The notes under the pieces are model-generated. The model saw only the letters and a program-made list of their open reading frames with translations, was not told the origin of the DNA and ran no database searches. Below, piece by piece: positions 1 through 64,000 of a DNA stretch of 64,000 bases. Positions within the stretch are counted from its first letter, which is position 1. The number at the start of each line of letters is the position of its first letter. This DNA comes from Pocillopora damicornis. Taxonomy: Eukaryota. Where the stretch lies: positions 186,001-250,000 of the forward strand of contig NW_020847654.1 in the NCBI RefSeq assembly GCF_003704095.1, written 5' to 3'. Position numbers and translations under genes: made by a program.

Positions 1-8
1 TTCCATAG

Positions 9-3000
9 AGCAAAAGTCGAAACAATACCAAAAACGCTCTTGGCGTGGTAGACAAAGTCAGTGGTGCCCTTATGAAGCAGCTTGCTGCAGGAGACAAACC
101 AAAGTCGATATCATCGCCAAATTTGGATATGTCTGTTGGAAGGAAGACTTTGGATGACATCGGTGGCGAGAATGACGACGAAGATGCCGAGGAAGGGGAG
201 GGAATGGGTGGAGTCAAATTACCCGACCCTATGGCGATCTTTGGAGGAGCTAATGCCTCCGTGGAAGATGGAGCTACAAGCGCCATTGGCTCGACGGTCT
301 GTACATCAATTAATGAAAAAATCTGTCATTCTTTTCATGTATCATCTTTTAGTCACTCCGTGCGTCTTATTTAGCGAGCCGAAATGTAAACGTGGCTAGA
401 TTTGATTTATGATGTCGAAACAACACGTTACTGGCGCTGTTTTGTTCTTGAATTCTTTGGTAAAACAGGCAAACGGCTGAACCATTGACTTGTTTTATTC
501 TTGTGTGTGTGCCTTCAACTAACGTCATTTAAAGAGGAATCGTGTGAATTGTCTCGAGATTGAGCTCAAAATTCCCTGTTGGGAGACGAAGCTGTAGTGT
601 CCCGTTGAGCTTATCGGATAGTTTACCTCTGAAAGAAGTTTGCAGATTCAAATGTATGTTAAAGCGTCACACGCATCCAGGTTTGATGAGTACTTTCAAA
701 GTTTTTACGTAAGGTCTGTCCTTCCCGTAACCGTGTTCAACCTAATTTGTCTACTTAGCTTTCTGCGATGGACAAGAACCCGTTTGCATGGGATAACAGT
801 TCTAGCGATTTGAATTCCAAAACAGTTGGATTATCACTCACTGATGGTAACGGCAAGCCGCTGGATCTAGCAGGGCAACAATTGGAAATGTTCGTTCCCC
901 GAAACCTCAAGATAAACCCCGTTAAACCCATGGAGCTCAATCACTATGCAGACGACGACCCTCCAATGCGTATTCATAAATTCAATCGTTCAAGTATAGA
1001 GGCCGCCGTTGCCATAGAGATGAAATTCTTTCACCCAGATATCAAATTTATGGTGGCGGTGAGGTACGAAAAAAAACCAACTGCAAACCACTACGATTTT
1101 GCGCACACTTTCCCGACTCAGGCGGAAGCAAAGAAAATGAAGAAGCGGCCACACCCATTTACGTATGTCATTCCGCATGTGCTACTCAACCCTCTTCTCA
1201 TTAGAGGACAAAACGAAAGCGATAATGGTACAGATACGGCAACTCTGCTGGCTAACGTGACAATCAAGCAGTTTTATTTAGGTGTGAAAGCTATAAACAA
1301 AGATGCGCTGAGTGACGCGAACACCAGCTATGCCATGCGAATCTATCTGCCTTCATGCAAAATGTTTGATGAAGATAAAAACACTTGGACAACAAAAGGC
1401 TGTAAGGTAACTATATTTGATTTTTTTTTGTTTTGGGACGGGGGGCGCAGGAGGGTCTGTGATCATCGTATTATTCTTCGATTAGGAGTTGAAATAAATG
1501 CCAATAAATGAACGACAGAATTCATGAATTCATCAAAGCTCAACTACAACGGACTGGCCTCGTTCCCTGAGAATGTTATAATATTCCCCTTCGTTCTACG
1601 CCATACAAACCAAGGCAAGCCCACTTTTTATGAAAAGGCTGGATCAGTCCAATTTTTAGAAAATATTTTGTTAGTTTTACTGATTCATTTTGTAGGAGTT
1701 CCAAAAGAGCCTTAATGGCGTACTTCTTTGCCAACATTGATGAAGATTTTTATGAACTTTGATAACTAGTTTGCATCTCTTTATGATTTTTCTAAGTACC
1801 ATGATTTGTATACAAGGTAAAATGGTAAAAAGGACGAGTGCCAGACTAGTCACTGAAGAACTACTTAAATAAACTTGACTCCAGCGACTACGTGTAAAGG
1901 AAGTCAGCAAAAAATTCATTCAAAATGTCACAATTACTGCAATACTTTATGATACTTAGCTTAAATTTTAACTTTCCAACGCCAGGTTGGACCAAAGACT
2001 ATTGCTAACAGCACACATTGTTTATGTACACCCGGAGAAGACGAGGAGGAAGAGGTTGAGGAAGAAGTTGAAGCAACAACCGAGGCACCGACAGCAGCCG
2101 CCTCAAGTGGGGATGCACAGCCTGTTAAAAAGGTTATAAAGCGACGACGATTCAGAAAAAGTGTCAACAAAGTGAATATTGCGAGTGAGTTTCACTTATT
2201 CTTTCTCGTGAGAACTTAATATTTTAGCATGTTTGATACTGCAAAGCGCAAAAGTTAACAGCTCATATAAACGCGGGAAAACCTATTTCTAATACATTTA
2301 TCCTTAGGTCTGCCTATAAACTTTTTATCATCACTGTTCTATCTTTATTGACTCCAGTAACATTTTTAACACATTATTTGAGACATAACTGCACTTAGAC
2401 TAACCAATCGATTGCCTGTAGGTGATGGATGTATTCACGTCAATGGATTCTCGATTGGTCGTTGTAGTGACTTATTGTTAATGTTACTTGTTAGGTAGCA
2501 TGTTCGTGGCGCCAAACCCGATCGACTTCAACAAGGTGTTCAACGCTAACCTGGCGGAGAATCCTATCGCTTTGGCAGTTGTTTGTGGAATATTTGGGGT
2601 TTACCTGGTATTGGCTATTTATGCACGCAGAGAAGATTTAAAGGATGTTGAACGGGTATGAATGACGTTTAATAACTCGGAGACCATAGGCCAGTCTTCA
2701 AGTCCACTCGAGGAAGATCCTTAAGAGCTGGAAACAATTACACGGTTTCCGTGTTGCATACTGATGCCGATTTGTCCGTAACGTAATGTATCCTCTTAAA
2801 TAACTGGTTAAGAGGAAGAGTAGCTGTAAAAAAATCCATTTACGAAAAAAAAAAAAAATTCCAAACTCTGTAGAAAATATGTATTAAACTTGTTAAATGA
2901 ACCACAACATTTGGCTAAGATAACAAACTCCAAAACTTCTTAAAATTCCAAACTAAGGGATAACAAATTTGCGCGTACGAATGCTCATGCAAAAACAAAC

Positions 3001-6000
3001 TAAACTCCGTGGAAACAAACAATAAAAGTACGCAAAAAATGTCACCGTCGGGTTTTTAATGTCAAGGTAAGAGTTCTTGATTGATTGATTGGCTAATTTG
3101 TGAAATCACTCGCACTGCGCGTGAATACAAAAAGAATACAAAGGGAGGAGAGGAAGATAAACATTGTTATTTAAAATTTAAAATCGAAAGAGATTTTGTA
3201 TAATACACATTAGGAGCAGAAATGATAGATTGGAGGGGTTATACCCTGAGTTGCATTTAAACTTCACTAAAAAGAGAGCTCTCCTTGCGCTTTCTCACGC
3301 TTCAACTCCAGAATTATTTCCTCTCTCATGCACCTTCAGCCTAACAGCGCAGTCTCTACGCGCGACATCTGTTGGATTATAGGGCCCATTTACTCCCTCG
3401 TACGGGACAAAACAAAATTCCCTGATTCCTTTGTACCAGTCAGTTGTGAACTCCTCTTTTTTTTAATTGCAATTATATTTGGAAATTTCAGGCAGGAGTA
3501 ACTCCTCTGGAGGACAACGAGTCATTTGACCAATACCATTACGAGATAACAGTTTACACGGGGTTCGGAAAACGTGCAGGAACTACAGCCGAAGTCAGTT
3601 TTATTCTCTCCGGAGATGAAGGTGAAAGTGAGCCCCGTCTGCTTAAAGATCCTAAACGTAAGACGTTTCAGCGACGTGGCGTCGACGTATTCTTGGCAAC
3701 GTTCCCAGAAAGTTTTGGTGAGCTGAACTACTTGCACCTGTGGCACAATAACGGAGGTAAATTATTTTTGGTGAGATTTTTCGTGAGTTATATGACGACT
3801 TTCGAATAGGAATTAAAGATGATCCAAAACTGATCGTATGATCCTATGTAGCAATAAAATGTCAAATGAAATAATTTAGCTTGCTAATGAATGGTTAATC
3901 AATCTCGTTTCTACCGTTCAATGGATTGAAAGCGTACGCATTATGCACAACAAAACCGAAAACAGACCTGGCGATACAGCAACCCAACTTTCTTTCCATT
4001 ATAAAAGTCTTAAAATTTGTGTTATATCGAGTTTCCAAAGTATAGTACAGGTCATAAATCAAACCACATCCGTTTTTGACTCTGATGCCTTCCTTTTGGT
4101 GGTAGGTCGCTCACCTTCATGGTATGTCAGTCGTGTCGTGGTTCACGATCTCAACAACGACAAGAAATTCTTGTTCATCTGCGAGAGTTGGCTCGCTGTT
4201 GAGGAAGGCGACGGTGCAGTCGACAGACTTATTCCTGTGGCAGGCCTCGATGAAATGACAAGTTTCAACCACCTGTTTTACTCTACTACACAGAAAAACC
4301 TCGCAGACGGCCATCTCTGGTTCTCCGTCTTCATGCGGCCAGCGAAAAGTCGTTTCACGCGACTTCAGCGCATTAGCTGCTGTTTAACCCTTTTGTACTG
4401 TTCTATGATCACAAACGCCATGTTTTACCAGGTTGGAGGAGAAAGCGATCCTGCCTCTACCATACAGATAGGACCTCTGGCTTTTAGTCCCGCTCAAATT
4501 GGGATTGGTATTATGAGCAGCTTGATCGTCGTGCCTGTTAACCTCTTAATCGTGGGAATCTTCCGTAATGTCGAAGCGAAGCCAAAGAAAGAAGAGCTCA
4601 GAGAGCGACGCAGTAAAAGAACATGTTGGTGGTTCCAAGAGTTGTTCTTCTGCTTCTTCGACTTCAATAAAAACAACAAAAACGATTTTATCGAAATCCT
4701 TCAAAGGGACTCGAAAAAAGAGGAAACATTTCTGGACTTTAGTTCCAAAACGAATTTGACTGTAAACGATGAGATTCTATTAGCTGAGGGTGTCGAATCA
4801 GAAGATATTAGTTTTAGAATCTCTAAACAGGAGCGAAAAGAAGAGATGGAGAAAAAGCAGAAGAAGAAAAAGAAGAAGAAGAAGAGGTTGTTGCCCTATT
4901 GGTTTCTTTACATTGGCTGGGTTATCTGCTTTCTGACGTGTTTTACAACAGCTTTTTTCTGTGTCCTCTATGGACTACAATTTGGTAAAGAAAAATCTGC
5001 TCAATGGATCTCATCCATGTTGATCTCGTTTTTCCAAGATGTCCTTATCAGTCAGCCCATCAAAATCCTCGCAGTCGCACTTATAATTGCAGTTATCATT
5101 AAGAAACCTGCCGAGGAAGAGGAAGAAGAGGAAGGAGATAAGAAAAAGCTTGATGACGAAGACTGGCTGCACGACGGTCCAAGAGGTCAGTAAGATCACA
5201 GTATCCTTACCAAACCGTTCACGGCTTCTTTCTCATCTTGTAGATTCTGCAAGTCTCCCCTGAGCCCCCTCTCCCCATTTTTCTTTCACGTTAAATTGTG
5301 ACGAACCACACTCTATGATTTCAAGTATCGTCTCTCAAAACTACCAACTAACGTTTAACCCTTTTCCCTTTTTCCAGAATCCGGCAACAGAAGAATGAAA
5401 CCAAAGACGCTTATTCGTTTACAGCCACCCGACAAGTCGAAACTGGAGAAAGCCAGACAACTCAGGTATACTTACTTAAAACCGCTCAATCATTTGAATC
5501 AGATTATCAGCATGACCCTAATAACCAACGAGGGGTCGTTGGATTTGAATGAAAGCGATTTAGAGCTAATTCTCTTTTTTCGTTGATTGCTTTTGGCCTG
5601 AAAACGATGGAGACGAATGCTGTTCTTACACATCTATTTATAGTTATGGATGGTTTACTTTCCTAAGAGGTAACTTTCTTTTTAACAGAATTATACGTTT
5701 TCTTTTTTTTTTTCAGATTTAAAGAAATGAAAATGAATGCAATCATCAAGGAAGTTGCGTTGTACGTGTTTTTCGTGGCCTGCCTGTGCATTGTCAGCTA
5801 TTCTCACAGGGATCCTACTTCCTTTGCCTTTAGGGAAGAAATGTATAATTCGTTCGTAGAGGGAGTTCATGGAGGCCAAAAAAGCTTCTCAGCGGTAAGC
5901 ATGTCGTCCGGGTCTCCGCTGTACACAAGTGATAGGCACGATAGTTTAAAAGGCTACGGTTAATAAAACATGGTCATACCTGCATACCTGACTGTCGTGG

Positions 6001-8472
6001 TAAAAAATAACAACCGTGCAGTTACCTAGCACAGTTGCACAGGATATCAGCTGTAGCCCTCTTTGCAGAGGATGAGTATGAAGCCTTTATTGTATGTACT
6101 AACCACATGTTCCATTTTTACTGATCCCATGTAGATTGGAAGCCGAGAAAATTTCTATCAGTATGCCAAGACGACACTGATGAATGCCTTGTACACCACA
6201 GCATTGTATAATGGAGATGACACGGAGCCTGGCTACACTGCAGATTTGACAGCATACATTGTGGGAATGGCAAGACTGAGACAGCTCAGAGTTAAAAACT
6301 GTAGGTTGTTAAATTATTGGAAAGTAAGACAAATCTTAATGCACATCCTGAAAAAAAAAAAAACAAATAGATCGTGGTCAAAAAAAAAGGAGAGGTCGTC
6401 CACGTCGTTTAAGAGTAGATTGGTCTTCAAGAAAAGGTCACCTCAGTGCGTTAGTGGACGGGCGCGTTAATCTCACGTATTTACACCCGCTGCAGGGCTT
6501 TATGGCAACTGATGAGAAGTCTCACTCGGATTTCACCAAAAAAACGTTTTCACAGGGTAGCAAAAGCGAAATCGTATAGTTATCATTTTAGTTTGAGTGA
6601 CTCATAGTAAGAAAGAGACCTTTAGACTAATAGCGCGATTTATTCTTTGCAACAGACTCCTGTGAGGTAGCATCAGACTTCACACCTTTCATCGACGAAT
6701 GCAATGACTGGTATGGTTTTTTTGCCGAGGAGAAAGGCCAGTTTGATATTGGATGGGAGCCACTCAAAAACGAGTCCTTGTACATTCCGCCATTCACTTA
6801 CCAGGCGTGGGAATTCAACACATCGGATGAACTGGACACATTACCTGTGATGGGTGAGACATGTGTACAGTTTTTATAGGAGACACTTCCTATTAAGAAC
6901 TCTTGTTTTTCTGTTTCTTTTCTTCTAATTTTTGGAGGCATTATTCTTTACGTAATCGCATTCTAAACGCTGACAACAAAATAGGATAAAATTTAAGATT
7001 TATTGCTTTCCTGTATAATCTCTACATAATCTTCTTTTATCCTCCTAGGATTCGTGTCGACATATGGTGGGGGAGGATTTGTCGCAGAATTAGGATACAC
7101 CAGAGAAAACGCCACGAAAATTATTCAGACCCTGGAGGAAAACAAATGGATTGATTCACAAACCCGCGCTGTTATCTTAGAAATAGCCACATATAACCCT
7201 GTAGTAAATCTGTTCTGCGTTATGACTCTAATTGTAGAATTTCTCCCTACCAACGGAGTGTTCTTGTTTACTGACCTGAAGATTGCTCGCCTTTTCACCT
7301 TCGGAGGTGGTTTTGAATCATTTCTTGTGGCTTGCGAGTTTTTCATCCTCCTTTTCTTTGCTGTGTTCATTTATCAGGAGCTCAAGCAACTGTACAGGCT
7401 TCGGAAGGGATACTTCAAAGAGTTCTGGAACTACATCGAATTTGTAATGATCATATTGGTGTTCACGTGCGTGGGTATGTTTTTCACGCGTACGATGCTC
7501 GTGAACCAAGCAATTACCAGCCTAGAAGAAAATCCAGGAAAATACGTCAGTTTTGGCCGAGTAGCTTCCTGGAACGAAGTTTTCATGTACATGGTGAGCA
7601 TGGTGGTGTTCACTGCTTGGATAAAAGGAATTAAGCTCCTACGATTTAACCGTCGTATTACGATTCTGGCGCAAACCTTAAGAGGCTCTGCCGGTCCTTT
7701 GGCTGCATTTTCCGTTGTCTTCTTGGTATTCTTCCTCTCTTACTCGCTGTTTGCTTTTGCGGTTTTCGGCAAGGACATTTCTGATTTTTACAACTTTGTT
7801 TCTACTTGCGAGACTGTGATGGGAATTTTACTCGGCTCATTTGATTACAGGGCTATCGAGGAAGCGGCTCCTATTCTTGGGCCCATATTCTTTTTCACCA
7901 TAATGGTCTTTGGCACATTCATTTTGATGAATATGTTTTTGACCATCGTATTAGACGTGTTCTCCGAAGTGAAAGAGTCCATCGACGATCAAGAAAACGA
8001 GTACGAGATTGTCGACTTTATGATCCGGCGCTTTAGGAAGTTCACCGGCATGCAGCCAAACAAGGTTATGATTGACTCCGAGGAGCCGATGGAGAAGAAA
8101 GACATCGAGGAAGAAACTAATAAAGACCTACTGGCCCTGAATAACAAGAAAAAGCTAAGAGCTAAGAGAAAGTCTAAGCCAATGGATCTGGTGGCGCAAC
8201 GCTTCACAAGACTGGAGACATCGCTGAGTGGTTTTTATTGTGAGGAGTGGGCTGAGGAGCGCCTGCTGGATCACATAGTGGGGAGGAGGTGGGGAGTCAA
8301 TGCTGAGGCTGCTTACGCTCAGGCAGATGCTGAGTTACACGAGGAGCAACAGATGGAACAGCTGCGCCAGGATATGTACGCTGCAGCTGAACGGTTTGAC
8401 GCTGGTGAAGGAGCAATTAATTTGAACTTCGAGGATGATATTTTTGAACCTTGGAATTCGACTGATGCTTAA
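9..8472 (+). CDS. Polycystin-1 family (PKD1L2/PKDREJ-like) receptor-channel, 5'-partial; exons 9..296, 759..1406, 1986..2184, 2495..2655, 3492..3756, 4106..5185, 5378..5465, 5717..5894, 6135..6300, 6656..6853, 7049..8472
   Basis: All junctions are GT-AG and in frame. GAIN/GPS region (CKMFDEDKNTWTTKGCK|VGPKTIANSTHCLC), stalk FVAPNPIDF, TM1, PLAT/LH2 domain (YEITVYTG..AGTTA..FQRRGVDVFL..LWHNNGG..SWYVSRVVV..FICESWL), HLWFSVF..SRFTRLQRISCC motif, ARLRQLRV and YGGGGFVAELG..WIDSQTRAV of the polycystin TOP domain, and a six-TM channel with ILLGSFDY pore and MNMFLTIV S6. Confidence 0.95.
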
Positions 8473-9795
8473 AAATTCAGTGCTAATTGAATTCGTGTTG
8501 AAATTGAACAGCATTTCTTTACTTTTCTAACTTTGATGAGTCTGGACTAATTATGGGCTGTAGCTGTGACGCATCGAAAAACTTAGCGTGTATTTACACA
8601 GCCTTTGCGGTTATGTATGGGAACTACGAGAAGAATCAGCTTTCTTTTCGTAACAACACGACAATTTATCATCCTGTTAATAATGAACTATTACAAAAGT
8701 ATAATCGTACATAAAATATCATTATTCATCTCATAAGTGTGGCGGTCTAGCCAGGGAAAATATCCATTAAATATTTATTCATCCAGCCACTTTTTAAGCT
8801 TAAGTTTTGCATAATTTCAAAAATCATTTTTAAAGGTATTTTCTGAAAATTCAACTTAAGCTCGTTTTCGATGCTGGATGATATTTGATTTGTTCTAAGT
8901 CTCTGATAAACTGTAGGGTCTTCATATGTGTGTGCATGTTTTGATCAAATTCAATACCATGAATATAGTGATAATGTGGATGGATTATTTACGTTATTAT
9001 CAAGACTGACGAAGTTGCTATTTACAATATAGCAAGAACATAGAATACAGAGAGTCTGATTTGAAGTAACTTGACATTTACGGGCTTTTTTCGAATTTCA
9101 ATGGAATTTGTAAAAGATACTGGGCTTGTAAATAAAATTTGCAGGATGTAATGCTATTTTCATTCTTCTTACTGATTATTTGGCTTAGTTTTTATAATTG
9201 TTTTCGTTTGATACCTCTCATTAGCTTATGAAAAGATTAGTGGTTTGCAGTTTGATTGCACTCCCGACTCATTGTAGCACCGCTGGCCCAGGATTCTCAG
9301 CGAGCTTTTGCAGCAGCACTTTTCATTCCGAGTAGCATCATCAATTTCATTTATGGAAAATTTAAAATATCGTTATATGATATATATATATATAATTTAT
9401 ATCTATCTCGTCCAAATTTTTGTGCAAGTTTTCTCTCCACTGAACGGTTTGATAATCGTAACAGCTGACGTTTTCGTGCACACTGTTTAAACAGCAGACT
9501 TAAACTTCTTTGACGCTGAAAAACACACGTGGCTTTCACTTGCCATCAAAAATTTCACAATTATTCCGTGAGCACACGTTGAATAGGAGATGGTTAATAG
9601 GCAAAATGCTTGGTAATAAGGGTGGAACTCAGAGGAAATTGTGAACTAAAAAAAAACTGCTATTAATATATGTAATCAAGGAGCATGGAGAAGTACGTGG
9701 GAATTGCTTTTCTATTTAGGATTTTTTAAACCAAAACTGGAACAGAGAGGCATCATCGAGCTAAGTGATTCTCGAAGCGTGTACACTTTACTAAA

Positions 9796-9853
9796 ATGAA
9801 CGTTCATGTACAAAAAGAATGAACGTTCATGTACAAATCGTATGAACGTTCAT
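9796..9853. repeat. Three copies of the 12-bp palindrome ATGAACGTTCAT at a 23-bp period
   Basis: Copies start at 9796, 9819 and 9842. Confidence 0.85.
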
Positions 9854-10383
9854 CTACTAATTGACTGAGTGAGAGAGCAGGACACGACTTGTTTAACCGG
9901 GAGCCGGTCATTTTATGAACTCGTGATAAACTCATGCTAAGTGAATTAGTGCTAAGTACTACTTATAAAAAATGTCCATAACTGCAATAATCACCCTCAT
10001 CTTCATTCATTAATCTGAAGTTCAAATACTCATGTATCCACCACGACCAGTAAATCGTTCAATCTAGTTCCCAGGCTCTCGCTTTTCTTCTCTGTCCTTG
10101 AGACCAGATCTTTCGCCGAACGCTTCCGTTGCTGTAATCTGTTTTCAATAAATCACACGCAGTTAACAAATACTGGGTTCTTGGCGATAAATATTCGAGT
10201 CCAAAACGTTAAAACTCTGAAGAAAATGAGAAAATCAGGCGCTGAAAATTATAAAGAATGTTTTTAAACACCTCATTCTGGTTTCATTCTGATAAATTCC
10301 AACATCGCACATAACATCAAAATGGCGTCGGACGCCTCTCATGGAAGAGAGCTTTGATTCCCTTCTTGATTTGTTCAACAACA

Positions 10384-11535
10384 TTAGTTAGTCGGTCTTA
10401 AAATGATTGTCGTGGGTCGACGGATAGATTCATCGCCCTGTGGTTGTCCGGAAAAGCAACAACACCAAGAGAGCCACTTAATGAGAATCCCTCCAATGTT
10501 ACCAATGAGAACAGCGGCGAAAGCGGAAGTATTTATCCACTTATTTTCATCGTGCAAGAAGAAACACACGCTAATCATAACAATGTTTTCAGCTGTGAAA
10601 AGAGCGTGCCAGAAAATTGTTGATAACGTTTGAAGTGCAGCACCAAACGGTGCAGTACCTCGCAGCTTTTTTAAATAGTACGAGCTGTAAACGAAAAGAT
10701 AAAATGGGGAATAAGCGAAAATAAACACAAACATATCTTGTTTCCGATTTGATCGCCATAGCAAGAATCCAGTGGCCACCATTACGAGACAATGAAGTCC
10801 GATTACGTAAGGTAACCGCCATGGGAAATATAGAGTAAAAAAGACAATCGCCAGCGTGCGAGCAGCAATCATTCCGGCGTTGCCAAGGAAGATGATAACA
10901 TTGTGAAGAAATGTCAAGTTGTATTTTTCAAATTCTCGGAGAACTTCCATCGAAGTAGACATCCATACGAGAGCCAAAAAGGAAACCGGTGCCGAAATCA
11001 TTTGAATCAGTTCAATTTTGGCTTCCTCTCTTTGCATCACCATCACGTAGACTTGTATCATCAGTTGCGGGGCGGATTCCAAAAGGCCTTCCACCATTTT
11101 CAAGTTCAGCGTGTGAACGTAAAGATAGTAGAGACGACCCTTTTCTATCCGCAAACCATCGGGTGAGTTCCAAAGCTCTTTGAAGCGACAAGCGCAAAAG
11201 ATAAATAACTGAACGCTATGCAGAGGAGGCCCAACGCACAAACAAGCTAGAGCAACATTAATCGTAGTCGAACGGAATATTACATCGGGGTTACCAGTTT
11301 CGTCATCAGCATCATCTTTTGTCCAAGTACGACTTGTGCTCGCAATTACCGACCAAATGCACAGCACTATAAGCGTTAAGAGCGTGACGCCGAGACTCAC
11401 TGCAAACCATTGTTGATCGTCGTTTGCTCTGTAAGTCAGACAGGTCATGATGTCTGTAGAGGTATCGGCTATTGTCAAAATAGCTTGGAAGAGGAATAAG
11501 AATGTGTGGAACCACTTTAAACGCACCTCTGCCAT
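10384..11535 (-). CDS. XK-related (XKR/CED-8 family) membrane protein, putative phospholipid scramblase; one coding exon, 383 aa
   Basis: The ORF from ATG 11535 (MAEVRLKWFHTF) has multiple TM helices, the N-terminal ADTSTDI motif, the family signature LKMVEGLLESAPQLMIQVY, ARTLAIVFF and AENIVMI. Confidence 0.92.
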   Translation of the reverse strand: MAEVRLKWFHTFLFLFQAILTIADTSTDIMTCLTYRANDDQQWFAVSLGVTLLTLIVLCIWSVIASTSRTWTKDDADDETGNPDVIFRSTTINVALACLCVGPPLHSVQLFIFCACRFKELWNSPDGLRIEKGRLYYLYVHTLNLKMVEGLLESAPQLMIQVYVMVMQREEAKIELIQMISAPVSFLALVWMSTSMEVLREFEKYNLTFLHNVIIFLGNAGMIAARTLAIVFFTLYFPWRLPYVIGLHCLVMVATGFLLWRSNRKQDMFVFIFAYSPFYLFVYSSYYLKKLRGTAPFGAALQTLSTIFWHALFTAENIVMISVCFFLHDENKWINTSAFAAVLIGNIGGILIKWLSWCCCFSGQPQGDESIRRPTTIILRPTN

Positions 11536-13105
11536 TGCACAAGTAGTTAAGTTAACAACCGCGTGTAAAACTGCGATTACAGGTAGACGAAGGTGATCAA
11601 GGTTAGAACAAACAATTAATATCCTACAGACAAAGAAATGACCTCTAATTGAAGTGGTATCGCATGAACGATTAATATTCAGAAACTGCCGGAAATATGG
11701 AATAATAGAGCAATGGAGCAATGGATTTACAGAGTCCGGAGTCACAAACGGATTAACTGGTTAGTACATATTTTCTGTCAATGAAACAGTCAGTATAGCG
11801 CGGTACCCTGATCCCTTTTCAAATTTACAGAAATACAGAGATCAATTCGTATGATAGCTGAAAGGAATGAAGCAGACTTCCTGTCAAAGTCTAACGAGTA
11901 TCAAGATTTCATCTGCATCATCATAACTTATCTTAACGGATATGGATATGATGCGTGTTTATAAAATATTATATCTAAAGATTAATTTATTTACAAAGGA
12001 TTTTTAAGATTTTTCAGTGTTAATACTGGGTCTGAAACTTTTCTTTCGGAGAAGATTGTAACCGGTTTCCTAAGGTTTTGATACTATATAATGATGTAAA
12101 GGACGATTCTCTTCTTTAATTTCCATACAAATTTTTCGTTATCAGCCTTTGCTGAAACATCTCGAACTGTCAGTTTAATCGAAATATAATTTTTTTTCCT
12201 CGCTTTTTCAAGGGAAGGGGGGAGCGTAAGGTTTATTATATTTTTAAATTTGTAATGAATATCTGGGTAGATATCGGGTGTCATAGATACCAAGTTTTCC
12301 GTATCCATGCAGTCGTTTCGTACCCACAGACGTTTTGTACTCAGTGCCTGACCCAGCAATCGGTGAGATCTAACGAACCTCACATGCCGGTTTTTTATAT
12401 GCAGCATCCGATTACATGCGACCCATGTATGACCTTAGATGACCGATATACAGATTCATGAGTGAAAATATCAATAGCGTAAGTAACTTTGGATACGTTT
12501 GTAAATGAATTACAGCATATAAAATCACACATTGCCTAATTGAATCATACAGAGCAGTTAAGATCTTGGGGCAAAGTTTGCAGCCCGGAATATGATGGAA
12601 AAATAAGTGATTTATGTGAGCGGATATTACGTTCATAGTTGCGCTAACCGTTAGTCATAATTACCCTTCTTTTTAGGGAAATATTTCTTCCCATGGAAAA
12701 AGCCGCACACTATGTTTTTCGGCATATGAGATGGAAATTTATTCACAATCACTGTGGAATGTTTCCCATTAATTACTTATTGTTTACTTGCGTTGTTCTT
12801 CTTTGTGTTCATTAATATTTAGTGTATGTAATATAATACAATGTAGAAGTGCATTAAGGAGAAACTTGTGAGTGACCTTAGACGGAATATTTACGCTTCA
12901 CGTATTGCTGAGGTTTTTGTCGATGACGTTTTTGCCACCGGAAGACTTGAAGTTGATGTGGGCGACACGTGCGGAAGAGAATGCTAAAGTCTAGTTTCTA
13001 AAGAGAGTGAATCTGCTCGTATTACTATTTCTGTCCTTTGGCGAAAACTGTTCCAGTTACAGAAGATTTATTCGGATGACTGAAAAGCATTGATTTCTTC
13101 AATCG

Positions 13106-16100
13106 ATGAAAATTCTCAGCGCATTTGTAGGATTCTTGTCAATCCTAGCAAATGGTTGTTTTGTTGAAGGTAAATCCAAGTGAGTGATAGCCACTGTCAA
13201 AGCGACAGCACTGCTGCAATGAAAGCATTGCTTAGTCTTGTTTGAGTATTATGGATCATTTTATTCTCTTGTTGATGTCGTAAACTTCGCCATTCTTTAT
13301 TCATCTTCGACTTCATCTATTTAATTGCTCATGTGGGTAGTTAGACGCCTCCTGATAGTCAATCATCGATGCTATCAAAAAAAATGGTTGTTTCACTACG
13401 ACAAAGTTGATTTCAATCACCGCTGAGACCTCTCTGTCATATTTTTGTCACGGAAAAACTCAGTGGACTATATCATCTTGCAATATCCCGTATATTGACA
13501 ACAACACTTGGTTGTGTTGAAAGGAGGCTAACTATGTTCACATCATGTGAAACTTTCAACGATAAAAAGAAACAACAACCCCAAACGGGTTACCGCAGAG
13601 TAAACAAGTTATTTTGTCGCTGGTTGCCGGTGCACAAATCGGCTCAGTAGTAATTCCAAATATAATCTGTCTTGAAACATGTCATTATTCATTAACAGTT
13701 GAAATATGCAAGTCAGTACATTTAAATTAGCCGCGTTCTTCTCACACCTCCGCTATAGAGACGGAATTTCGCTTGAAATAACTGATTAGCCAGTATCTTT
13801 TGTATTCAAAATTAATATTAGGTTTGTAATTTGAAGGCAAAGTCGAAAATATCAACCGTGGGCGTCACGGTCCGTGATAAGCCTAACATGTAATTCCGCA
13901 TGTTATGGATTGGAAAATCACAAGGTTGTCACAAGGAAATTTTGGTCACATCCACATTTGTTCATATTTGTCAGCAGAAACTATGTACAGTTGTAAATTA
14001 AGAACAGATTTTGTCAAATGTCAACTTAAATTCTGCCCACTACAAAAATACAAAAAAGATTACCAAATCCTTAGTGATAGAATCAGAAACCACTGTCAGC
14101 CATACTTGGTACAGTGAGTTTGTTTGGGAAATAATGAAAATGCAAAACCATCGGCATGCTCGTTGGCTTATCTAAAACAGTTTAGAAAGTTGAAACTGAA
14201 CATCTGTACTTGTAAATAAACATAGATCCTTACTTAGAGATCCTTGCAATGATTCCTCGCGCAACTTCGAACATATAAACATTTGCAAGTATTTCACACA
14301 TTATTCAAAGATTACGAATTCTGAGTTTACTAAAATCGCTTTGGTATTTTTCAGGATTCTTTACAAAACCAATCAAATGTGCAGCTAGGAAAGTAGTGAC
14401 TCCTATAGATGCCCCACGCCATCAGTACTATCCCTTCTTCGTCAGTGTTTACCGATGTAGTGGAGGCTGCTCTACCAACTCACCTAATACGTACCACTGC
14501 TCCGCCACAACCTGGAACAATGTAACTGGAACTGTATTTGATTTGCAAACTAGCACCCAAAAGGTTCTGACGGTTCTAAATCATACCAGTTGTGAGTGTA
14601 CATGCGTAGCGAAGGCTAAAGATTGCTCTGAAAACGAACTTTACAACGAAGATACATGTAGTTGTCAATGTAAATACCAGGATGAACCTCAAGTAGGATG
14701 TCCCGCGAGATTCAGGTGCGTATTACTTCATCTTAACCGTGCAAGGATTTGTTTACTGGCCAGTGCCGACGAAATTGCCCATATGGTTGGGAAAACCCCG
14801 AAAGGCTTTCGATTTTTGTTGACACGGAATATTTAGTACAGCGGTTACATATTTGGACCCATGTTAGAAATTCACAAGTGTGATTCTCCCGTATATTTTT
14901 GTTCCCCATAGTATTTTGGATGAGCCGTCTTCGAATGTGAATCTTTCTTGTTTCTTAGCGATTCGAAAAGCTTTTGTAAGAGTTTCGGTTTCTGGAAAGA
15001 CTTATGTCATGCGAGTTTGCATATTCTGTTAAAGCCGGAGATAGAATTGTATGATGATGATAAAAAGCTAGAGTGTAATTATCGAACTAAGCTTCCTCAG
15101 TTTTTCCGATTTTCGACATTTTCACATCCAAAAATCCGCCTCTTATCAGGCTTATACATTCAAAGGAGTTCTGTGATGAATTCCGTAAAGCTTCTGGAAA
15201 CGTTAAATGCGATACCTTCTTGAAAACCCTCACTTAGAGATTTACTTGTGGGCCGAAACAAAATCTATGCCTTGCCCAATGTAATACTATAAGCATGGGA
15301 ATCGGTAAAATTTGGAGTAATTTTTTTCTATAGTTGGAGTCAGTTCCAGTGCAAGTGTGTTTGTGCAAGGCCAGTAGAATTTTGTCCTGTCAACATGGTA
15401 AGTGCAATTTCTGACATTGACGATCCTTTGTTGTTGTTGTTGTTTCTTATAAAAGCTGAAAAAGAGACAAGAATGGATCGCAGTGATGTGTAAACAGCAT
15501 TATGGCGAGTTTTAAGAGCTTGCAAAAAGGTACCCCTAGTCCTTCTCTCTTCCCCATTCTACTGTCAAATCACTTCCACGGGGGTTTACCCTTCTGTATC
15601 GTTACACATGTAAGGTTGAGCTCCCAGGATTTCCCAGCCAGTGAGGGATTATCCATCCTGGTCTCAGTCAGTTAAGTTTCACTTCACAGTACAGTCGTCA
15701 TCAGGAAGTTATCATTCGCAGACGGGTGCTTTCCATAAAGCGAGTCATAGAGTTTACAGCAAATATCACTCTGATCATAACTGAATTTCCGGTGCCTCTG
15801 ATGCGCGGTGGGTCTCTTATTTTATGAGAAAACCTCCGAGTTCATATCAGAACATTCAAACATTGAGTGTGTGTGTCTGTAAAGCGGGGATGCGCCTTTT
15901 TTTCCTCCACTACCATTAACTTCCTGTCCACTGTTCCTCAGGAGTGGAGTTACACAGCGTGTGGTTGCGTTTGTACTCGGTCTGTTGTGGAATTTTGTAA
16001 ATTGGAGAAAAAAGTCCTCAACGCCTCAACTTGTGAGTGCGAAGAACCTAAAACAATAGTGAAAAATTTAAATCCTGGTGTCCCTGGCAAAAGAACTGGT

Positions 16101-17765
16101 AAGTATTAAACTGAAAAAGATAATATGTGTAAGCTTGGCTTTTAATACGAAAGGTGTACCATCTGCGCAGGCACGTTTAGAATGGGCAAACGGAGCCTGC
16201 CTTCTTTCTCATTTTTCTATGTTTGTTTCATTTTTTTTCTTATTTTTGTTTTGCTTTAAATTTTGCCTTTTAATTAATTTTCTTTGGAGTGATAGTTAAG
16301 CTGTTGATGGTATGGGTGAGGTATCATGAAAAACCGGTTGAGGCTTGTATCAACAGGAGATACGTTACCATTATTAGTGAAATGCGACCAAGGATTTACG
16401 CCTTAAACTGCAGCCATGCAAAACTCGCTTTGTCAGTTAATTAATCGATCTCAAATTCAATTTTAGCCGAAGTAGTAAACCTGTTTTTGATCACTTTTCC
16501 GAAAAAAAAAGTCCGGCTTATTGACCTGGGATTGAAATTGATGAACTGAAAAATGATCGTGGGCACTTAGTTGTTGTATCGAGTTGCTGTCAAGTTGGTA
16601 CACACGAGATAATCGTATGGAAGGTCCTATGGTTTCCTTTCTAGGGTCCTCTGATTGAAATTCCTCATTTCTTAGCCTGTAGGACAGTTTCTTCTAAATT
16701 GTACTCGAAAAGTCCAATCGTCGGCATTGCTTACCCCTATTTTCCTTAAACACAACAGATTTCGGTCTCTTCCTTTTTCAGTGGAGACAACGAATTGGAA
16801 GCAGTTTGTGTTATTTATGGTTGGAGAGTTTGTCGTTTTAATTCTCCTGTTTGACTTGGTCATATACTGTAAATACGGGGGTGGAATTATCTGCAAAGCC
16901 TGTCGCTGTCCTCGTAAAGGTAAAATCTCAAAAAATTACTTCTCTCTTTTAGTCCTATCCCACATAAAAATAATTCATATAATCCACGATCATAACATTA
17001 ATATTTTGACTCCATTAACCAAATGTAATAGTGCAATTTTAAGCAACAGCGACTTCCTATTAAAAAATCTTTTGCTTTCCTCTTAATTGAAATCGGTCCA
17101 AATCTCAGTATCGGTGATATTTCTCCATTAACAAACCTATGTGAAGTGACCAGTTTGTTTGCATATCGAAATTAACTTCACTACATCCTTTTAGCGCAAT
17201 GGAAACCTGAGTGACTATGACGTGGGAAAATAGTGAATATTTGCATGTTGTTATTTACCTTGACTTTCTCTCAGCAAAACGAGCACTGTGATTGGTTGTT
17301 TCTTGTTCACGTGTCACTGATCAAATTCAAATGTACCCGATCGGGATACAATAGCGCAGTTGTTGCCCGCGCGCCGAATACAATAGCATGTTTTTGCCTC
17401 ATGATTGTTTAAGGGAAAGTCTAAATACATAACAAACCAATTAATGTATGTTCCCTCGGGAAACTAGTTAGTTTTGTTTTCCCTCGAGTCCTGATGTTTC
17501 CCTCAACCTCGTCTCGGAAGCATCAGGACTCTGAGGAAAGTAAAACTAACTGTTTCCCTCGGGACCATACATTAAGTGTGTATTGTTTTTCTCTTTAGAA
17601 AGGAGGATGAATCAGATGTCTTGGTACAACTAAGATCGATTTATTTCCATCTCTTGCTTCACAGATACTTCAAATAATGGTCAAGCAGTCGTTAATCGTG
17701 GAACTTCAACTGGACTTAATGCAAGTAAAGATAATAGTCCTACAATTGGTAATAAGTTTCTATAA
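13106..17765 (+). CDS. Membrane-anchored PDGF/VEGF-domain protein 1 (about 294 aa); exons 13106..13169, 14355..14715, 15334..15397, 15942..16098, 16782..16919, 17665..17765
   Basis: Signal peptide MKILSAFVGFLSILANGCFVEG; VEGF-like core C..YYPFFVSVYRCSGGC..C..NHTSCEC; CX10CXCXC repeats; TM FVLFMVGEFVVLILLFDLVIY. Junctions are in frame and total 885 nt. The exact 3' end is less certain because there is a possible extra donor near 17748. Confidence 0.88.
17270..17584. repeat. Non-autonomous interspersed repeat with a long internal hairpin, in the last intron of VEGF-like gene 1
   Basis: Imperfect inverted repeat: aatgtatgttccctcgggaaac-tagttagttttgttttccctcgagtcctgatg ... catcaggactctgaggaaagtaaaactaactgtttccctcgggaccatacatt. 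Outer boundaries are approximate. Confidence 0.6.
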
Positions 17766-19368
17766 CAGAAGAGAAGTACGTATCAGTCTCGACATGCCCC
17801 TCTAATACCATCAATCACATTAAATCATTTACCTGGAAAAAAGGGATCATAAACAACTCGCTGCTTGGCAGCATCATCAATAGCGTGAGTGACAAGAAAC
17901 GGCTCTAAATAAGCTTAAGAAATTGTAATACCTTGCCTAATTTGACATCGTCAATGTTTTTCTTCCCTCGAATTGTTTATCTCGAGGTTTTGTTCTATTT
18001 TAAAGAAATAGTGTGTGACGCTTAAAGTGACTGGACTAATAACATCGTTTCATGGCTGGTTGCAATAGCTATCATGACTGCTATGCTCCTTCAGCTTTAA
18101 GTGACATAAATCAGTCCGCCAGAAAGACCTTTCCAGCTATATCCATCTGATAAAGTGTCTCTTCCTTATGACAGTAACTAATGCTTTGCTGGAAAAAGCT
18201 AACCAATGGTAATGTATAGTTGAAAGAAAGCCAGGGATATTTTTAGAGAAGCACGCATGAATCTTTAAAGGGGTAGATTGACGCTTGGCGCACGTGCAAG
18301 CTTCTAAGCAGCTTATTCAAATCGATTGTTTGTTCAACTGTTAGAAATGACCTTAAAGTCTTACACGTGTCCAGAAAAAGGTTCGGGGACTTAGAATCTA
18401 CTTAATAATCTGTGTCAAGAGAACCTAGTCTCTTGCCTGTATAAATATCACATTTTTGGCATAAAGTTTACCATTTGAGTGCTAGAGCTGCTGCTATTGC
18501 TGCAGTAAGAAACAGTGCAAGAGAGAGGGAAGTTCTTCTCACGCACTGGAGTAGGAAAAGACAGATTGAGAAATGTCAACAGCATTACCACGCTTTGAGG
18601 ACTGACAATGAAATTCTCTCAAACGAAACGGTTTAGCTTGTCGCGTTATGCTGAAGAAAGTCATTGAGACAAATTATTACGTAACAGAAAAGGTAATGAA
18701 AAAAATTATAAACTATTTTTCTTGTAAAATTTATTGCAGAACTACGCGAGCGTAGATTTTCAAAATGAAAATAAAACGACACATGTAATGTACTGGCCAA
18801 TTGCTCCTCCAGAGTCCCATATATATTCCAGTCAGTAAACTAAGCCGGACCACAAGTGCTTTCGAACGAAGAATAGGAAGTAAAATCTTCCATATTCTAA
18901 CTAGTCTTGACCATTTTTCGTGTAATGTTTAGACAGGGAATGTCGTACATTAACCTCTCGATAACTGCCTGTGTAGAGCCTGTTAACAGGTTTATATCGC
19001 ACTTTGGCGGCCGAAAATGATAACCCTAACCTCCACACCCGCTGGTGAGTGCCGTCACCTCGTATCATTTTAAACGGTGCGAGAAAACGAATCAATGTTT
19101 AGGTTAAAAAATGTACGCGATTTGAAATTAAAACCAAAAACGAGAGAGCAACTGAACAGACAGATTGATACCCAGATTCCTTCCTCCCTAGGGTGGAAGA
19201 AGATAATAAGGGTTGTGATATGTCGCATTTCGTGGTGTTGCCCAGGGAAATTATATCATTACACAGCCACGTCAAATACACCCCAAGCGTGAGATTAAGG
19301 TCGAGAAGTTCACGATACCCGAGACTCCGCTTAATCTACTTCTCAGTCCTACTATCTCTGCTCTATTT

Positions 19369-20103
19369 AACAAATGGAGAACCTTGACTGTGCTCTATTC
19401 TGTTGTAAAGCACATAGGAAGCGGCTTGAGCACCAAAGAAGTGTAGGGAGAAACACGAGACGTAGTCAAAAGAAGTTTAGGGAGGAACGCTTCCCGCGTA
19501 CTTTACAACAAAACAGAGCACATTCAAGGCTTCTCTATTTGTTTTAAAGTAAAGAATCCGTTAATTAACCCCCCCTCCCACGTGTTACTTTCAATTTTCA
19601 AAACAAACTTAATTTCCAAAAGAGCAACAGAGTCGTCAGCATGCTCTATACTCTCATAAAGAACCGCTACAATAAGTCAGTCAGAATCCTTTTTAAATGG
19701 TTCAAATAATTTGATTGGTTGAACAAAAGTAACGCTGTCAAAAATGTCAAAACATTAAAGTTCACAATCTGTTCGGCAGGTCGAATTTAACACTTGCTGG
19801 AAGTTTTTTAGTCTCTAATGTAGAATCTGGAAGTGAAACGTTCAGTAAAATTCGGCCGAATTGAAGCTCATAAAAACACGCGAGTTTCCTCATAAGACGA
19901 TTAGAAAACAAACTGCCCAAGACGTGAGTTTGGTGAATTAAAGACAGCCAAATTCACAAGAACATGAAGATTGCTTGGGATGACAACGCCGAAAAACTCG
20001 GTAGCTGTGACTGAATGGCCTTCCACACAACGCATCGGAAAGGATATTAGAGCAAGTCCTTAGTTTTTCATTCGAAGGGTGGCCGTTGTAATGTCTGAGG
20101 CTT
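19369..20103 (+). repeat. Interspersed repeat (hairpin/MITE-like head 19369..19543), left part; interrupted at 20103 and resuming at 38425
   Basis: Colinear, inverted-orientation similarity to 24088..24922 over its whole length. Head is the inverted pair aacaaatggagaaccttgactgtgctct / agagcacattcaaggcttctctatttgtt. Confidence 0.85.
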
Positions 20104-20382
20104 TCGCCCAATGTAAGGTAATCCGGATTCCGGAATCCAGGAAATTCTTGGTCGTGGAATCCGGAATACTGGGCATTGGAATCCAGAATCCCGCTAAAGA
20201 ATGAATCCAGAATCCATTAAAATCGTATAGACGGCTTTCACGCGCATCCATGCATCCACGGTCATGCTAAGATGCAGACTGCAGACCATGTAGACCGCGC
20301 TTTGTTCGCTGGAGAATTTCGATTGTTACAGCTCGCGAGAAACTGACAAATTCAGTAATGACCTATCACCCAATCGACTTCG
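20104..20382 (+). mobile_element. 5' part of a GGAATCC-rich TIR element, truncated by an assembly gap
   Basis: Near-identical to 20590..20889; starts with TIR TCGCCCAATGTAAGGTAATCC. Confidence 0.85.
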
Positions 20383-20482
20383 NNNNNNNNNNNNNNNNNN
20401 NNNNNNNNNNNNNNNNNNNNNNNNNNNNNNNNNNNNNNNNNNNNNNNNNNNNNNNNNNNNNNNNNNNNNNNNNNNNNNNNNN
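20383..20482. other. Assembly gap (100 N)
   Basis: N run. Confidence 1.
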
Positions 20483-20589
20483 ATCCTCAACGTAGAAGAT
20501 AAAAGAACGAAGTTTGAACGGTCAAAAGGAGATCTTAGTCAATTTTCAGAATCATGCAAAGGATCTTTGACACGAGCGCGATTGAGCAA

Positions 20590-22728
20590 TCGCCCAATGT
20601 AAGGTAATCCGGATTCCGGAATCCAGGAAATTTTTGGTCGTGGAATCCGGAATACTGGGCATTGGAATCCAAAATCCAGCTTTTGGAATCCAGAATCCCG
20701 CTAAAGAATGAATCCAGAATCCATTAAAATCGTATAGACGGCTTTCACGCGCATTCATGCATCCACGGTCATGCTAAGATGAAGACTGCAGACCATGCAG
20801 ACCGCGCTTTGTTCGCTAGAGAATTTCGACTGTTACAGCTCGCGAGAAACTGACAAATTCATTAATGACCTATCACCCAATCGACTTCGATACCGACATA
20901 GCCAAAGTTCCCTACTCAGTAACTATCGATCAGTCTTCTACACCGATTCAAAAACCTTCCTAGTAAAGTTCGATTTTAGTTTGCAGCACTTTCTTTACTG
21001 TAAAGCTCTTTGGGCTGTCTTGTGAAGATCCAGGTAATCCTTACCTCTAAGTCAGCGTCACGGTCCACACAAATTACATCTTGCCGCGTGGGGCTAATCT
21101 GCACGAGCTCGAGAAACTTGACCCCGCAATTTTGTCTTGCTAGATAACGCGAGCTCGAAAGAACCTCGTAAAATTTCCTCATGTGATGTCCAAAAATTGG
21201 AAACTGTCGCAACGTTACCGAAAGAGTAAGAAAATGGTGTATACACCTTAATCATATGTAAAAAACATTTTTAAAAAAGCAAACAAAAAAGTTGCACAGT
21301 CTGCACGGTCTGCACAGTCTGCATGGTCTGCAGTCTGCGTTTTATCATGACCAATGCAACCACTGTAGAGTGCAGGTCACTCACGTGGTCGATGGGTGTG
21401 TAAATTTAGAGGGACTAAAGAGATTGTTTACGTAATAACAGCATTCAAATCCCACAGGATATGCTTGGATTCCAACATAGCGACAGACCACACGTTACCA
21501 ATTACGATAAACTTTGAATAAAGATATATCTGAATACTAATAAAGACGGGAGAGGTCTATTTCTAGGTCAAAATTTCGACATTTAAACATAAACCGCTTT
21601 CTGTAATATTTGACATTCGGAATAACAAAATTTAAGATTTCATAAGGCACCATATCTCAGTACAAATAAAGTAAGATACAACCAGATTTTAGGGTCAAAC
21701 AGGAAAGAATCATTAGAATCATTGCTCTGGAGAAATCATGGCCGACGTAATGTGATTTGACTTGGCTAACCTCATAAAGAGAAAAGAAATTGTAGAAAAG
21801 CGAATCTCTCATTCTTGGAAAATTACCGTGTAAATGCAGATCTTTTGCGATTTTGCAAAGGTTTAAGTACAGTTGAGTTGGTTGAACACCGTTTTATGCG
21901 CAATCTCATAACGTCGAACATCATCGCCAATTACATATAGGAAAACAAGCTTTTCTTGGTCATAGTCTGCGATTTATTTGCGACATACACGGGGTGTTAT
22001 TAAAATTATATTTCAGTTTAAATTTTTCGTTACTACTATGGTTTTTGTTTAAAAGGAAAGTTAAAAAAGTAATTTGAGATGATAGGGAAATATTTTCGAG
22101 TTGTTTTGTTGACAGTTCTCCATAAAGTCAATTTTGGATTACAAAAATTGGCCACCTTTTCCCAGTCAGAAAATATTATGCTTTGCTAAAACAACTTGTT
22201 AGTCCAACAGTTATTTAAAAATTAAAAATGATAAGCAATGATTTGAACTATTAGTTCTTTTGATTCCGCTAAATCAGTTGAAGAACCTGGAGCAACCTGA
22301 ATGAAAGAAATATGGTACACCTCTTCAGAGTTGCTAAAAAGATGTAAAATGAATGGACATTGGACCTAGCAGACAGACAGTCTCAATAGGTATTCTTAGA
22401 AGAAAAATTTATGCCTTGATTTGCTGTAATATATTTCTTGTAATTAATAAACTTTTTTATGTAAAGATGACTATACAAACATGCATTCACACAACATGTC
22501 CTTCAATAACGAAATCGCCATTGAAGTCATTCCTAGAAGACGAAATGCAAAAATTAGGAGCAAACCAGAAAGTAAAATCTGGAATCTTTTATGTTTTGGA
22601 ATCCGGAATCTGCACAGGTAGAATCCGGAATCCAACATCTGGAATCCGGAATCCAACATCTGGAATCCGGAATCCATAGCTTGGAATCCAGAATCTAATA
22701 CTGTCCTGGATTACCTTGCATGGGGCGA
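20590..22728 (+). mobile_element. Complete 2.1-kb non-autonomous TIR DNA transposon with GGAATCC subterminal repeats and 6-bp TSD GAGCAA
   Basis: Left end TCGCCCAATGTAAGGTAATCC, right end GGATTACCTTGCATGGGGCGA; GAGCAA at 20584..20589 and 22729..22734; no transposase ORF. Confidence 0.9.
20766..21353. mobile_element. Nested TIR element (GCAGAC/GTCTGC subterminal repeats) inside the 2.1-kb element
   Basis: Ends ggtcatgctaagatgaagactgcagaccatgcagac / gtctgcatggtctgcagtctgcgttttatcatgacc; flanks atgcatcca / atgcaacca resemble a 9-bp TSD with one mismatch. Confidence 0.7.
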
Positions 22729-23438
22729 GAGCAAACACATGGATTTGCGTTGTTTTTAAGATGTTGGTGGATGTAAGCTAGAGATATACCCGCGGGTTTG
22801 AGGCAATCTGTGACCTCATTGGTGTATAAACTATGCACTGATATGCTTTTTCAGTCTGATTAACGCCTGTATTTTGAGAATTCTTTCGTACAAAGTAGTG
22901 AATTTTTGATATGCAAATTAAGGTCGAAGAGAAGGGTCTCCTCTGATCACACTGGTGTGAAAAATATTTCAGCTGACGTTTTCATATTTTGTCGGTGAAC
23001 TAACTGAATACATCTTGTAACTTGTAGAAAGATAGAATTCCGTGAGCTACATTGTTGCAGTCGCTGCGCGCTGGACAAAATTTTTGAAATTTTACACTTT
23101 CGATCGCTACCACAGGGGTGGTTTTGCCAAAAATCATTTTTGACGGGAAGTCGAGAGGACCGCTCTTAGCGAGAGCGGCACTTAAAGCATGTCACGTAAA
23201 GAGCGCTGCATTTACGGTCATTTCGCATTAACATTAAATTTGTATTTATTTTTTAATCCCAAACTCTCGGCTATAAGCCGAACCCCGCTTCTTGTGAAAA
23301 AATCTCCAAAACTTTTGTATCAAATACTTAAAAATCGCTGGGCTTATAGGTGAAGAAATACGGTATATACATGTATTATTTAATACTTGGAGTACAGTGT
23401 ACTCGTTAGGTAGGTAAATATTTTGTCATAACGTTTAC

Positions 23439-26400
23439 CTTGGTGTAGCGTGGAAATTCCGGCAGTGAATATGAAGGACGCTGTTTAATTTTGCAAGCCT
23501 TTTCAGTTAGTTCTTCCTCTCTATCTTTTTCGTCTGCGTTGCCTTTCTTTCTCTCCTGCAAATGGGTGAAATTCACATGAGAAGAATATATCCAATGGAT
23601 AATGTTTCAAATGCAAATTATAATAAAGTTGGGATGTGTCACGCGCTGTCCTTTGTTGAAACAGGGTACTCTTGAAGAGAATGGCACAAAGAGGAAGCGA
23701 GCTAAAGCTGTCACGCCAACTGCCAAATGTACAATATCCGACCTTTTCCCGGAGTTCACTCTAGCTTTCTTTTTGTTAATTGTAGGTGAAATTTCGGAAC
23801 AAGCAAGTCGGCAAATAGCAACAGAAGAACTAAACAAAGACTTGTAAACGTGTCAAGCGCCGTAATTGACGTTATCATAACGCAAGCAGAGACAAAAATC
23901 CTCTAGGTTTTCAAATTCGGTTAGATTGCAAGCTTACTTACGGTGATAAAAATCAAACACAGCTAATACTTGTGTAGTATATACATTTTCGTATTCATTA
24001 AACAAAACAGAAAAGAACAGGAATGATCAAAAGTATAGCCAAACTGGCATAACTGTTAACAATTCATACTAATAACGAAGAAGTCAGGCGACTGCGATCA
24101 TGCTGACGTCCATCACGGCTAGCTCATCATGGCGATATCCGGTCATTGCAGGGAAGCAAGCCTCAGAAATCACATCGACCGCCCTTCGAGTGAACAACTG
24201 AGAGTTTTCCCTGATATCCTCTCCGATGCGTTGAGTGGAAGGCCACATCAGTCATAGCAGCCGAGTTTTACGGCGATTTCATATCGAGCAATCTTTATGT
24301 TCCTGTGAATTCGGTTGTCGTTCATTCATAAAACACACGCCTTGAGCAGTTTGTGTTCTAGTCGTCAAGTGGAAAACTCGTGAGTTTTTATAAGCTTCAA
24401 TTTGGCCGGATTTCGCTGAACATTTCACTTTAAGATTCTGTATTTGAGACAAAACCTTCAGGCAAACGTGTCAAATTCGACCTGCCGAACTATTCCAGTG
24501 TGTAAGCAACTACAAATTGTGAACTTTGATGGTTTGTAGACTTTGATGGTTTGAAATTTTTGACAGCTTTAGTTTTGTTCAACCAGTCAGATTATTTGAA
24601 CCATCCTACCAAGGATTCTGATTGGCTTATTGTAGCGTGCTTGAATATAAGAATATAAAGAATATAAAGAATATATAGCATGGTGACGACTCTGCGGTTC
24701 GCTTTGAAAATAAAGTCTGTTATGAAAATTGAAAGCAATGTGTAGGGAATTTAACAGATTCTTTATTATAAAACAAATAGAGAAGCCCTGACTGTGCACT
24801 CAAAAAGTGGGGAGAAACACTCGACCACGTCTCGTGTTTCTTCCTACTCTTCTTTCCTGCTCTAGCCGCCTCCTACGTGCTTTACAACTGAACAGAGCAC
24901 AGTCAAGGCTTCTCTATTTGTTGATGAAACTGCAGCCGGTCTTATTAATGCACATATCTGCGCGGAAGACAATTTGGCGTCGTTTATCTACATTACAAAA
25001 GGCGAGAAAACTTAACGATGAAAAGGATTAAAATCTTCCAAAGATTCGAAAATTACGATACACCCTTAATCCCAATCTGAAAGTCATAAGGCCCGTAAAA
25101 CTTGTGATTGAGACTTGATTTCAAAGAGCCGCCATCTAGCACTTCGGAATCGCGAAGCAAACAACTTAGGACCGAAAAGCTTTCTGCTGATAAATTGCAG
25201 AAATTTGAGAGAACAAATCTATTTTTCAGAGAAACCTGAACAGAAATGTCCGATTTTTAAAGAAAAAACTTGTCTGGCAAGTTTTTCGCCGGCTAAACAG
25301 AAAATGTTTGCATGTTTTCAATGATGGCGGCTAAACAGAATTTTNNNNNNNNNNNNNNNNNNNNNNNNNNNNNNNNNNNNNNNNNNNNNNNNNNNNNNNN
25401 NNNNNNNNNNNNNNNNNNNNNNNNNNNNNNNNNNNNNNNNNNNNNNNNNNNNNNNNNNNNNNNNNNNNNNNNNNNNNNNNNNNNNNNNNNNNNNNNNNNN
25501 NNNCAGTAAAATGTACTCGTTAGCTAGTTAGATATTTTACCTTGGTACAGCTTGGAAATCCCGGCTGTGAAGATGAAGGACGCTGTTTAATTTTGCCAGT
25601 CTTTTCAGTTCCTTCTTCCTCTCGATCTTTTTCGTTTGCGTTGCTTTTCTTTCTCTTCTGCAAATTGGTGAAATTCACACGAGAAGAATATAATACCAGG
25701 GAAACTTCCCCAAACGACGGTTAAATGGCAATTGATAAACGAAAAAACTTACCGAACCAAGATTTTTCTCGTGCGATCAGTAGTACATCACCAAAAAGTT
25801 TGAATCATGATAAAGCGAAGAAACCTTTCCCTTCAGTGAACAATGTCCTCGCTTTAAGAAGACAGACTTTTACTTTTAAATATCACTCAAACTTATGTAA
25901 ACAAAAAGCTCAAATTTCGGTTCACTTCAATTTCAGGCGTGAATTTGCATAATCTTTCATCGACGAAATCTTCATGAATTTCAAAGATCAAAACCATTTT
26001 CTAAACTACATCTGCTTTATCTTTATCCACTTAGCCACTTAGTGGAACATTACGTAAAATACGTCACGCATGTTACTAGGTAACAGTGCTCAAACATATG
26101 TTCACAGAAATACATATTTTGCCCGTGTCACACCTGAACGGTTCAAGTCGTCATGAAAATATAAATAGAAAATTGCTAAAAGTTTTTGCACAAAGCATAC
26201 TTTCTCTGATATATACAACACACGTACTACCTTAGTACTCCAATATAATATAAACTGCTGTTAGAATGCTGGATAAGTAACTAATTAACAGCTAAATATT
26301 TCGTGAAAGGCACAGAAACCAAACTGACTTACATGTCCTTTGCGCGAATTGTAAGGATTATAGGCTACTCCAGATTTGGTTAGCTTCTCATCAAAACTTT

Positions 26401-26551
26401 TAGTCGAATGCCATAGGTCACGTTTTTCGCCTCCTTTGACGGACATTTTTCGAAAAGTTTGACTGGCGACAAGTTCCTGAAAGATGCTGTCGCGAGGATA
26501 GGTAGTTTCACAGCAATTCAGTTTGTTTATTAAAATTGTCTTGGTTTCCAT
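23439..26551 (-). CDS. Putative small charged protein of unknown function; exons 26551..26333, 25657..25541, 23555..23439 (3' end unresolved)
   Basis: A 73-codon ATG exon ends at a phase-0 GTAAGT donor. Two paralogous 117-nt phase-0/0 exons follow, each with a TGCAG acceptor, GTAAA donor and open frame (KRKKSNANEKDREEEGTEKTGKIKQRPSSSQPGFPSCTK; ERKKGNADEKDREEELTEKACKIKQRPSYSLPEFPRYTK). The model spans an N gap. Confidence 0.45.
24088..24922 (-). repeat. Uninterrupted copy of the repeat at 19369..20103 + 38425..38498
   Basis: Its reverse complement reads through the junction ...tctgaggctt|gcttccctgcaatgacc... (24151..24170), matching both separated parts. Confidence 0.85.
25345..25503. other. 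Assembly gap (159 N)
   Basis: N run. Confidence 1.
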
Positions 26552-26987
26552 GACATAAGAAGGATATGTTTACACTCATCAAAACATTATTTTTCATTGG
26601 TTTAATCACAATAAGATGGCAAAAGATAGACCAATGCTGTGAGACTTAAGAATAAACAGGATTTTCCCACGATTCGATTCGATTCGATTTCCGTGTGATT
26701 CGATTGCGGTGCTGACCAATTTCTGTCTCCATCTTTTATCACTTAAGTTTAGGGATTTTCCTAATTTTGCCGTAGCTGAAAATCTTTCAACGTTCCTGGA
26801 ACTAGTGGGAGTTAGCAACTGCCTGTTTTTATACGTTTCAAAGTTTCAGAAGCTCATGATGACTCCGCCTGCGATCGGATTTCAAACTGCAGCCGGCTGT
26901 TCGCAAACGAAAGAAAATTATTTATGTGTACACAGTATTTTTAATTAACTGCGACAAACAACGGTTCAAAGTTTTATTCTAGAAAAA

Positions 26988-29900
26988 ATGTCTGGCCAGA
27001 AACCATCTATAACAAGTATTCCGGCGAAGTACATGAACGAGTTAGCTAAAGGAATCACGAGGTTAAATAACAGAATAGAGGATGATGTCAGTGAAATGTG
27101 TCGGGAAGTCTTAAAACCGTTTAGAGAAGACTACAAGACAAAAATAGAGCCAGTGTCAGCAGAAAGACTAGACAGATGTTTGAAAGATATCCTCCGTAGC
27201 TTAAAAATTCACCTGAACTTTCACTGCGGAGTAGCAGAGTCTTCGAGGACGGAAACGGGGATAGAAATGAACACAGAGAGGGAGACAAGCTGTTATGGAG
27301 AAATCGCTGAACTAGAATCTGGTCTGGGTCCAATATCGAACCAGGAGGAGGGACGAATTTTAAAATTTGTCATCGACCCTGGAAGCTTACTTTTGGAAAT
27401 GGTGAGTTGGGAAGCGGCTATAAAGTTACATAATTGATATTGAAATATTGCAAAACGTAAATGTTACAGCAGCCGCACAAGGAAAGAAAATGGAGGTTAG
27501 CTAAACTAACTAATCAAATAAAAAAGAACCATCATTTCTTAAGGCTGCTTTTCAAGGATGCCGTGTCTCGTTCGAAGCCATAATGACATAGTTTACGTTT
27601 GAACGTAAAATCGATATTCGGGAGCCATTCTGTGAGGCTTGTACATCATAATGGATTTACCTATTAGCTTTTGACGATTGATTCTACGCCGACTTAGAAC
27701 CTTAGAACCAAAACAAAATTTTGTGGTTCCCGGCTTTTAAAAAACAAGGAACTCAGTTACATGCCGATAGCTTTTACGCTATAAGTATGTAATTGAGTAA
27801 GTATATCATTTGTTTCGAGGCAGAAGAGATACAATTTTTTTCCTTCAAGAGTTGTAAGCAGGAAAAAAAGCTTGCAAACAGGTATCCTCGCGTTACAATA
27901 GAATATAGTGACAGTGTGACGCATGTATATAATTACGAATGGGAAAAACTGGAATGTGGCTCGTGCAAGCGATAAAAGATTTAAACCATGGCGTCAAAAT
28001 TGTAAAACTCTAGCATACCGATATTTTGTACTGTTTCTGTTGTGGAAGGCGTTTATTATTGTGCAGTGGCGGATGACATTAGTCATTCTGGATCTCTCCT
28101 CGACTTTCCGGAAGCTTTCGGGGAATTTCAAATGTGACTGCGCGCATCTAGAGATCTATTAGGTCTTTCAATACATATATACATCATACATCGACTTTAT
28201 TTATACACGATGAATGATAAAAGCTAAACGCTTATGGGGTCGTGTGTTTAGTTATCTAATCAAATTAATAAGAAACTTAACAACTAGCTGAGGCTCATAA
28301 CAAATGCTAAAATCTCATGCAAATACAGTTGTAATATCTTAAAATCCTAAAAATATCTAAAATCCCGATTCCAAAAATTAACTGTAGAAGCTGGTTCTAC
28401 TTTAAAAGTAAAGTCTGTGAAATCTTTAATTTTACTTAATCTAGAGCTGATAGCTATACGTGGCTCAGAAGCAATATCAGAGTTTTCCGATGTACATATC
28501 AAACTCATGGGGTACAAATAGTCTTAACATAAATGTAATGACCACGCCCACTTCAACACCCCACTCAAATCGAGTGAAATTTTCGAATGTTTTACCATCG
28601 TGCGGATTCTCTACGGAAGAGGGACTCAATGTACCTCTGAAATATTAAACTATAATATTGTGGCTTTCTATTTCGCTAATTTTCTAACTTGAAGGTAAAG
28701 TTTTTCCCCCCTCATTTTTACCTTTTCTCCGAGCGGTTGCGTGAGATTAACAAGGCGTTTTTGATCAAAACACGACCGAGCGAAGGGTCTCGGGCGATAT
28801 CTCTTTTACGCAGTCGCAAATTTAAAATATACCGCCAGAATCAAAAAGAGGAACAAATTTCCTTTGTTTTGATATGTAAATTGTCGAACAAAAAGCAGAT
28901 TTACCTTCGTCAAATGGCGTTTCAAAATAGCCGTATCTTCCTCCTTTTGATTTTTCCTGTTTTGTAAGCGTGAAAGCAGTAGAAGAGGGATCGGGAAACT
29001 CAGAAAGCGCTTCGGGAATTAATCTGCCATCGTTTACTTACAAGATAAACAAGTAAGATTTGTGAAGTTCGTTGAAGTATGAAGTCTAAATAAATGCCTT
29101 TTTAAAGCTTGTTTGCTGGATTTTTCGTAAACTTCCCTGATTAATTTTTCGTTTCAGCTTACTAGTCTATAGTATTTCAAAGCAATGTCAAGACGAAGAC
29201 GGAGGACCATGAGTCGGTCCTTTCAACAATCGTAAACAAAGTGTTTGAGCAATCAGGTATACGAGGTGTAATAATCAATAGCCGTATATAAGAAGTCTTC
29301 AGAAAGAAAGTATTCTGTCTTCAGAAAGCTGTCAAGAAAGCTAATAATCGTGGCGGAAGGCAATTAAACGGGCCCTCGGTATCGATTTAATATCATATCG
29401 ATCTCAATATCATACAGTTCTGTATCTTTCTTTCGTGGATTCGCCTTTCTAACGAGGGTGTATGTTGAGAATTTATTGCAAAATCGCTTTGTTTTTTTAA
29501 TTTCCCTCTTTGACCTGTCCGCCATTTTGAAAATTCGTAACGGAGAGCATGCGCATTACGTGGGGTAAGTGGTTGCGTACACCTGGAACCGAGAAAAACA
29601 AATGTTCGTCGCACTGGGGAAAGAGTTTGATATGTTGCATTCCACAGGACTGCCCCTCTGCAACCAATAGATTGCTGTAAACAACGAGATGTAAATCTAG
29701 GTACAATAAACACGACATTCCCTTTGTTAATGATACTAGTACATAGTTGTTTTGGTAATAAGCCATTATAAGCACTATGCATTAACTTAAAGATTTTGTC
29801 CTTGAAGATGTATGCCAAAGTCTGCCATTTGGCTATCTTTAGAGAGTCTTCGTTCGACGTGTCCTTTAAATTATAAAAAAATAATTGCTGCATAACTGTG

Positions 29901-32900
29901 GAGATTTTCCAGCTTCCCGAATAGCTCTGAATTACTGCAGTTTGCTCAAGTGACTAGACTGTAAGTGACAGATGGCAGAATAAAACTTAAATAGAAATTT
30001 TCCAGTACACTCTTGGGAAGAAATATTGATTTTCTCAGGAAGTTGAGCTTACTTACGAAGCTCTTTTACACTTCTGACAAGTGTGGTGACCATGTCAGTT
30101 TGTTGTCGACCGTTACTCCTAGTAGGCGCGATTTTTTAACCCATGTTACCAAGGAGCCCCCAATAGAAACAGGCGGAATAGGTCCGTTATAATTAGACCC
30201 AGTAATGAGCATAGCCTCGCATTCTTTAGGGTGTGGTATGAGCCTGTTTCTGAGACACCACTCGTGCAGCTCTGTTAACGCTCTGTTTAATAGTGAAACC
30301 GCTACATTTCCATTGTTCCCAACACAGTATACTGAGGTGTCGTCAGCGTACATGTATGTCTCTTCCGAAGCCACAGAGGATGGAAGGTCGCTGGAAGATA
30401 AAGCAAATAATGTTGGTCCTAAAACTGAGCCCTGCGGGACTCCAACTTGAACTGGCTGAGTCCCAGATTCGGCGCCGTTGACCACAGTGAACTGTTTTCT
30501 GTCACTTAGATAACTGTTTAACCAGTTAAGCAAGGGACTAGAGACACCAAAATTGCGCTGTAACTTTGTAATCAGGAGAGAGTACTAAACACAATCAAAG
30601 GCTTTCTTGAAGTCTATAAACACAACTGCAATGGCTTTTCCCTTATCAAGCTCTTTTCTCCATTGCTCAGTCAGCTGTGTTCGTAGTAAATCAGTAGAAT
30701 ATCCTTTGCGGTATGCCCACTCTCTGTCCGAATCAAGGTCGTTAGCTGTGAAAACATGATCAACTAATATGTCATTCACAAGTTCTTCAAGTATCTTGCT
30801 TGGTATGCTCAGAGGTGAGACTGGTCTGTAGTTGGCGATATCTGTCTCATCGTCCTTTTTGTGTATTGGTGTAATCCTTGCCACTTTCCATTGCAAAAAC
30901 ACAGCTTCACGATCAATAATATGCTGGTAGAAGCTGACCAAAAATGGAATCACTGTGTCTCCAGCTACTCTTAATAACTTTGGATGAATATTGTCCGGTC
31001 CAGCAGACTTTTTCACTTGCAATGAGTTAATCTTCCTGGATACCGCTTCTCTGTTTAAGACAACCTGAGACAAAAGTGGTACCTCTTTGTTCTCCAAAGT
31101 TATAGGTTGCAAATGCGTTGATGTTGGCAGTAAGTTATTTAGCTTATTCCCCACGTTAGAGAAGAATAAATTGATCGAGTTCGCTTTTTCTTTATCTGTT
31201 AAAGCCAGAGTTTCATCCTCTTTTTTAATGGGTCCAATGCTTTTTCTGGCTTTTGGATTTGCTGCTTCAGTTACCAAATTCCAATAGGCGCTGGTGTTCT
31301 TAACCTCACTGAAAAAGTCAGAAAAGTAAGGTGCTTTTGCTTGATGCTTAGACGTCATTCCGCAGTCTTTTGTACTCCGACCACTTAGTAGGACACTTAG
31401 AGGCTACGGCTAATTTAAAAAGCTTAAATCTCCTGTTCATCTTTAGGCGTATTTCATTTGTTATCTACGGTGGTGCAGAAACACAGAAAACAGAGACTGC
31501 CAGGCCCACAGAACATCATCCATATCCTCCAAACATTCGGTGGCATGAAATGGGGCGTTAACGAGGTCAGATTTGAAGCTGTTTACGTCAAAGTTCTTAT
31601 AATTCCGTATTTTGATGACTCGTGGAGGCGGCCTTTTGTGTCTTAGACGTAGAGTGGCATAAATTAAATCATGGTCAGTAATACCAAGTGGAAATACTCC
31701 CGTTGAGGTTACCAAATTCCTACGGGCCGTGACAATGAGATCAATCAGCGTAGATGAATCAATTATAGTTCCCCTTGGTTTAGTGATGATGTTTTGCATA
31801 CTGAAATTATCAAAAATGGTTTGTAGCTTAGTACTTCATGCTGTATCACTAGAGTCATTGTAGTCATGCATAATTTAGGTCTCCCAGCAGAAAAATGCCA
31901 GAAGATTTTAACCATGCCCTCTCCAAAGTGGTATTTAATGTATTGAAAAAGGCATTGTCTTTTGGCGGTCTACACATTACTGAAAACAAAGCAGAAGTTG
32001 TAGGAAACTTAACTTATAGCCTTAGTGCCTCAATACATGGAGTGTGCAGGTCCCTTCTATGTACAGCTTTAAAATATTCAGCGTGGTATAATATACACCC
32101 TCTGCCCCTCCTTCCGTTCCTGCCAAGACGTACAAATTTCATTCCCTCGATCTCCAGTTGAGAGTCTGTGATGGAGTTGTCTAAGTGTGATTCAGTAATT
32201 TCTATTATGTCAAACCTGCAAAAGACTTGCAAACACCTTATTTCGTCGATCTTATTCCTTAAACTCCTCACATTCAAGTGGGTCACTTTGATTTCTTTTG
32301 AAGCGCAGCTCTGCACTTTATCGGCCAGGTCTTTCATATAATCCTCCTCGGTAACCATTCTTGTGTCGTTTCTTGTGTCCGAGAAATTCAAATCATATTC
32401 TTCACAGTTAGAATACAACTACGTATGGTCATTAAAATTTTGAAAGTTCACGTATTCGACTGGCAAAACGTTACACCATTTTATAAGTGTCTTGAAACCA
32501 CATCCATCGCAAGTCATCGATCTGTGTGTTTTTACTACGGCTTTTTCGCATACAGTGCAAGGATTTTTGACTGGTCCTGGGTTTAGTTGTACATCTCCAC
32601 TCACCAGTACCTTATTCAGTTGAAAAGTTGCTGTGGAGTTGCAGTAATACTGTAGTCTTGAGTCACAGAAAGATTTTCTATAAAATGATCCAACATGGCG
32701 GACTCTTGTGAGCCGAATTTTACCAGTGTAAGAGCCTTCATACTCCCAAATATAACCTCCATTCCCCCTAGAAACACTATAGAGGTCTATACTTTGACTT
32801 TTCTTAGTAAAAAATCTTGTATTAAGATTGTACAAGGAGCTACACAGGATAAGAAAACTGAAAATTACGGAGTTCAGAAATGCGCGTCCGCCCGCCATGA

Positions 32901-34628
32901 TGACACGTGCATAGCCTGTACCGCTCAAATTTTAACAAAATCGATTGGTGCTTTTAAAAAAAAATACCACTTTTCAAGAGGAAAAGATTTCTATTTTAGT
33001 TCGGGCATACAAACACCCGCGAAGGTGGAGGTGAATAGTAAACACTTAGGGCCGGCTTTTATACAAGAGGTCTAACCCAACAACAGTTTGCGCAATCATT
33101 GGGCCTCAGCTTTCTCTGTAAGAGGGTTGGTTTAAATTAAATAAATGTTCTTCCATTGTTATCTTTTGCCTCTCTTGACACTGTAACAAAAACAAATGTT
33201 AAGGTAAGAGGTTCAACTAAATAGAGGATTGTTTTCGACATGGTTTTGTTGAGCAACGGCTAAACTTTGTCAATAAATAATCATATGTAATTAGAGCCGT
33301 TTAACCCTCAAGTCATGCAAACCGCGCTCTAAACAATCTTAAATCAAGCTAAGCAGAAAATATCACCGAAACGCTAGGTTTTTTCCGAAACTGTCAAAAC
33401 CGCGGCCCAAATTAGACCTCGTTTCAATTACCGACTGCGGCAATAATGCCTGCTTCCGAGAATCTCGATCTTTCCCAAACATTGAGAGTCAAAGGGAAAA
33501 AATAAGCAACTGTTTCCCGTAGAACCAGAATTAAGTGGTTTGGTTCACATCCAGACGAACATAGTAAACAAGCAAAAAAATGAACGTTCATAACAACACA
33601 ACTTTATTTCCTGCAAACACTGCACTCGAACTGCAAATTTCCCTCTAGCAAGGAGCTCTACCAAAAAGTAGCCCTCATCAAAGCCTTTGAGAATATAACT
33701 CCCCGGGAAGTTCTGTTGAATCTCACCGTAGCCAAATTTACGAGCTTAACTTTAGAATTATAACATTTCTTATCATATAGAACTATGTGATTGATATTAA
33801 TGACTCGTAGGCAGTTGGCCTGGTTCTCAGATGTCCAAGTGAGAGAAAGTGGCCTTCACTAGGCTTGTAGATAGACATCTTGACAAACAGTTTCTCAATC
33901 AAAAGTGTTTGTATTTTTTTCCCTTTCAGTTCAGTATTTACACACTCGCGGAAAAGCCAGATGATGTCGAAGGAAGCGAAGCTCATGCCAAACGTGTTTT
34001 TGAACTTGCAAACGTCTGGTTTAAGAAACTTGACATAAAAAACACCTTCAAGCCTAAAGTTTTAGCTAAGATTTCACAACCCGGCAATAACAAGCATTCT
34101 ATTGGGTCTTCAATAGCAGTTAGTCATTTCTTAAGGCCTATCTGTTTGTATAACAGAATAATCCGTCTGAAACGGACTCTTGCAAAAACGATTTTGCATT
34201 TCGAGCCTCTGAAACTAGAGGAAGACGAATGGGTTTTTGAAGCATTTCAACACAAAAGCGGAGACGACGGATATCGTTCCAAAAAAGATACCTGTAAAAA
34301 TTGTAAAATGATCTTCTTTGGTGATCATTGGGGAGAGGGACATTCCACATTTCTTGGAGCATGTGCAGAGTATTGCGCTGTCAACGAGCTTCTTCCACCT
34401 GAAGGAACTGCACAAGATAAAGTTGATAAAGAAGACTCTCCCCTTCTGAAAAGAAACTTATCTCGATGTTCACTTCTTTTCGAAGGCTTTAAGGACATAT
34501 CAGAAAAATGCATTTATGTGTGTAAACAAAAAAATTGTGACGAGAACTCGCTAAAGGAAGTGTATTGGAAAGTAATATATAAATTGCACATTTTTGGTCT
34601 TAAACCAGAATGTAATCCTTGCTTTTAA
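26988..34628 (+). CDS. Uncharacterised protein of about 370 aa with putative zinc-dependent deaminase-like motifs (CKNC-x19-CAE); exons 26988..27401 and 33930..34628
   Basis: A phase-0 GTGAGT donor after 27401 and a phase-0 acceptor (polypyrimidine tract + TTTCAG) before 33930 join two long open frames (...DPGSLLLEM|FSIYTLAEK...). CxxC at 34293..34304, CAE at 34362..34370. The coding call is fairly firm; the function is inference. Confidence 0.7.
28171..32930 (-). mobile_element. Decayed non-LTR retrotransposon (CR1/L2-group LINE): 2A-like leader, PHD finger, APE endonuclease, reverse transcriptase, 3' UTR
   Basis: Fragmented ORFs 32419..32928 (SGDVQLNPGP, CTVC..CDGC), 32014..32418 (HLNVRSLRNK, ITESHL), 31461..31799 (TLIDLI, TDHDLIY), 30585..31358 (KSAGPDNI, NYRPVS, FIDFKKAFDCV), 30066..30533 (GVPQGSVLGP, YADD) and the 5' part of 29393..29893 (RGAVLWN). 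The 3' end with AATAAA and a (TGTA)-like tail is at about 28171..28493. Stops and frameshifts are present. Confidence 0.93.
28494..29635. mobile_element. 1.14-kb insertion with 13-bp terminal inverted repeats, nested in the LINE 3' end
   Basis: ACATATCAAACTC at 28494..28506 and GAGTTTGATATGT at 29623..29635; LINE sequence resumes on both sides; no clear TSD. Confidence 0.7.
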
Positions 34629-37600
34629 TTTTTCTTACCCTGTACTCTGCGTAAGAGGTTGGCAGGCGGTGGCAGGGTGTTATACTGATCTATTTTAGTT
34701 TTCAAAACATATTGAACGAGATCTGTCTGAAAAAATTCTTGATGTGCTTTGTCTTACTGTCGAATAAACTATGCCCGCAAATCTTCAGATTATGCGAAAA
34801 TTTCGAGTAGACTGATCCTCAAAGTCCGTGCTTTACACTTGTTGACTAGATCGTTTAGTTGAAATGGCTATGTCTACATGATGTTTTGAAGCAGCGTTTT
34901 GAAGAAATGGATTGTGCTTTGCAAATCTGAGATACGTGTTACTTCAAACCTAGTTGTTACACTTGATTAGATTTAATTAAGAGTAATAAGTCTTATATGA
35001 TGGATATTAAACAGCTTTGTAGCCTTTTACACGATAACTTCGCTTATGATTAGAAATTTCCAAGTTGCTTGGCTGTCGGATAGAGCAGTATGTTGACTAT
35101 GATTTATTGCGGGCACCCGCAAATTACTAATAAAGCTAAGCCTCTATTACAAGAAGTGACCTATGGTGTTAAAGCCTAGTTATACTCTTCTGTAGTAAAA
35201 TTTTACTTGTTTTCAGGTTACTTCGCGAAAACAACGGGGACTTTCAAGTTATCAAATCTACTTTGCAACTCAGTTGCAACAACAATTCAGTATATCAGTA
35301 TTTGTTCTGCATAGTAACTTCAAATGAACTATTGTACTCTAAGCTGTATTGGAAAAAAGAGAAAGATTAGTTTTTGCATAATACTCGTTTCAAACAATGG
35401 CTGTTTGATACCATTTTTTACTATTTAAGGCACTTGAAAAGTTCGCCGTCTTTGAAAATGAAAGTTTTCCTGTTCCTCAGAGTAGCAAGTCAGTAAAAGT
35501 AGGATTTAATTAAAAGGATAGCAAACCAGGAATTGAAAGTCCAGCCATAAAAATTCAAAGTCCTGCCTCTTAACTGTGGTGATGCAGAGAAAGTAGTCAG
35601 CTATAGTACCTGAGTCAGAATAAGGTAAGTTTTCACTTTAAGGAGTATTTACAAATAAACCTCCCTTCAGAGCGCGAGTTACGAAAGCAAGTTTAGTTAA
35701 TTTATCTCAAAGTTCTTCCTCGAGATATTTACCAGTGTGGCTAACGATGTAATAAGGCTTCTGTTCTACGTGTCAATTTTTAGATTTATGTCATTGCCAT
35801 GGCAACATCATCTCCAATGATAGGCAGATATATTCCAATTTTAGCCTCGATACCTTAATATATTTACTTTCCCACAGTAAAATGTCTGCCATAAATAGAA
35901 GGGAAGTATGGGAAACATAAGGACTTATAATCCTCACCTTTCTTTAATATTTGTAACATTGACATGCCCTTTGAAATTAGGTTTTGAAAATGGGCAACCA
36001 TTCGAAACAATTTTCCTCTTGGGTTTCCAAATTTGAAAACCTATTGGCTTTCAGCGAGTAGACATTTTTACACGTCTTTTGCTACATAAAAAAAAGTCAG
36101 TGAATACAACTTTATAGAGACCAGCCAGTCTTCTGGCGGAATTTTTTGCAGTGCCCTTAGAGTTTATTGGTGTATTTTTCAGTTTTATTTATCGGATTTT
36201 TCTCACTTGTTTTCCTCGATGTGAATGAGCTCAATTTCTACTGTTGCAATTCAAAAATTTCATTCCTTTCGCTTCGTCATTAAAATAATTGGCGACATTC
36301 GGATCTTAATCCAATAATTAGCGAGAGCTATCATTCTAAATTTTTTTCCATTTACCCGACGGAAACATATGAAGTGAAAACAGGAAATAGGAACAGAAAT
36401 AGGAAACAGAGGTCAGAAATCAGATTTAAAGAAGGGTCTTTAGCTCCATTACCGTAATGGAGGCTTCAACGTTATACAACATAGAGACCGTAGTCTGTCC
36501 TGGGGTTGATGAACTCTTTGCAAGGGCATTGGAATTCATGTGAGGTGGCATCCAACCACCCTTTCAGAGGTAATGGAGCCAAAAACAGGAATTGAAAATC
36601 CTGTGAACATTTTAAGAAACAAACTGGCTGCTGACACACAACGAGTGTGCCACCGTAATCGACAGCAAACAAAAAATAAATAAATAAAATACTGGCCTCT
36701 TTAAAATGACATAATTTCTCATTGATTGTCAGAGTTTTTTCGCTCGAACTGTTTATCCAAGTTCTCCATTAACAACTTCCATCCAGTTGTTTCCTGTAAC
36801 TCTTCTATGCTGATTCCGTCATCTTCTTCACTGAAGTCTGATTCCTTCCGATAAAAGAAAGAATGCTAATGAACTAATTAATGAACTTATTAATTAGAAC
36901 ATGCACAGTGTTTAAATAAATCTATTTTTCCTCACAGAAGCCTATAAACAACTATACAAAGCCGGAAGTCATAATATTTTAGAAGCGCGTAAGCTTTTTC
37001 TATAGCGCTCAAAAGACCTCAAAACTCTATAATGAATAACTTTACATTTACGATCGGACATAACATTTTTGTTTTACTTTACACGAGTACATAAACAATT
37101 TTAATTTGAGATGCACAGCTGGAAACAAACAGAAATATTAAAGTTAAAGTCTTGGCCTTTCACATGCGCAGCAATGGTACAAAAAATAACCTTGCGAAAA
37201 TAGGTTTGATACAAGATTTCAAGAGTACATTTGCAACTCAATCGAAATGGAAAATTCGATGATCTCTATATATTAAATCGATAATAGTTAGCTGAATTTT
37301 GGCTAGAACTTTAACAAAAAATAAGCCAAAGTTGTATTAAATCTTACAAGAGAAAGGCGCAAATTACATTCTCCGAGACTATTTTGAAAGTAAAACTCTT
37401 GTATCAAACGTTTTAAAGACTTTTTCCTGAAACTCACCTCGTCGTGATGGTTAACGGTAGCAAATGCTTCATCTCGTTTCTTTCTTTTCCCATAATTTTC
37501 TGGCTGTTCACCCTCAGAATAGAATGAAAATTAAATACTAAACATGGCGAATCAGCTAGACAACTGTAATCAAAATAATCATGTAACAGCTGCTTTCAGA

Positions 37601-37688
37601 GGATTAATTTAATAGAAAAATATTTTAAAAGATATTGATACATATATGTTATTTGCCGGCTGGGAGGTCCGTATGGTGAAAAACTGTG

Positions 37689-37788
37689 NNNNNNNNNNNN
37701 NNNNNNNNNNNNNNNNNNNNNNNNNNNNNNNNNNNNNNNNNNNNNNNNNNNNNNNNNNNNNNNNNNNNNNNNNNNNNNNNNNNNNNNN
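37689..37788. other. Assembly gap (100 N)
   Basis: N run. Confidence 1.
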
Positions 37789-38417
37789 TAGGGAAATATT
37801 TTCGAGCTGTTTTGTTGATAGTTCTCCATAAAGTCATACAATTTTGGATTACAAAAATTGGCCACCTTTTCCCAGTCAGAAAATATTATGCTGTGCTAAA
37901 ACAACTTTTTAGTCCAACAGTTATTTAAAATTAAAAATGATAAGCAATGATTTGAACTATTAGTTCTTTTGATTCCGCTAAATCACTTGAAGAACCTGGA
38001 GCAACCTGAATGAAAGAAATATGGTACGCCTCTTCAGAGTTGCTAAAAAGATGTAGAATGAATGGACATTGGATCTAAGAGACAGACAGTCTCAATAGGT
38101 ATTCTTAGAAGAAAAATTTATGCCTTGATTTGCTGTAAGATATTTCTTGTAATTACCAAATGTTGTTATGGAAAAATGACTATACAAACATGCATTCACA
38201 CAACATGTCCTTCAATAACGAAATCCGCCATTAAAGTCATTCCTAGAAGACGAAATGCAAAAATTAGGAGCAAACCAGAAATTAAAATCTGGAATCTTTT
38301 ATGTTTTGGAATCCGGAATCTTCACAGGTAGAATCCGGAATCCAGCATCTGGAATCCGGAATCCACAGCTGGGAATCCAGAATCTAATACTGTCCTGGAT
38401 TACCTTACATGGGGCGA
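37789..38417 (+). mobile_element. 3' part of the GGAATCC-rich TIR element, beginning at an assembly gap
   Basis: Highly similar direct repeat of 22083..22728; ends in TIR GGATTACCTTACATGGGGCGA. Confidence 0.9.
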
Positions 38418-38424
38418 GGGGCTT

Positions 38425-38498
38425 GCTTCATTGCGATGACCAGAGATCGCCGGCTATAATGAGCGAGCCGCGATGGATCTCAGCGTGATCGCAGTCGC
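38425..38498 (+). repeat. Right-hand remainder of the repeat interrupted at 20103
   Basis: gcttcattgcgatgaccagagatcgcc...gatcgcagtcgc matches the reverse complement of about 24088..24157. Confidence 0.8.
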
Positions 38499-40132
38499 TC
38501 TAACACTCATTCTATGCAAGTGTTAGCTGTGTTGGATTTTTATTACTGTACGTAGGCTTGCAATCTAACTGAGCGTGAAAACCTTCAAAACTCGGATTGT
38601 CACTGTCCTTTTCGTTTTCTCTTTGAGAATTTTCGTCTCTGCTCACGTTATAATAACGTAAATTACGGCGATTGGCATGTTTACAAACCTTTCTTTGGTT
38701 CTGTTGTTGCTACTTCCCGGCTCGCTTGTTCCGAAATTTCACTTTCAACTAACGAGAAAAAGCTAGAGAGACATCCGGGAAATCAGGTCGGACATCGTAC
38801 AATTTGGCAGATGGCGTGACAGCTTTACCTCTATGTTTTCAAAACAGTATAGTATAGTATACTCTGACAGAGCACGCTCCTTCAACCACTGACAGCGCAC
38901 GCTGTAACCGAACTTTATTTTAAAAACTGATCAAGTCTTACGATTATAAGACGAGAGATCCACTTATGAGACAGGTAAAATGTTCTTATTCTGTATCGTA
39001 ACGATCACTGGTGGCAAAAACGATGCCAAAGACAACTCCTAACTAGCACTGTGTAAACAAAGAAGCGTTTTGTTCCAAAGAGCAACTTCAAATTCTCAAT
39101 TTCTCCTGCTTTTTTAAACCCAATGAAGTTTTACCATACTAGACTTCAAGCCTTTATTCCAGAAACCCTTCTTCTCACGTTCACCCTGTTGAATCTGAAA
39201 GGAATAAAAAGTGGAAAGAAAAGATTATAGTTTTTATCATGGGATTTGAAGGGCGAGGTTGAATTTAACGTGACACCAACTGAAGAGCGAGGACCAAATA
39301 CAGAAATCCTATATAAGGCGGATTAAGAGCGATAACTGGATTAAATACCTACTCAACCTGAGGTTAAGGGATTATTACAACGTTGTAAAGGAAGACAAAA
39401 GTATTCTGAGTAAAACAGGAACTAGATGAGTTCGCTGAAAGTATTAAGACTTCTAGGTATTGTTAATCATTTGGTGCAGGTCTTAAAGCTTGTGGTGCCT
39501 CGTAACCTATGTAGACGAACACAAGCCAAGCAAACGCGCACGTTTGTAACAAAAATTTAGTTTTCACGGAGAGGAAGATTTAGGAGAGAGTGAGAGAGAG
39601 CGAGATTTAACCCTAAATGGCAGTTCAGCAAACGATCCTCAGCTTTCAGCGCTCACTCCCCTTGAAAAAAGCCAGACATTTAAATTGCCAAGGGAGAGAA
39701 TCGTGTCGTAATCGAAAACGTGAAATTACGGTGTTGCGAAAACTTCATGTCAAAGGTGCGAAAAACCATCCTAGAGCGTCACGCGATACTATATCCGTTC
39801 AAGCGCGAACGAGCTTTAAGAACTGTCAGAATCTGTAGAGGATTTAAATTAAACAAACCATAAGAGGTGGAACGACAAAGAGTAAATAAGGGGGTTCATA
39901 CTGCAATGGAAAGCTAAATAGCCCATAGTTAAGTTTCTTTCTCGTCGCACGAAATAGAGAACCGTTTTCTTTCATAGGATCCTGAATTTTGCGTTGACCA
40001 AAAAAGTATAACTTGTTTTCTAATAATGGGCACCTATGATTAGAAAGGTCGCTATGAAGACTGCTGGGCACACCCCGGATATATCTGATACATCGCATTG
40101 AAAAGTTATGAAAGTCAAGCATCTTGTCACTT

Positions 40133-40267
40133 TGACGTCATCGACCACCGGAAGTAATTTTCTCGAAACAGGCTATTAAGAGTGACCTCGTGGAGCTCAA
40201 CATCCATTTAACTCTAAACTCGAGAAATTCGTGAGTTGCTGAACGGCGCCCTAGTTTGAGCCAAAAG
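40133..40267 (+). promoter_or_regulatory. Putative promoter and non-coding first exon of VEGF-like gene 2
   Basis: CRE palindrome TGACGTCA (40133) beside ETS consensus ACCGGAAGT (40147); strong donor AAG|GTAAGT at 40267; the ATG exon has an acceptor at 42280. Confidence 0.45.
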
Positions 40268-42340
40268 GTAAGTTTTTATTTGTGAATCTCTTTTTGCGTA
40301 CCTTTAACTGCAAGCAAAATCGCACAGGCGCAGTATTATTCTCGCCCCCTCGCTGCCCATTGTAAGAGTAATCAGTGAGGCATGGAAAGAGTGTTTTCAA
40401 TTTGCACGGCTTTTCGTTTAATGCAAATTTACCGAAGTTACTGCGAGCGAAGGAAACCTTTGTTGATCACAAGACTCCTTAAGCTGCAAGATAATTCATT
40501 TCGCAAAGTGATTTTGAAAGACAGAGCAGTAGATAATCCGCTAAAGAAGAGTCCAAGTCCAAGACATTCAAAACGTAGCTACCGACATATTACGGTATGT
40601 AAATACAAATCATTTTCGTTCTGATGTGTTGATTTGTATATTCGAGAACCATTTTCTAGAAGCTCACTCTCTCAGCAAAATGTGCGTTTTCAACGTTTGA
40701 AAACATCAATAATTATGGACGAATCTGCACGACTCGTTAATTACTGTTTGGCTAAAGGAATGAGAAGAGTTCTGCATGTAAGACTTATAAATCGGAAAAG
40801 ATTTGCGGGTAGCTTTCGTTCCCTCTGAGTAGACACATCATTACACGTCGTGTGCTGCAACATATGTATAAATATTTACAATCCCACGAATGAGCTTTTC
40901 TGATCGTCTGTTTGATACTTAGAAGGTGTTAGGGTGATTTTAAAAAACTGGCCGAAAATAAACTAAACTTTGACCACTTCAGTGACGTTCACACGTTATG
41001 CATAAAACGCTTAATTTGGTTTGTTTGCTGTCCTCTTTTATCTGTCGGACCTCGTTGGAAAATTTCTTTATCTACCTTATCAGATCTGGTCTTACTTGCA
41101 TCCAAGTTCCCGTGTCAAATGTGTATGTACTGGTCTCTCCGATTAGTTTGGTTTTTAATCCGATACACGTATCGTGTGATCACCATCACTTTAGCATTCA
41201 GATAAGCAAATAATTATCCACCGGTCGTCTTCCAAGTAGGGAGTGGTGACTGACATAAAATCAACACACTTTTGAGGGGATTTCGATCGCTATTTCTTAA
41301 TCACAACATTATGCGATTAGGGAAAGGTTGGCAACTCGTGATACGTAAGGTGACTAAATAAAGTATTGCATATCAAGCTTATGTAAGTATTTAGCTTAAA
41401 GATAGAACAGTAATCGTAGACGCACCCAAATCTGCTGATTTCTCAAGAGGTGGTAAATTAAGGAACAAACATAGTGTACAACGAGACCTTATGTAGATAA
41501 CACCACAGTAAAACGAACGATATTCCTCAGAGGTTGTCTGGTAAATAATTTTAGTATTCCCTTCCTGTATTCTACTGACGAGGTGATATCGATACTTTAC
41601 TTCTCTCGATATTCCATCGAACCAGTTTAGCATTGCTTGACTGGACATTGGCTCCATTTCAATTTTGGTATTAAATGCAGATGAAGGAAGAGGAATCGAG
41701 GCTTACTCCCTGAACGTGTGTTTCGCACTGAAAATGAACCTTGAAACAGTCCACTGAAACGCTACACTCACTCGCTCACCAAGTCTCATTTGGACTTCCT
41801 GGGAGTGTCGCACAAAGTTTGCCTTGACAGGAAGTCCAACCCATTAAAATCTTTCAGTTTGATTCAGTCAAAAACAGAACTGAGACATGATCCAGCAACT
41901 TCCCTCCTCACAATTCAATACAAGTATCTCAAATTTGCTAACCCTGATATATTTTAGACTGCCTATACGAAATGTAAGCAGGCAGTTTGGCAGTTTGAAC
42001 TTTTTAAAAAGCTCCTCTAGCTTATGATTTAGAGGGTAAGGTAAAAGTCTAGGTACAACTATCGGTGTTAATTGCTCAAAATGGTTAATTAAACCGTAAA
42101 GACGACAAGCTCTAATTGATAATTCATAATGGGTCCGAATTCTTCAAAGTTAGTTATTTTGGCAATGTTCGTTTTAAAGAGCTCAGAAATCACGTCACTA
42201 ACCGTTTAATTCATTGGACTAGTGAAGTATACCCTGCACACGAGCTCACGTTTCTTTCTTTTTTTATGTTTTCCTTTCAGATTCCTCAGGATCAAACGTG
42301 AGATCGTACTGCGAGTGAATTTCCTGAAAGCTAAACGAAA

Positions 42341-45300
42341 ATGTTGCTGGTCATTTCCATCTTTGTATTTGAACTACTGGATGTAACTTTGTCGGCCCAG
42401 AAAGGGGAAAGTAAGTTTCAAAGTCAGATTTTAACAGTTTCGTGGCTGTGCAGGTTTGAGAAAGTAGCCGATCTTAACGATCAACACTTAATCAAAGGGA
42501 TCATCAGTCGTCATAAATTAAATCTTAATACTCCGGCCGTAAAACATATTCTCTGTGGGAAGTAATCAGCTCTTCTCGTGGCTTTTACGCCAAAATCCCT
42601 CTCTGCCGTTACTCGGTATTTCCACTTTACCAACAATCGTGGCTAAGCTCGACTACGCGGGGTAGGTTTTTTGAGAAGATGAACTGCCGCGAGGTAAAAA
42701 CCATCAACAGACTGTATCCCACTTTTTCAATGAAAAGTGAGTGTTAATCTCCTTTTAAAGTTTAACAGATCAAACGCACATGCATTGTTAAATACTTGTT
42801 GTTGAAGGGAAATAGTCTGTGTTTTTGTGACCCGCAGAACTCTTATTTACCTCGTTAGATTTCTATCCACTGTTCAATTCTACGTGACATCATCTTAATT
42901 GCGGATATCCTGGATCCCAGACCTCACTTCCCATCTTAGCCATAATAACTTCAATAACGACGACAATGATAATTTCAGCTTTATTTCCTCTCTTCCTCTC
43001 TCTCAGGGTTGACAAATGTTCTCTGTCAAACGCACGAGACCGTTATTCCCGTAGATTCAACTGATCATGGCTTTTACCCTTTCTATGTGAAGCTTCATCG
43101 CTGTGCTGGCTCAGTGGGCACAGTGTCTCCCAAAGTGCAACATTGTGTGGCACAAAGTTACGAGGAAATAAACGTCCCAGTGTATTCGCGTGCAGCAAAC
43201 TTTCGCCGGACGACCGTCACCATGAAAAATCACACCAGCTGCGCTCCTGAATGTGTAGCCAGTCCGCTTGACTGTGATTTGGCAGTACAGGACTGGGACG
43301 ATAATTTATGCGCATGCAAATGCAAGTATCCTGACGGACCACCTAAGGAACTCACTTGCAAAGAAGGATTTAGGTACGAACCGGACCTTGAGAATCGCAA
43401 TGGAAGCTTAAAAAACGTTTTACTTTCCCTTTAATGGTTTGTCCTTGCTGGAATATATTTACATGTTATCTTAGGAGATCGTTAGGGACATATTTAACTG
43501 CAGAGAGATGGACGGTAAAAATGTACGACCAAAAAATTAAATTACTCGTCAGCCACTTAACCATCCATATTTTTGGGTTATTAATTTTTTCGGTGTTTAC
43601 TTTTTGAATTTCTTTCAGGTGGAACAAATATAAATGCGCATGCGAATGTGACCGAGCACCTGAGCACTGTCCCATCAGAATGGTAAGGCATTCTTCATAA
43701 CCGCCGAATTTTAAGAATTTCACAATTAATGGAAGGAAAATACAAATTTAGAAAATATTCAACGTTCGAATGACGCACTCTCTGCAGTAAGTTGTCTCCC
43801 TATGCCACCTAAATTACAAGTCAAAACCAATTTTCGCAAGATTCAGATCTTAGAAGACTTTTTAATCGATTGGGAGTCTTTCCACTGCGTAAATATAAAA
43901 CTGCTCAACGATTCTCTGCTCGACTGTGACAAAAAAAAATTTCTATGTTTTTCTGAAGAAAGTCTTAAATGAATGAAAATGTATGTACAAAATGTACCAT
44001 GTAGAAGAACAGTATTTGACAGCTTGATATTACATTCCTCTCACGGGTTTTAATCATTACACATTCTTTTTCATAACTGGTTCTTCATCTGAAGCGCATC
44101 ATGATTCTTTTTGTTTTGTACAGACTTGGAGCAAAGACATCTGCGGTTGCAAATGTGAGAGCAGTGCAGTAAATGACTGCATACAAATGGAATTGGGAAT
44201 TGACGTTGATTGCCAGTGCGTGGATGTGAAGGCGTTCCGCAGACATAAAGCAGGTAAACACGTATCTCTAAAATGAGTTTATCTCTAATTTGATGCTAAC
44301 ACGATGCACTGACATTTGGTGAACCGCTGGAGTCCAAGACGAGGCTCTAGCCTAGGAAAAGTCCTTCTCCACCCAGAGGTATAAAATGGTATTTAAAGCT
44401 GCTGTAGTTTGTTTGCAATGGAATTCACATTGACAAAAAAGCTTGGGGCAATTTGGGGGAAAAAACATGGAATTATAATTTGTAGTCTATAATCTCAAGC
44501 ACGGGCATATTCAGGACGCTATGTTATTAAATCATCTTTAAAGACCATTTCTTTTATCAGAAAGAAATGTGATACATTTTTTTTTTGATTATCGAACATT
44601 TTTTCATTTTAAATTTCACCTTTTCACATTTTTCTTCTGTGCTTCTCCCAATGCACGTGAACACCCTTCACGCTTGCCTCGCGTTTGCCTCCGTTCGCCT
44701 GAAAAACACAAAAGTGATACCCCTGTTCAGCAGGTTAGGAGGCACATTTTGTCACGCGTTTAGCACAACATTTTGGTTAAGGCAGCCCCCAATTTAAGAC
44801 TGTACTTATGAATTCATTCCCTGTCTGATTTCTTTTGGAAATATTTTACTTTAATTTGGCAAGCCGTTATTCCCCTGAAATGTTACCAGCTTTTAATTTT
44901 TTTTTCTAAAAGTATTTGTTTTTTCCTGCAGTTTACTCTCGAAACCGGATGTTTATAACACTTCTGATAGGTCAAGCAGTCATCATCATACTCCTCATTT
45001 GTGCTCTGGTACACTGGGTACGAAAGAGAAACCGAAACAGCTCGGCCAACGCTCCGCTCGACGGATCAGACCCAGGAAAGACGAATGATGAAGTTGCTTC
45101 TCAATGTAAGTATCTTGAAGAATATGAGGAGTTTTTCTGGATACAAAATAGGGATCATATCCAAATCTTATCCGAGAATCAGGGATGGTCGCTGCTTAGG
45201 AGGTATCAAAGGTGGGGGGGGGGAGAACTAGGAGGAACTGATGGACGCAAAGGATTTAAGTTATGCAAGAAATATCATCGATCTGCTTTCTTAAATACAA

Positions 45301-45454
45301 GCTATATTAATAATATTATCGTTATTTATAAAACCTTTCAGACCTAAAGATGGCTGCTAATTCTGCCGAGTCCTTAGAGGGTGCGAAGGATTCAAGTGAC
45401 GACGATAGCTGCACTGCTCCTTTGTCCCCCAAAGTACGAGTTACAAACATCTAA
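42341..45454 (+). CDS. Membrane-anchored PDGF/VEGF-domain protein 2 (about 305 aa); exons 42341..42410, 43007..43373, 43619..43682, 44124..44253, 44932..45105, 45342..45454
   Basis: Signal peptide MLLVISIFVFELLDVTLSA; core C..FYPFYVKLHRCAGSV..C..NHTSCAPEC; CXCXC repeats; TM MFITLLIGQAVIIILLICALVHWV followed by RKR; tail ending VRVTNI; 918 nt in frame. Confidence 0.9.
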
Positions 45455-45485
45455 AACCATACCTCAGGGATACCAGTATCTCAGC

Positions 45486-45612
45486 GACGATATGCCACAG
45501 AAGAAACAAAAGAGAAACATCCACAGAAAGACAAGGTGAAGCGTAATGGGGACGATATGCCACAGAAGAAACAAAAGAGAAACATCCACATAAAGAAGGA
45601 TGAAGTGTAATG
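45486..45612 (+). repeat. Tandem duplication (65-bp unit, two copies) in the 3' UTR of gene 2
   Basis: gacgatatgccacagaagaaacaaaagagaaacatccac at 45486 and 45551. Confidence 0.9.
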
Positions 45613-46168
45613 ACCCATTCGACCCTAATATAACAATAAAACTATAGGATGTGCTCAGTAGTTAATCTCGATGTCGAGATTAAAATCTTTTATGATAGAT
45701 AGTGAGCTGATATGCTCTCCTCACCTTATTTGCGCAGGTACAGAGCTGAACTTATATGTAACTGACCAAATTTGAAAAAGCTGAACTATTTCGCTGAGAT
45801 CGCTTAGAGGCGATTTTTTATATATAAAAGTCAATAACATGAAGGCAGATGTTTTTTCTCTGTCTATGAAATGAGGAGTGTACTCTTAAATAATATATTT
45901 CAACAACAAATACAATTTAATCCCCCCAAATTGGAGGCAGAGAGAGTAGTGTTAATAACACGTAATATTTGCTTGCCTTTGCTCATTTATTTGCTAGGAT
46001 CTGTCCCTTTCTTGTACCCAATGTACTCAGTAAAACGTGGTAAGTTAAACCAATTTTTGATTAGTAGGGTTCAAGTTGTCACTAGCCTCTATTTTCAATG
46101 TGCTAAATTAGACGTCGACAAACATCAGTTTAAGCAGCTTCTATGAAGAAGAAAATTTTAATCCGCAT

Positions 46169-46378
46169 TTAACTCTTTATCCCCTAGCATCAGTATCCCT
46201 ATTCTCCATACCATTCACTATACATTTATCAAGGTGCTGACAAAGAGAATTTGTTTAATAATCAAGAGCTGCTCTAGTTGGTGATCATTTCCTCTATTCT
46301 CATGACCTTAATGTTTGTTTCAAGGGTGATATGGTAGGAGAGATTAGATGCTAATCACTCTGAGGGTAGAAAGGTCAA
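46169..46378. mobile_element. MITE-like repeat of about 210 bp
   Basis: Degenerate inverted termini ttaactcttt / aaaggtcaa; diverged inverted copy at 51279..51484. Confidence 0.7.
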
Positions 46379-48745
46379 CAAAGCAGTAAAACATGTGTAA
46401 GCTTTGGCGTGAATGGGGTATTACTCGTAAATTCATGACCCAAGGAATCACGTGCACAAGGCTTGCCAATCATGGTCAAGCTAGCTCCTTCAACGATCAT
46501 TTTAAAATTGTTATAAAGACAACATTGTTAGTATTTTAGCATCGTATTTATTTAAAAAAAAACTAGTCAGATCTTTTAGCTAGAAGAGGTAATTTGGAAA
46601 AATAATCATTGTCTATATGCGGAACATAAGAGTATAGCTAGGGACATCTAATAGGAATCACTGAAAGTAGCACAACGCAATGTCGCACCCACTTTCAGAC
46701 AATTGTATCATGTTTTGGGTTATGACACGGTGCTATATTGATTCAAAAGTGCTTCTTAAAAATGATTTACCAACTACACGTGAACAAAGGGAAGCTGTAA
46801 ATAATCCCCGACTCTCTGGAAATGAGAAATTCAATAAATATGGAAATTAAAGAATTCGAAGACTATTAGGTGAAGAATTTGTAACTTAAACATTTGTAGT
46901 CTCACGATAGAGCCTGCAGTTCCCCTTTCTAGTTACTAATCATTGCTTTACTGAACATAGAACCCACCCTTCGAAAAACAGGGCTCAATTCAGAGAATGG
47001 AAAATCCTCCAAAGTAACGAACCCTCAAAACTTTGACCTTGAAAGAAATAACCTCGGGAATAACAAAAATCTGGTAATAACGGATACAACCATTTTTTTT
47101 TCCTCTCTGAATACTAGATAGTCGTGATAATAACATGATGTTGATGAATGTATGAGAAACTAAAACCTCGAAAAGCTATTATAATTTTGATAAAATGATT
47201 TCATCATCATGAGCTAAAAAAAGAAACAGAAAAATAAGAAACCTTCATGTATGGTACGATTGGAATCCCGAAAGGCGACCCCCCAAAAGCAGGGCGCTAT
47301 GGGAAAAAGTTGCTAGGATGAGTGACTGATCCGCAATCTTCGCGAATACTTAGTATTTATATTACCAAACGCACGGTAGCCTGACATCAGGCACCATTTT
47401 CTTTTTTTCTAAACTCCATTCTACTTCTGTGAATTCATTCCTGCTCATAGAGTTGTCGCGAAATCTCTACAGACTCTGCAGTCGCTGGTGAACTCGATCG
47501 AAGAGGACTGTAAGCAATCTTCTTTTTCAAGGTTTATTTGCGTTGATCACTACGATTTACGCTACACAATGTAATAATCTTGACAATTCTGACTTAACTC
47601 TTCATTCGCCTAAACTAAGCTAGTATTTTTTTTTTAAATCACGAATATGGTAAAATCCCAAACAAACTTATCGTAATAGACCTATATTTAAAACACCTTT
47701 TCCTTTCTTATTTAGCGGACTAAACGCGTGCAATTACAACATCTCTCACAAAGTAAATGAACTGCCTACTTTGTCTGCAAATTGTGAAATCTAACACGCG
47801 CTCTATTCCAATCACTGACAATTTCGTGACAATTAACGTGTACTAGTATATTTATCAGTACTTAATTCGTAACTTAACTTGTATTCCTCGGCAAGAGTTA
47901 TTTATAAGATCGTTTATGATCCGCTTTTAAGTGCAGTACCGGAAAGATCATACACACAAAGCTGATCAGCTACAACAGCGACTAGGGTTTGGAAAAAAAT
48001 AAAAAAGGATCGTTTGAGTTGGATTCACAAACAGAAATCACTACAGTGTGGTATTTAGTATCACGGCAAAGCGTTCTCTCTTCTTTCCGCTTGAAGCAAT
48101 ATCATCAACTTCCGGTGGAATAGAACCGCTATCTCTCTTGAAATCGAATCCCTGAGCCTTCTTATGCGACGAAAAAAAGTGTTAGTGTCAAGTGATTTTC
48201 TTAGAAAATGGGTGTGAGAGTGGGTGTTAGAAAGGAATGTCTATCAATTATTTCAAAAGAATGTACGATCGTAAAACTCTTTGGAATATTTTGTAGACTT
48301 TCGATCTGACTATCTTCTATTTCCTTATTTCCTGTACTGTCAAGATTGAAAAGAGAAATCTGATTAATTGATGTAAAATGTCGTCATGTTATGGAAATAA
48401 TTCCGACGGGTAATCGAAGAGAATTTTTCTCACGCTCCTCTAAGTAACAGGGGAAAGCCCCGTCTCAGCCTTTGAGTCCATACAAAAGACTTTCATTTTC
48501 TGGCAGTATTTATTTGATCAGTCTCGATTGTCAACCTGTCATCTTGTATTGTTCCGCCTTCGTCTTGTGACCTATTTACATATCACTGAAACTTAATAAC
48601 CTAGTAATTACGACGCGACTTCATTTCAATGAACCAAGACCTACAAATCGAACGTGAGTCAGGTCCTGGCTTTAAAGGATAGGGGGTAGAGAATTCGCCG
48701 ATCTAGCAGAGAATAACAACACATCAGGACAAGGATTCAAGAGCT

Positions 48746-51700
48746 ATGATGCAGTTTTCAATTTGGACAATTGTTCTTCTTTTATCCCAAGCCGCATTTC
48801 AATGTACCGGTGAGTAAATTGCCAAGTGTCGATTCTCACACATAGCTTGACTGTTTCATTCTCAAAATCCCAATACTTAATGATTAAGTCTGCACCTGTG
48901 GTGATGTAATGAAGCTATTTGTGATAGATGCACCGTTTTCGTTCATTCATTTATTCATTCCTCGTCACCAACGCCAGATTCATAAAACTACTATCGACCG
49001 CTAAATTCCGGTTTGATTCCTGGTTACAGCATATGTAACAAACAATGAAATACTACTGTATTGGGAATATGTAGATAAAAATGAAAAAGAAAAAGCAGTC
49101 AAAGTGTTAGGAAGTTACTTTAAAAGCTACCGGCTATCGGGGAAAACCCTAAGTCACCGAGTTTACGTCCTGTCTGAATTTTTCTCAGCAACCAAGAGAA
49201 GGTTTATGTAAAAAAGTCACCAATTCTATCATACAATATATTTTCTTTATCTAGAGGCTCTAGAAAAATAAGTAAGGTCAAACATCCACGCATCAAGCTC
49301 AAAACTTTCTTCGATCAAGACAAACACAAAGTGGGGCGTTTACTTTCGCTTTCTGATTTCATTCATCGAAAGATCCCTCAACCGGTAATAACCCTTCATG
49401 GACGAGTCCCTTGAGAAATTTCGATCAAGACATGTGATCAGGTTCTGCTGGGCTGATCGTGTTATTTAATGGAGATACGGGGCGGGGGAGGAAGATCAAG
49501 ACATTTTGCATTACCGTTCGATTGTGTTCATTTTCAGCGGCTGTCAAACCTGTTGCTGTTGAGTGCAATCCACCAGTCCTCTCGACTGTGGCAGTGGACG
49601 AACCGCACCACAGATATTATCCATATTTCATACGACTCCATCGGTGCGAGGGCTCGTACGGGTACGAAAGCCCCAACATCAAGAAATGTGTGGTCACAGA
49701 GAGTAGGGAGGTTACATTTTCGGTCTATGATACTACCAATAGACTATCGACACAAATAAGACTCCAGAATCACACGAAATGTGGCCCTGAGTGCAAGGCA
49801 AGTCCTCTCGATTGTGATTTAAAAGTGCAGGAATGGAACGACAAAAGCTGCCAATGCAAATGTTTATATCCACGTTCGCCTCCGCCTGACGATGTCGTGA
49901 AACCAAAAAAGGGCTTTGGGTGAGTGATTTTACCACAAAAAAGTCAGTGGAGAGAGAGAAGCATCTGTTAATTTCAGATTTTATTGTGCTTCTCAGACCC
50001 CTAGCCCAACAAGCTCTGCCTCTGCAATCATTTGTTTGCATTTCAGTTAGGACACACTTAGAAGCCTATCGGTAGATTAAATGAAAATTTTATTTCTGTG
50101 ACATTTTTCCATTCTTCTAGGTGGAATAACCATCTCTGTCGATATGAATGCAACACACATGAACGTTGTCCGCTTGAAAAGGTAATAAGGTGGTGAATTG
50201 ACTAGTATTTCCATTATTTCACAATGTTAAATGGGTCATGCAACACTTACACGAGTTATTGGTAAAGCAAAATCTTGGTCACTCTACCCACAAGGATTGT
50301 TACACAGGAGGAATTAGTTTAAAGTTTAAATACTTTTTTGGGAGTACACATTAAACCAATTATTAAATGAATAAATGAAGAATAGTCAGTTGCAAACTGG
50401 AAGCCAAAATCCTTTTAAAACAGCCCACACCTATAATCAATTATTACGGGTTAACAACTGAGATGAACATGAAATGGAAAGGGAAATAAATAAGGGAGTA
50501 CTTGACTAAAATTTACTTGTGTAGTTTGTACTTGAATGGGTTATTACTAACTGACTGATTGATTGAAGTAACCTAAAAATATATTATTTTTGTTGTGCTT
50601 CACACAGATGTGGAATAAGAAGAAATGTTCCTGTGTTTGCACATCATTTTATGAACATCATTGTAAGGCTGAAAACAAGTTGATGGATCCTAAAACATGT
50701 GCATGTAAAGATCCAATGAAATCAACAGCACCACGACCTGGTAAGTGAAAATAGGGCCAGCTTATAGTTGGAATGGAGAAATAATGTCTTCTTGAAGGGA
50801 CTAGGGGTTGGTTTGGATAGTATCTTCTATACATACCTATGAAAATATTTCCTTCTGGAAGATCTTTACTTTCAATGGACCTCACATTACCATAAAAGAT
50901 TGGGGCAATTTCAGAAAATAGTGTCTGAAATATGAGGAGTTGAGGTCATGGCCCCCTTCCACCCCTTCCTACCACCCTTAACAACTCTGCTCATCCATCC
51001 TAGGGCTTAACATTGTCAATGGTTTTATAGATCTATGAAAGAAACCAAAGTTGTGGGAATTCTTGCTTATTCATGATTTGTGATGGAAGTTTTTTATTTC
51101 TTACAGGGTTCATGACCTATGTGGAATCCAAAGTCCTTGCTGTTTTTCTTGCTCTTGCAATAGTAGTGATTTTATGTTTAATTACCTACCTTTGGTACCG
51201 CTCAGCTTATCCCAAATATCCATTTGGATCCTCTGGAAAACTGAATGAGTCAACCAGTAGTGCTGGTATGGTTAATTATTAACTCTTCAATCCCTTAGAG
51301 TGACTGGCATCGAATTTCTCCTCAAAGTATCACCATTAAAATCAAACATGAAGGTCGTGAGGAAAAAGGAAATGATCACCAATTTTGAAGCTTTTTATGA
51401 TCAAACAAATTTTCCTTGTCAGTACCAGAGGAAATAGAACAGTATGGAGAATATAGATATCAATGTTAGGGGGGTATAGGGTTATGGAATGGAGCTGACA
51501 CCTCAAATTTGAGGTTGCTCTATTATTACTAAATCTCTTCATTTCTCTATCTAATTTCTTGTTGTTTCCTTGTGCTTTCACTTCACTGACATCATTAATC
51601 AATATGTACCACGATCACTGTTTTTAAGCCTACATACAATGATAATATAATCATATCGTGATTCCATTTCCTCTCATTAACTTACTGACTGATAATCATT

Positions 51701-51774
51701 CTTTTTATTTACTTGCAGAATCTGTTGGTCAGAGCTGTGAAAATGCTGGTGTTAGGGTTGAAACACAAGTCTAA
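48746..51774 (+). CDS. Membrane-anchored PDGF/VEGF-domain protein 3 (about 284 aa); exons 48746..48809, 49538..49919, 50121..50181, 50608..50740, 51107..51265, 51719..51774
   Basis: Signal peptide MMQFSIWTIVLLLSQAAFQCTA; core C..YYPYFIRLHRCEGSY..C..NHTKCGPEC; CXCXC repeats; TM VLAVFLALAIVVILCLITYLWY; tail ending VETQV; 855 nt in frame. Confidence 0.9.
51279..51484. mobile_element. MITE-like repeat of about 205 bp in the last intron of gene 3
   Basis: Reverse-complement similarity to 46169..46378 (tatggagaata, aaatgatcaccaa and aaacaaattttccttgtcag blocks). Confidence 0.7.
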
Positions 51775-54700
51775 CAAACCTCTTCAAGTATAAAAAACTT
51801 AAGATGGCTTTTCTTCTTCAATCAACATTTTTAGAACCAACATACCTAAGTTTTAACCCTAATTTTATACCAAATTGTACTACTGATACTTTGAGTATTA
51901 GCTGGTCGTAATTGAAACTTAGAACATCATTCTCATATTTTTTTATTAAGGTTAAGTTCTGAAAATTGCCAGGCATGGAGAAACTAACATAATTTTTCTC
52001 AAGGATGCCCCTTTGTGGTCCCATGCACCTAGTGAGTACCACTGGTATACAGGCAGTAAAGGTGGGAATATAAAGGACAACTGCCAACACTCAACCCACC
52101 AATTTGTTTAGATTAATAACTGAGCTGTAGGATCCCTACCCTTTCTCTGCCTCAACTTTTGAAACTTTTGAAATTAGGAGCATCCTTGTGGAGACCATTA
52201 CAGAAAGTATCCCCTCAGCATACTCTAGATAATTTAGTTGTTCCTAGTATATGTCATCAAATAATTGTCAGTGGGATAAGTAATGGGTGATAGCAATAAG
52301 GACATTTTTACATTAGTAAGTAATTGATTGGTATACTTGACTGCCAGTTCTCCTCTTTTCCGTGAAAAGAAATCTGTAGTGTTTCGTAAAGCACGTTAAT
52401 AAAGTAACCCAACTTTTGGGATGTCAGGATGATAAAAGTATCATTATCCAATTCAGTTTTCTCAGTAATAAAACTCAGTTCTTCTCTAATTGCCTTGTTA
52501 TTTCATTAATGCTAGAAGCACCTGTTTTTTGTACTTTTGAGGTCAGTATGTAGTTAATGGGCTAACCAGAACGTCGTGCCGAAGGAAGCAACCTTTCTTG
52601 CCGGCTTAGATTCGGTTGCATCCCCTAAAATACTATCAAATGAACAAAAGAGACCAGGGCCGGTTGTCAAAACGGATTTGAAAGATAAGGAAAAGCTGAC
52701 TCATAATACAACAATCTGTCATCTTATTGCATCAAGAGATAATTACAGTTCACAATCGAATCTCGAAAAAAGTTACAGAGGAAATCAATGAAAACTTAAT
52801 TATGCAAAATATATGTAGCCCACGTTGCGCAATGAGTATCGACGCTTAGGAAAAGATCTACCGAATGAGAGTAAACATACGCCCCCAATCTATCACCCCG
52901 AGGCCTTCTTGTATACAACAACCCCCTCAAACTGGAACTTCATGTAACCAGGCGTGATATTGAATCCCTAAGTTTAAGGTTTAAAACAATTTTGTAATAT
53001 TTGTTTCCAATTATGACAACGATTCGCGAGATCTCATGTGGGGTCAGAATAAACTCAATATCGCGAGAGTGTGAGTTTCTATTTCTTTCATTGTCCGGAA
53101 AAACCTTACGAATTTTATCTCATGGCCATCGGATTCAATATTACCTCATAAAGTGCACCCTTTGTGTGTTTTTGCGACAATCTTAGGACACAAGGTTGTA
53201 ATTGTGAATCACAACCATTCCCTATAATTTAGACGACTCATATTTAACACACCTAAAGGCGATGACATGAACACGTAATTCTGCAAATTTTAATTCTTGC
53301 AATTCTTTTCAATTCTTCGTAATTCTTGACAAATTTTTTGTTCCACTGAACAGTGCATTATTAAAAGTTTTGATCGAAAGCCCACTTATAAGAAATTGTC
53401 AATCATTCGACAGCTGAACTAATTTTATCTCACCTTTGCTCCCATGACGTCAGAATGACGCAAATTGAAAACGCCTCGCAGAAAAAGGGCGGAAGAAGAC
53501 TAAAAAGCAACAAGAATGTTTGCCGAAAACACTTTTCATTAGAAGGGGTAGGTCCTCTTTGCAAAGAAAGCCACAGAGGATACATTACAAATCATAATTT
53601 CAAACCAAAGCAGGATTATTTTCCATTTGTGGAAAGACTGAACTCAACATCAAATACAAGATTTAAATCTATCATGAAACTAAAAAACTGTTACCCAGTG
53701 GCGGATAAGTGCTAGCGATCTTGATCTTTGATCATAGAAGGATAGGAAACTACTCCTTAGTTGTATCGTTGTTATTTTATTTTATTTATTTATTTTTTGG
53801 GTTTGTTTGTGTTGTTATCGAAATGAAATATCCTTCCTTTGTTCCCACGATCCAAATTTGGCATGCTTTCGGTTGCCATAAGCGTTTTTCCTTGTGCTAA
53901 AGGTCAGTTCATAGATTTCATATTGGCATTATGTTACAAATAAAGCTATCACTTCAAGATCTCGCATGAAAGTCTAGGTGTGACGCACGAGGATAATTTT
54001 TAGCTTTTGATCTGTTTTTGTCTGATACTTTCTATTTAAGCTACTCATAGAATGTAAGTGTACCTCTTGCATTTCCCCGCGATTCAAGAATATCCTTTTC
54101 TGGATGAGTCATTCATAGATGTTACCACAATGTGTATGTTGCGTAGTTCCGCCGAGGAAATTTCTAAAATCGTTGAAGTGGCTAGGACAAGAAAAGTTGG
54201 AAAAATACACCGCAAACAAAATTCTCATTGCGTCTCACGAAAAGCTTGCGCTCTATGAATTTTCTCCCTAAAGCGTTGCTTTGTCGGTTTGTCGTAATTC
54301 TTACGGTGATGTTGGAGTGATGATCATTCTAGAGCTCTATACAAACTGAGGTCAGGAAAGTTCGAGAAATACGTACGTGGAAGTACGCATTAAGTCTAGG
54401 AATGCGGCGGCGTTGTCTTTAAATGGATGACACGGGATATCCTACTCCCAAAACCCAACCCGGTTTCATTTACCTTCTTCGATTTAAAAGGCCGCAAATT
54501 AATCGACGGGAACAGTTTGGTACTTGAGACACTGTCAGGGTAATTCTGTGGCCCATACACCGCAAAAATCTACCTGTAGAAACCCAAATTTATGGTGAGT
54601 AATGCGTTGTAGTTAAGATTTATTATCTTAATTACAGAAGAATTTGTAGTTCGTGTAACCCAAATAGACCTGGGGGGCTCTGTTTTTCGTTCGTAAAGAT

Positions 54701-54807
54701 TGTACAAAATGTCCATTGCAATTTTGAACGCATATGATTCTCTTACCTTACTTCTGACACCTCTTTGCAGAGATTGCATTAATCAGACAAGGAAACAACG
54801 ACAAAAC

Positions 54808-57163
54808 ATGCAAGAATCAATCGGTATAATCCTTCTCCTTCCACTACTGGGACATGCAGGTACTTATGTGAAAATCTTGTTCTCGACTCTTTAGTCCACT
54901 AGCTCCGCCATCTACAATGAGGGCAGCTTTCCAATGATTTCCACTGTTTCAAGAAAGTAGCCACTTCCTAAACCAAATTTAATATAACTTTATGAACGCG
55001 ACTGACCTTTTCACCACACAATTTAAGTAGACTCAAGAGAATATAAAATGATATACTCTTGGTAGACTTCTATAATATAGAATTTTTCCAATTAAGATTA
55101 CTAAATAATCATAGGATCTAAGAGCCTAAGGGTGAAGAAGGAAAGATTTGTTATAAGGTGAAGACAAGAGATGGAAAATTTAGGTGAAGAATGGTGCCCT
55201 AAAGGTGAAAATCGCATCTATTAAAAGTAAGGGTTGACATGAGGTAGAGAAGACATCGGCAGAATTTGACTGTTTGAGGATGGAACAATAAAAGAAAGTT
55301 AATGTTAGTTGCCAAGGCAATAATTAACTATTATGTATCAAGGTATTGAAATTAGCTTTTTGTTTACTCCTAGTTCGCTTAGGCAACGAACTCTGCAGAC
55401 CACGACCGACTTTAGTGCCTATAGACGATCCAGAATTCAAATTTTTCCCCTACTTTGTGAAGCTTCATCAATGCGGCGGATCATGTGACCATATTCAACC
55501 TTCGGTAAAATCATGCATTCCACTTGAGTACGATGAAGTGTCTGTCACTGTGCAAGTGGTAGGTACCGATGAAATGCGGACTACACAAGTGAAAAATCAC
55601 ACGCGTTGTGGATGTGAATGCGTCCACGGCCCGAAAGATTGTGACTTGGAATTAGAGGAATGGAAACCAGACCTATGTCAGTGCCAGTGCAGAAACAGAG
55701 ACAGACCATCGGTTCCGTGTGGGGCAGGAATGACTTGGAGTAGAGCTCAGTGTCGATGTGTGTGCAATAAGCAGCCTCAATCCTGTGGTCCAAATAAGGT
55801 AATATCATAGAGAATTTCTGTTGAGTTGGAAGAAATTCGGGAATTTGATACTTGTGAAATATTCATTGCTCTAAATAATGAAGCCGAAATATTTGACACA
55901 TATTTTACAGAGACGCATAGGTAAGACAGTACGTAAAGCCGCGAAGTAAAAACTTAGTTTGTACGGGTGTACAAATTCATGATGAGCTTAAAATTCCATT
56001 TAATTTTTCCTTTTTCAGGTATGGAATAAAGAAGCTTGTGGATGTGTTTGCAAAGATAGAAGGTATAAAAACTGTGCCAGGAAACAAAAGCGAGTGGATG
56101 AAGAGACTTGTAAGTGCACTACGAAAGTGATGCCTCCAGCAGTAGGAAAACAGTCATCTCCCAAACCTCACTCAAAAGGTAAGTAAATTTGTTAAAGTAG
56201 TGCCTTCTTTAAGAGAGAGTGCATAAAAATCTGACAAAAAAGGTTCAGAAAACTTACTCGAATGTTTCTGGCAAAATTCTTCATTCATCTCAAACCCTTG
56301 CAAGTAATACCCCTCTTCCCCTCATCCCTCAAACCCGCGCCCCCTACCCCTACCCCCTTGCCCCTTCCCCGCATATTCCTGAGTTAAAAAGGTTGAATTT
56401 AAAGGACTAATCCTTGTAAGTAATTAAGGTTGAATAACTTTGTTATATAACAATTTTTCATTTCAGGTGGACTTCGCCAAGAGTTTTACGTGATATTATT
56501 CATAGGACAGTTTGTCTTGTTGTATATGGTTTTTGAAGCGGTCCTTTATCGTAAGAAAGCTGGTTTAATATATCGCATCACACGGAGCTGCTCAACAAAA
56601 GGTAAATTTTATCGACTCTCTTTAATTTTTTCTGCGTTTTTAGAACGGTGGATAAAAATGTAAAGATATACAAACTGTACGGAATTCAAAGACCAAAGTT
56701 AGAATCTCCGACCATTACTGAAAATGGAAACTATATGATGCTTTAATACCGAAGGTTTGGAATTGAGAATGAATGAGTTAATTATACAAATTACACAAAC
56801 CCTTTTCGAGTAGATTTTTTTTTAACTTTGTTTGCTGTATGACTCGTTGTAATACCCTGTAAGCCACACCTTTTTCGGCTATATATTCCTACTCCAACCA
56901 AATAAAGCCGGTGCAAATTAATCCGATTTCGAACTGGACATAATCTCCTTTATCACCAAATGTGAGTTTTCTTCTGGTCTACCCGTGCGGCCCGTTAATA
57001 ACCGTGTCGGTCGTTCTTTTCGTCAGGCGGTCATTTGGACATCAAGGAGTCAAGAGAAGACATTCTCAGCGTATCAAGCAGTGAGACGGAAACAAATCTA
57101 CCCACAGAAACAGGACACCACAATGTAGAGGCCTCTATCAAAGAAAGCCAAGCTGTCGTGTAA
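54808..57163 (+). CDS. Membrane-anchored PDGF/VEGF-domain protein 4 (about 302 aa); exons 54808..54859, 55374..55798, 56019..56178, 56467..56601, 57027..57163
   Basis: Signal peptide MQESIGIILLLPLLGHA; core CRPRPTLV..FFPYFVKLHQCGGSC..CIP..NHTRCGCEC; CXCXC repeats; TM FYVILFIGQFVLLYMVFEAVLY followed by RKK; tail ending SQAVV; 909 nt in frame. Confidence 0.9.
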
Positions 57164-60100
57164 ATTGGATGCCGGGAAATCTTTAAACATCTTGCGACGA
57201 AGTCCATCTCTATGCTTAAGATAAGCAAGGATAAGCATGGAATGATATTTTAAGCCAGAGATCAATTTTATCAAACATTTCAATCAGTCGGTAGTATTTT
57301 CGATGGCTCCGAGATAAATGTCTAAATATACGTATTGCTTACATGTGAGATGAAGTGTAGAAAATATTTCCCTCGAGATGTTTGACCTCCTTTAAAGCTG
57401 TATTAGATATTTTCCTATCTATATACCTATTAATAATTTATTTATTTATTTATTTATTTATTTATTTTTTCATGTATTTGTATCAGCAAGTAATAATATA
57501 TGGAAAAGAAGACAAGAAGCTGCAGACTACTGAACTTTGATTATTAATAGTAAATAATATTTATTTCAGTTGAGAAGATTTTAAGAAGTAAAGAAAAGTA
57601 TTTTATTTCATTCATCTATCTTTAGTTATTTATACTTAGTATCCTCCACTGATTAAAAGATATTTCTAGAGAATTTCTTTCAACGTCAATACATCTGCAC
57701 CATTGACTATCCCTAAGGCATTCAGTTGACCGGATACGCATAGCAGCTTTTTAAGCCTGGAAGGAATCTTTCACTTTTAATATCATCCCTTTTCGGCTGC
57801 TTTCAATTGCAGTTATCGTTTGAAAAACTTGTTTAACTGTCCTTGTTTAAGAAAAAAGAAAAAGAAACTGATGTAAGTCACCAGTTACACTGAATATCTG
57901 ATCTCTAAGGGGGTGAGGGTGGGGTTAGTATTTTTAGTGTTCATCACGGTACAGTAAAATAGAAGAGAAGAACAGAAGGTGTTCTTCACTGAATTTTACC
58001 GAGAAAAACATTTATGACTGGGTTCTTAGAGGTTTAGGGCTAAAGCGGGCGTTGTAGTTCATTCAACATAATTACAAATAAAAGGCTGGCTTTAACGGAG
58101 ATCGGATGGAGACTGGATAAGAACCGGGAAGGAAATCAGGCGCTATCCCATTTATTTTCCCTTTTAACATATCCATTTGGTATCATAATGGTACAAATTT
58201 TAAATAAATTTTTATAGCCAGTTGAGAAGAGCGATTACAAGTGAATAAATCTTTTTCCACTGTTTTTCCAATTATGAAAATTTCCCGTGGCCACAAGTAA
58301 TAAAGATAACGGTTATAAAAATACGAAAGTGCCATCATTGCTATTTACCTCCCAGCAAGAGAATCTCCCATCTCAGGAGACGTTGCCATGTGTACCATCC
58401 CTGATTACCTTCAACTGATAAGCGTACTTGCTTCATGAGGCGGATCGATATGACCTTGTGATCAGTGGTTAGAAACCGGAAACAACCAAAACATGTCGAT
58501 AAGAGGGATCACGAAAGATTAAAATGATCACACACGTATTTGCCAGTATATATTAAAGGATTATCTCCTTTGCTTTTCTTAAATCTAAAAATAAATTTCA
58601 GGTGATGGAACAATTCTCTTTTTTTTTTTTTTTTTTTTTAGAGAGAGACTTTCCCTTCGTGAAAAATCAGGAATTTCCCATTTAAAAAGACTACACGGGC
58701 TACACACACGTCCAACTGCTTTTGAAATTTCAAGAAATCTTTCCTCGTAAATGTTTTGTAGGGCAGCCGTATTTCAAGGGAATCCTGTCAATAAGGAAGT
58801 AAAAAATAAATTAGCGATAACAGCTTAACCCAAGAAGCCTATTATAAGCTAATTGAAAACAGGAAAATAAACCTACGCGTGAAAACCATGCGGGGGTTCT
58901 GTTTTAGGGACTCGCGTGTTTTTTTCCGGCCGCCCGACAATGATCTAGAACAATGAAAGAGAACAAAAAGAAAAAGAGAATAAACAAGCGAAAAGAAAAA
59001 TTGATTCCTCCCGAACAGAATAAATGAGAAGGCGAAACAGAACCTGAAACTTCAGCAAATCAAATACAAACTTAAGACTGACCTTGTAATGCCTTAGAAC
59101 CTCACAAGCTTCCCATTTCGCTCACATATTTCGTCACGGAGTTTTGTATTTCATCCACTGAATGCCGCCTTGATAAGCCACTGTTAGTTATTAGGGTTTT
59201 GCATAATGCCACTCCTTGTCAACATTTTTCCCAAATTTATGACAAATATGAAGGCGTAACGAGAAAACGGATATTCATGAAATTCCGTCTCTGTAAATTG
59301 ATTGATATAAGTTAACGATCCGCGAAATATCGTTATAACATAAACGATCAAACCGACACCGATTTTAAACTCGTATACAAGAACCAAAAACACTAAACTA
59401 GCAAGGAAATCTCCTAGGCAAGGCTTCACAACAAATCAGAATTTGACCAAAAAGAAAAAACCTACAAAATATCTTTCAAGTTAGCTAAGGTAAGAACATT
59501 ATTTTTATTGAGGTCAGGAATTGAACATGTAAACTAGGTAACACTTGCTAAGCGATAATTTTAGCGTTAATTGTGTCGCATTCCAAGTCAAACCTTTAAT
59601 GATTATCAACCTTGTTAGCAAGTTGTATAACCTCGTCCTCGATAACGCTTTAGAGGTGACTTTTCAAAAAAAAAAAATTGATAACTCCAATAGCTGGAAA
59701 TACTTTGCATGCGGATATCTGAAGGATTACGCAAATCTATTTTTCATTATATCACTGACCCAGTTCACACTTGCTCAGTTGTGAAATTTTGCTGTCCCTC
59801 CGACGACGCTTTATTAAGTGACATCTTGATTCTAATCATCAATGAGATTACGGAATCAAGCGAATTCATCAGATGCATGCATAAGTATATTATCGATGTC
59901 AGGCAAGAATTGATAAGACGATCGGAAGAGAATGACTACGCCGGTCTCATTAATCTAAAACCAGCCACGCAACGATTTTAAAACTGGCTTAGTCATTCTT
60001 GCGCGATCATAGATCAATACTAAGGCTAATAAAAAACTCAATAACTTTTGTACTTGAAGTTATGATGTACTTATGCTCTTGAAGATATGATATTGTGGTT

Positions 60101-61133
60101 GTATTTTTACTAGAAAACATCCGTAGTACTTTAGCATAATCGTTCTCATTTACGTCACTAACGTGACGTCTGTCGCAACAGGCACTGTTCGGTGGTTATT
60201 AATTAAAAACCCTTAAACCGCGAAATAAAATGACCCATTAAGGAATTTTCAGTCAAGTGAAATTATATGAGATACCATCCAGTAACTCAACAAGTTCAAA
60301 TGCGATAAAACGGGCCTTCGCCTAAAATGATACAGATCTCGGTAGTGGTAATATTTCGAGATGCAACTGAAACAGAAGCAACCGGAAACGTGGAGGTAAA
60401 AAAGTACATAGCATGCTAACGGAAGATTGAATTCTAAGAACAAAGTGAACTACAGGAAGTCAAGTTCCCTCACGACTTACTCTTTATGTTGGAGCTTTTT
60501 TTACTTCGTTTATTCCCTAAAAGTGAAAAATTCTTTCCTGTGGCTTTCAGCTCTTACTTCTCAGTCAGGCTATTTCAGAGCTCTTACAAAATCAGCCTTC
60601 AAGCGCAACTCATTTTTTTTTTAACCCCGCGTGTTAGATTTTAGTGATATTTGCTAGGTGCATCATCGCGTAAGTCTTGCAGATGAAGGGTAGAGAATGC
60701 CACACGTCTTCGTTCAATTCTGCTTGGTAAACATGGAAGTGATGACTTTGACAAAAAAGGCATTATTAGCTGGAGTAAATTAAAAGTCTCCCTACGATAA
60801 CAGATATTTCTTTACACCCGGGGTTCTTAAGGTATGTGTTTAAATCGGAAAAGGTAAACAGGAAGATGAAAGGAATCTGGGTTGGGTTTTTCACGTACAT
60901 TAACATATTGTTTAGATGGCATTAGCGCAGAAAGGTCACAGATGGATTTCTGAGAAGCAAGTTATTGAATCTGTGGAGGAACGAGGGAAACCTGAATATT
61001 TACAACCTCTTTTCAACGAAAATTTGGCGAAAAATGACCACTGAATTTCTCTAGTTATGAAATGAGTGTAACAGTCAACCTGGTGAAAATGAAATTGCCA
61101 GCCGTATTTCAGCTGGTCAGCATGAGATGTTAT

Positions 61134-61187
61134 CTTCATTTTCGGTGTACTTCATTTCCGGTTTACTTCATTTCCGGTGTACTTCAT
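61134..61187. repeat. 16-bp tandem repeat (about three copies) upstream of gene 5
   Basis: cttcattttcggtgta-cttcatttccggttta-cttcatttccggtgta-cttcat. Confidence 0.8.
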
Positions 61188-61377
61188 GACGAGTCCACTG
61201 ATTGGTCCTCGACGACAGAGTAGGTTGGGCATTCAGTCAAGATATTAGTTCCTGTGTTACAAATTGATTTCATTCATAGCTTACCTTCTTCAGCGATTGC
61301 TGTATCAAAGCATTAACATCAAACATTAACATCATTTGTTTATTACACAGAGGCAAGAAAACATAATTGATTCATCC

Positions 61378-63539
61378 ATGTGCAATAATTGCCTTACGTT
61401 GTCCCAAAAATCTTGGTTGTATGTCTTCGTAGGAGCCACGCTAACCTTAGCATCAGGTGAGTAAACACGTTTAAAAATTTACTACGGGAATTACTACAAC
61501 TTCCACGTGTAGCGACGAACTGTTCTCGGTGGAGTAACGATTTCTTCAAATTTCTTATAGAAATCTAACAAAACTTTCACCAAAATATATCGGTTTTAAA
61601 ACATCTGTTAAGTTGATACTTCTTTGACAACAAGAGCTGTTGCAATTTTCTCGAGTTTGGTTGCTATTCATTCAAGCCTGTTTCCGTCCGATAAATTGTA
61701 TCGTTAAATTTACAAGGGTTTCTCTTAGTGAAAGTGCAATTGAAAGCTATTCCACTCAAGAATTTTTGTTTCTCGATCGTACGATTCTCTTAGGAGGAAA
61801 CCTTTCGTGTTTTAAGAAGCTTGTAACATCGGCTTTGCGCTTGAAAGTGTTTGAGATTGATTAATTGAAATCAATAGCATTTCTGAAAAACTTTTAGTTG
61901 TATTATTTTGTAGATAGATCTTTCACAGAGAATAATGATTTGTCTCTTCCTTGCGCCTCTGAGTAGAGCAAGCCAAGTTTCCTGCGGCCGGCCTCGGTCA
62001 TTTTTGAAAGACGCTGGAGTGTAGGAAATACCGCGAAAATGTGCGATGTAAACGCGATCACTGAGATTTATTACAATTTTTCGTGATCTTAAATGTGGCA
62101 ACGAAATTGTAGCGATAACGTGGGCCGACTCGCACTAATTTTCACAAACTGAGAGATTGTGCTTACGAAATCACTTTTGATTTACACTAACAATGCAAGT
62201 CGCAAAATGCGCGGAATTTGCCACCTTTAATTGAAATTTATTTATGTACAAAACAGTTGCTCTGGCGTTTGTTTTGTGGTTCTTAAAACACCTTCATTAA
62301 AAGATATCCCAGCCGTTTCAAACAAATGCTTTGGGCATTGCATCCTCCTTACATATCAAGACCAAAAGGTATCAAATTTTCTACTCTCGAAAGATCTAAG
62401 AGTACTTTTTAAATCAGATCGGCTTCACTATGTAAACAATCATGTTGGCCACCGCTTCGAAATTAATTTTTGTAGCAAGTGATATTTGTTCCTCCCTTGC
62501 AACCACCAAAGTTAATTTACATACCGCTGGCTTTCCCTCTTCCGTTCAGTTGTAACTTTTTATATGTTAAAAGTTTATCAAAGTCCTCGACTCCTCAAGA
62601 CAAAGGTTACTCCCAAATATGGTTAAATTGCAGAATACCCTGCCACTCATTTACATGTCATTGAATGAGAATAGCGTCTATTGTGTTAGCCTCACGACAC
62701 ATGTAAATGAGGTGTTACTCCCAAAATATTTTCTTTCTTTGCTTTTTATGTACTTGTTAAATATTGTGGTGATTTCCTTCTCTAATTCCCATCATGCTGC
62801 TGTCGTAGAGCATACTAACCTGAGTGTGCTTGCCCAACCTAAGTTAGGTTACCAAAATTCTTTGTGATATTAATTTTAAAGGGCACCAAAATTCGAAAAA
62901 TATCACCAGTCATGACAAACAAACAAACAACTCTAGATAGTAGCTTTGTGATAATTAATTTTATGATGCCTGGACTCTATCGCAATTTTTGAATTGACCA
63001 TCCTGTACTATTGTTTGAATTAAAATATTCTTATTACTAGCAACCTTTATTTATGTTATTCTCTTGTTTACATTTGTTCATACACTCTTCTTTCCTTGAG
63101 TATCATTCTCAAATATATATATTGGCCATGTTTAAGAGTTAATATACTAGTTGTTAATTATAATATTTTAATTCAATCACTTTAGTTCAGGCCTTTGCAA
63201 TACAACTCCAAGAGCAATCATGTAAACCAAGACCAGTAGTGGTGGGTGACCAGACTGAAGGTTTCAAACCATACCACGTGTTACTGCACCGCTGCTCAGG
63301 AACTTGTGATGACATCAACCCAGAACGCAAACCCTGCATACCATCAACCACAGAATTAATTGATGTTAAAGTACATGATCCCTTCAATGGAAATGATAAG
63401 ATCATCAAGGTTCTAAATCACACAAGTTGTGATTGTGAATGCAACCTTGACTGTGATTTGGATAATGGCCAGGTTCCAGATGGAGATCAATGTATCTGCA
63501 AACCTGTATCACAGCCATCTGGGAGGAAACCTGATATAG
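61378..63539 (+). CDS. PDGF/VEGF-domain protein 5, 3'-partial; exons 61378..61456, 63186..63539
   Basis: Signal-like MCNNCLTLSQKSWLYVFVGATLTLASVQA; core CKPRPVVV..FKPYHVLLHRCSGTC..CIP..NHTSCDCEC; one Cys repeat, then a P/S/K stalk and a donor at 63539 (alternative 63543). The rest is presumed to lie beyond the window. Confidence 0.85.
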
Positions 63540-63594
63540 GTAGGTAATGACTGTACAAGATAATGAAATTAGGAATGAATGAAGTTTTTCCCTC

Positions 63595-64000
63595 AATAAA
63601 AATTATAACAAAATTCTTGAACATGATTGGCTAACACCAGCCAGATTTGAGCACTTACAGGCAGTGTACATATCATGCTTGTTATTGGGCAGTGTAATAG
63701 GACAGTTAAAGGACAGTTAACACATCATGCCTGTGTAAGTGGACAGAATGCATCATGTGTGTGCGCTGTTGACTCACATTTTGCCGAGTTAACTGTTGTT
63801 TGTTTGTTTATGAAAACGTATAACTGATGTCTAGTTTCTTTCTCAAAATTTGTCATAGTTTTGATTCATTGGTAACAGACTTTGTGTCATCCAGTTCTGT
63901 CTGTAATCATACTTGTAATTAACAAATTGGACTCCCGCTTTGCAGTTGTCCATTTTTGTTAATAACTTGTATGATTACCAATTGAATTGGAACACACAAA
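63595..64000. repeat. Probable interspersed repeat in an intron of gene 5
   Basis: Non-coding and resembles a common coral interspersed repeat from recollection only; no second copy in the window. Confidence 0.35.

Follow-up and report, generated by a model that had tools for sequence, protein, structure and literature searches.

Cnidarian relatives of VEGF-C were surveyed by Rauniyar et al. (2023; PMC10328876), who described a VEGF homology domain with three to five BR3P repeats after it and interchain cysteines that are often lost. The survey concerns the same family as studied here and overlaps in species (Pocillopora damicornis, Stylophora, Nematostella, Exaiptasia), but its domain structure ends at the repeats. 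A transmembrane (TM) helix, tail or anchoring is not mentioned, and the words transmembrane, cytoplasmic, tethered and juxtacrine are absent from it, whereas the anchor is shown by RNA in this study. Genuine BR3P matches were handled as false positives in the survey.

With vertebrate VEGF-C and VEGF-D the coral proteins share a cystine-knot VEGF domain, an N-H-T-(S)-C sequon that precedes the last cysteines of the knot, and CX10CXCXC repeats towards the C-terminus. The two vertebrate factors, to which the N-H-T-(S)-C sequon belongs, are secreted proteins that carry a propeptide at the N-terminus and become active through proteolytic cleavage both before and after the VEGF domain. In contrast, the VEGF domain of the coral proteins comes straight after the signal peptide, lacks the interchain cysteines and is followed at the end of the protein by a TM helix and a tail. 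To our knowledge, none of the characterised VEGFs and PDGFs is made as a membrane-spanning protein.

The CX10CXCXC motif is shared with Chironomus Balbiani ring protein 3 (BR3P), the source of the RefSeq name given to these genes. BR3P is a large secreted silk protein with many such repeats and without a PDGF/VEGF domain or TM helix, and 'balbiani ring protein 3-like' is misleading as a functional label.

Organization of the gene array

The analysed window, a 64,000-nt stretch of the Pocillopora damicornis genome, contains five plus-strand ORFs with a PDGF/VEGF domain (14396–14836, 43009–43434, 49459–49923, 55346–55810 and 63239–63547). They belong to neighbouring genes in the same orientation, g1 to g5 (Table 1). 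A sequence-only reading of the window had proposed five co-oriented VEGF/PDGF-like paralogs sharing a signal exon that ends in phase 1, and both points hold for all five genes. The intron phases 1-2-0-1-1 are conserved; g4 exon 2 holds two CXCXC units and lacks the intron that separates these in g1 to g3. The 3′ UTRs of g2 and g4 extend to about 46270 and 58161, respectively. The g5 ortholog P0056 (178 aa) has the same layout as g5.

Three N gaps (20383–20482, 25345–25503 and 37689–37788) all fall within the g1–g2 intergenic stretch (17766–42340), outside the exons and introns of g1 to g5, and no sixth VEGF exon was detectable in that stretch. The array is old, and the "expanded" system of the sequence-only reading is not a recent expansion: in the phylogenetic tree, a separate sea-anemone ortholog goes with each of g1, g2, g4 and g5.

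Table 1. Exons of g1 to g5, with positions in the window. L016 is a related-species cDNA aligned to g1 exons.
Gene	Exon	Content	Position	Strand	Evidence
g1	1	Start codon, signal peptide; phase 1 end	13106..13169	+	ATG, hydrophobic core, donor AAG/GTAAAT
g1	2	PDGF/VEGF domain, first CX10CXCXC unit; phase 2 end	14355..14715	+	PF00341 6.9e-8; AG/GT sites; L016
g1	3	CXCXC unit, 64 nt; phase 0 end	15334..15397	+	L016 alignment 97%
g1	4	CXCXC unit, CX11CXC, stalk; phase 1 end	15942..16098	+	Pfam CXCXC 1e-4
g1	5	TM helix, juxtamembrane; phase 1 to 1, 138 nt	16782..16919	+	Kyte-Doolittle peak 2.73; L016 at 16781-16922
g1	6	Cytoplasmic tail, stop codon	17665..17765	+	
g2	1	Signal peptide; phase 1 end	42341..42410	+	RNA joint 42410>43007, GT..AG, 4 runs
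g2	2	PDGF/VEGF domain without C61/C104-equivalent cysteine pair, first CXCXC unit	43007..43373	+	RNA joints; PF00341 6.8e-4
g2	3	CXCXC unit, 64 nt	43619..43682	+	RNA joints 43373>43619, 43682>44124
g2	4	CXCXC unit, stalk	44124..44253	+	RNA joints
g2	5	TM helix (residues 217-241), basic stop-transfer, tail start; phase 1 to 1, 174 nt	44932..45105	+	RNA joints in 4 runs; Kyte-Doolittle peak 2.94
g2	6	Tail ending -TNI, stop	45342..45454	+	RNA joint 45105>45342; g2 model vs P0242 304/305
g3	1	Signal peptide; phase 1 end	48746..48809	+	N-terminus identical to transcript-derived P0246
g3	2	PDGF/VEGF domain without C61/C104-equivalent pair (as g2), first CXCXC unit	49538..49919	+	
g3	3	Degenerate CXCXC unit	50121..50181	+	
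g3	4	CXCXC unit, stalk	50608..50740	+	
g3	5	TM helix; phase 1 to 1, 159 nt	51107..51265	+	Kyte-Doolittle peak 3.05; matches P0246 and P. verrucosa XP_058942985.2
g3	6	Tail ending -ETQV, stop	51719..51774	+	Confirmed by P0246
g4	1	Signal peptide; phase 1 end	54808..54859	+	cDNA L015 block 54770-54859, 98.9%
g4	2	PDGF/VEGF domain, two CXCXC units	55374..55798	+	L015 block 99.3%; alignment to VEGF-E, VEGF-A
g4	3	CXCXC unit, stalk	56019..56178	+	L015 block 97%
g4	4	TM helix, conserved juxtamembrane YRKKAGLIYR; phase 1 to 1, 135 nt	56467..56601	+	L015 block 100%; AF2 helix 217-241 in near-identical P0191
g4	5	Tail ending -QAVV, stop	57027..57163	+	L015 block 57025-58161, 98%
g5	1	Signal peptide; phase 1 end	61378..61456	+	Donor CAG/GTGAGT; resembles N-terminus of ortholog P0056
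g5	2	PDGF/VEGF domain, one degenerate CXC unit, short stalk	63186..63539	+	PF00341 9.5e-6
g5	TM and tail	Past window end	Window-equivalent 64091-64245 = contig C4289 250091-250245		

The extracellular domain

Pfam PF00341 matched g1 with an E-value of 6.9e-8 (33.1 bits, cut-off 27), g5 with 9.5e-6 and g2 with 6.8e-4. A profile of g1–g5 matched the PDB sequences of VEGF-E, VEGF-F, VEGF-C, PlGF and VEGF-A at 1e-7 to 1e-5. The AF2 model of P0191, which is near-identical to g4, has pLDDT >95 over residues 20–190, and its top Foldseek matches are VEGF-A, VEGF-E, PlGF, PDGF-B and VEGF-C (target-normalised TM-score 0.6–0.69, rmsd 2.4–3.0 over about 88 columns). VEGF-C structures are found among both the sequence and the fold matches, and the ectodomain has a VEGF fold.

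The N-H-T of the sequon is invariant in all five genes, as the sequence-only reading had it. That reading also gave CX10CXCXC repeats to all five; g1 to g4 do have three CX10-11CXCXC units followed by a terminal CX10-11CXC, but g5 has one degenerate unit only. Alignment to VEGF-E and VEGF-A showed that both interchain cysteines are missing, and one knot disulfide is lost in g2 and g3. In VEGF-A the N-terminal helix is part of the dimer and receptor interface. A helix of this type is missing in the coral proteins, where the mature protein starts only about 6–10 residues ahead of the first knot cysteine, and this counts against a function as ligand, as does the lost knot disulfide of g2 and g3.

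Transcripts and the membrane anchor

Downstream of each VEGF exon lies an exon encoding a hydrophobic helix (Kyte-Doolittle peak 2.3–3.05) and then basic residues. The mRNAs connect the two. In g2, RNA contigs from four studies show the joints 42410>43007, 43373>43619, 43682>44124, 44253>44932 and 45105>45342, all GT..AG, and single 378-nt contigs span the end of exon 4, exon 5 and exon 6. In g4, the cDNA contig L015 aligns in five blocks (97–100%) that link the VEGF exon to the TM exon. Transcript-derived ORFs agree with the g1–g4 models at 97–99.7% identity: 291/294 residues for g1 (P0245), 304/305 for g2 (P0242), ∼276/282 for g3 (P0246) and 297/302 for g4. In the homolog P0071 (362 aa), the VEGF domain and TM helix lie in one uninterrupted ORF, so splicing is not needed to join them.

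The five genes therefore encode type I membrane proteins with a signal peptide, VEGF-C-like domain, BR3P-type repeats, stalk, a single TM helix, basic stop-transfer and cytoplasmic tail. This is the architecture suggested earlier from the sequence alone, for which spliced RNA linking VEGF and TM exons had been named as the check; the g2 joints and L015 now provide it. Transcripts stopping before the TM exons would have spoken against the architecture, and those of g1 to g4 do not stop there. The anchor had been assigned to four complete genes, which is correct for g1–g4, yet g5 is anchored as well, with its TM exon beyond the window.

The signal peptide and the positive-inside charge, with a mean net charge of +2.3 in the flank right after the TM helix versus +0.3 in the 10 residues before it (68 proteins), are consistent with an N-out, C-in topology. 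A D or E is found within the TM core in 51 of these 68 proteins; acidic residues conserved at such sites are less typical of passive anchors than of subunits that assemble with further proteins of the membrane, which counts against a plain tethered ligand. A juxtamembrane motif, Y-x-K-K-A-G-x-x-Y, is kept from Nematostella to Pocillopora, and in P0191 AF2 places the TM helix at 217–241 and a short helix beyond it at 246–255. The tails are 25 to 68 residues long, poorly conserved between paralogs, which is another point against the ligand reading, and mostly disordered in the model (pLDDT <50).

Between g4 and Nematostella, identity is 48% for the VEGF domain, 43% for the TM and juxtamembrane segment, 36% for the repeats, 27% for the stalk and 11% for the tail; between g2 and Stylophora, it is 94% for the TM and juxtamembrane segment and 76% for the VEGF domain. 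Judged from these comparisons, the TM and juxtamembrane segment is about as conserved as the VEGF domain. A C-terminal Val occurs in 28 of 63 TM-bearing members versus 6 of 87 of the rest (Fisher p = 7e-8).

Homologs in other Cnidaria

A TM helix at about residues 210–240 is present in 59 of the 72 homologs of at least 230 aa, and named members belong to Scleractinia, Actiniaria, Ceriantharia, Octocorallia and Scyphozoa. The family is pan-cnidarian, its design kept across corals, sea anemones and a jellyfish. RefSeq holds models of the architecture from Pocillopora, Stylophora, Montipora, Actinia, Exaiptasia, Nematostella, Xenia and Rhopilema, named 'balbiani ring protein 3-like' or 'VEGF-C/D-like'. 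The earlier remark that no description of the architecture was known holds for the literature searched, where a membrane-anchored PDGF/VEGF ligand was not found described, but not for RefSeq, where it was already modelled. Two TM-less database models are annotation omissions: P0006 (compared with RefSeq P0231) and P0032, which has an unannotated TM exon at L017 6847–6999. The Desmophyllum model P0003 has 209 aa, with a separate 111-aa gene called downstream.

A canonical secreted VEGF-C-like gene is found on contig C3923 of the same genome and is the ortholog of the P. verrucosa 'balbiani ring protein 3-like' protein P0202. It shares the PDGF/VEGF domain, four CXCXC repeats and the same broad tree with the anchored genes, but differs in its long N-terminal propeptide, in retaining both the C51-equivalent and the CC pair and in lacking a TM helix; in the tree it joins other TM-less proteins to form a distinct clade (SH-aLRT 97). 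The existence of this separate gene shows that the anchored genes are a distinct class and not mis-modelled copies.

Possible functions

Ephrin-B is a TM-anchored receptor tyrosine kinase ligand with a PDZ-binding C-terminus and reverse signalling. The coral proteins share the TM-anchored design and a putative PDZ-type C-terminus with it, but the fold is unrelated, and Ephrin-B tails are highly conserved with phosphotyrosines whereas the coral tails diverge fast except for the juxtamembrane segment and the last residues. Kit ligand and CSF-1 are ligands for PDGFR-class kinases; together with proTGF-alpha and Gurken they resemble the coral proteins in mode, not in ancestry, since each of these type I proteins combines a short tail with a ligand for a receptor tyrosine kinase outside the cell. 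Their folds, EGF-like or a four-helix bundle, are unrelated to VEGF, and their shedding and juxtacrine activity have been demonstrated, whereas we only infer these for the coral proteins. In proTGF-alpha, the C-terminal valine and PDZ-binding motif are needed for ER export (PMC4907727).

The sequence-only reading proposed contact-dependent or bidirectional signalling, or a surface receptor, as candidate roles; we regard the anchored VEGFs as probably membrane-tethered VEGF-like ligands for juxtacrine signalling, possibly shed. The VEGF-C-like cystine-knot domain sits on a rigid stalk formed by BR3P-type CX10CXCXC repeats, of which g5 has one degenerate unit. From there it would be displayed to a receptor tyrosine kinase of the VEGFR/PDGFR type on a cell in contact, with possible release through cleavage in the variable stalk. 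Both interchain cysteines are missing; dimerisation, if any, would be non-covalent and may be aided by a polar residue (E or Q) that is conserved within the TM helix. The valine often found at the C-terminus (S/T-x-V) would provide a signal for ER export or PDZ binding, as in proTGF-alpha. In g1–g4 the TM exon runs from phase 1 to 1 with a length that is a multiple of three, so its skipping would give an in-frame soluble isoform, which is a further possibility. Against the ligand reading, a VEGFR-like kinase was not identified in this genome, and a PF21339 search gave no match. Two tyrosine-kinase loci that were inspected look DDR-type and FES/FER-type by motif reading, not as a search result.

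The anchor could instead serve only trafficking and regulated release, as in proTGF-alpha or neuregulin, and a soluble VEGF-like factor, freed by shedding at the stalk or made by TM-exon skipping, would be the active form. The stalk before the TM helix is indeed the least conserved extracellular part and has basic pairs in g1 (GKR) and g2 (RRHK, SRNR), the TM exon is symmetric, and the C-terminal valine is known from a shed precursor, proTGF-alpha. However, no exon 4 to exon 6 joint occurred in the four RNA runs, the TM-less models P0006 and P0032 are annotation omissions, a conserved furin-type site was not found, and a disposable anchor leaves the strong TM and juxtamembrane conservation unexplained, making such an obligate precursor rather unlikely. 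Somewhat less likely still is a surface receptor, co-receptor or cis-regulator, in which the role of the VEGF fold would be to bind a partner or to retain a receptor kinase in cis, and signalling or assembly would run via the TM helix with its conserved charges, the helix of the juxtamembrane segment and the PDZ-type ending. The E/Q and D/E residues within the TM helix, the conserved juxtamembrane motif with its predicted short helix, the enriched S/T-x-V ending and the missing N-terminal helix and interchain cysteines would all suit such a role, but the short, mostly disordered tails lack a recognisable signalling domain and diverge fast, and the ectodomain retains the VEGF-C-like sequon and repeats typical of ligands.

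A secreted venom-type VEGF is brought to mind by snake venom VEGF-F, which is among the PDB sequence matches, and by the Ceriantheomorphe homolog P0051, which its depositor labelled a toxin candidate. However, even P0051 carries a TM helix, at residue 218, with a tail of 71 residues, and the anchored design is conserved across the phylum in non-venom contexts, so this explanation is very improbable. Early-stopping annotations such as P0003, P0006 and P0032 could also mean that the TM exons come from other genes or read-through and that the true products end after the repeats. This artefact is refuted by the RNA evidence, and the spliced contigs from four studies, L015, the intronless ORF of P0071, the conserved intron phases and dozens of transcript-derived full-length ORFs leave it almost no probability.

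The gene models of the membrane-tethered VEGF-like proteins were themselves already known. What this study adds is that their anchor is shown at the RNA level and is the majority state among the long homologs.

Splicing of the VEGF Exon to the Transmembrane Exon

Models of the five co-oriented genes g1–g5 were built from splice sites and the conserved intron phases 1-2-0-1-1, and the joined, spliced models were translated, scored for hydropathy, compared by local pairwise alignment and included in the tree. Full-length database analyses used the near-identical (97–99.7%) proteins P0191, P0242, P0245 and P0246. For g2, contigs of four RNA runs from four studies were aligned to window positions 42000–47990. 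With ambiguous bases set on canonical sites, the same GT..AG joints were found in all four runs: 42410>43007, 43373>43619, 43682>44124, 44253>44932 and 45105>45342. Single RNA contigs reach from the end of exon 4 through the complete transmembrane (TM) exon into exon 6, and in one contig the VEGF exon is preceded by 29 letters and followed by about 196 letters that lead into the repeat exons. The translation is a 305-aa protein with a signal peptide, a VEGF domain, repeats and a helix at residues 217–241 (Kyte-Doolittle 2.94); the sequence VRKRNRN comes next, and the tail terminates in -TNI.

The other genes were also compared with transcripts. A 1,938-nt transcript contig (L015) fits the exon model of g4 exactly in five blocks (97–100%, with the TM exon at 100%), and cDNA of a related species (L016) likewise aligned to the exon model of g1. 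Agreement with transcript-derived ORFs was 291/294 for g1 (P0245), 304/305 for g2 (P0242) and 297/302 for g4 (P0191), while the g3 model agreed with P0246 and P. verrucosa XP_058942985.2 at ∼276/282, last exon included. The sequence-only reading had proposed that the VEGF exon is spliced to a TM exon, and the g2 joints, L015, L016 and the transcript-derived ORFs of g1–g4 confirm this. It had also assigned a TM helix and tail to only four genes. This holds for g1–g4 and must be extended to g5, which has the same layout as its 178-aa orthologue P0056. As g1–g4 have transcript matches and the TM exon of g5 could be read from the contig beyond the window, all five genes are anchored. The mRNAs encode a signal peptide, a VEGF fold, a repeat stalk, a TM helix and a tail, and the observation of anchored VEGF-like proteins is well supported.

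The RefSeq isoform X2 of g1 (XP_027059391.1, 282 aa, "balbiani ring protein 3-like isoform X2") begins with MVVLLKVNP... at an out-of-frame ATG (13152, plus strand) inside exon 1 and therefore has no signal peptide. This start is probably a prediction variant.

Coordinates of features in the window and on other sequences
Feature	Sequence	Position	Strand	Remark
Polycystin-type gene, exons	window	768–8472	+	weak PLAT match 3943–5193
Polycystin-type gene, channel part	window	7054–8472	+	Polycystin_dom and PKD_channel (4.4e-48)
Single ORF, 453 aa	window	10384–11745	−	XK-related domain (PF09815, 3.1e-32)
g1	window	13106–17765	+	ends at last coding base
N run	window	20383–20482
ORF with GIRNP-type repeats	window	22353–22679	+
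N run	window	25345–25503
Broken non-LTR retrotransposon	window	29393–32928	−	RVT_1 pieces (8e-14, 1.6e-6) over several ORFs
N run	window	37689–37788
ORF with GIRNP-type repeats	window	38062–38488	+
g2, first coding base	window	42341	+
Jump in RNA contig depth	window	46200–46399		loose ends 46230–46340
g5 signal exon	window	61378–61456	+
g5 VEGF exon	window	63186–63539	+
g5 TM and tail exon	contig beyond window	64091–64245 (window-equivalent)	+
PDGF/VEGF-domain loci	contig C2891	143590–153701
First C2891 locus (L008)	contig C2891	143590–143787
Second C2891 locus	contig C2891	153387–153701
PDGF/VEGF-domain locus	contig C3439	588359–589678
Orthologue of secreted P0202	contig C3923	173721–173870
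Intronless ORF of P0071	L014 (ENA contig ctg4414)	10001–11089
Nematostella TM exon	L017 (DS469859.1)	6847–6999		last intron of model P0032

The window, positions 186001–250000 of contig C4289, has a G+C content of ∼38% and is eukaryotic. All three N runs fall within the 24.5-kb interval between g1 and g2, and no exon or intron of g1–g5 is broken by them. Exon-wise tblastn found no further VEGF exon in this interval. The retrotransposon also lies there, as do two ORFs with a near-identical start peptide (MDIG.SRQTVSIGILRRKIYALICC...), which look like two copies of a dispersed repeat. The XK-related ORF sits between the polycystin-type gene and g1. Just downstream of the 3′ UTR of g2, each of the four runs shows a rise in RNA contig depth to ∼6,500–13,900 together with numerous loose ends, which suggests a highly repeated element.

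VEGF Domain, Cysteines and Repeats

Five plus-strand ORFs of the window have PDGF/VEGF-like motifs. Against PF00341, g1 scored 33.1 bits, above the gathering cut-off of 27, with g5 (26.3) and g2 (20.3) just below it and g3 and g4 alone under the reporting level. A family profile built from an alignment of the five trimmed VEGF exons matched 37 solved VEGF, PlGF and PDGF chains (1e-7 to 8e-3), including VEGF-E, VEGF-F, VEGF-C, PlGF, VEGF-A and PDGF-B, and g4 alone matches VEGF-E at 1.8e-5. On these profile matches, g1–g5 can be assigned to the PDGF/VEGF cystine-knot family (PF00341).

Alignment to VEGF-E and VEGF-A placed all six knot cysteines (VEGF-A C26, C57, C61, C68, C102 and C104) in g1, g4 and g5, and the equivalents of C61 and C104 are missing jointly in g2 and g3, a paired loss. 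In VEGF, C51 and C60 are the interchain cysteines that make the covalent antiparallel dimer. Both are missing in all five coral proteins, with F or Y at the C51 equivalent and S, G or T at the C60 equivalent. Interchain cysteines are also missing in Drosophila PVF-2, C. elegans PVF-1 and many cnidarian VEGFs (PMC10328876), and their loss is therefore not disqualifying.

An AlphaFold2 model of P0191, made with 54 homologues, has a mean pLDDT of 83.5 (>95 over residues 20–190) and shows a long helix at residues 217–241, a short helix at 246–255 and a disordered tail. The first 28 Foldseek matches of this model are all VEGF, PlGF or PDGF, with VEGF-A, VEGF-E, PlGF, VEGF-B, PDGF-B and VEGF-C at the top (target-normalised TM-score 0.6–0.69, rmsd 2.4–3.0 Å). 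Among the matches are solved VEGF-A mutants without C51/C60 or C61/C104 (C61A/C104A, 1mkk), and the cysteines removed in these mutants are the very ones missing in the coral proteins. The ectodomain is thus predicted by the model to have the VEGF/PDGF fold.

The N-H-T sequon noted in the five VEGF exons proved invariant in g1–g5 and is at least 90% conserved across 54 homologues. The CX10CXCXC repeats, first read in all five genes, could be identified in g1–g4 as three CX10-11CXCXC units and a terminal CX10-11CXC; g5 has a remnant only. Pfam CXCXC matches were found at 1e-4. By sequence, the proteins carry the marks of the VEGF-C/D subfamily, namely the NHT(S)C sequon and the CX10CXCXC repeats of Balbiani ring protein 3 (BR3P). 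Unlike Balbiani ring protein 3 itself, which has a long cysteine-repeat array and no growth-factor domain, the coral proteins have only 3–4 repeats, and these sit between the PDGF/VEGF domain and the TM helix. VEGF-C/D are activated by cutting off N- and C-terminal propeptides, a feature that g1–g5 do not share; their VEGF domain begins 6–10 residues past the predicted end of the signal peptide, and no dibasic site was found separating this domain from the first repeat in the g1–g5 models.

Transmembrane Helix and C-Terminus

A type I layout (cleavable signal peptide, one TM helix, positive-inside flank and short cytoplasmic tail) was found by hydropathy, charge statistics and the AlphaFold2 helix. 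PDGF/VEGF family products are typically secreted and soluble, whereas in the coral mRNAs the ectodomain is followed by coding sequence for a TM helix and a tail. Over 68 proteins, the flank immediately following the helix has a mean net charge of +2.3, compared with +0.3 for the 10 residues that precede the helix, and this asymmetry fits an N-out, C-in orientation. The helix itself contains D or E in 51/68 proteins and has E or Q in its outer half in 43/68; the family consensus is EFxxxxxxFxxxLY. Between g4 and Nematostella, identity is 43% in the TM and juxtamembrane segment, 48% in the VEGF domain, 36% in the repeats, 27% in the stalk and 11% in the tail, and between g2 and Stylophora it is 94% in the TM segment and 76% in the VEGF domain. 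The anchored design is old and under constraint.

A C-terminal Val is present in 28/63 TM-bearing members vs. 6/87 of the remaining matches, which are mostly fragmentary (Fisher p = 7e-8), and 20/63 TM-bearing members end in S/T-x-hydrophobic. Among the genes of the window, the C-termini are -TQV (g3), -AVV (g4) and -TNI (g2); those of g1 (-KFL) and g5 (-EGS) are outside the PDZ-type pattern. Many anchored members have this C-terminal valine or PDZ-type motif in common with the membrane growth-factor precursor proTGF-alpha, where the valine is part of a PDZ-binding motif and needed for efficient ER export (PMC4907727).

Gene Models Without the Transmembrane Exon

The original annotation of the g2 orthologue in Stylophora, PFX20686.1 (P0006), shows an exact deletion of the TM exon relative to g2. 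At the same locus, both RefSeq XP_022798412.1 (P0231) and the 307-aa transcript ORF P0237 include this exon, and P0006 was therefore rejected as a soluble isoform and regarded as a genome-annotation model. The 2007 Nematostella model P0032 was likewise rejected, as the TM exon it skips is present in the Nematostella DNA, where it is 53% identical to the Exaiptasia TM exon; P0032 looks secreted because this exon was left unannotated. The Desmophyllum model ends after the first repeats, before the TM exon. Several public models are without the TM exon, and names such as "balbiani ring protein 3-like" and "toxin candidate" mask the nature of these genes. Skips of the TM exon stay in frame because the exon runs from phase 1 to phase 1 and its length is a multiple of three, and a natural soluble isoform made by exon skipping is possible. 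No joint from exon 4 to exon 6 was present in the four g2 RNA runs.

Anchored Homologs in Other Cnidarians

A search of 1.84 billion representatives with the five-exon profile gave matches to 1,061 proteins (E ≤ 0.001). Among the matches listed with at least 230 aa, 59/72 contain a TM-like, strongly hydrophobic 19-mer at about residues 210–240, after the repeats. TM-bearing members could be identified in Stylophora (XP_022798395, XP_022798398 and XP_022798412, all on one scaffold), Oculina, Montipora ("VEGF-D-like"), Acropora, Actinia ("VEGF-C-like" and "VEGF-D-like"), Exaiptasia ("balbiani ring protein 3"), Nematostella (P0200 and P0065), the tube anemone Ceriantheomorphe ("toxin candidate"), the octocoral Xenia and the scyphozoan Rhopilema. 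P0071 is an intronless ORF of 362 aa with a 131-residue tail ending in -VTPV, and because it is one uninterrupted ORF its architecture is independent of any splicing model. Together with P0080 it forms a long-tailed subfamily with relatives (P0078 and P0266) in the jellyfish Rhopilema; no named proteins came up when this subfamily was used in a homology search. A protein atlas search with Nematostella P0200 gave nothing beyond its own cnidarian cluster and, at low structural scores, arthropod or chordate PDGF/VEGF clusters.

In a quick maximum-likelihood tree, unrooted and with a weak backbone, g1, g2, g4 and g5 each group with their own sea-anemone sequences (SH-aLRT 85, 96, 83 and 95, respectively), and g3 falls within a scleractinian clade. 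Nematostella has orthologues of g1, g4 and g5. The TM-less proteins, including the canonical secreted P. verrucosa P0202, form a separate clade (SH-aLRT 97). An orthologue of P0202 was found on contig C3923 of the P. damicornis assembly (234,350,878 bases in 4,393 contigs), so this coral holds a classical secreted VEGF-C-like gene as well as the anchored cluster. Other PDGF/VEGF-domain loci were seen on contigs C2891 and C3439, the first C2891 locus resembling the TM-less P0124.

The cnidarian family itself has been surveyed: 72 VEGF-like proteins, from P. damicornis and Stylophora among others, were termed VEGF-C-like with BR3P repeats, and the missing interchain cysteines were noted (Rauniyar et al., 2023; PMC10328876). 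None of the terms transmembrane, cytoplasmic, tethered, juxtacrine or secreted occurs in that paper. No description of a TM-anchored PDGF/VEGF ligand was found in the literature reachable by full-text search, where matches to "membrane-bound VEGF..." all concern receptors. The absence is partly explained by older annotations that omit the TM exon (Desmophyllum, PFX20686 and P0032). The sequence-only reading had treated the architecture as not known to be described; this stands for the anchor, which is new relative to the reachable literature, but not for the family and gene models, which are already public.

Proposed Mode of Signaling

The anchored proteins would be displayed at the surface of one cell and act there as ligands for a VEGFR/PDGFR-type kinase of its neighbour. 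Any dimers would be held together non-covalently, the C-terminus would function in PDZ scaffolding or in export from the ER, and shedding may also occur. To our knowledge, all characterised PDGF/VEGF/PVF ligands are secreted, and matrix binding or proteolysis sets how far they act. It is possible, as a tentative reading, that cnidarian VEGF/PDGF signaling is mostly contact-dependent and that its ligands are ancient type I membrane proteins. On this reading, the conserved polar TM helix would make the ligands dimerise non-covalently or assemble with a partner, and their PDZ-type C-terminus would permit polarised display and perhaps also reverse signaling. The ligands would comprise at least four paralogue lines that predate the coral–anemone split, and they are also present in a scyphozoan.

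The proteins might instead be obligate precursors that have to be shed to act, which we find rather doubtful. The charged TM helix would suit a receptor or co-receptor, a role that we consider unlikely. That the proteins are venom factors is highly improbable. An annotation artefact is refuted by the RNA.

PDGF/VEGF growth factors dimerise and activate class III/V receptor tyrosine kinases. A candidate receptor was sought in the P. damicornis genome. PF21339 gave no match, and as the controls also gave none this is uninformative on VEGFR. PF07714 gave 130 kinase matches, and by motif reading two of these loci look like one DDR-type and one FES/FER-type kinase. A VEGFR-like gene was not identified in this limited search with PF21339 and of two kinase loci.

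If cnidarian VEGF/PDGF signaling is mostly contact-dependent, VEGF that diffuses freely would represent just one of two ancient modes, perhaps even the derived one. A conserved, phylum-wide class of membrane-built VEGF-like proteins would add a juxtacrine, possibly bidirectional, mode of signaling in animals without vasculature, and would bear on the role of the ancestral VEGF system.

Follow-up and report, generated by a model that had tools for sequence, protein, structure and literature searches.

A spliced coral gene family with CxxC ahead of CAE, a candidate rewired deaminase probably related to YwqJ

The window, by which we mean the whole 64,000-nt stretch of Pocillopora damicornis DNA that was analyzed, holds one copy of a deaminase-like gene, whose coding exons, intron, and motifs are collected in table 1. 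Both the neighbors and the homologues of this gene fit stony-coral DNA. The window opens with the 3′ part of a polycystin-1-like gene encoding PLAT, polycystin, and PKD channel domains (1–8472, +), and an XK-related gene consisting of a single ORF is found at 10384–11760 (−). Five related PDGF/VEGF-domain exons lie in tandem orientation on the forward strand (14372–14716, 43018–43377, 49558–49887, 55394–55732, and 63218–63523), with the deaminase-like gene placed between the first and the second of them; an ORF at 44910–45347 encodes a likely transmembrane helix, so that some of the PDGF/VEGF products may be membrane-tethered. High-copy repeats occupy the intron of the deaminase-like gene at about 28400–29800, and the reverse transcriptase fragments of its decayed LINE match RVT_1 (E 1.7e-6 and 5.6e-15).

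Table 1. Positions of the features of the deaminase-like gene within the window
Feature	Position	Strand	Details
Upstream ORF	26856–26948	+	30 codons, ends 39 nt before the main ATG; within the stretch covered by RNA contigs
Coding exon 1	26988–27401	+	aa 1–138; donor GTGAGT
Intron	27402–33929	+	6528 nt, GT..AG; holds a decayed LINE and other repeats
Decayed LINE in intron	29393–32931	−	reverse transcriptase fragments (30066–31403), interrupted by stops
Coding exon 2	33930–34628	+	aa 139–370; acceptor TTTTTCCCTTTCAG; predicted deaminase core plus C-terminal helices
Predicted deaminase core	33963–34409	+	AlphaFold pLDDT 93.4, pTM 0.87; fold searches; covariation
C260-x-x-C263	34293–34304	+	start of helix 3; both cysteines predicted to bind zinc
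G-x-C283-A-E285	34356–34370	+	start of relocated helix 2; C283 predicted as third zinc ligand, E285 as catalytic glutamate
C318, fourth conserved cysteine	34467–34469	+	long C-terminal helix; possibly a latch, a fourth ligand of the zinc, or a buried residue

The initial annotation had described a two-exon protein of 370 aa without a signal peptide, and this gene model holds: the exons add up to 1113 nt, encoding 370 aa and a stop with no internal stops, the frame is open across canonical splice sites, and the top 11-residue hydropathy near the N-terminus is 0.18. The predicted junction 27401–33930 was recovered as a 6528-nt GT..AG skip in assembled contigs from three of four RNA runs (two studies; the four were chosen from 21 runs), and was not seen in the fourth, which consisted of raw reads with an exon depth of about 1x or less. 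Full-length homologues align over both exons and cross the same junction point (DPGSxLLEM|F); on this alignment, the RNA junction, and the open 370-aa frame, we reject both mis-joined exons and a pseudogene. Contigs from the RNA runs, which carry no strand or start-site information, extend 5′ to 26700–26716, and a second upstream ORF of six codons lies in the likely 5′ leader at 26924–26944 (+). These upstream ORFs could damp translation of a mutagenic enzyme. The product of exon 1 carries conserved DIxxSLKxH and DPGSxxLE motifs and is probably helical; no Pfam or NCBIfam family matched this region.

Homologue searches returned 81, 136, 56, and 56 overlapping matches, most of them unnamed, with Stylophora pistillata, Montipora capricornis, M. 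foliosa, Paramuricea clavata, and Dendronephthya gigantea among the named members. The closest named homologue is a protein of Stylophora pistillata with 59% identity, and several diverged paralogues are found per coral species. A tree of 26 chosen rows separates the stony-coral names from the octocoral names into two clades (100/100) and places three Stylophora paralogues on different branches.

Residue conservation was assessed on 252 proteins, of which 188 reached 170 aa or more and were aligned. Filtering at 60% core coverage and <85% identity left 129, and a 121-row alignment omits eight of these, apparently partial or frameshifted. Residues are numbered on the full-length protein (exon-2 number + 138). 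As first described, the CxxC (C260xxC263) stands 19 residues ahead of the CAE (C283-A-E285), and this order is found throughout the family alignments, with a spacer of 14–35 residues in all but one sequence. Each of C260, C263, C283, and E285 is retained in 127 of the 129 nonredundant homologues, from stony and soft corals alike, so that the glutamate has the conservation on which the initial annotation had made its proposal depend. In the 121-row alignment no row lacks C283 or E285 (E285 being the polar residue that varies least); 120 rows have the CxxC cysteines and 116 have C318. Conservation in the larger set is also high for S199 and R207 (124/129 each), and extends to a proline before C260 (PCxxC; 103/129) and to the glycine of GxCAE (102/129, with alanine instead in 22/129). 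Shuffling the 370-aa protein 20,000 times produced the loose CxxC..[CH]xE pattern in 7.8% of cases and CxxC..GxCAE in 0.005%; at the level of sequence, the argument for a real site is the conservation of the four residues, not the occurrence of the motif.

The AlphaFold models bear out the helix, two strands, helices, and strand that had been predicted from the sequence: the core runs from helix 1 through strand 1 (KVLAKIS), strand 2 (HSIGSS), and insert helices (LRP...) to strand 3 with a hairpin, after which come the CxxC helix 3, a variable linker, and the GxCAE helix. In the model both motifs sit at helix N-termini, a feature of the deaminase superfamily. The strand 1–strand 3 coupling ranks first in the covariation analysis, and a sheet order of 2-1-3 is tentatively predicted (2-1-3(-4-5) behind helix 1 in the deaminase superfamily), with strands 4 and 5 absent from the model; C260, C263, and C283 are predicted to share one zinc. 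A two-copy prediction with zinc, in which the alignment was not used, scored 0.01, returned no contacts, and is given no weight here. Near-identical alleles or close paralogues (P0003, P0217, and P0223) vary mostly at ~34209–34229 (exon-2 residues 94–100), a loop that precedes strand 3, where helix 2 would normally sit.

Searches with the core placed CDA-clade deaminases at the top of the structural matches, the best solved structures being blasticidin S deaminase and cytidine deaminase (PDB 1wn6, 2z3g, and 3b8f), with all fold scores under significance. Deaminases, rather than some other fold, came top among the annotated matches in Foldseek, VIA, the Atlas, and profile comparison; a VIA search with the whole exon-2 model had its matches filled by the C-terminal helices, and the viral fold library gave no significant match. 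The fold scores would also suit an independent small alpha/beta zinc-binding fold, unrelated to deaminases, that had arrived at CxxC and CAE by convergence, as would the outcome of the Pfam, NCBIfam, PADLOC, and PDB-sequence scans, which gave no significant deaminase match, and the best prokaryotic matches of the native profile, which are CxxC stretches in five proteins of ~960 aa that we take to be UvrA-like. Such convergence appears very unlikely, given the deaminases at the top of the annotated matches, the predicted sheet order, and a resemblance of GxCAE and the next helix to YwqJ that goes beyond the motif (see below). PADLOC matches to Cas7 (E 0.0004) and Cas12f (E 0.01), each in a single octocoral protein, were set aside as noise from CxxC.

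The best named clusters in the ESM Atlas were YwqJ deaminases (0.77–0.79, used as leads only), and a profile was built from 21 YwqJ domains collected from bacterial genomes. In its native motif order the coral family scores 34.7% against this profile, and with the GxCAE segment moved between the insert helix and strand 3 it scores 93.75% (E 1.8e-7, 98 columns); this order, S1-S3-S2, is the best of six. Small control profiles gave the restored order 0.7% (TadA/guanine, eight sequences), 0.2% (RibD, five), and 4.4% (CDA, three), and five short toxin-type YwqJ domains, picked after the matches had been seen, gave 95.7%. The restored HMM found a YwqJ domain as its best match among 2374 ORFs (E 4.7e-6), with GxCAE and the following helix aligned beyond the bare motif. 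Among bacterial sequences, L059:2-439 matches the order-restored coral profile most closely; it is a compact YwqJ-like domain that ends a 1321-aa ORF (genome G313), apparently the tip of an Rhs-type toxin. Several results weigh against kinship with YwqJ. The two motif segments alone scored 93.2% against its profile, and shuffling the N-terminal segment cost only ~4 units (46.8 vs. 42.6 ± 1.3, with 49.4 the highest of 60 shuffles). With the four residues masked 3% was left, though the register held over 68 columns; the N-terminal segment alone scored within the shuffle range, and the median YwqJ score did not rise on reordering. From these results, YwqJ-likeness holds for the segments that bear the motifs, whereas for the N-terminal strands homology to YwqJ is plausible but unproven. 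The Pfam PF14431 cut-off was passed by 0 of 43 and 0 of 60 family members, a single member in each set matching below it (E 0.051 and 0.096).

YwqJ proteins are characterized, in the part of the 2011 survey available to us, by Gx[CH]xE, by inserts after strand 2 and before CxxC, and by frequent truncation after helix 3, and the eukaryotes listed there with members of the clade are basidiomycetes (PMC3239186). Measured against that partial description, the coral family resembles YwqJ (PF14431, to which the ssDNA cytidine deaminase toxin YwqJ of Bacillus subtilis belongs) in carrying the Gx[CH]xE signature, in having a helical insert after strand 2 (LHP in YwqJ, LRP in corals) and another insert, a hairpin with a variable loop, between strand 3 and CxxC, and in a core that ends after helix 3 without further sheet strands. 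In contrast to YwqJ, its motif order is reversed, the insert histidine is an arginine (124/129) and helix 2 does not follow the insert; the gene is an animal one with an intron, and its protein has additional helices at both termini and lacks a toxin-delivery domain. Part of what defines the deaminase superfamily is [HCD]xE (helix 2) before strand 3 and CxxC, an order that the coral family lacks; it is predicted to work like a zinc deaminase of the YwqJ/CDA type and, without the YwqJ order and the histidine, to be a variant deaminase outside YwqJ.

The initial annotation had proposed a permuted or rewired fold of the CDA/APOBEC/TadA kind. The rewiring is favored by three concordant lines, the structure matches, the language-model YwqJ leads, and the order-restored profile, which in these models argue weakly for it; a circular permutation is ruled out, as every segment but the CAE helix is in its usual place and no other segment order does better. 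Kinship with deaminases is likewise favored, with YwqJ rather than CDA, APOBEC, or TadA as the nearest family. The rearrangement is best read as a transposition of helix 2 to behind helix 3, and the coral family probably branched off, in animals, from the YwqJ-type cytidine deaminases of bacteria. Our best explanation, to which we assign a probability of about 0.55, is a YwqJ-like zinc deaminase with helix 2 moved behind helix 3 that likely acts on single-stranded nucleic acid in defense. We hold a deaminase-type catalytic zinc site, as predicted, with considerable confidence; given such a site, the substrate would probably be polynucleotide cytidine, and a part in defense is the most tentative step.

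With CDA and blasticidin S deaminase the coral family shares the CAE form of the motif, a predicted three-cysteine zinc site, and the best solved-structure matches, all of which would suit the same rewired site acting on a free nucleoside, nucleotide, or nucleoside antibiotic, with paralogues that detoxify or deplete small molecules. We consider this unlikely: the coral models differ from CDA in lacking the strand 4–5 hairpin and in having a loop and the CAE helix after helix 3, the restored profile scores 94% for YwqJ versus 4% for CDA (the CDA control being only three sequences), and conserved basic residues (K/R179, R207, and R/K214) flank the core. A zinc held by all four of C260, C263, C283, and C318 would instead make the protein a binder or sensor, or a latched enzyme on a deaminase-derived scaffold that stays shut until the C-terminal helix moves. 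To this the near-invariance of C318 lends itself, as do weak couplings within the top 45 (F129–C180 and A146–R179 in exon-2 numbers) that put residues 317–318 near F267 and A284; couplings to near-invariant columns are artefact-prone, however, a model of the core that leaves out the C318 helix still reaches pLDDT 93, and an E285 kept in every row would be needless for a purely structural site. Taken together, the structural and latched forms seem quite unlikely.

Returning to the YwqJ-like nucleic-acid deaminase, a loop after helix 3, mostly of 14–32 residues, would bring the chain back so that GxCAE begins a helix occupying the helix-2 slot. By analogy with the known deaminase mechanism, C260, C263, and C283 would hold one zinc with water as the fourth ligand, and E285 would act as the proton shuttle in hydrolytic deamination. 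The base and phosphate pocket may be lined by S199, where strand 2 ends, and by R207, in the place of the YwqJ insert histidine; the N- and C-terminal helices may regulate or target the enzyme. Duplication of helix 2 followed by loss of the first copy could have produced the reversed order, a simple route because YwqJ stops after helix 3.

AID/APOBEC-like proteins including the SNADs have HxE...PCxxC with helix 4 before strand 5, and most SNADs have a signal peptide, according to the main text of PMC5889660, in which the wording "permut" or "reversed" is absent. As far as that text describes them, these proteins, including the cnidarian clades, resemble the coral family in being animal, lineage-expanded, and rich in diverged paralogues, and the same defensive role is proposed for both. 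Unlike them, the coral family places CAE after CxxC and lacks a signal peptide, its model shows no strands 4 and 5, and it gave no Pfam match to AID/APOBEC-like clades. Bacillus YwqJ deaminates cytidine in ssDNA and not in the RNA tested, and earlier activity screens of other YwqJ members were negative, as given in the accessible portion of the report (bioRxiv 10.64898/2026.09.29.755374). Based on the Bacillus activity and on the expanded invertebrate AID/APOBEC-like clades, within the described part of PMC5889660, we infer that the most likely function would be the deamination of cytidine in ssDNA or RNA inside the cell, as a means of defense.

In the paper listings and abstracts searched, mainly of open-access journals, we found no description of a reversed-motif deaminase or of an animal YwqJ-like family, nor the phrase "permuted deaminase." The search for new deaminases by motif or profile relies on the [HCD]xE-then-CxxC order. 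A tentative and rather doubtful extension of our reading is a third animal lineage of nucleic-acid-editing deaminases, apart from AID/APOBEC and ADAR/Tad. It would derive from a YwqJ-type toxin of bacteria, acquired before the split of stony and soft corals, have been rebuilt by shifting the catalytic helix to behind the CxxC helix, have expanded in corals, and occur also in chordates, including the fish proteins mentioned in the initial annotation, as an unrecognized mutator or antiviral editor; with the catalytic helix in that position, ordinary profile searches would miss it. A natural enzyme with the two motifs reversed would mean that the deaminase fold is open to rewiring and that a set of animal deaminases has escaped motif and profile searches. 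Corals, and possibly fish, would then have a candidate enzyme for editing or antiviral defense that belongs to neither AID/APOBEC nor ADAR, and base-editor screens would gain a new scaffold.

Outside the corals, pattern searches gave 27 matches in IMG/VR and 162 in GTDB, none confirmed as relatives, and no relatives were confirmed in plasmids or phages. The five ~960-aa proteins with CxxC stretches mentioned above came from 301 genomes of one class (that of genome G001) and are not counted as relatives. Degenerate scans for CxxC..GNCAE found seven loci in GTDB, none in frame as in the coral family, and 27 in-frame loci among the 359 listed from metagenomes and viruses, none of them family-like; as one codon was fixed in each scan and only the matches listed were considered, these scans do not show absence. 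These limited scans thus yielded no family member from prokaryotes or viruses in which the motifs are reversed. Three word-index searches returned no fish sequences, and an HMMER scan of 1.84 billion representatives returned no match named as fish, most matches being unnamed. The best three of 30 ESM Atlas matches are unnamed clusters of 114, 127, and 82 members (349–388 aa, score 0.93–0.94) whose commonest phylum is Chordata; as embedding matches alone, they fit the uncharacterized fish proteins with PCxxC...GNCAE that the initial annotation had mentioned.
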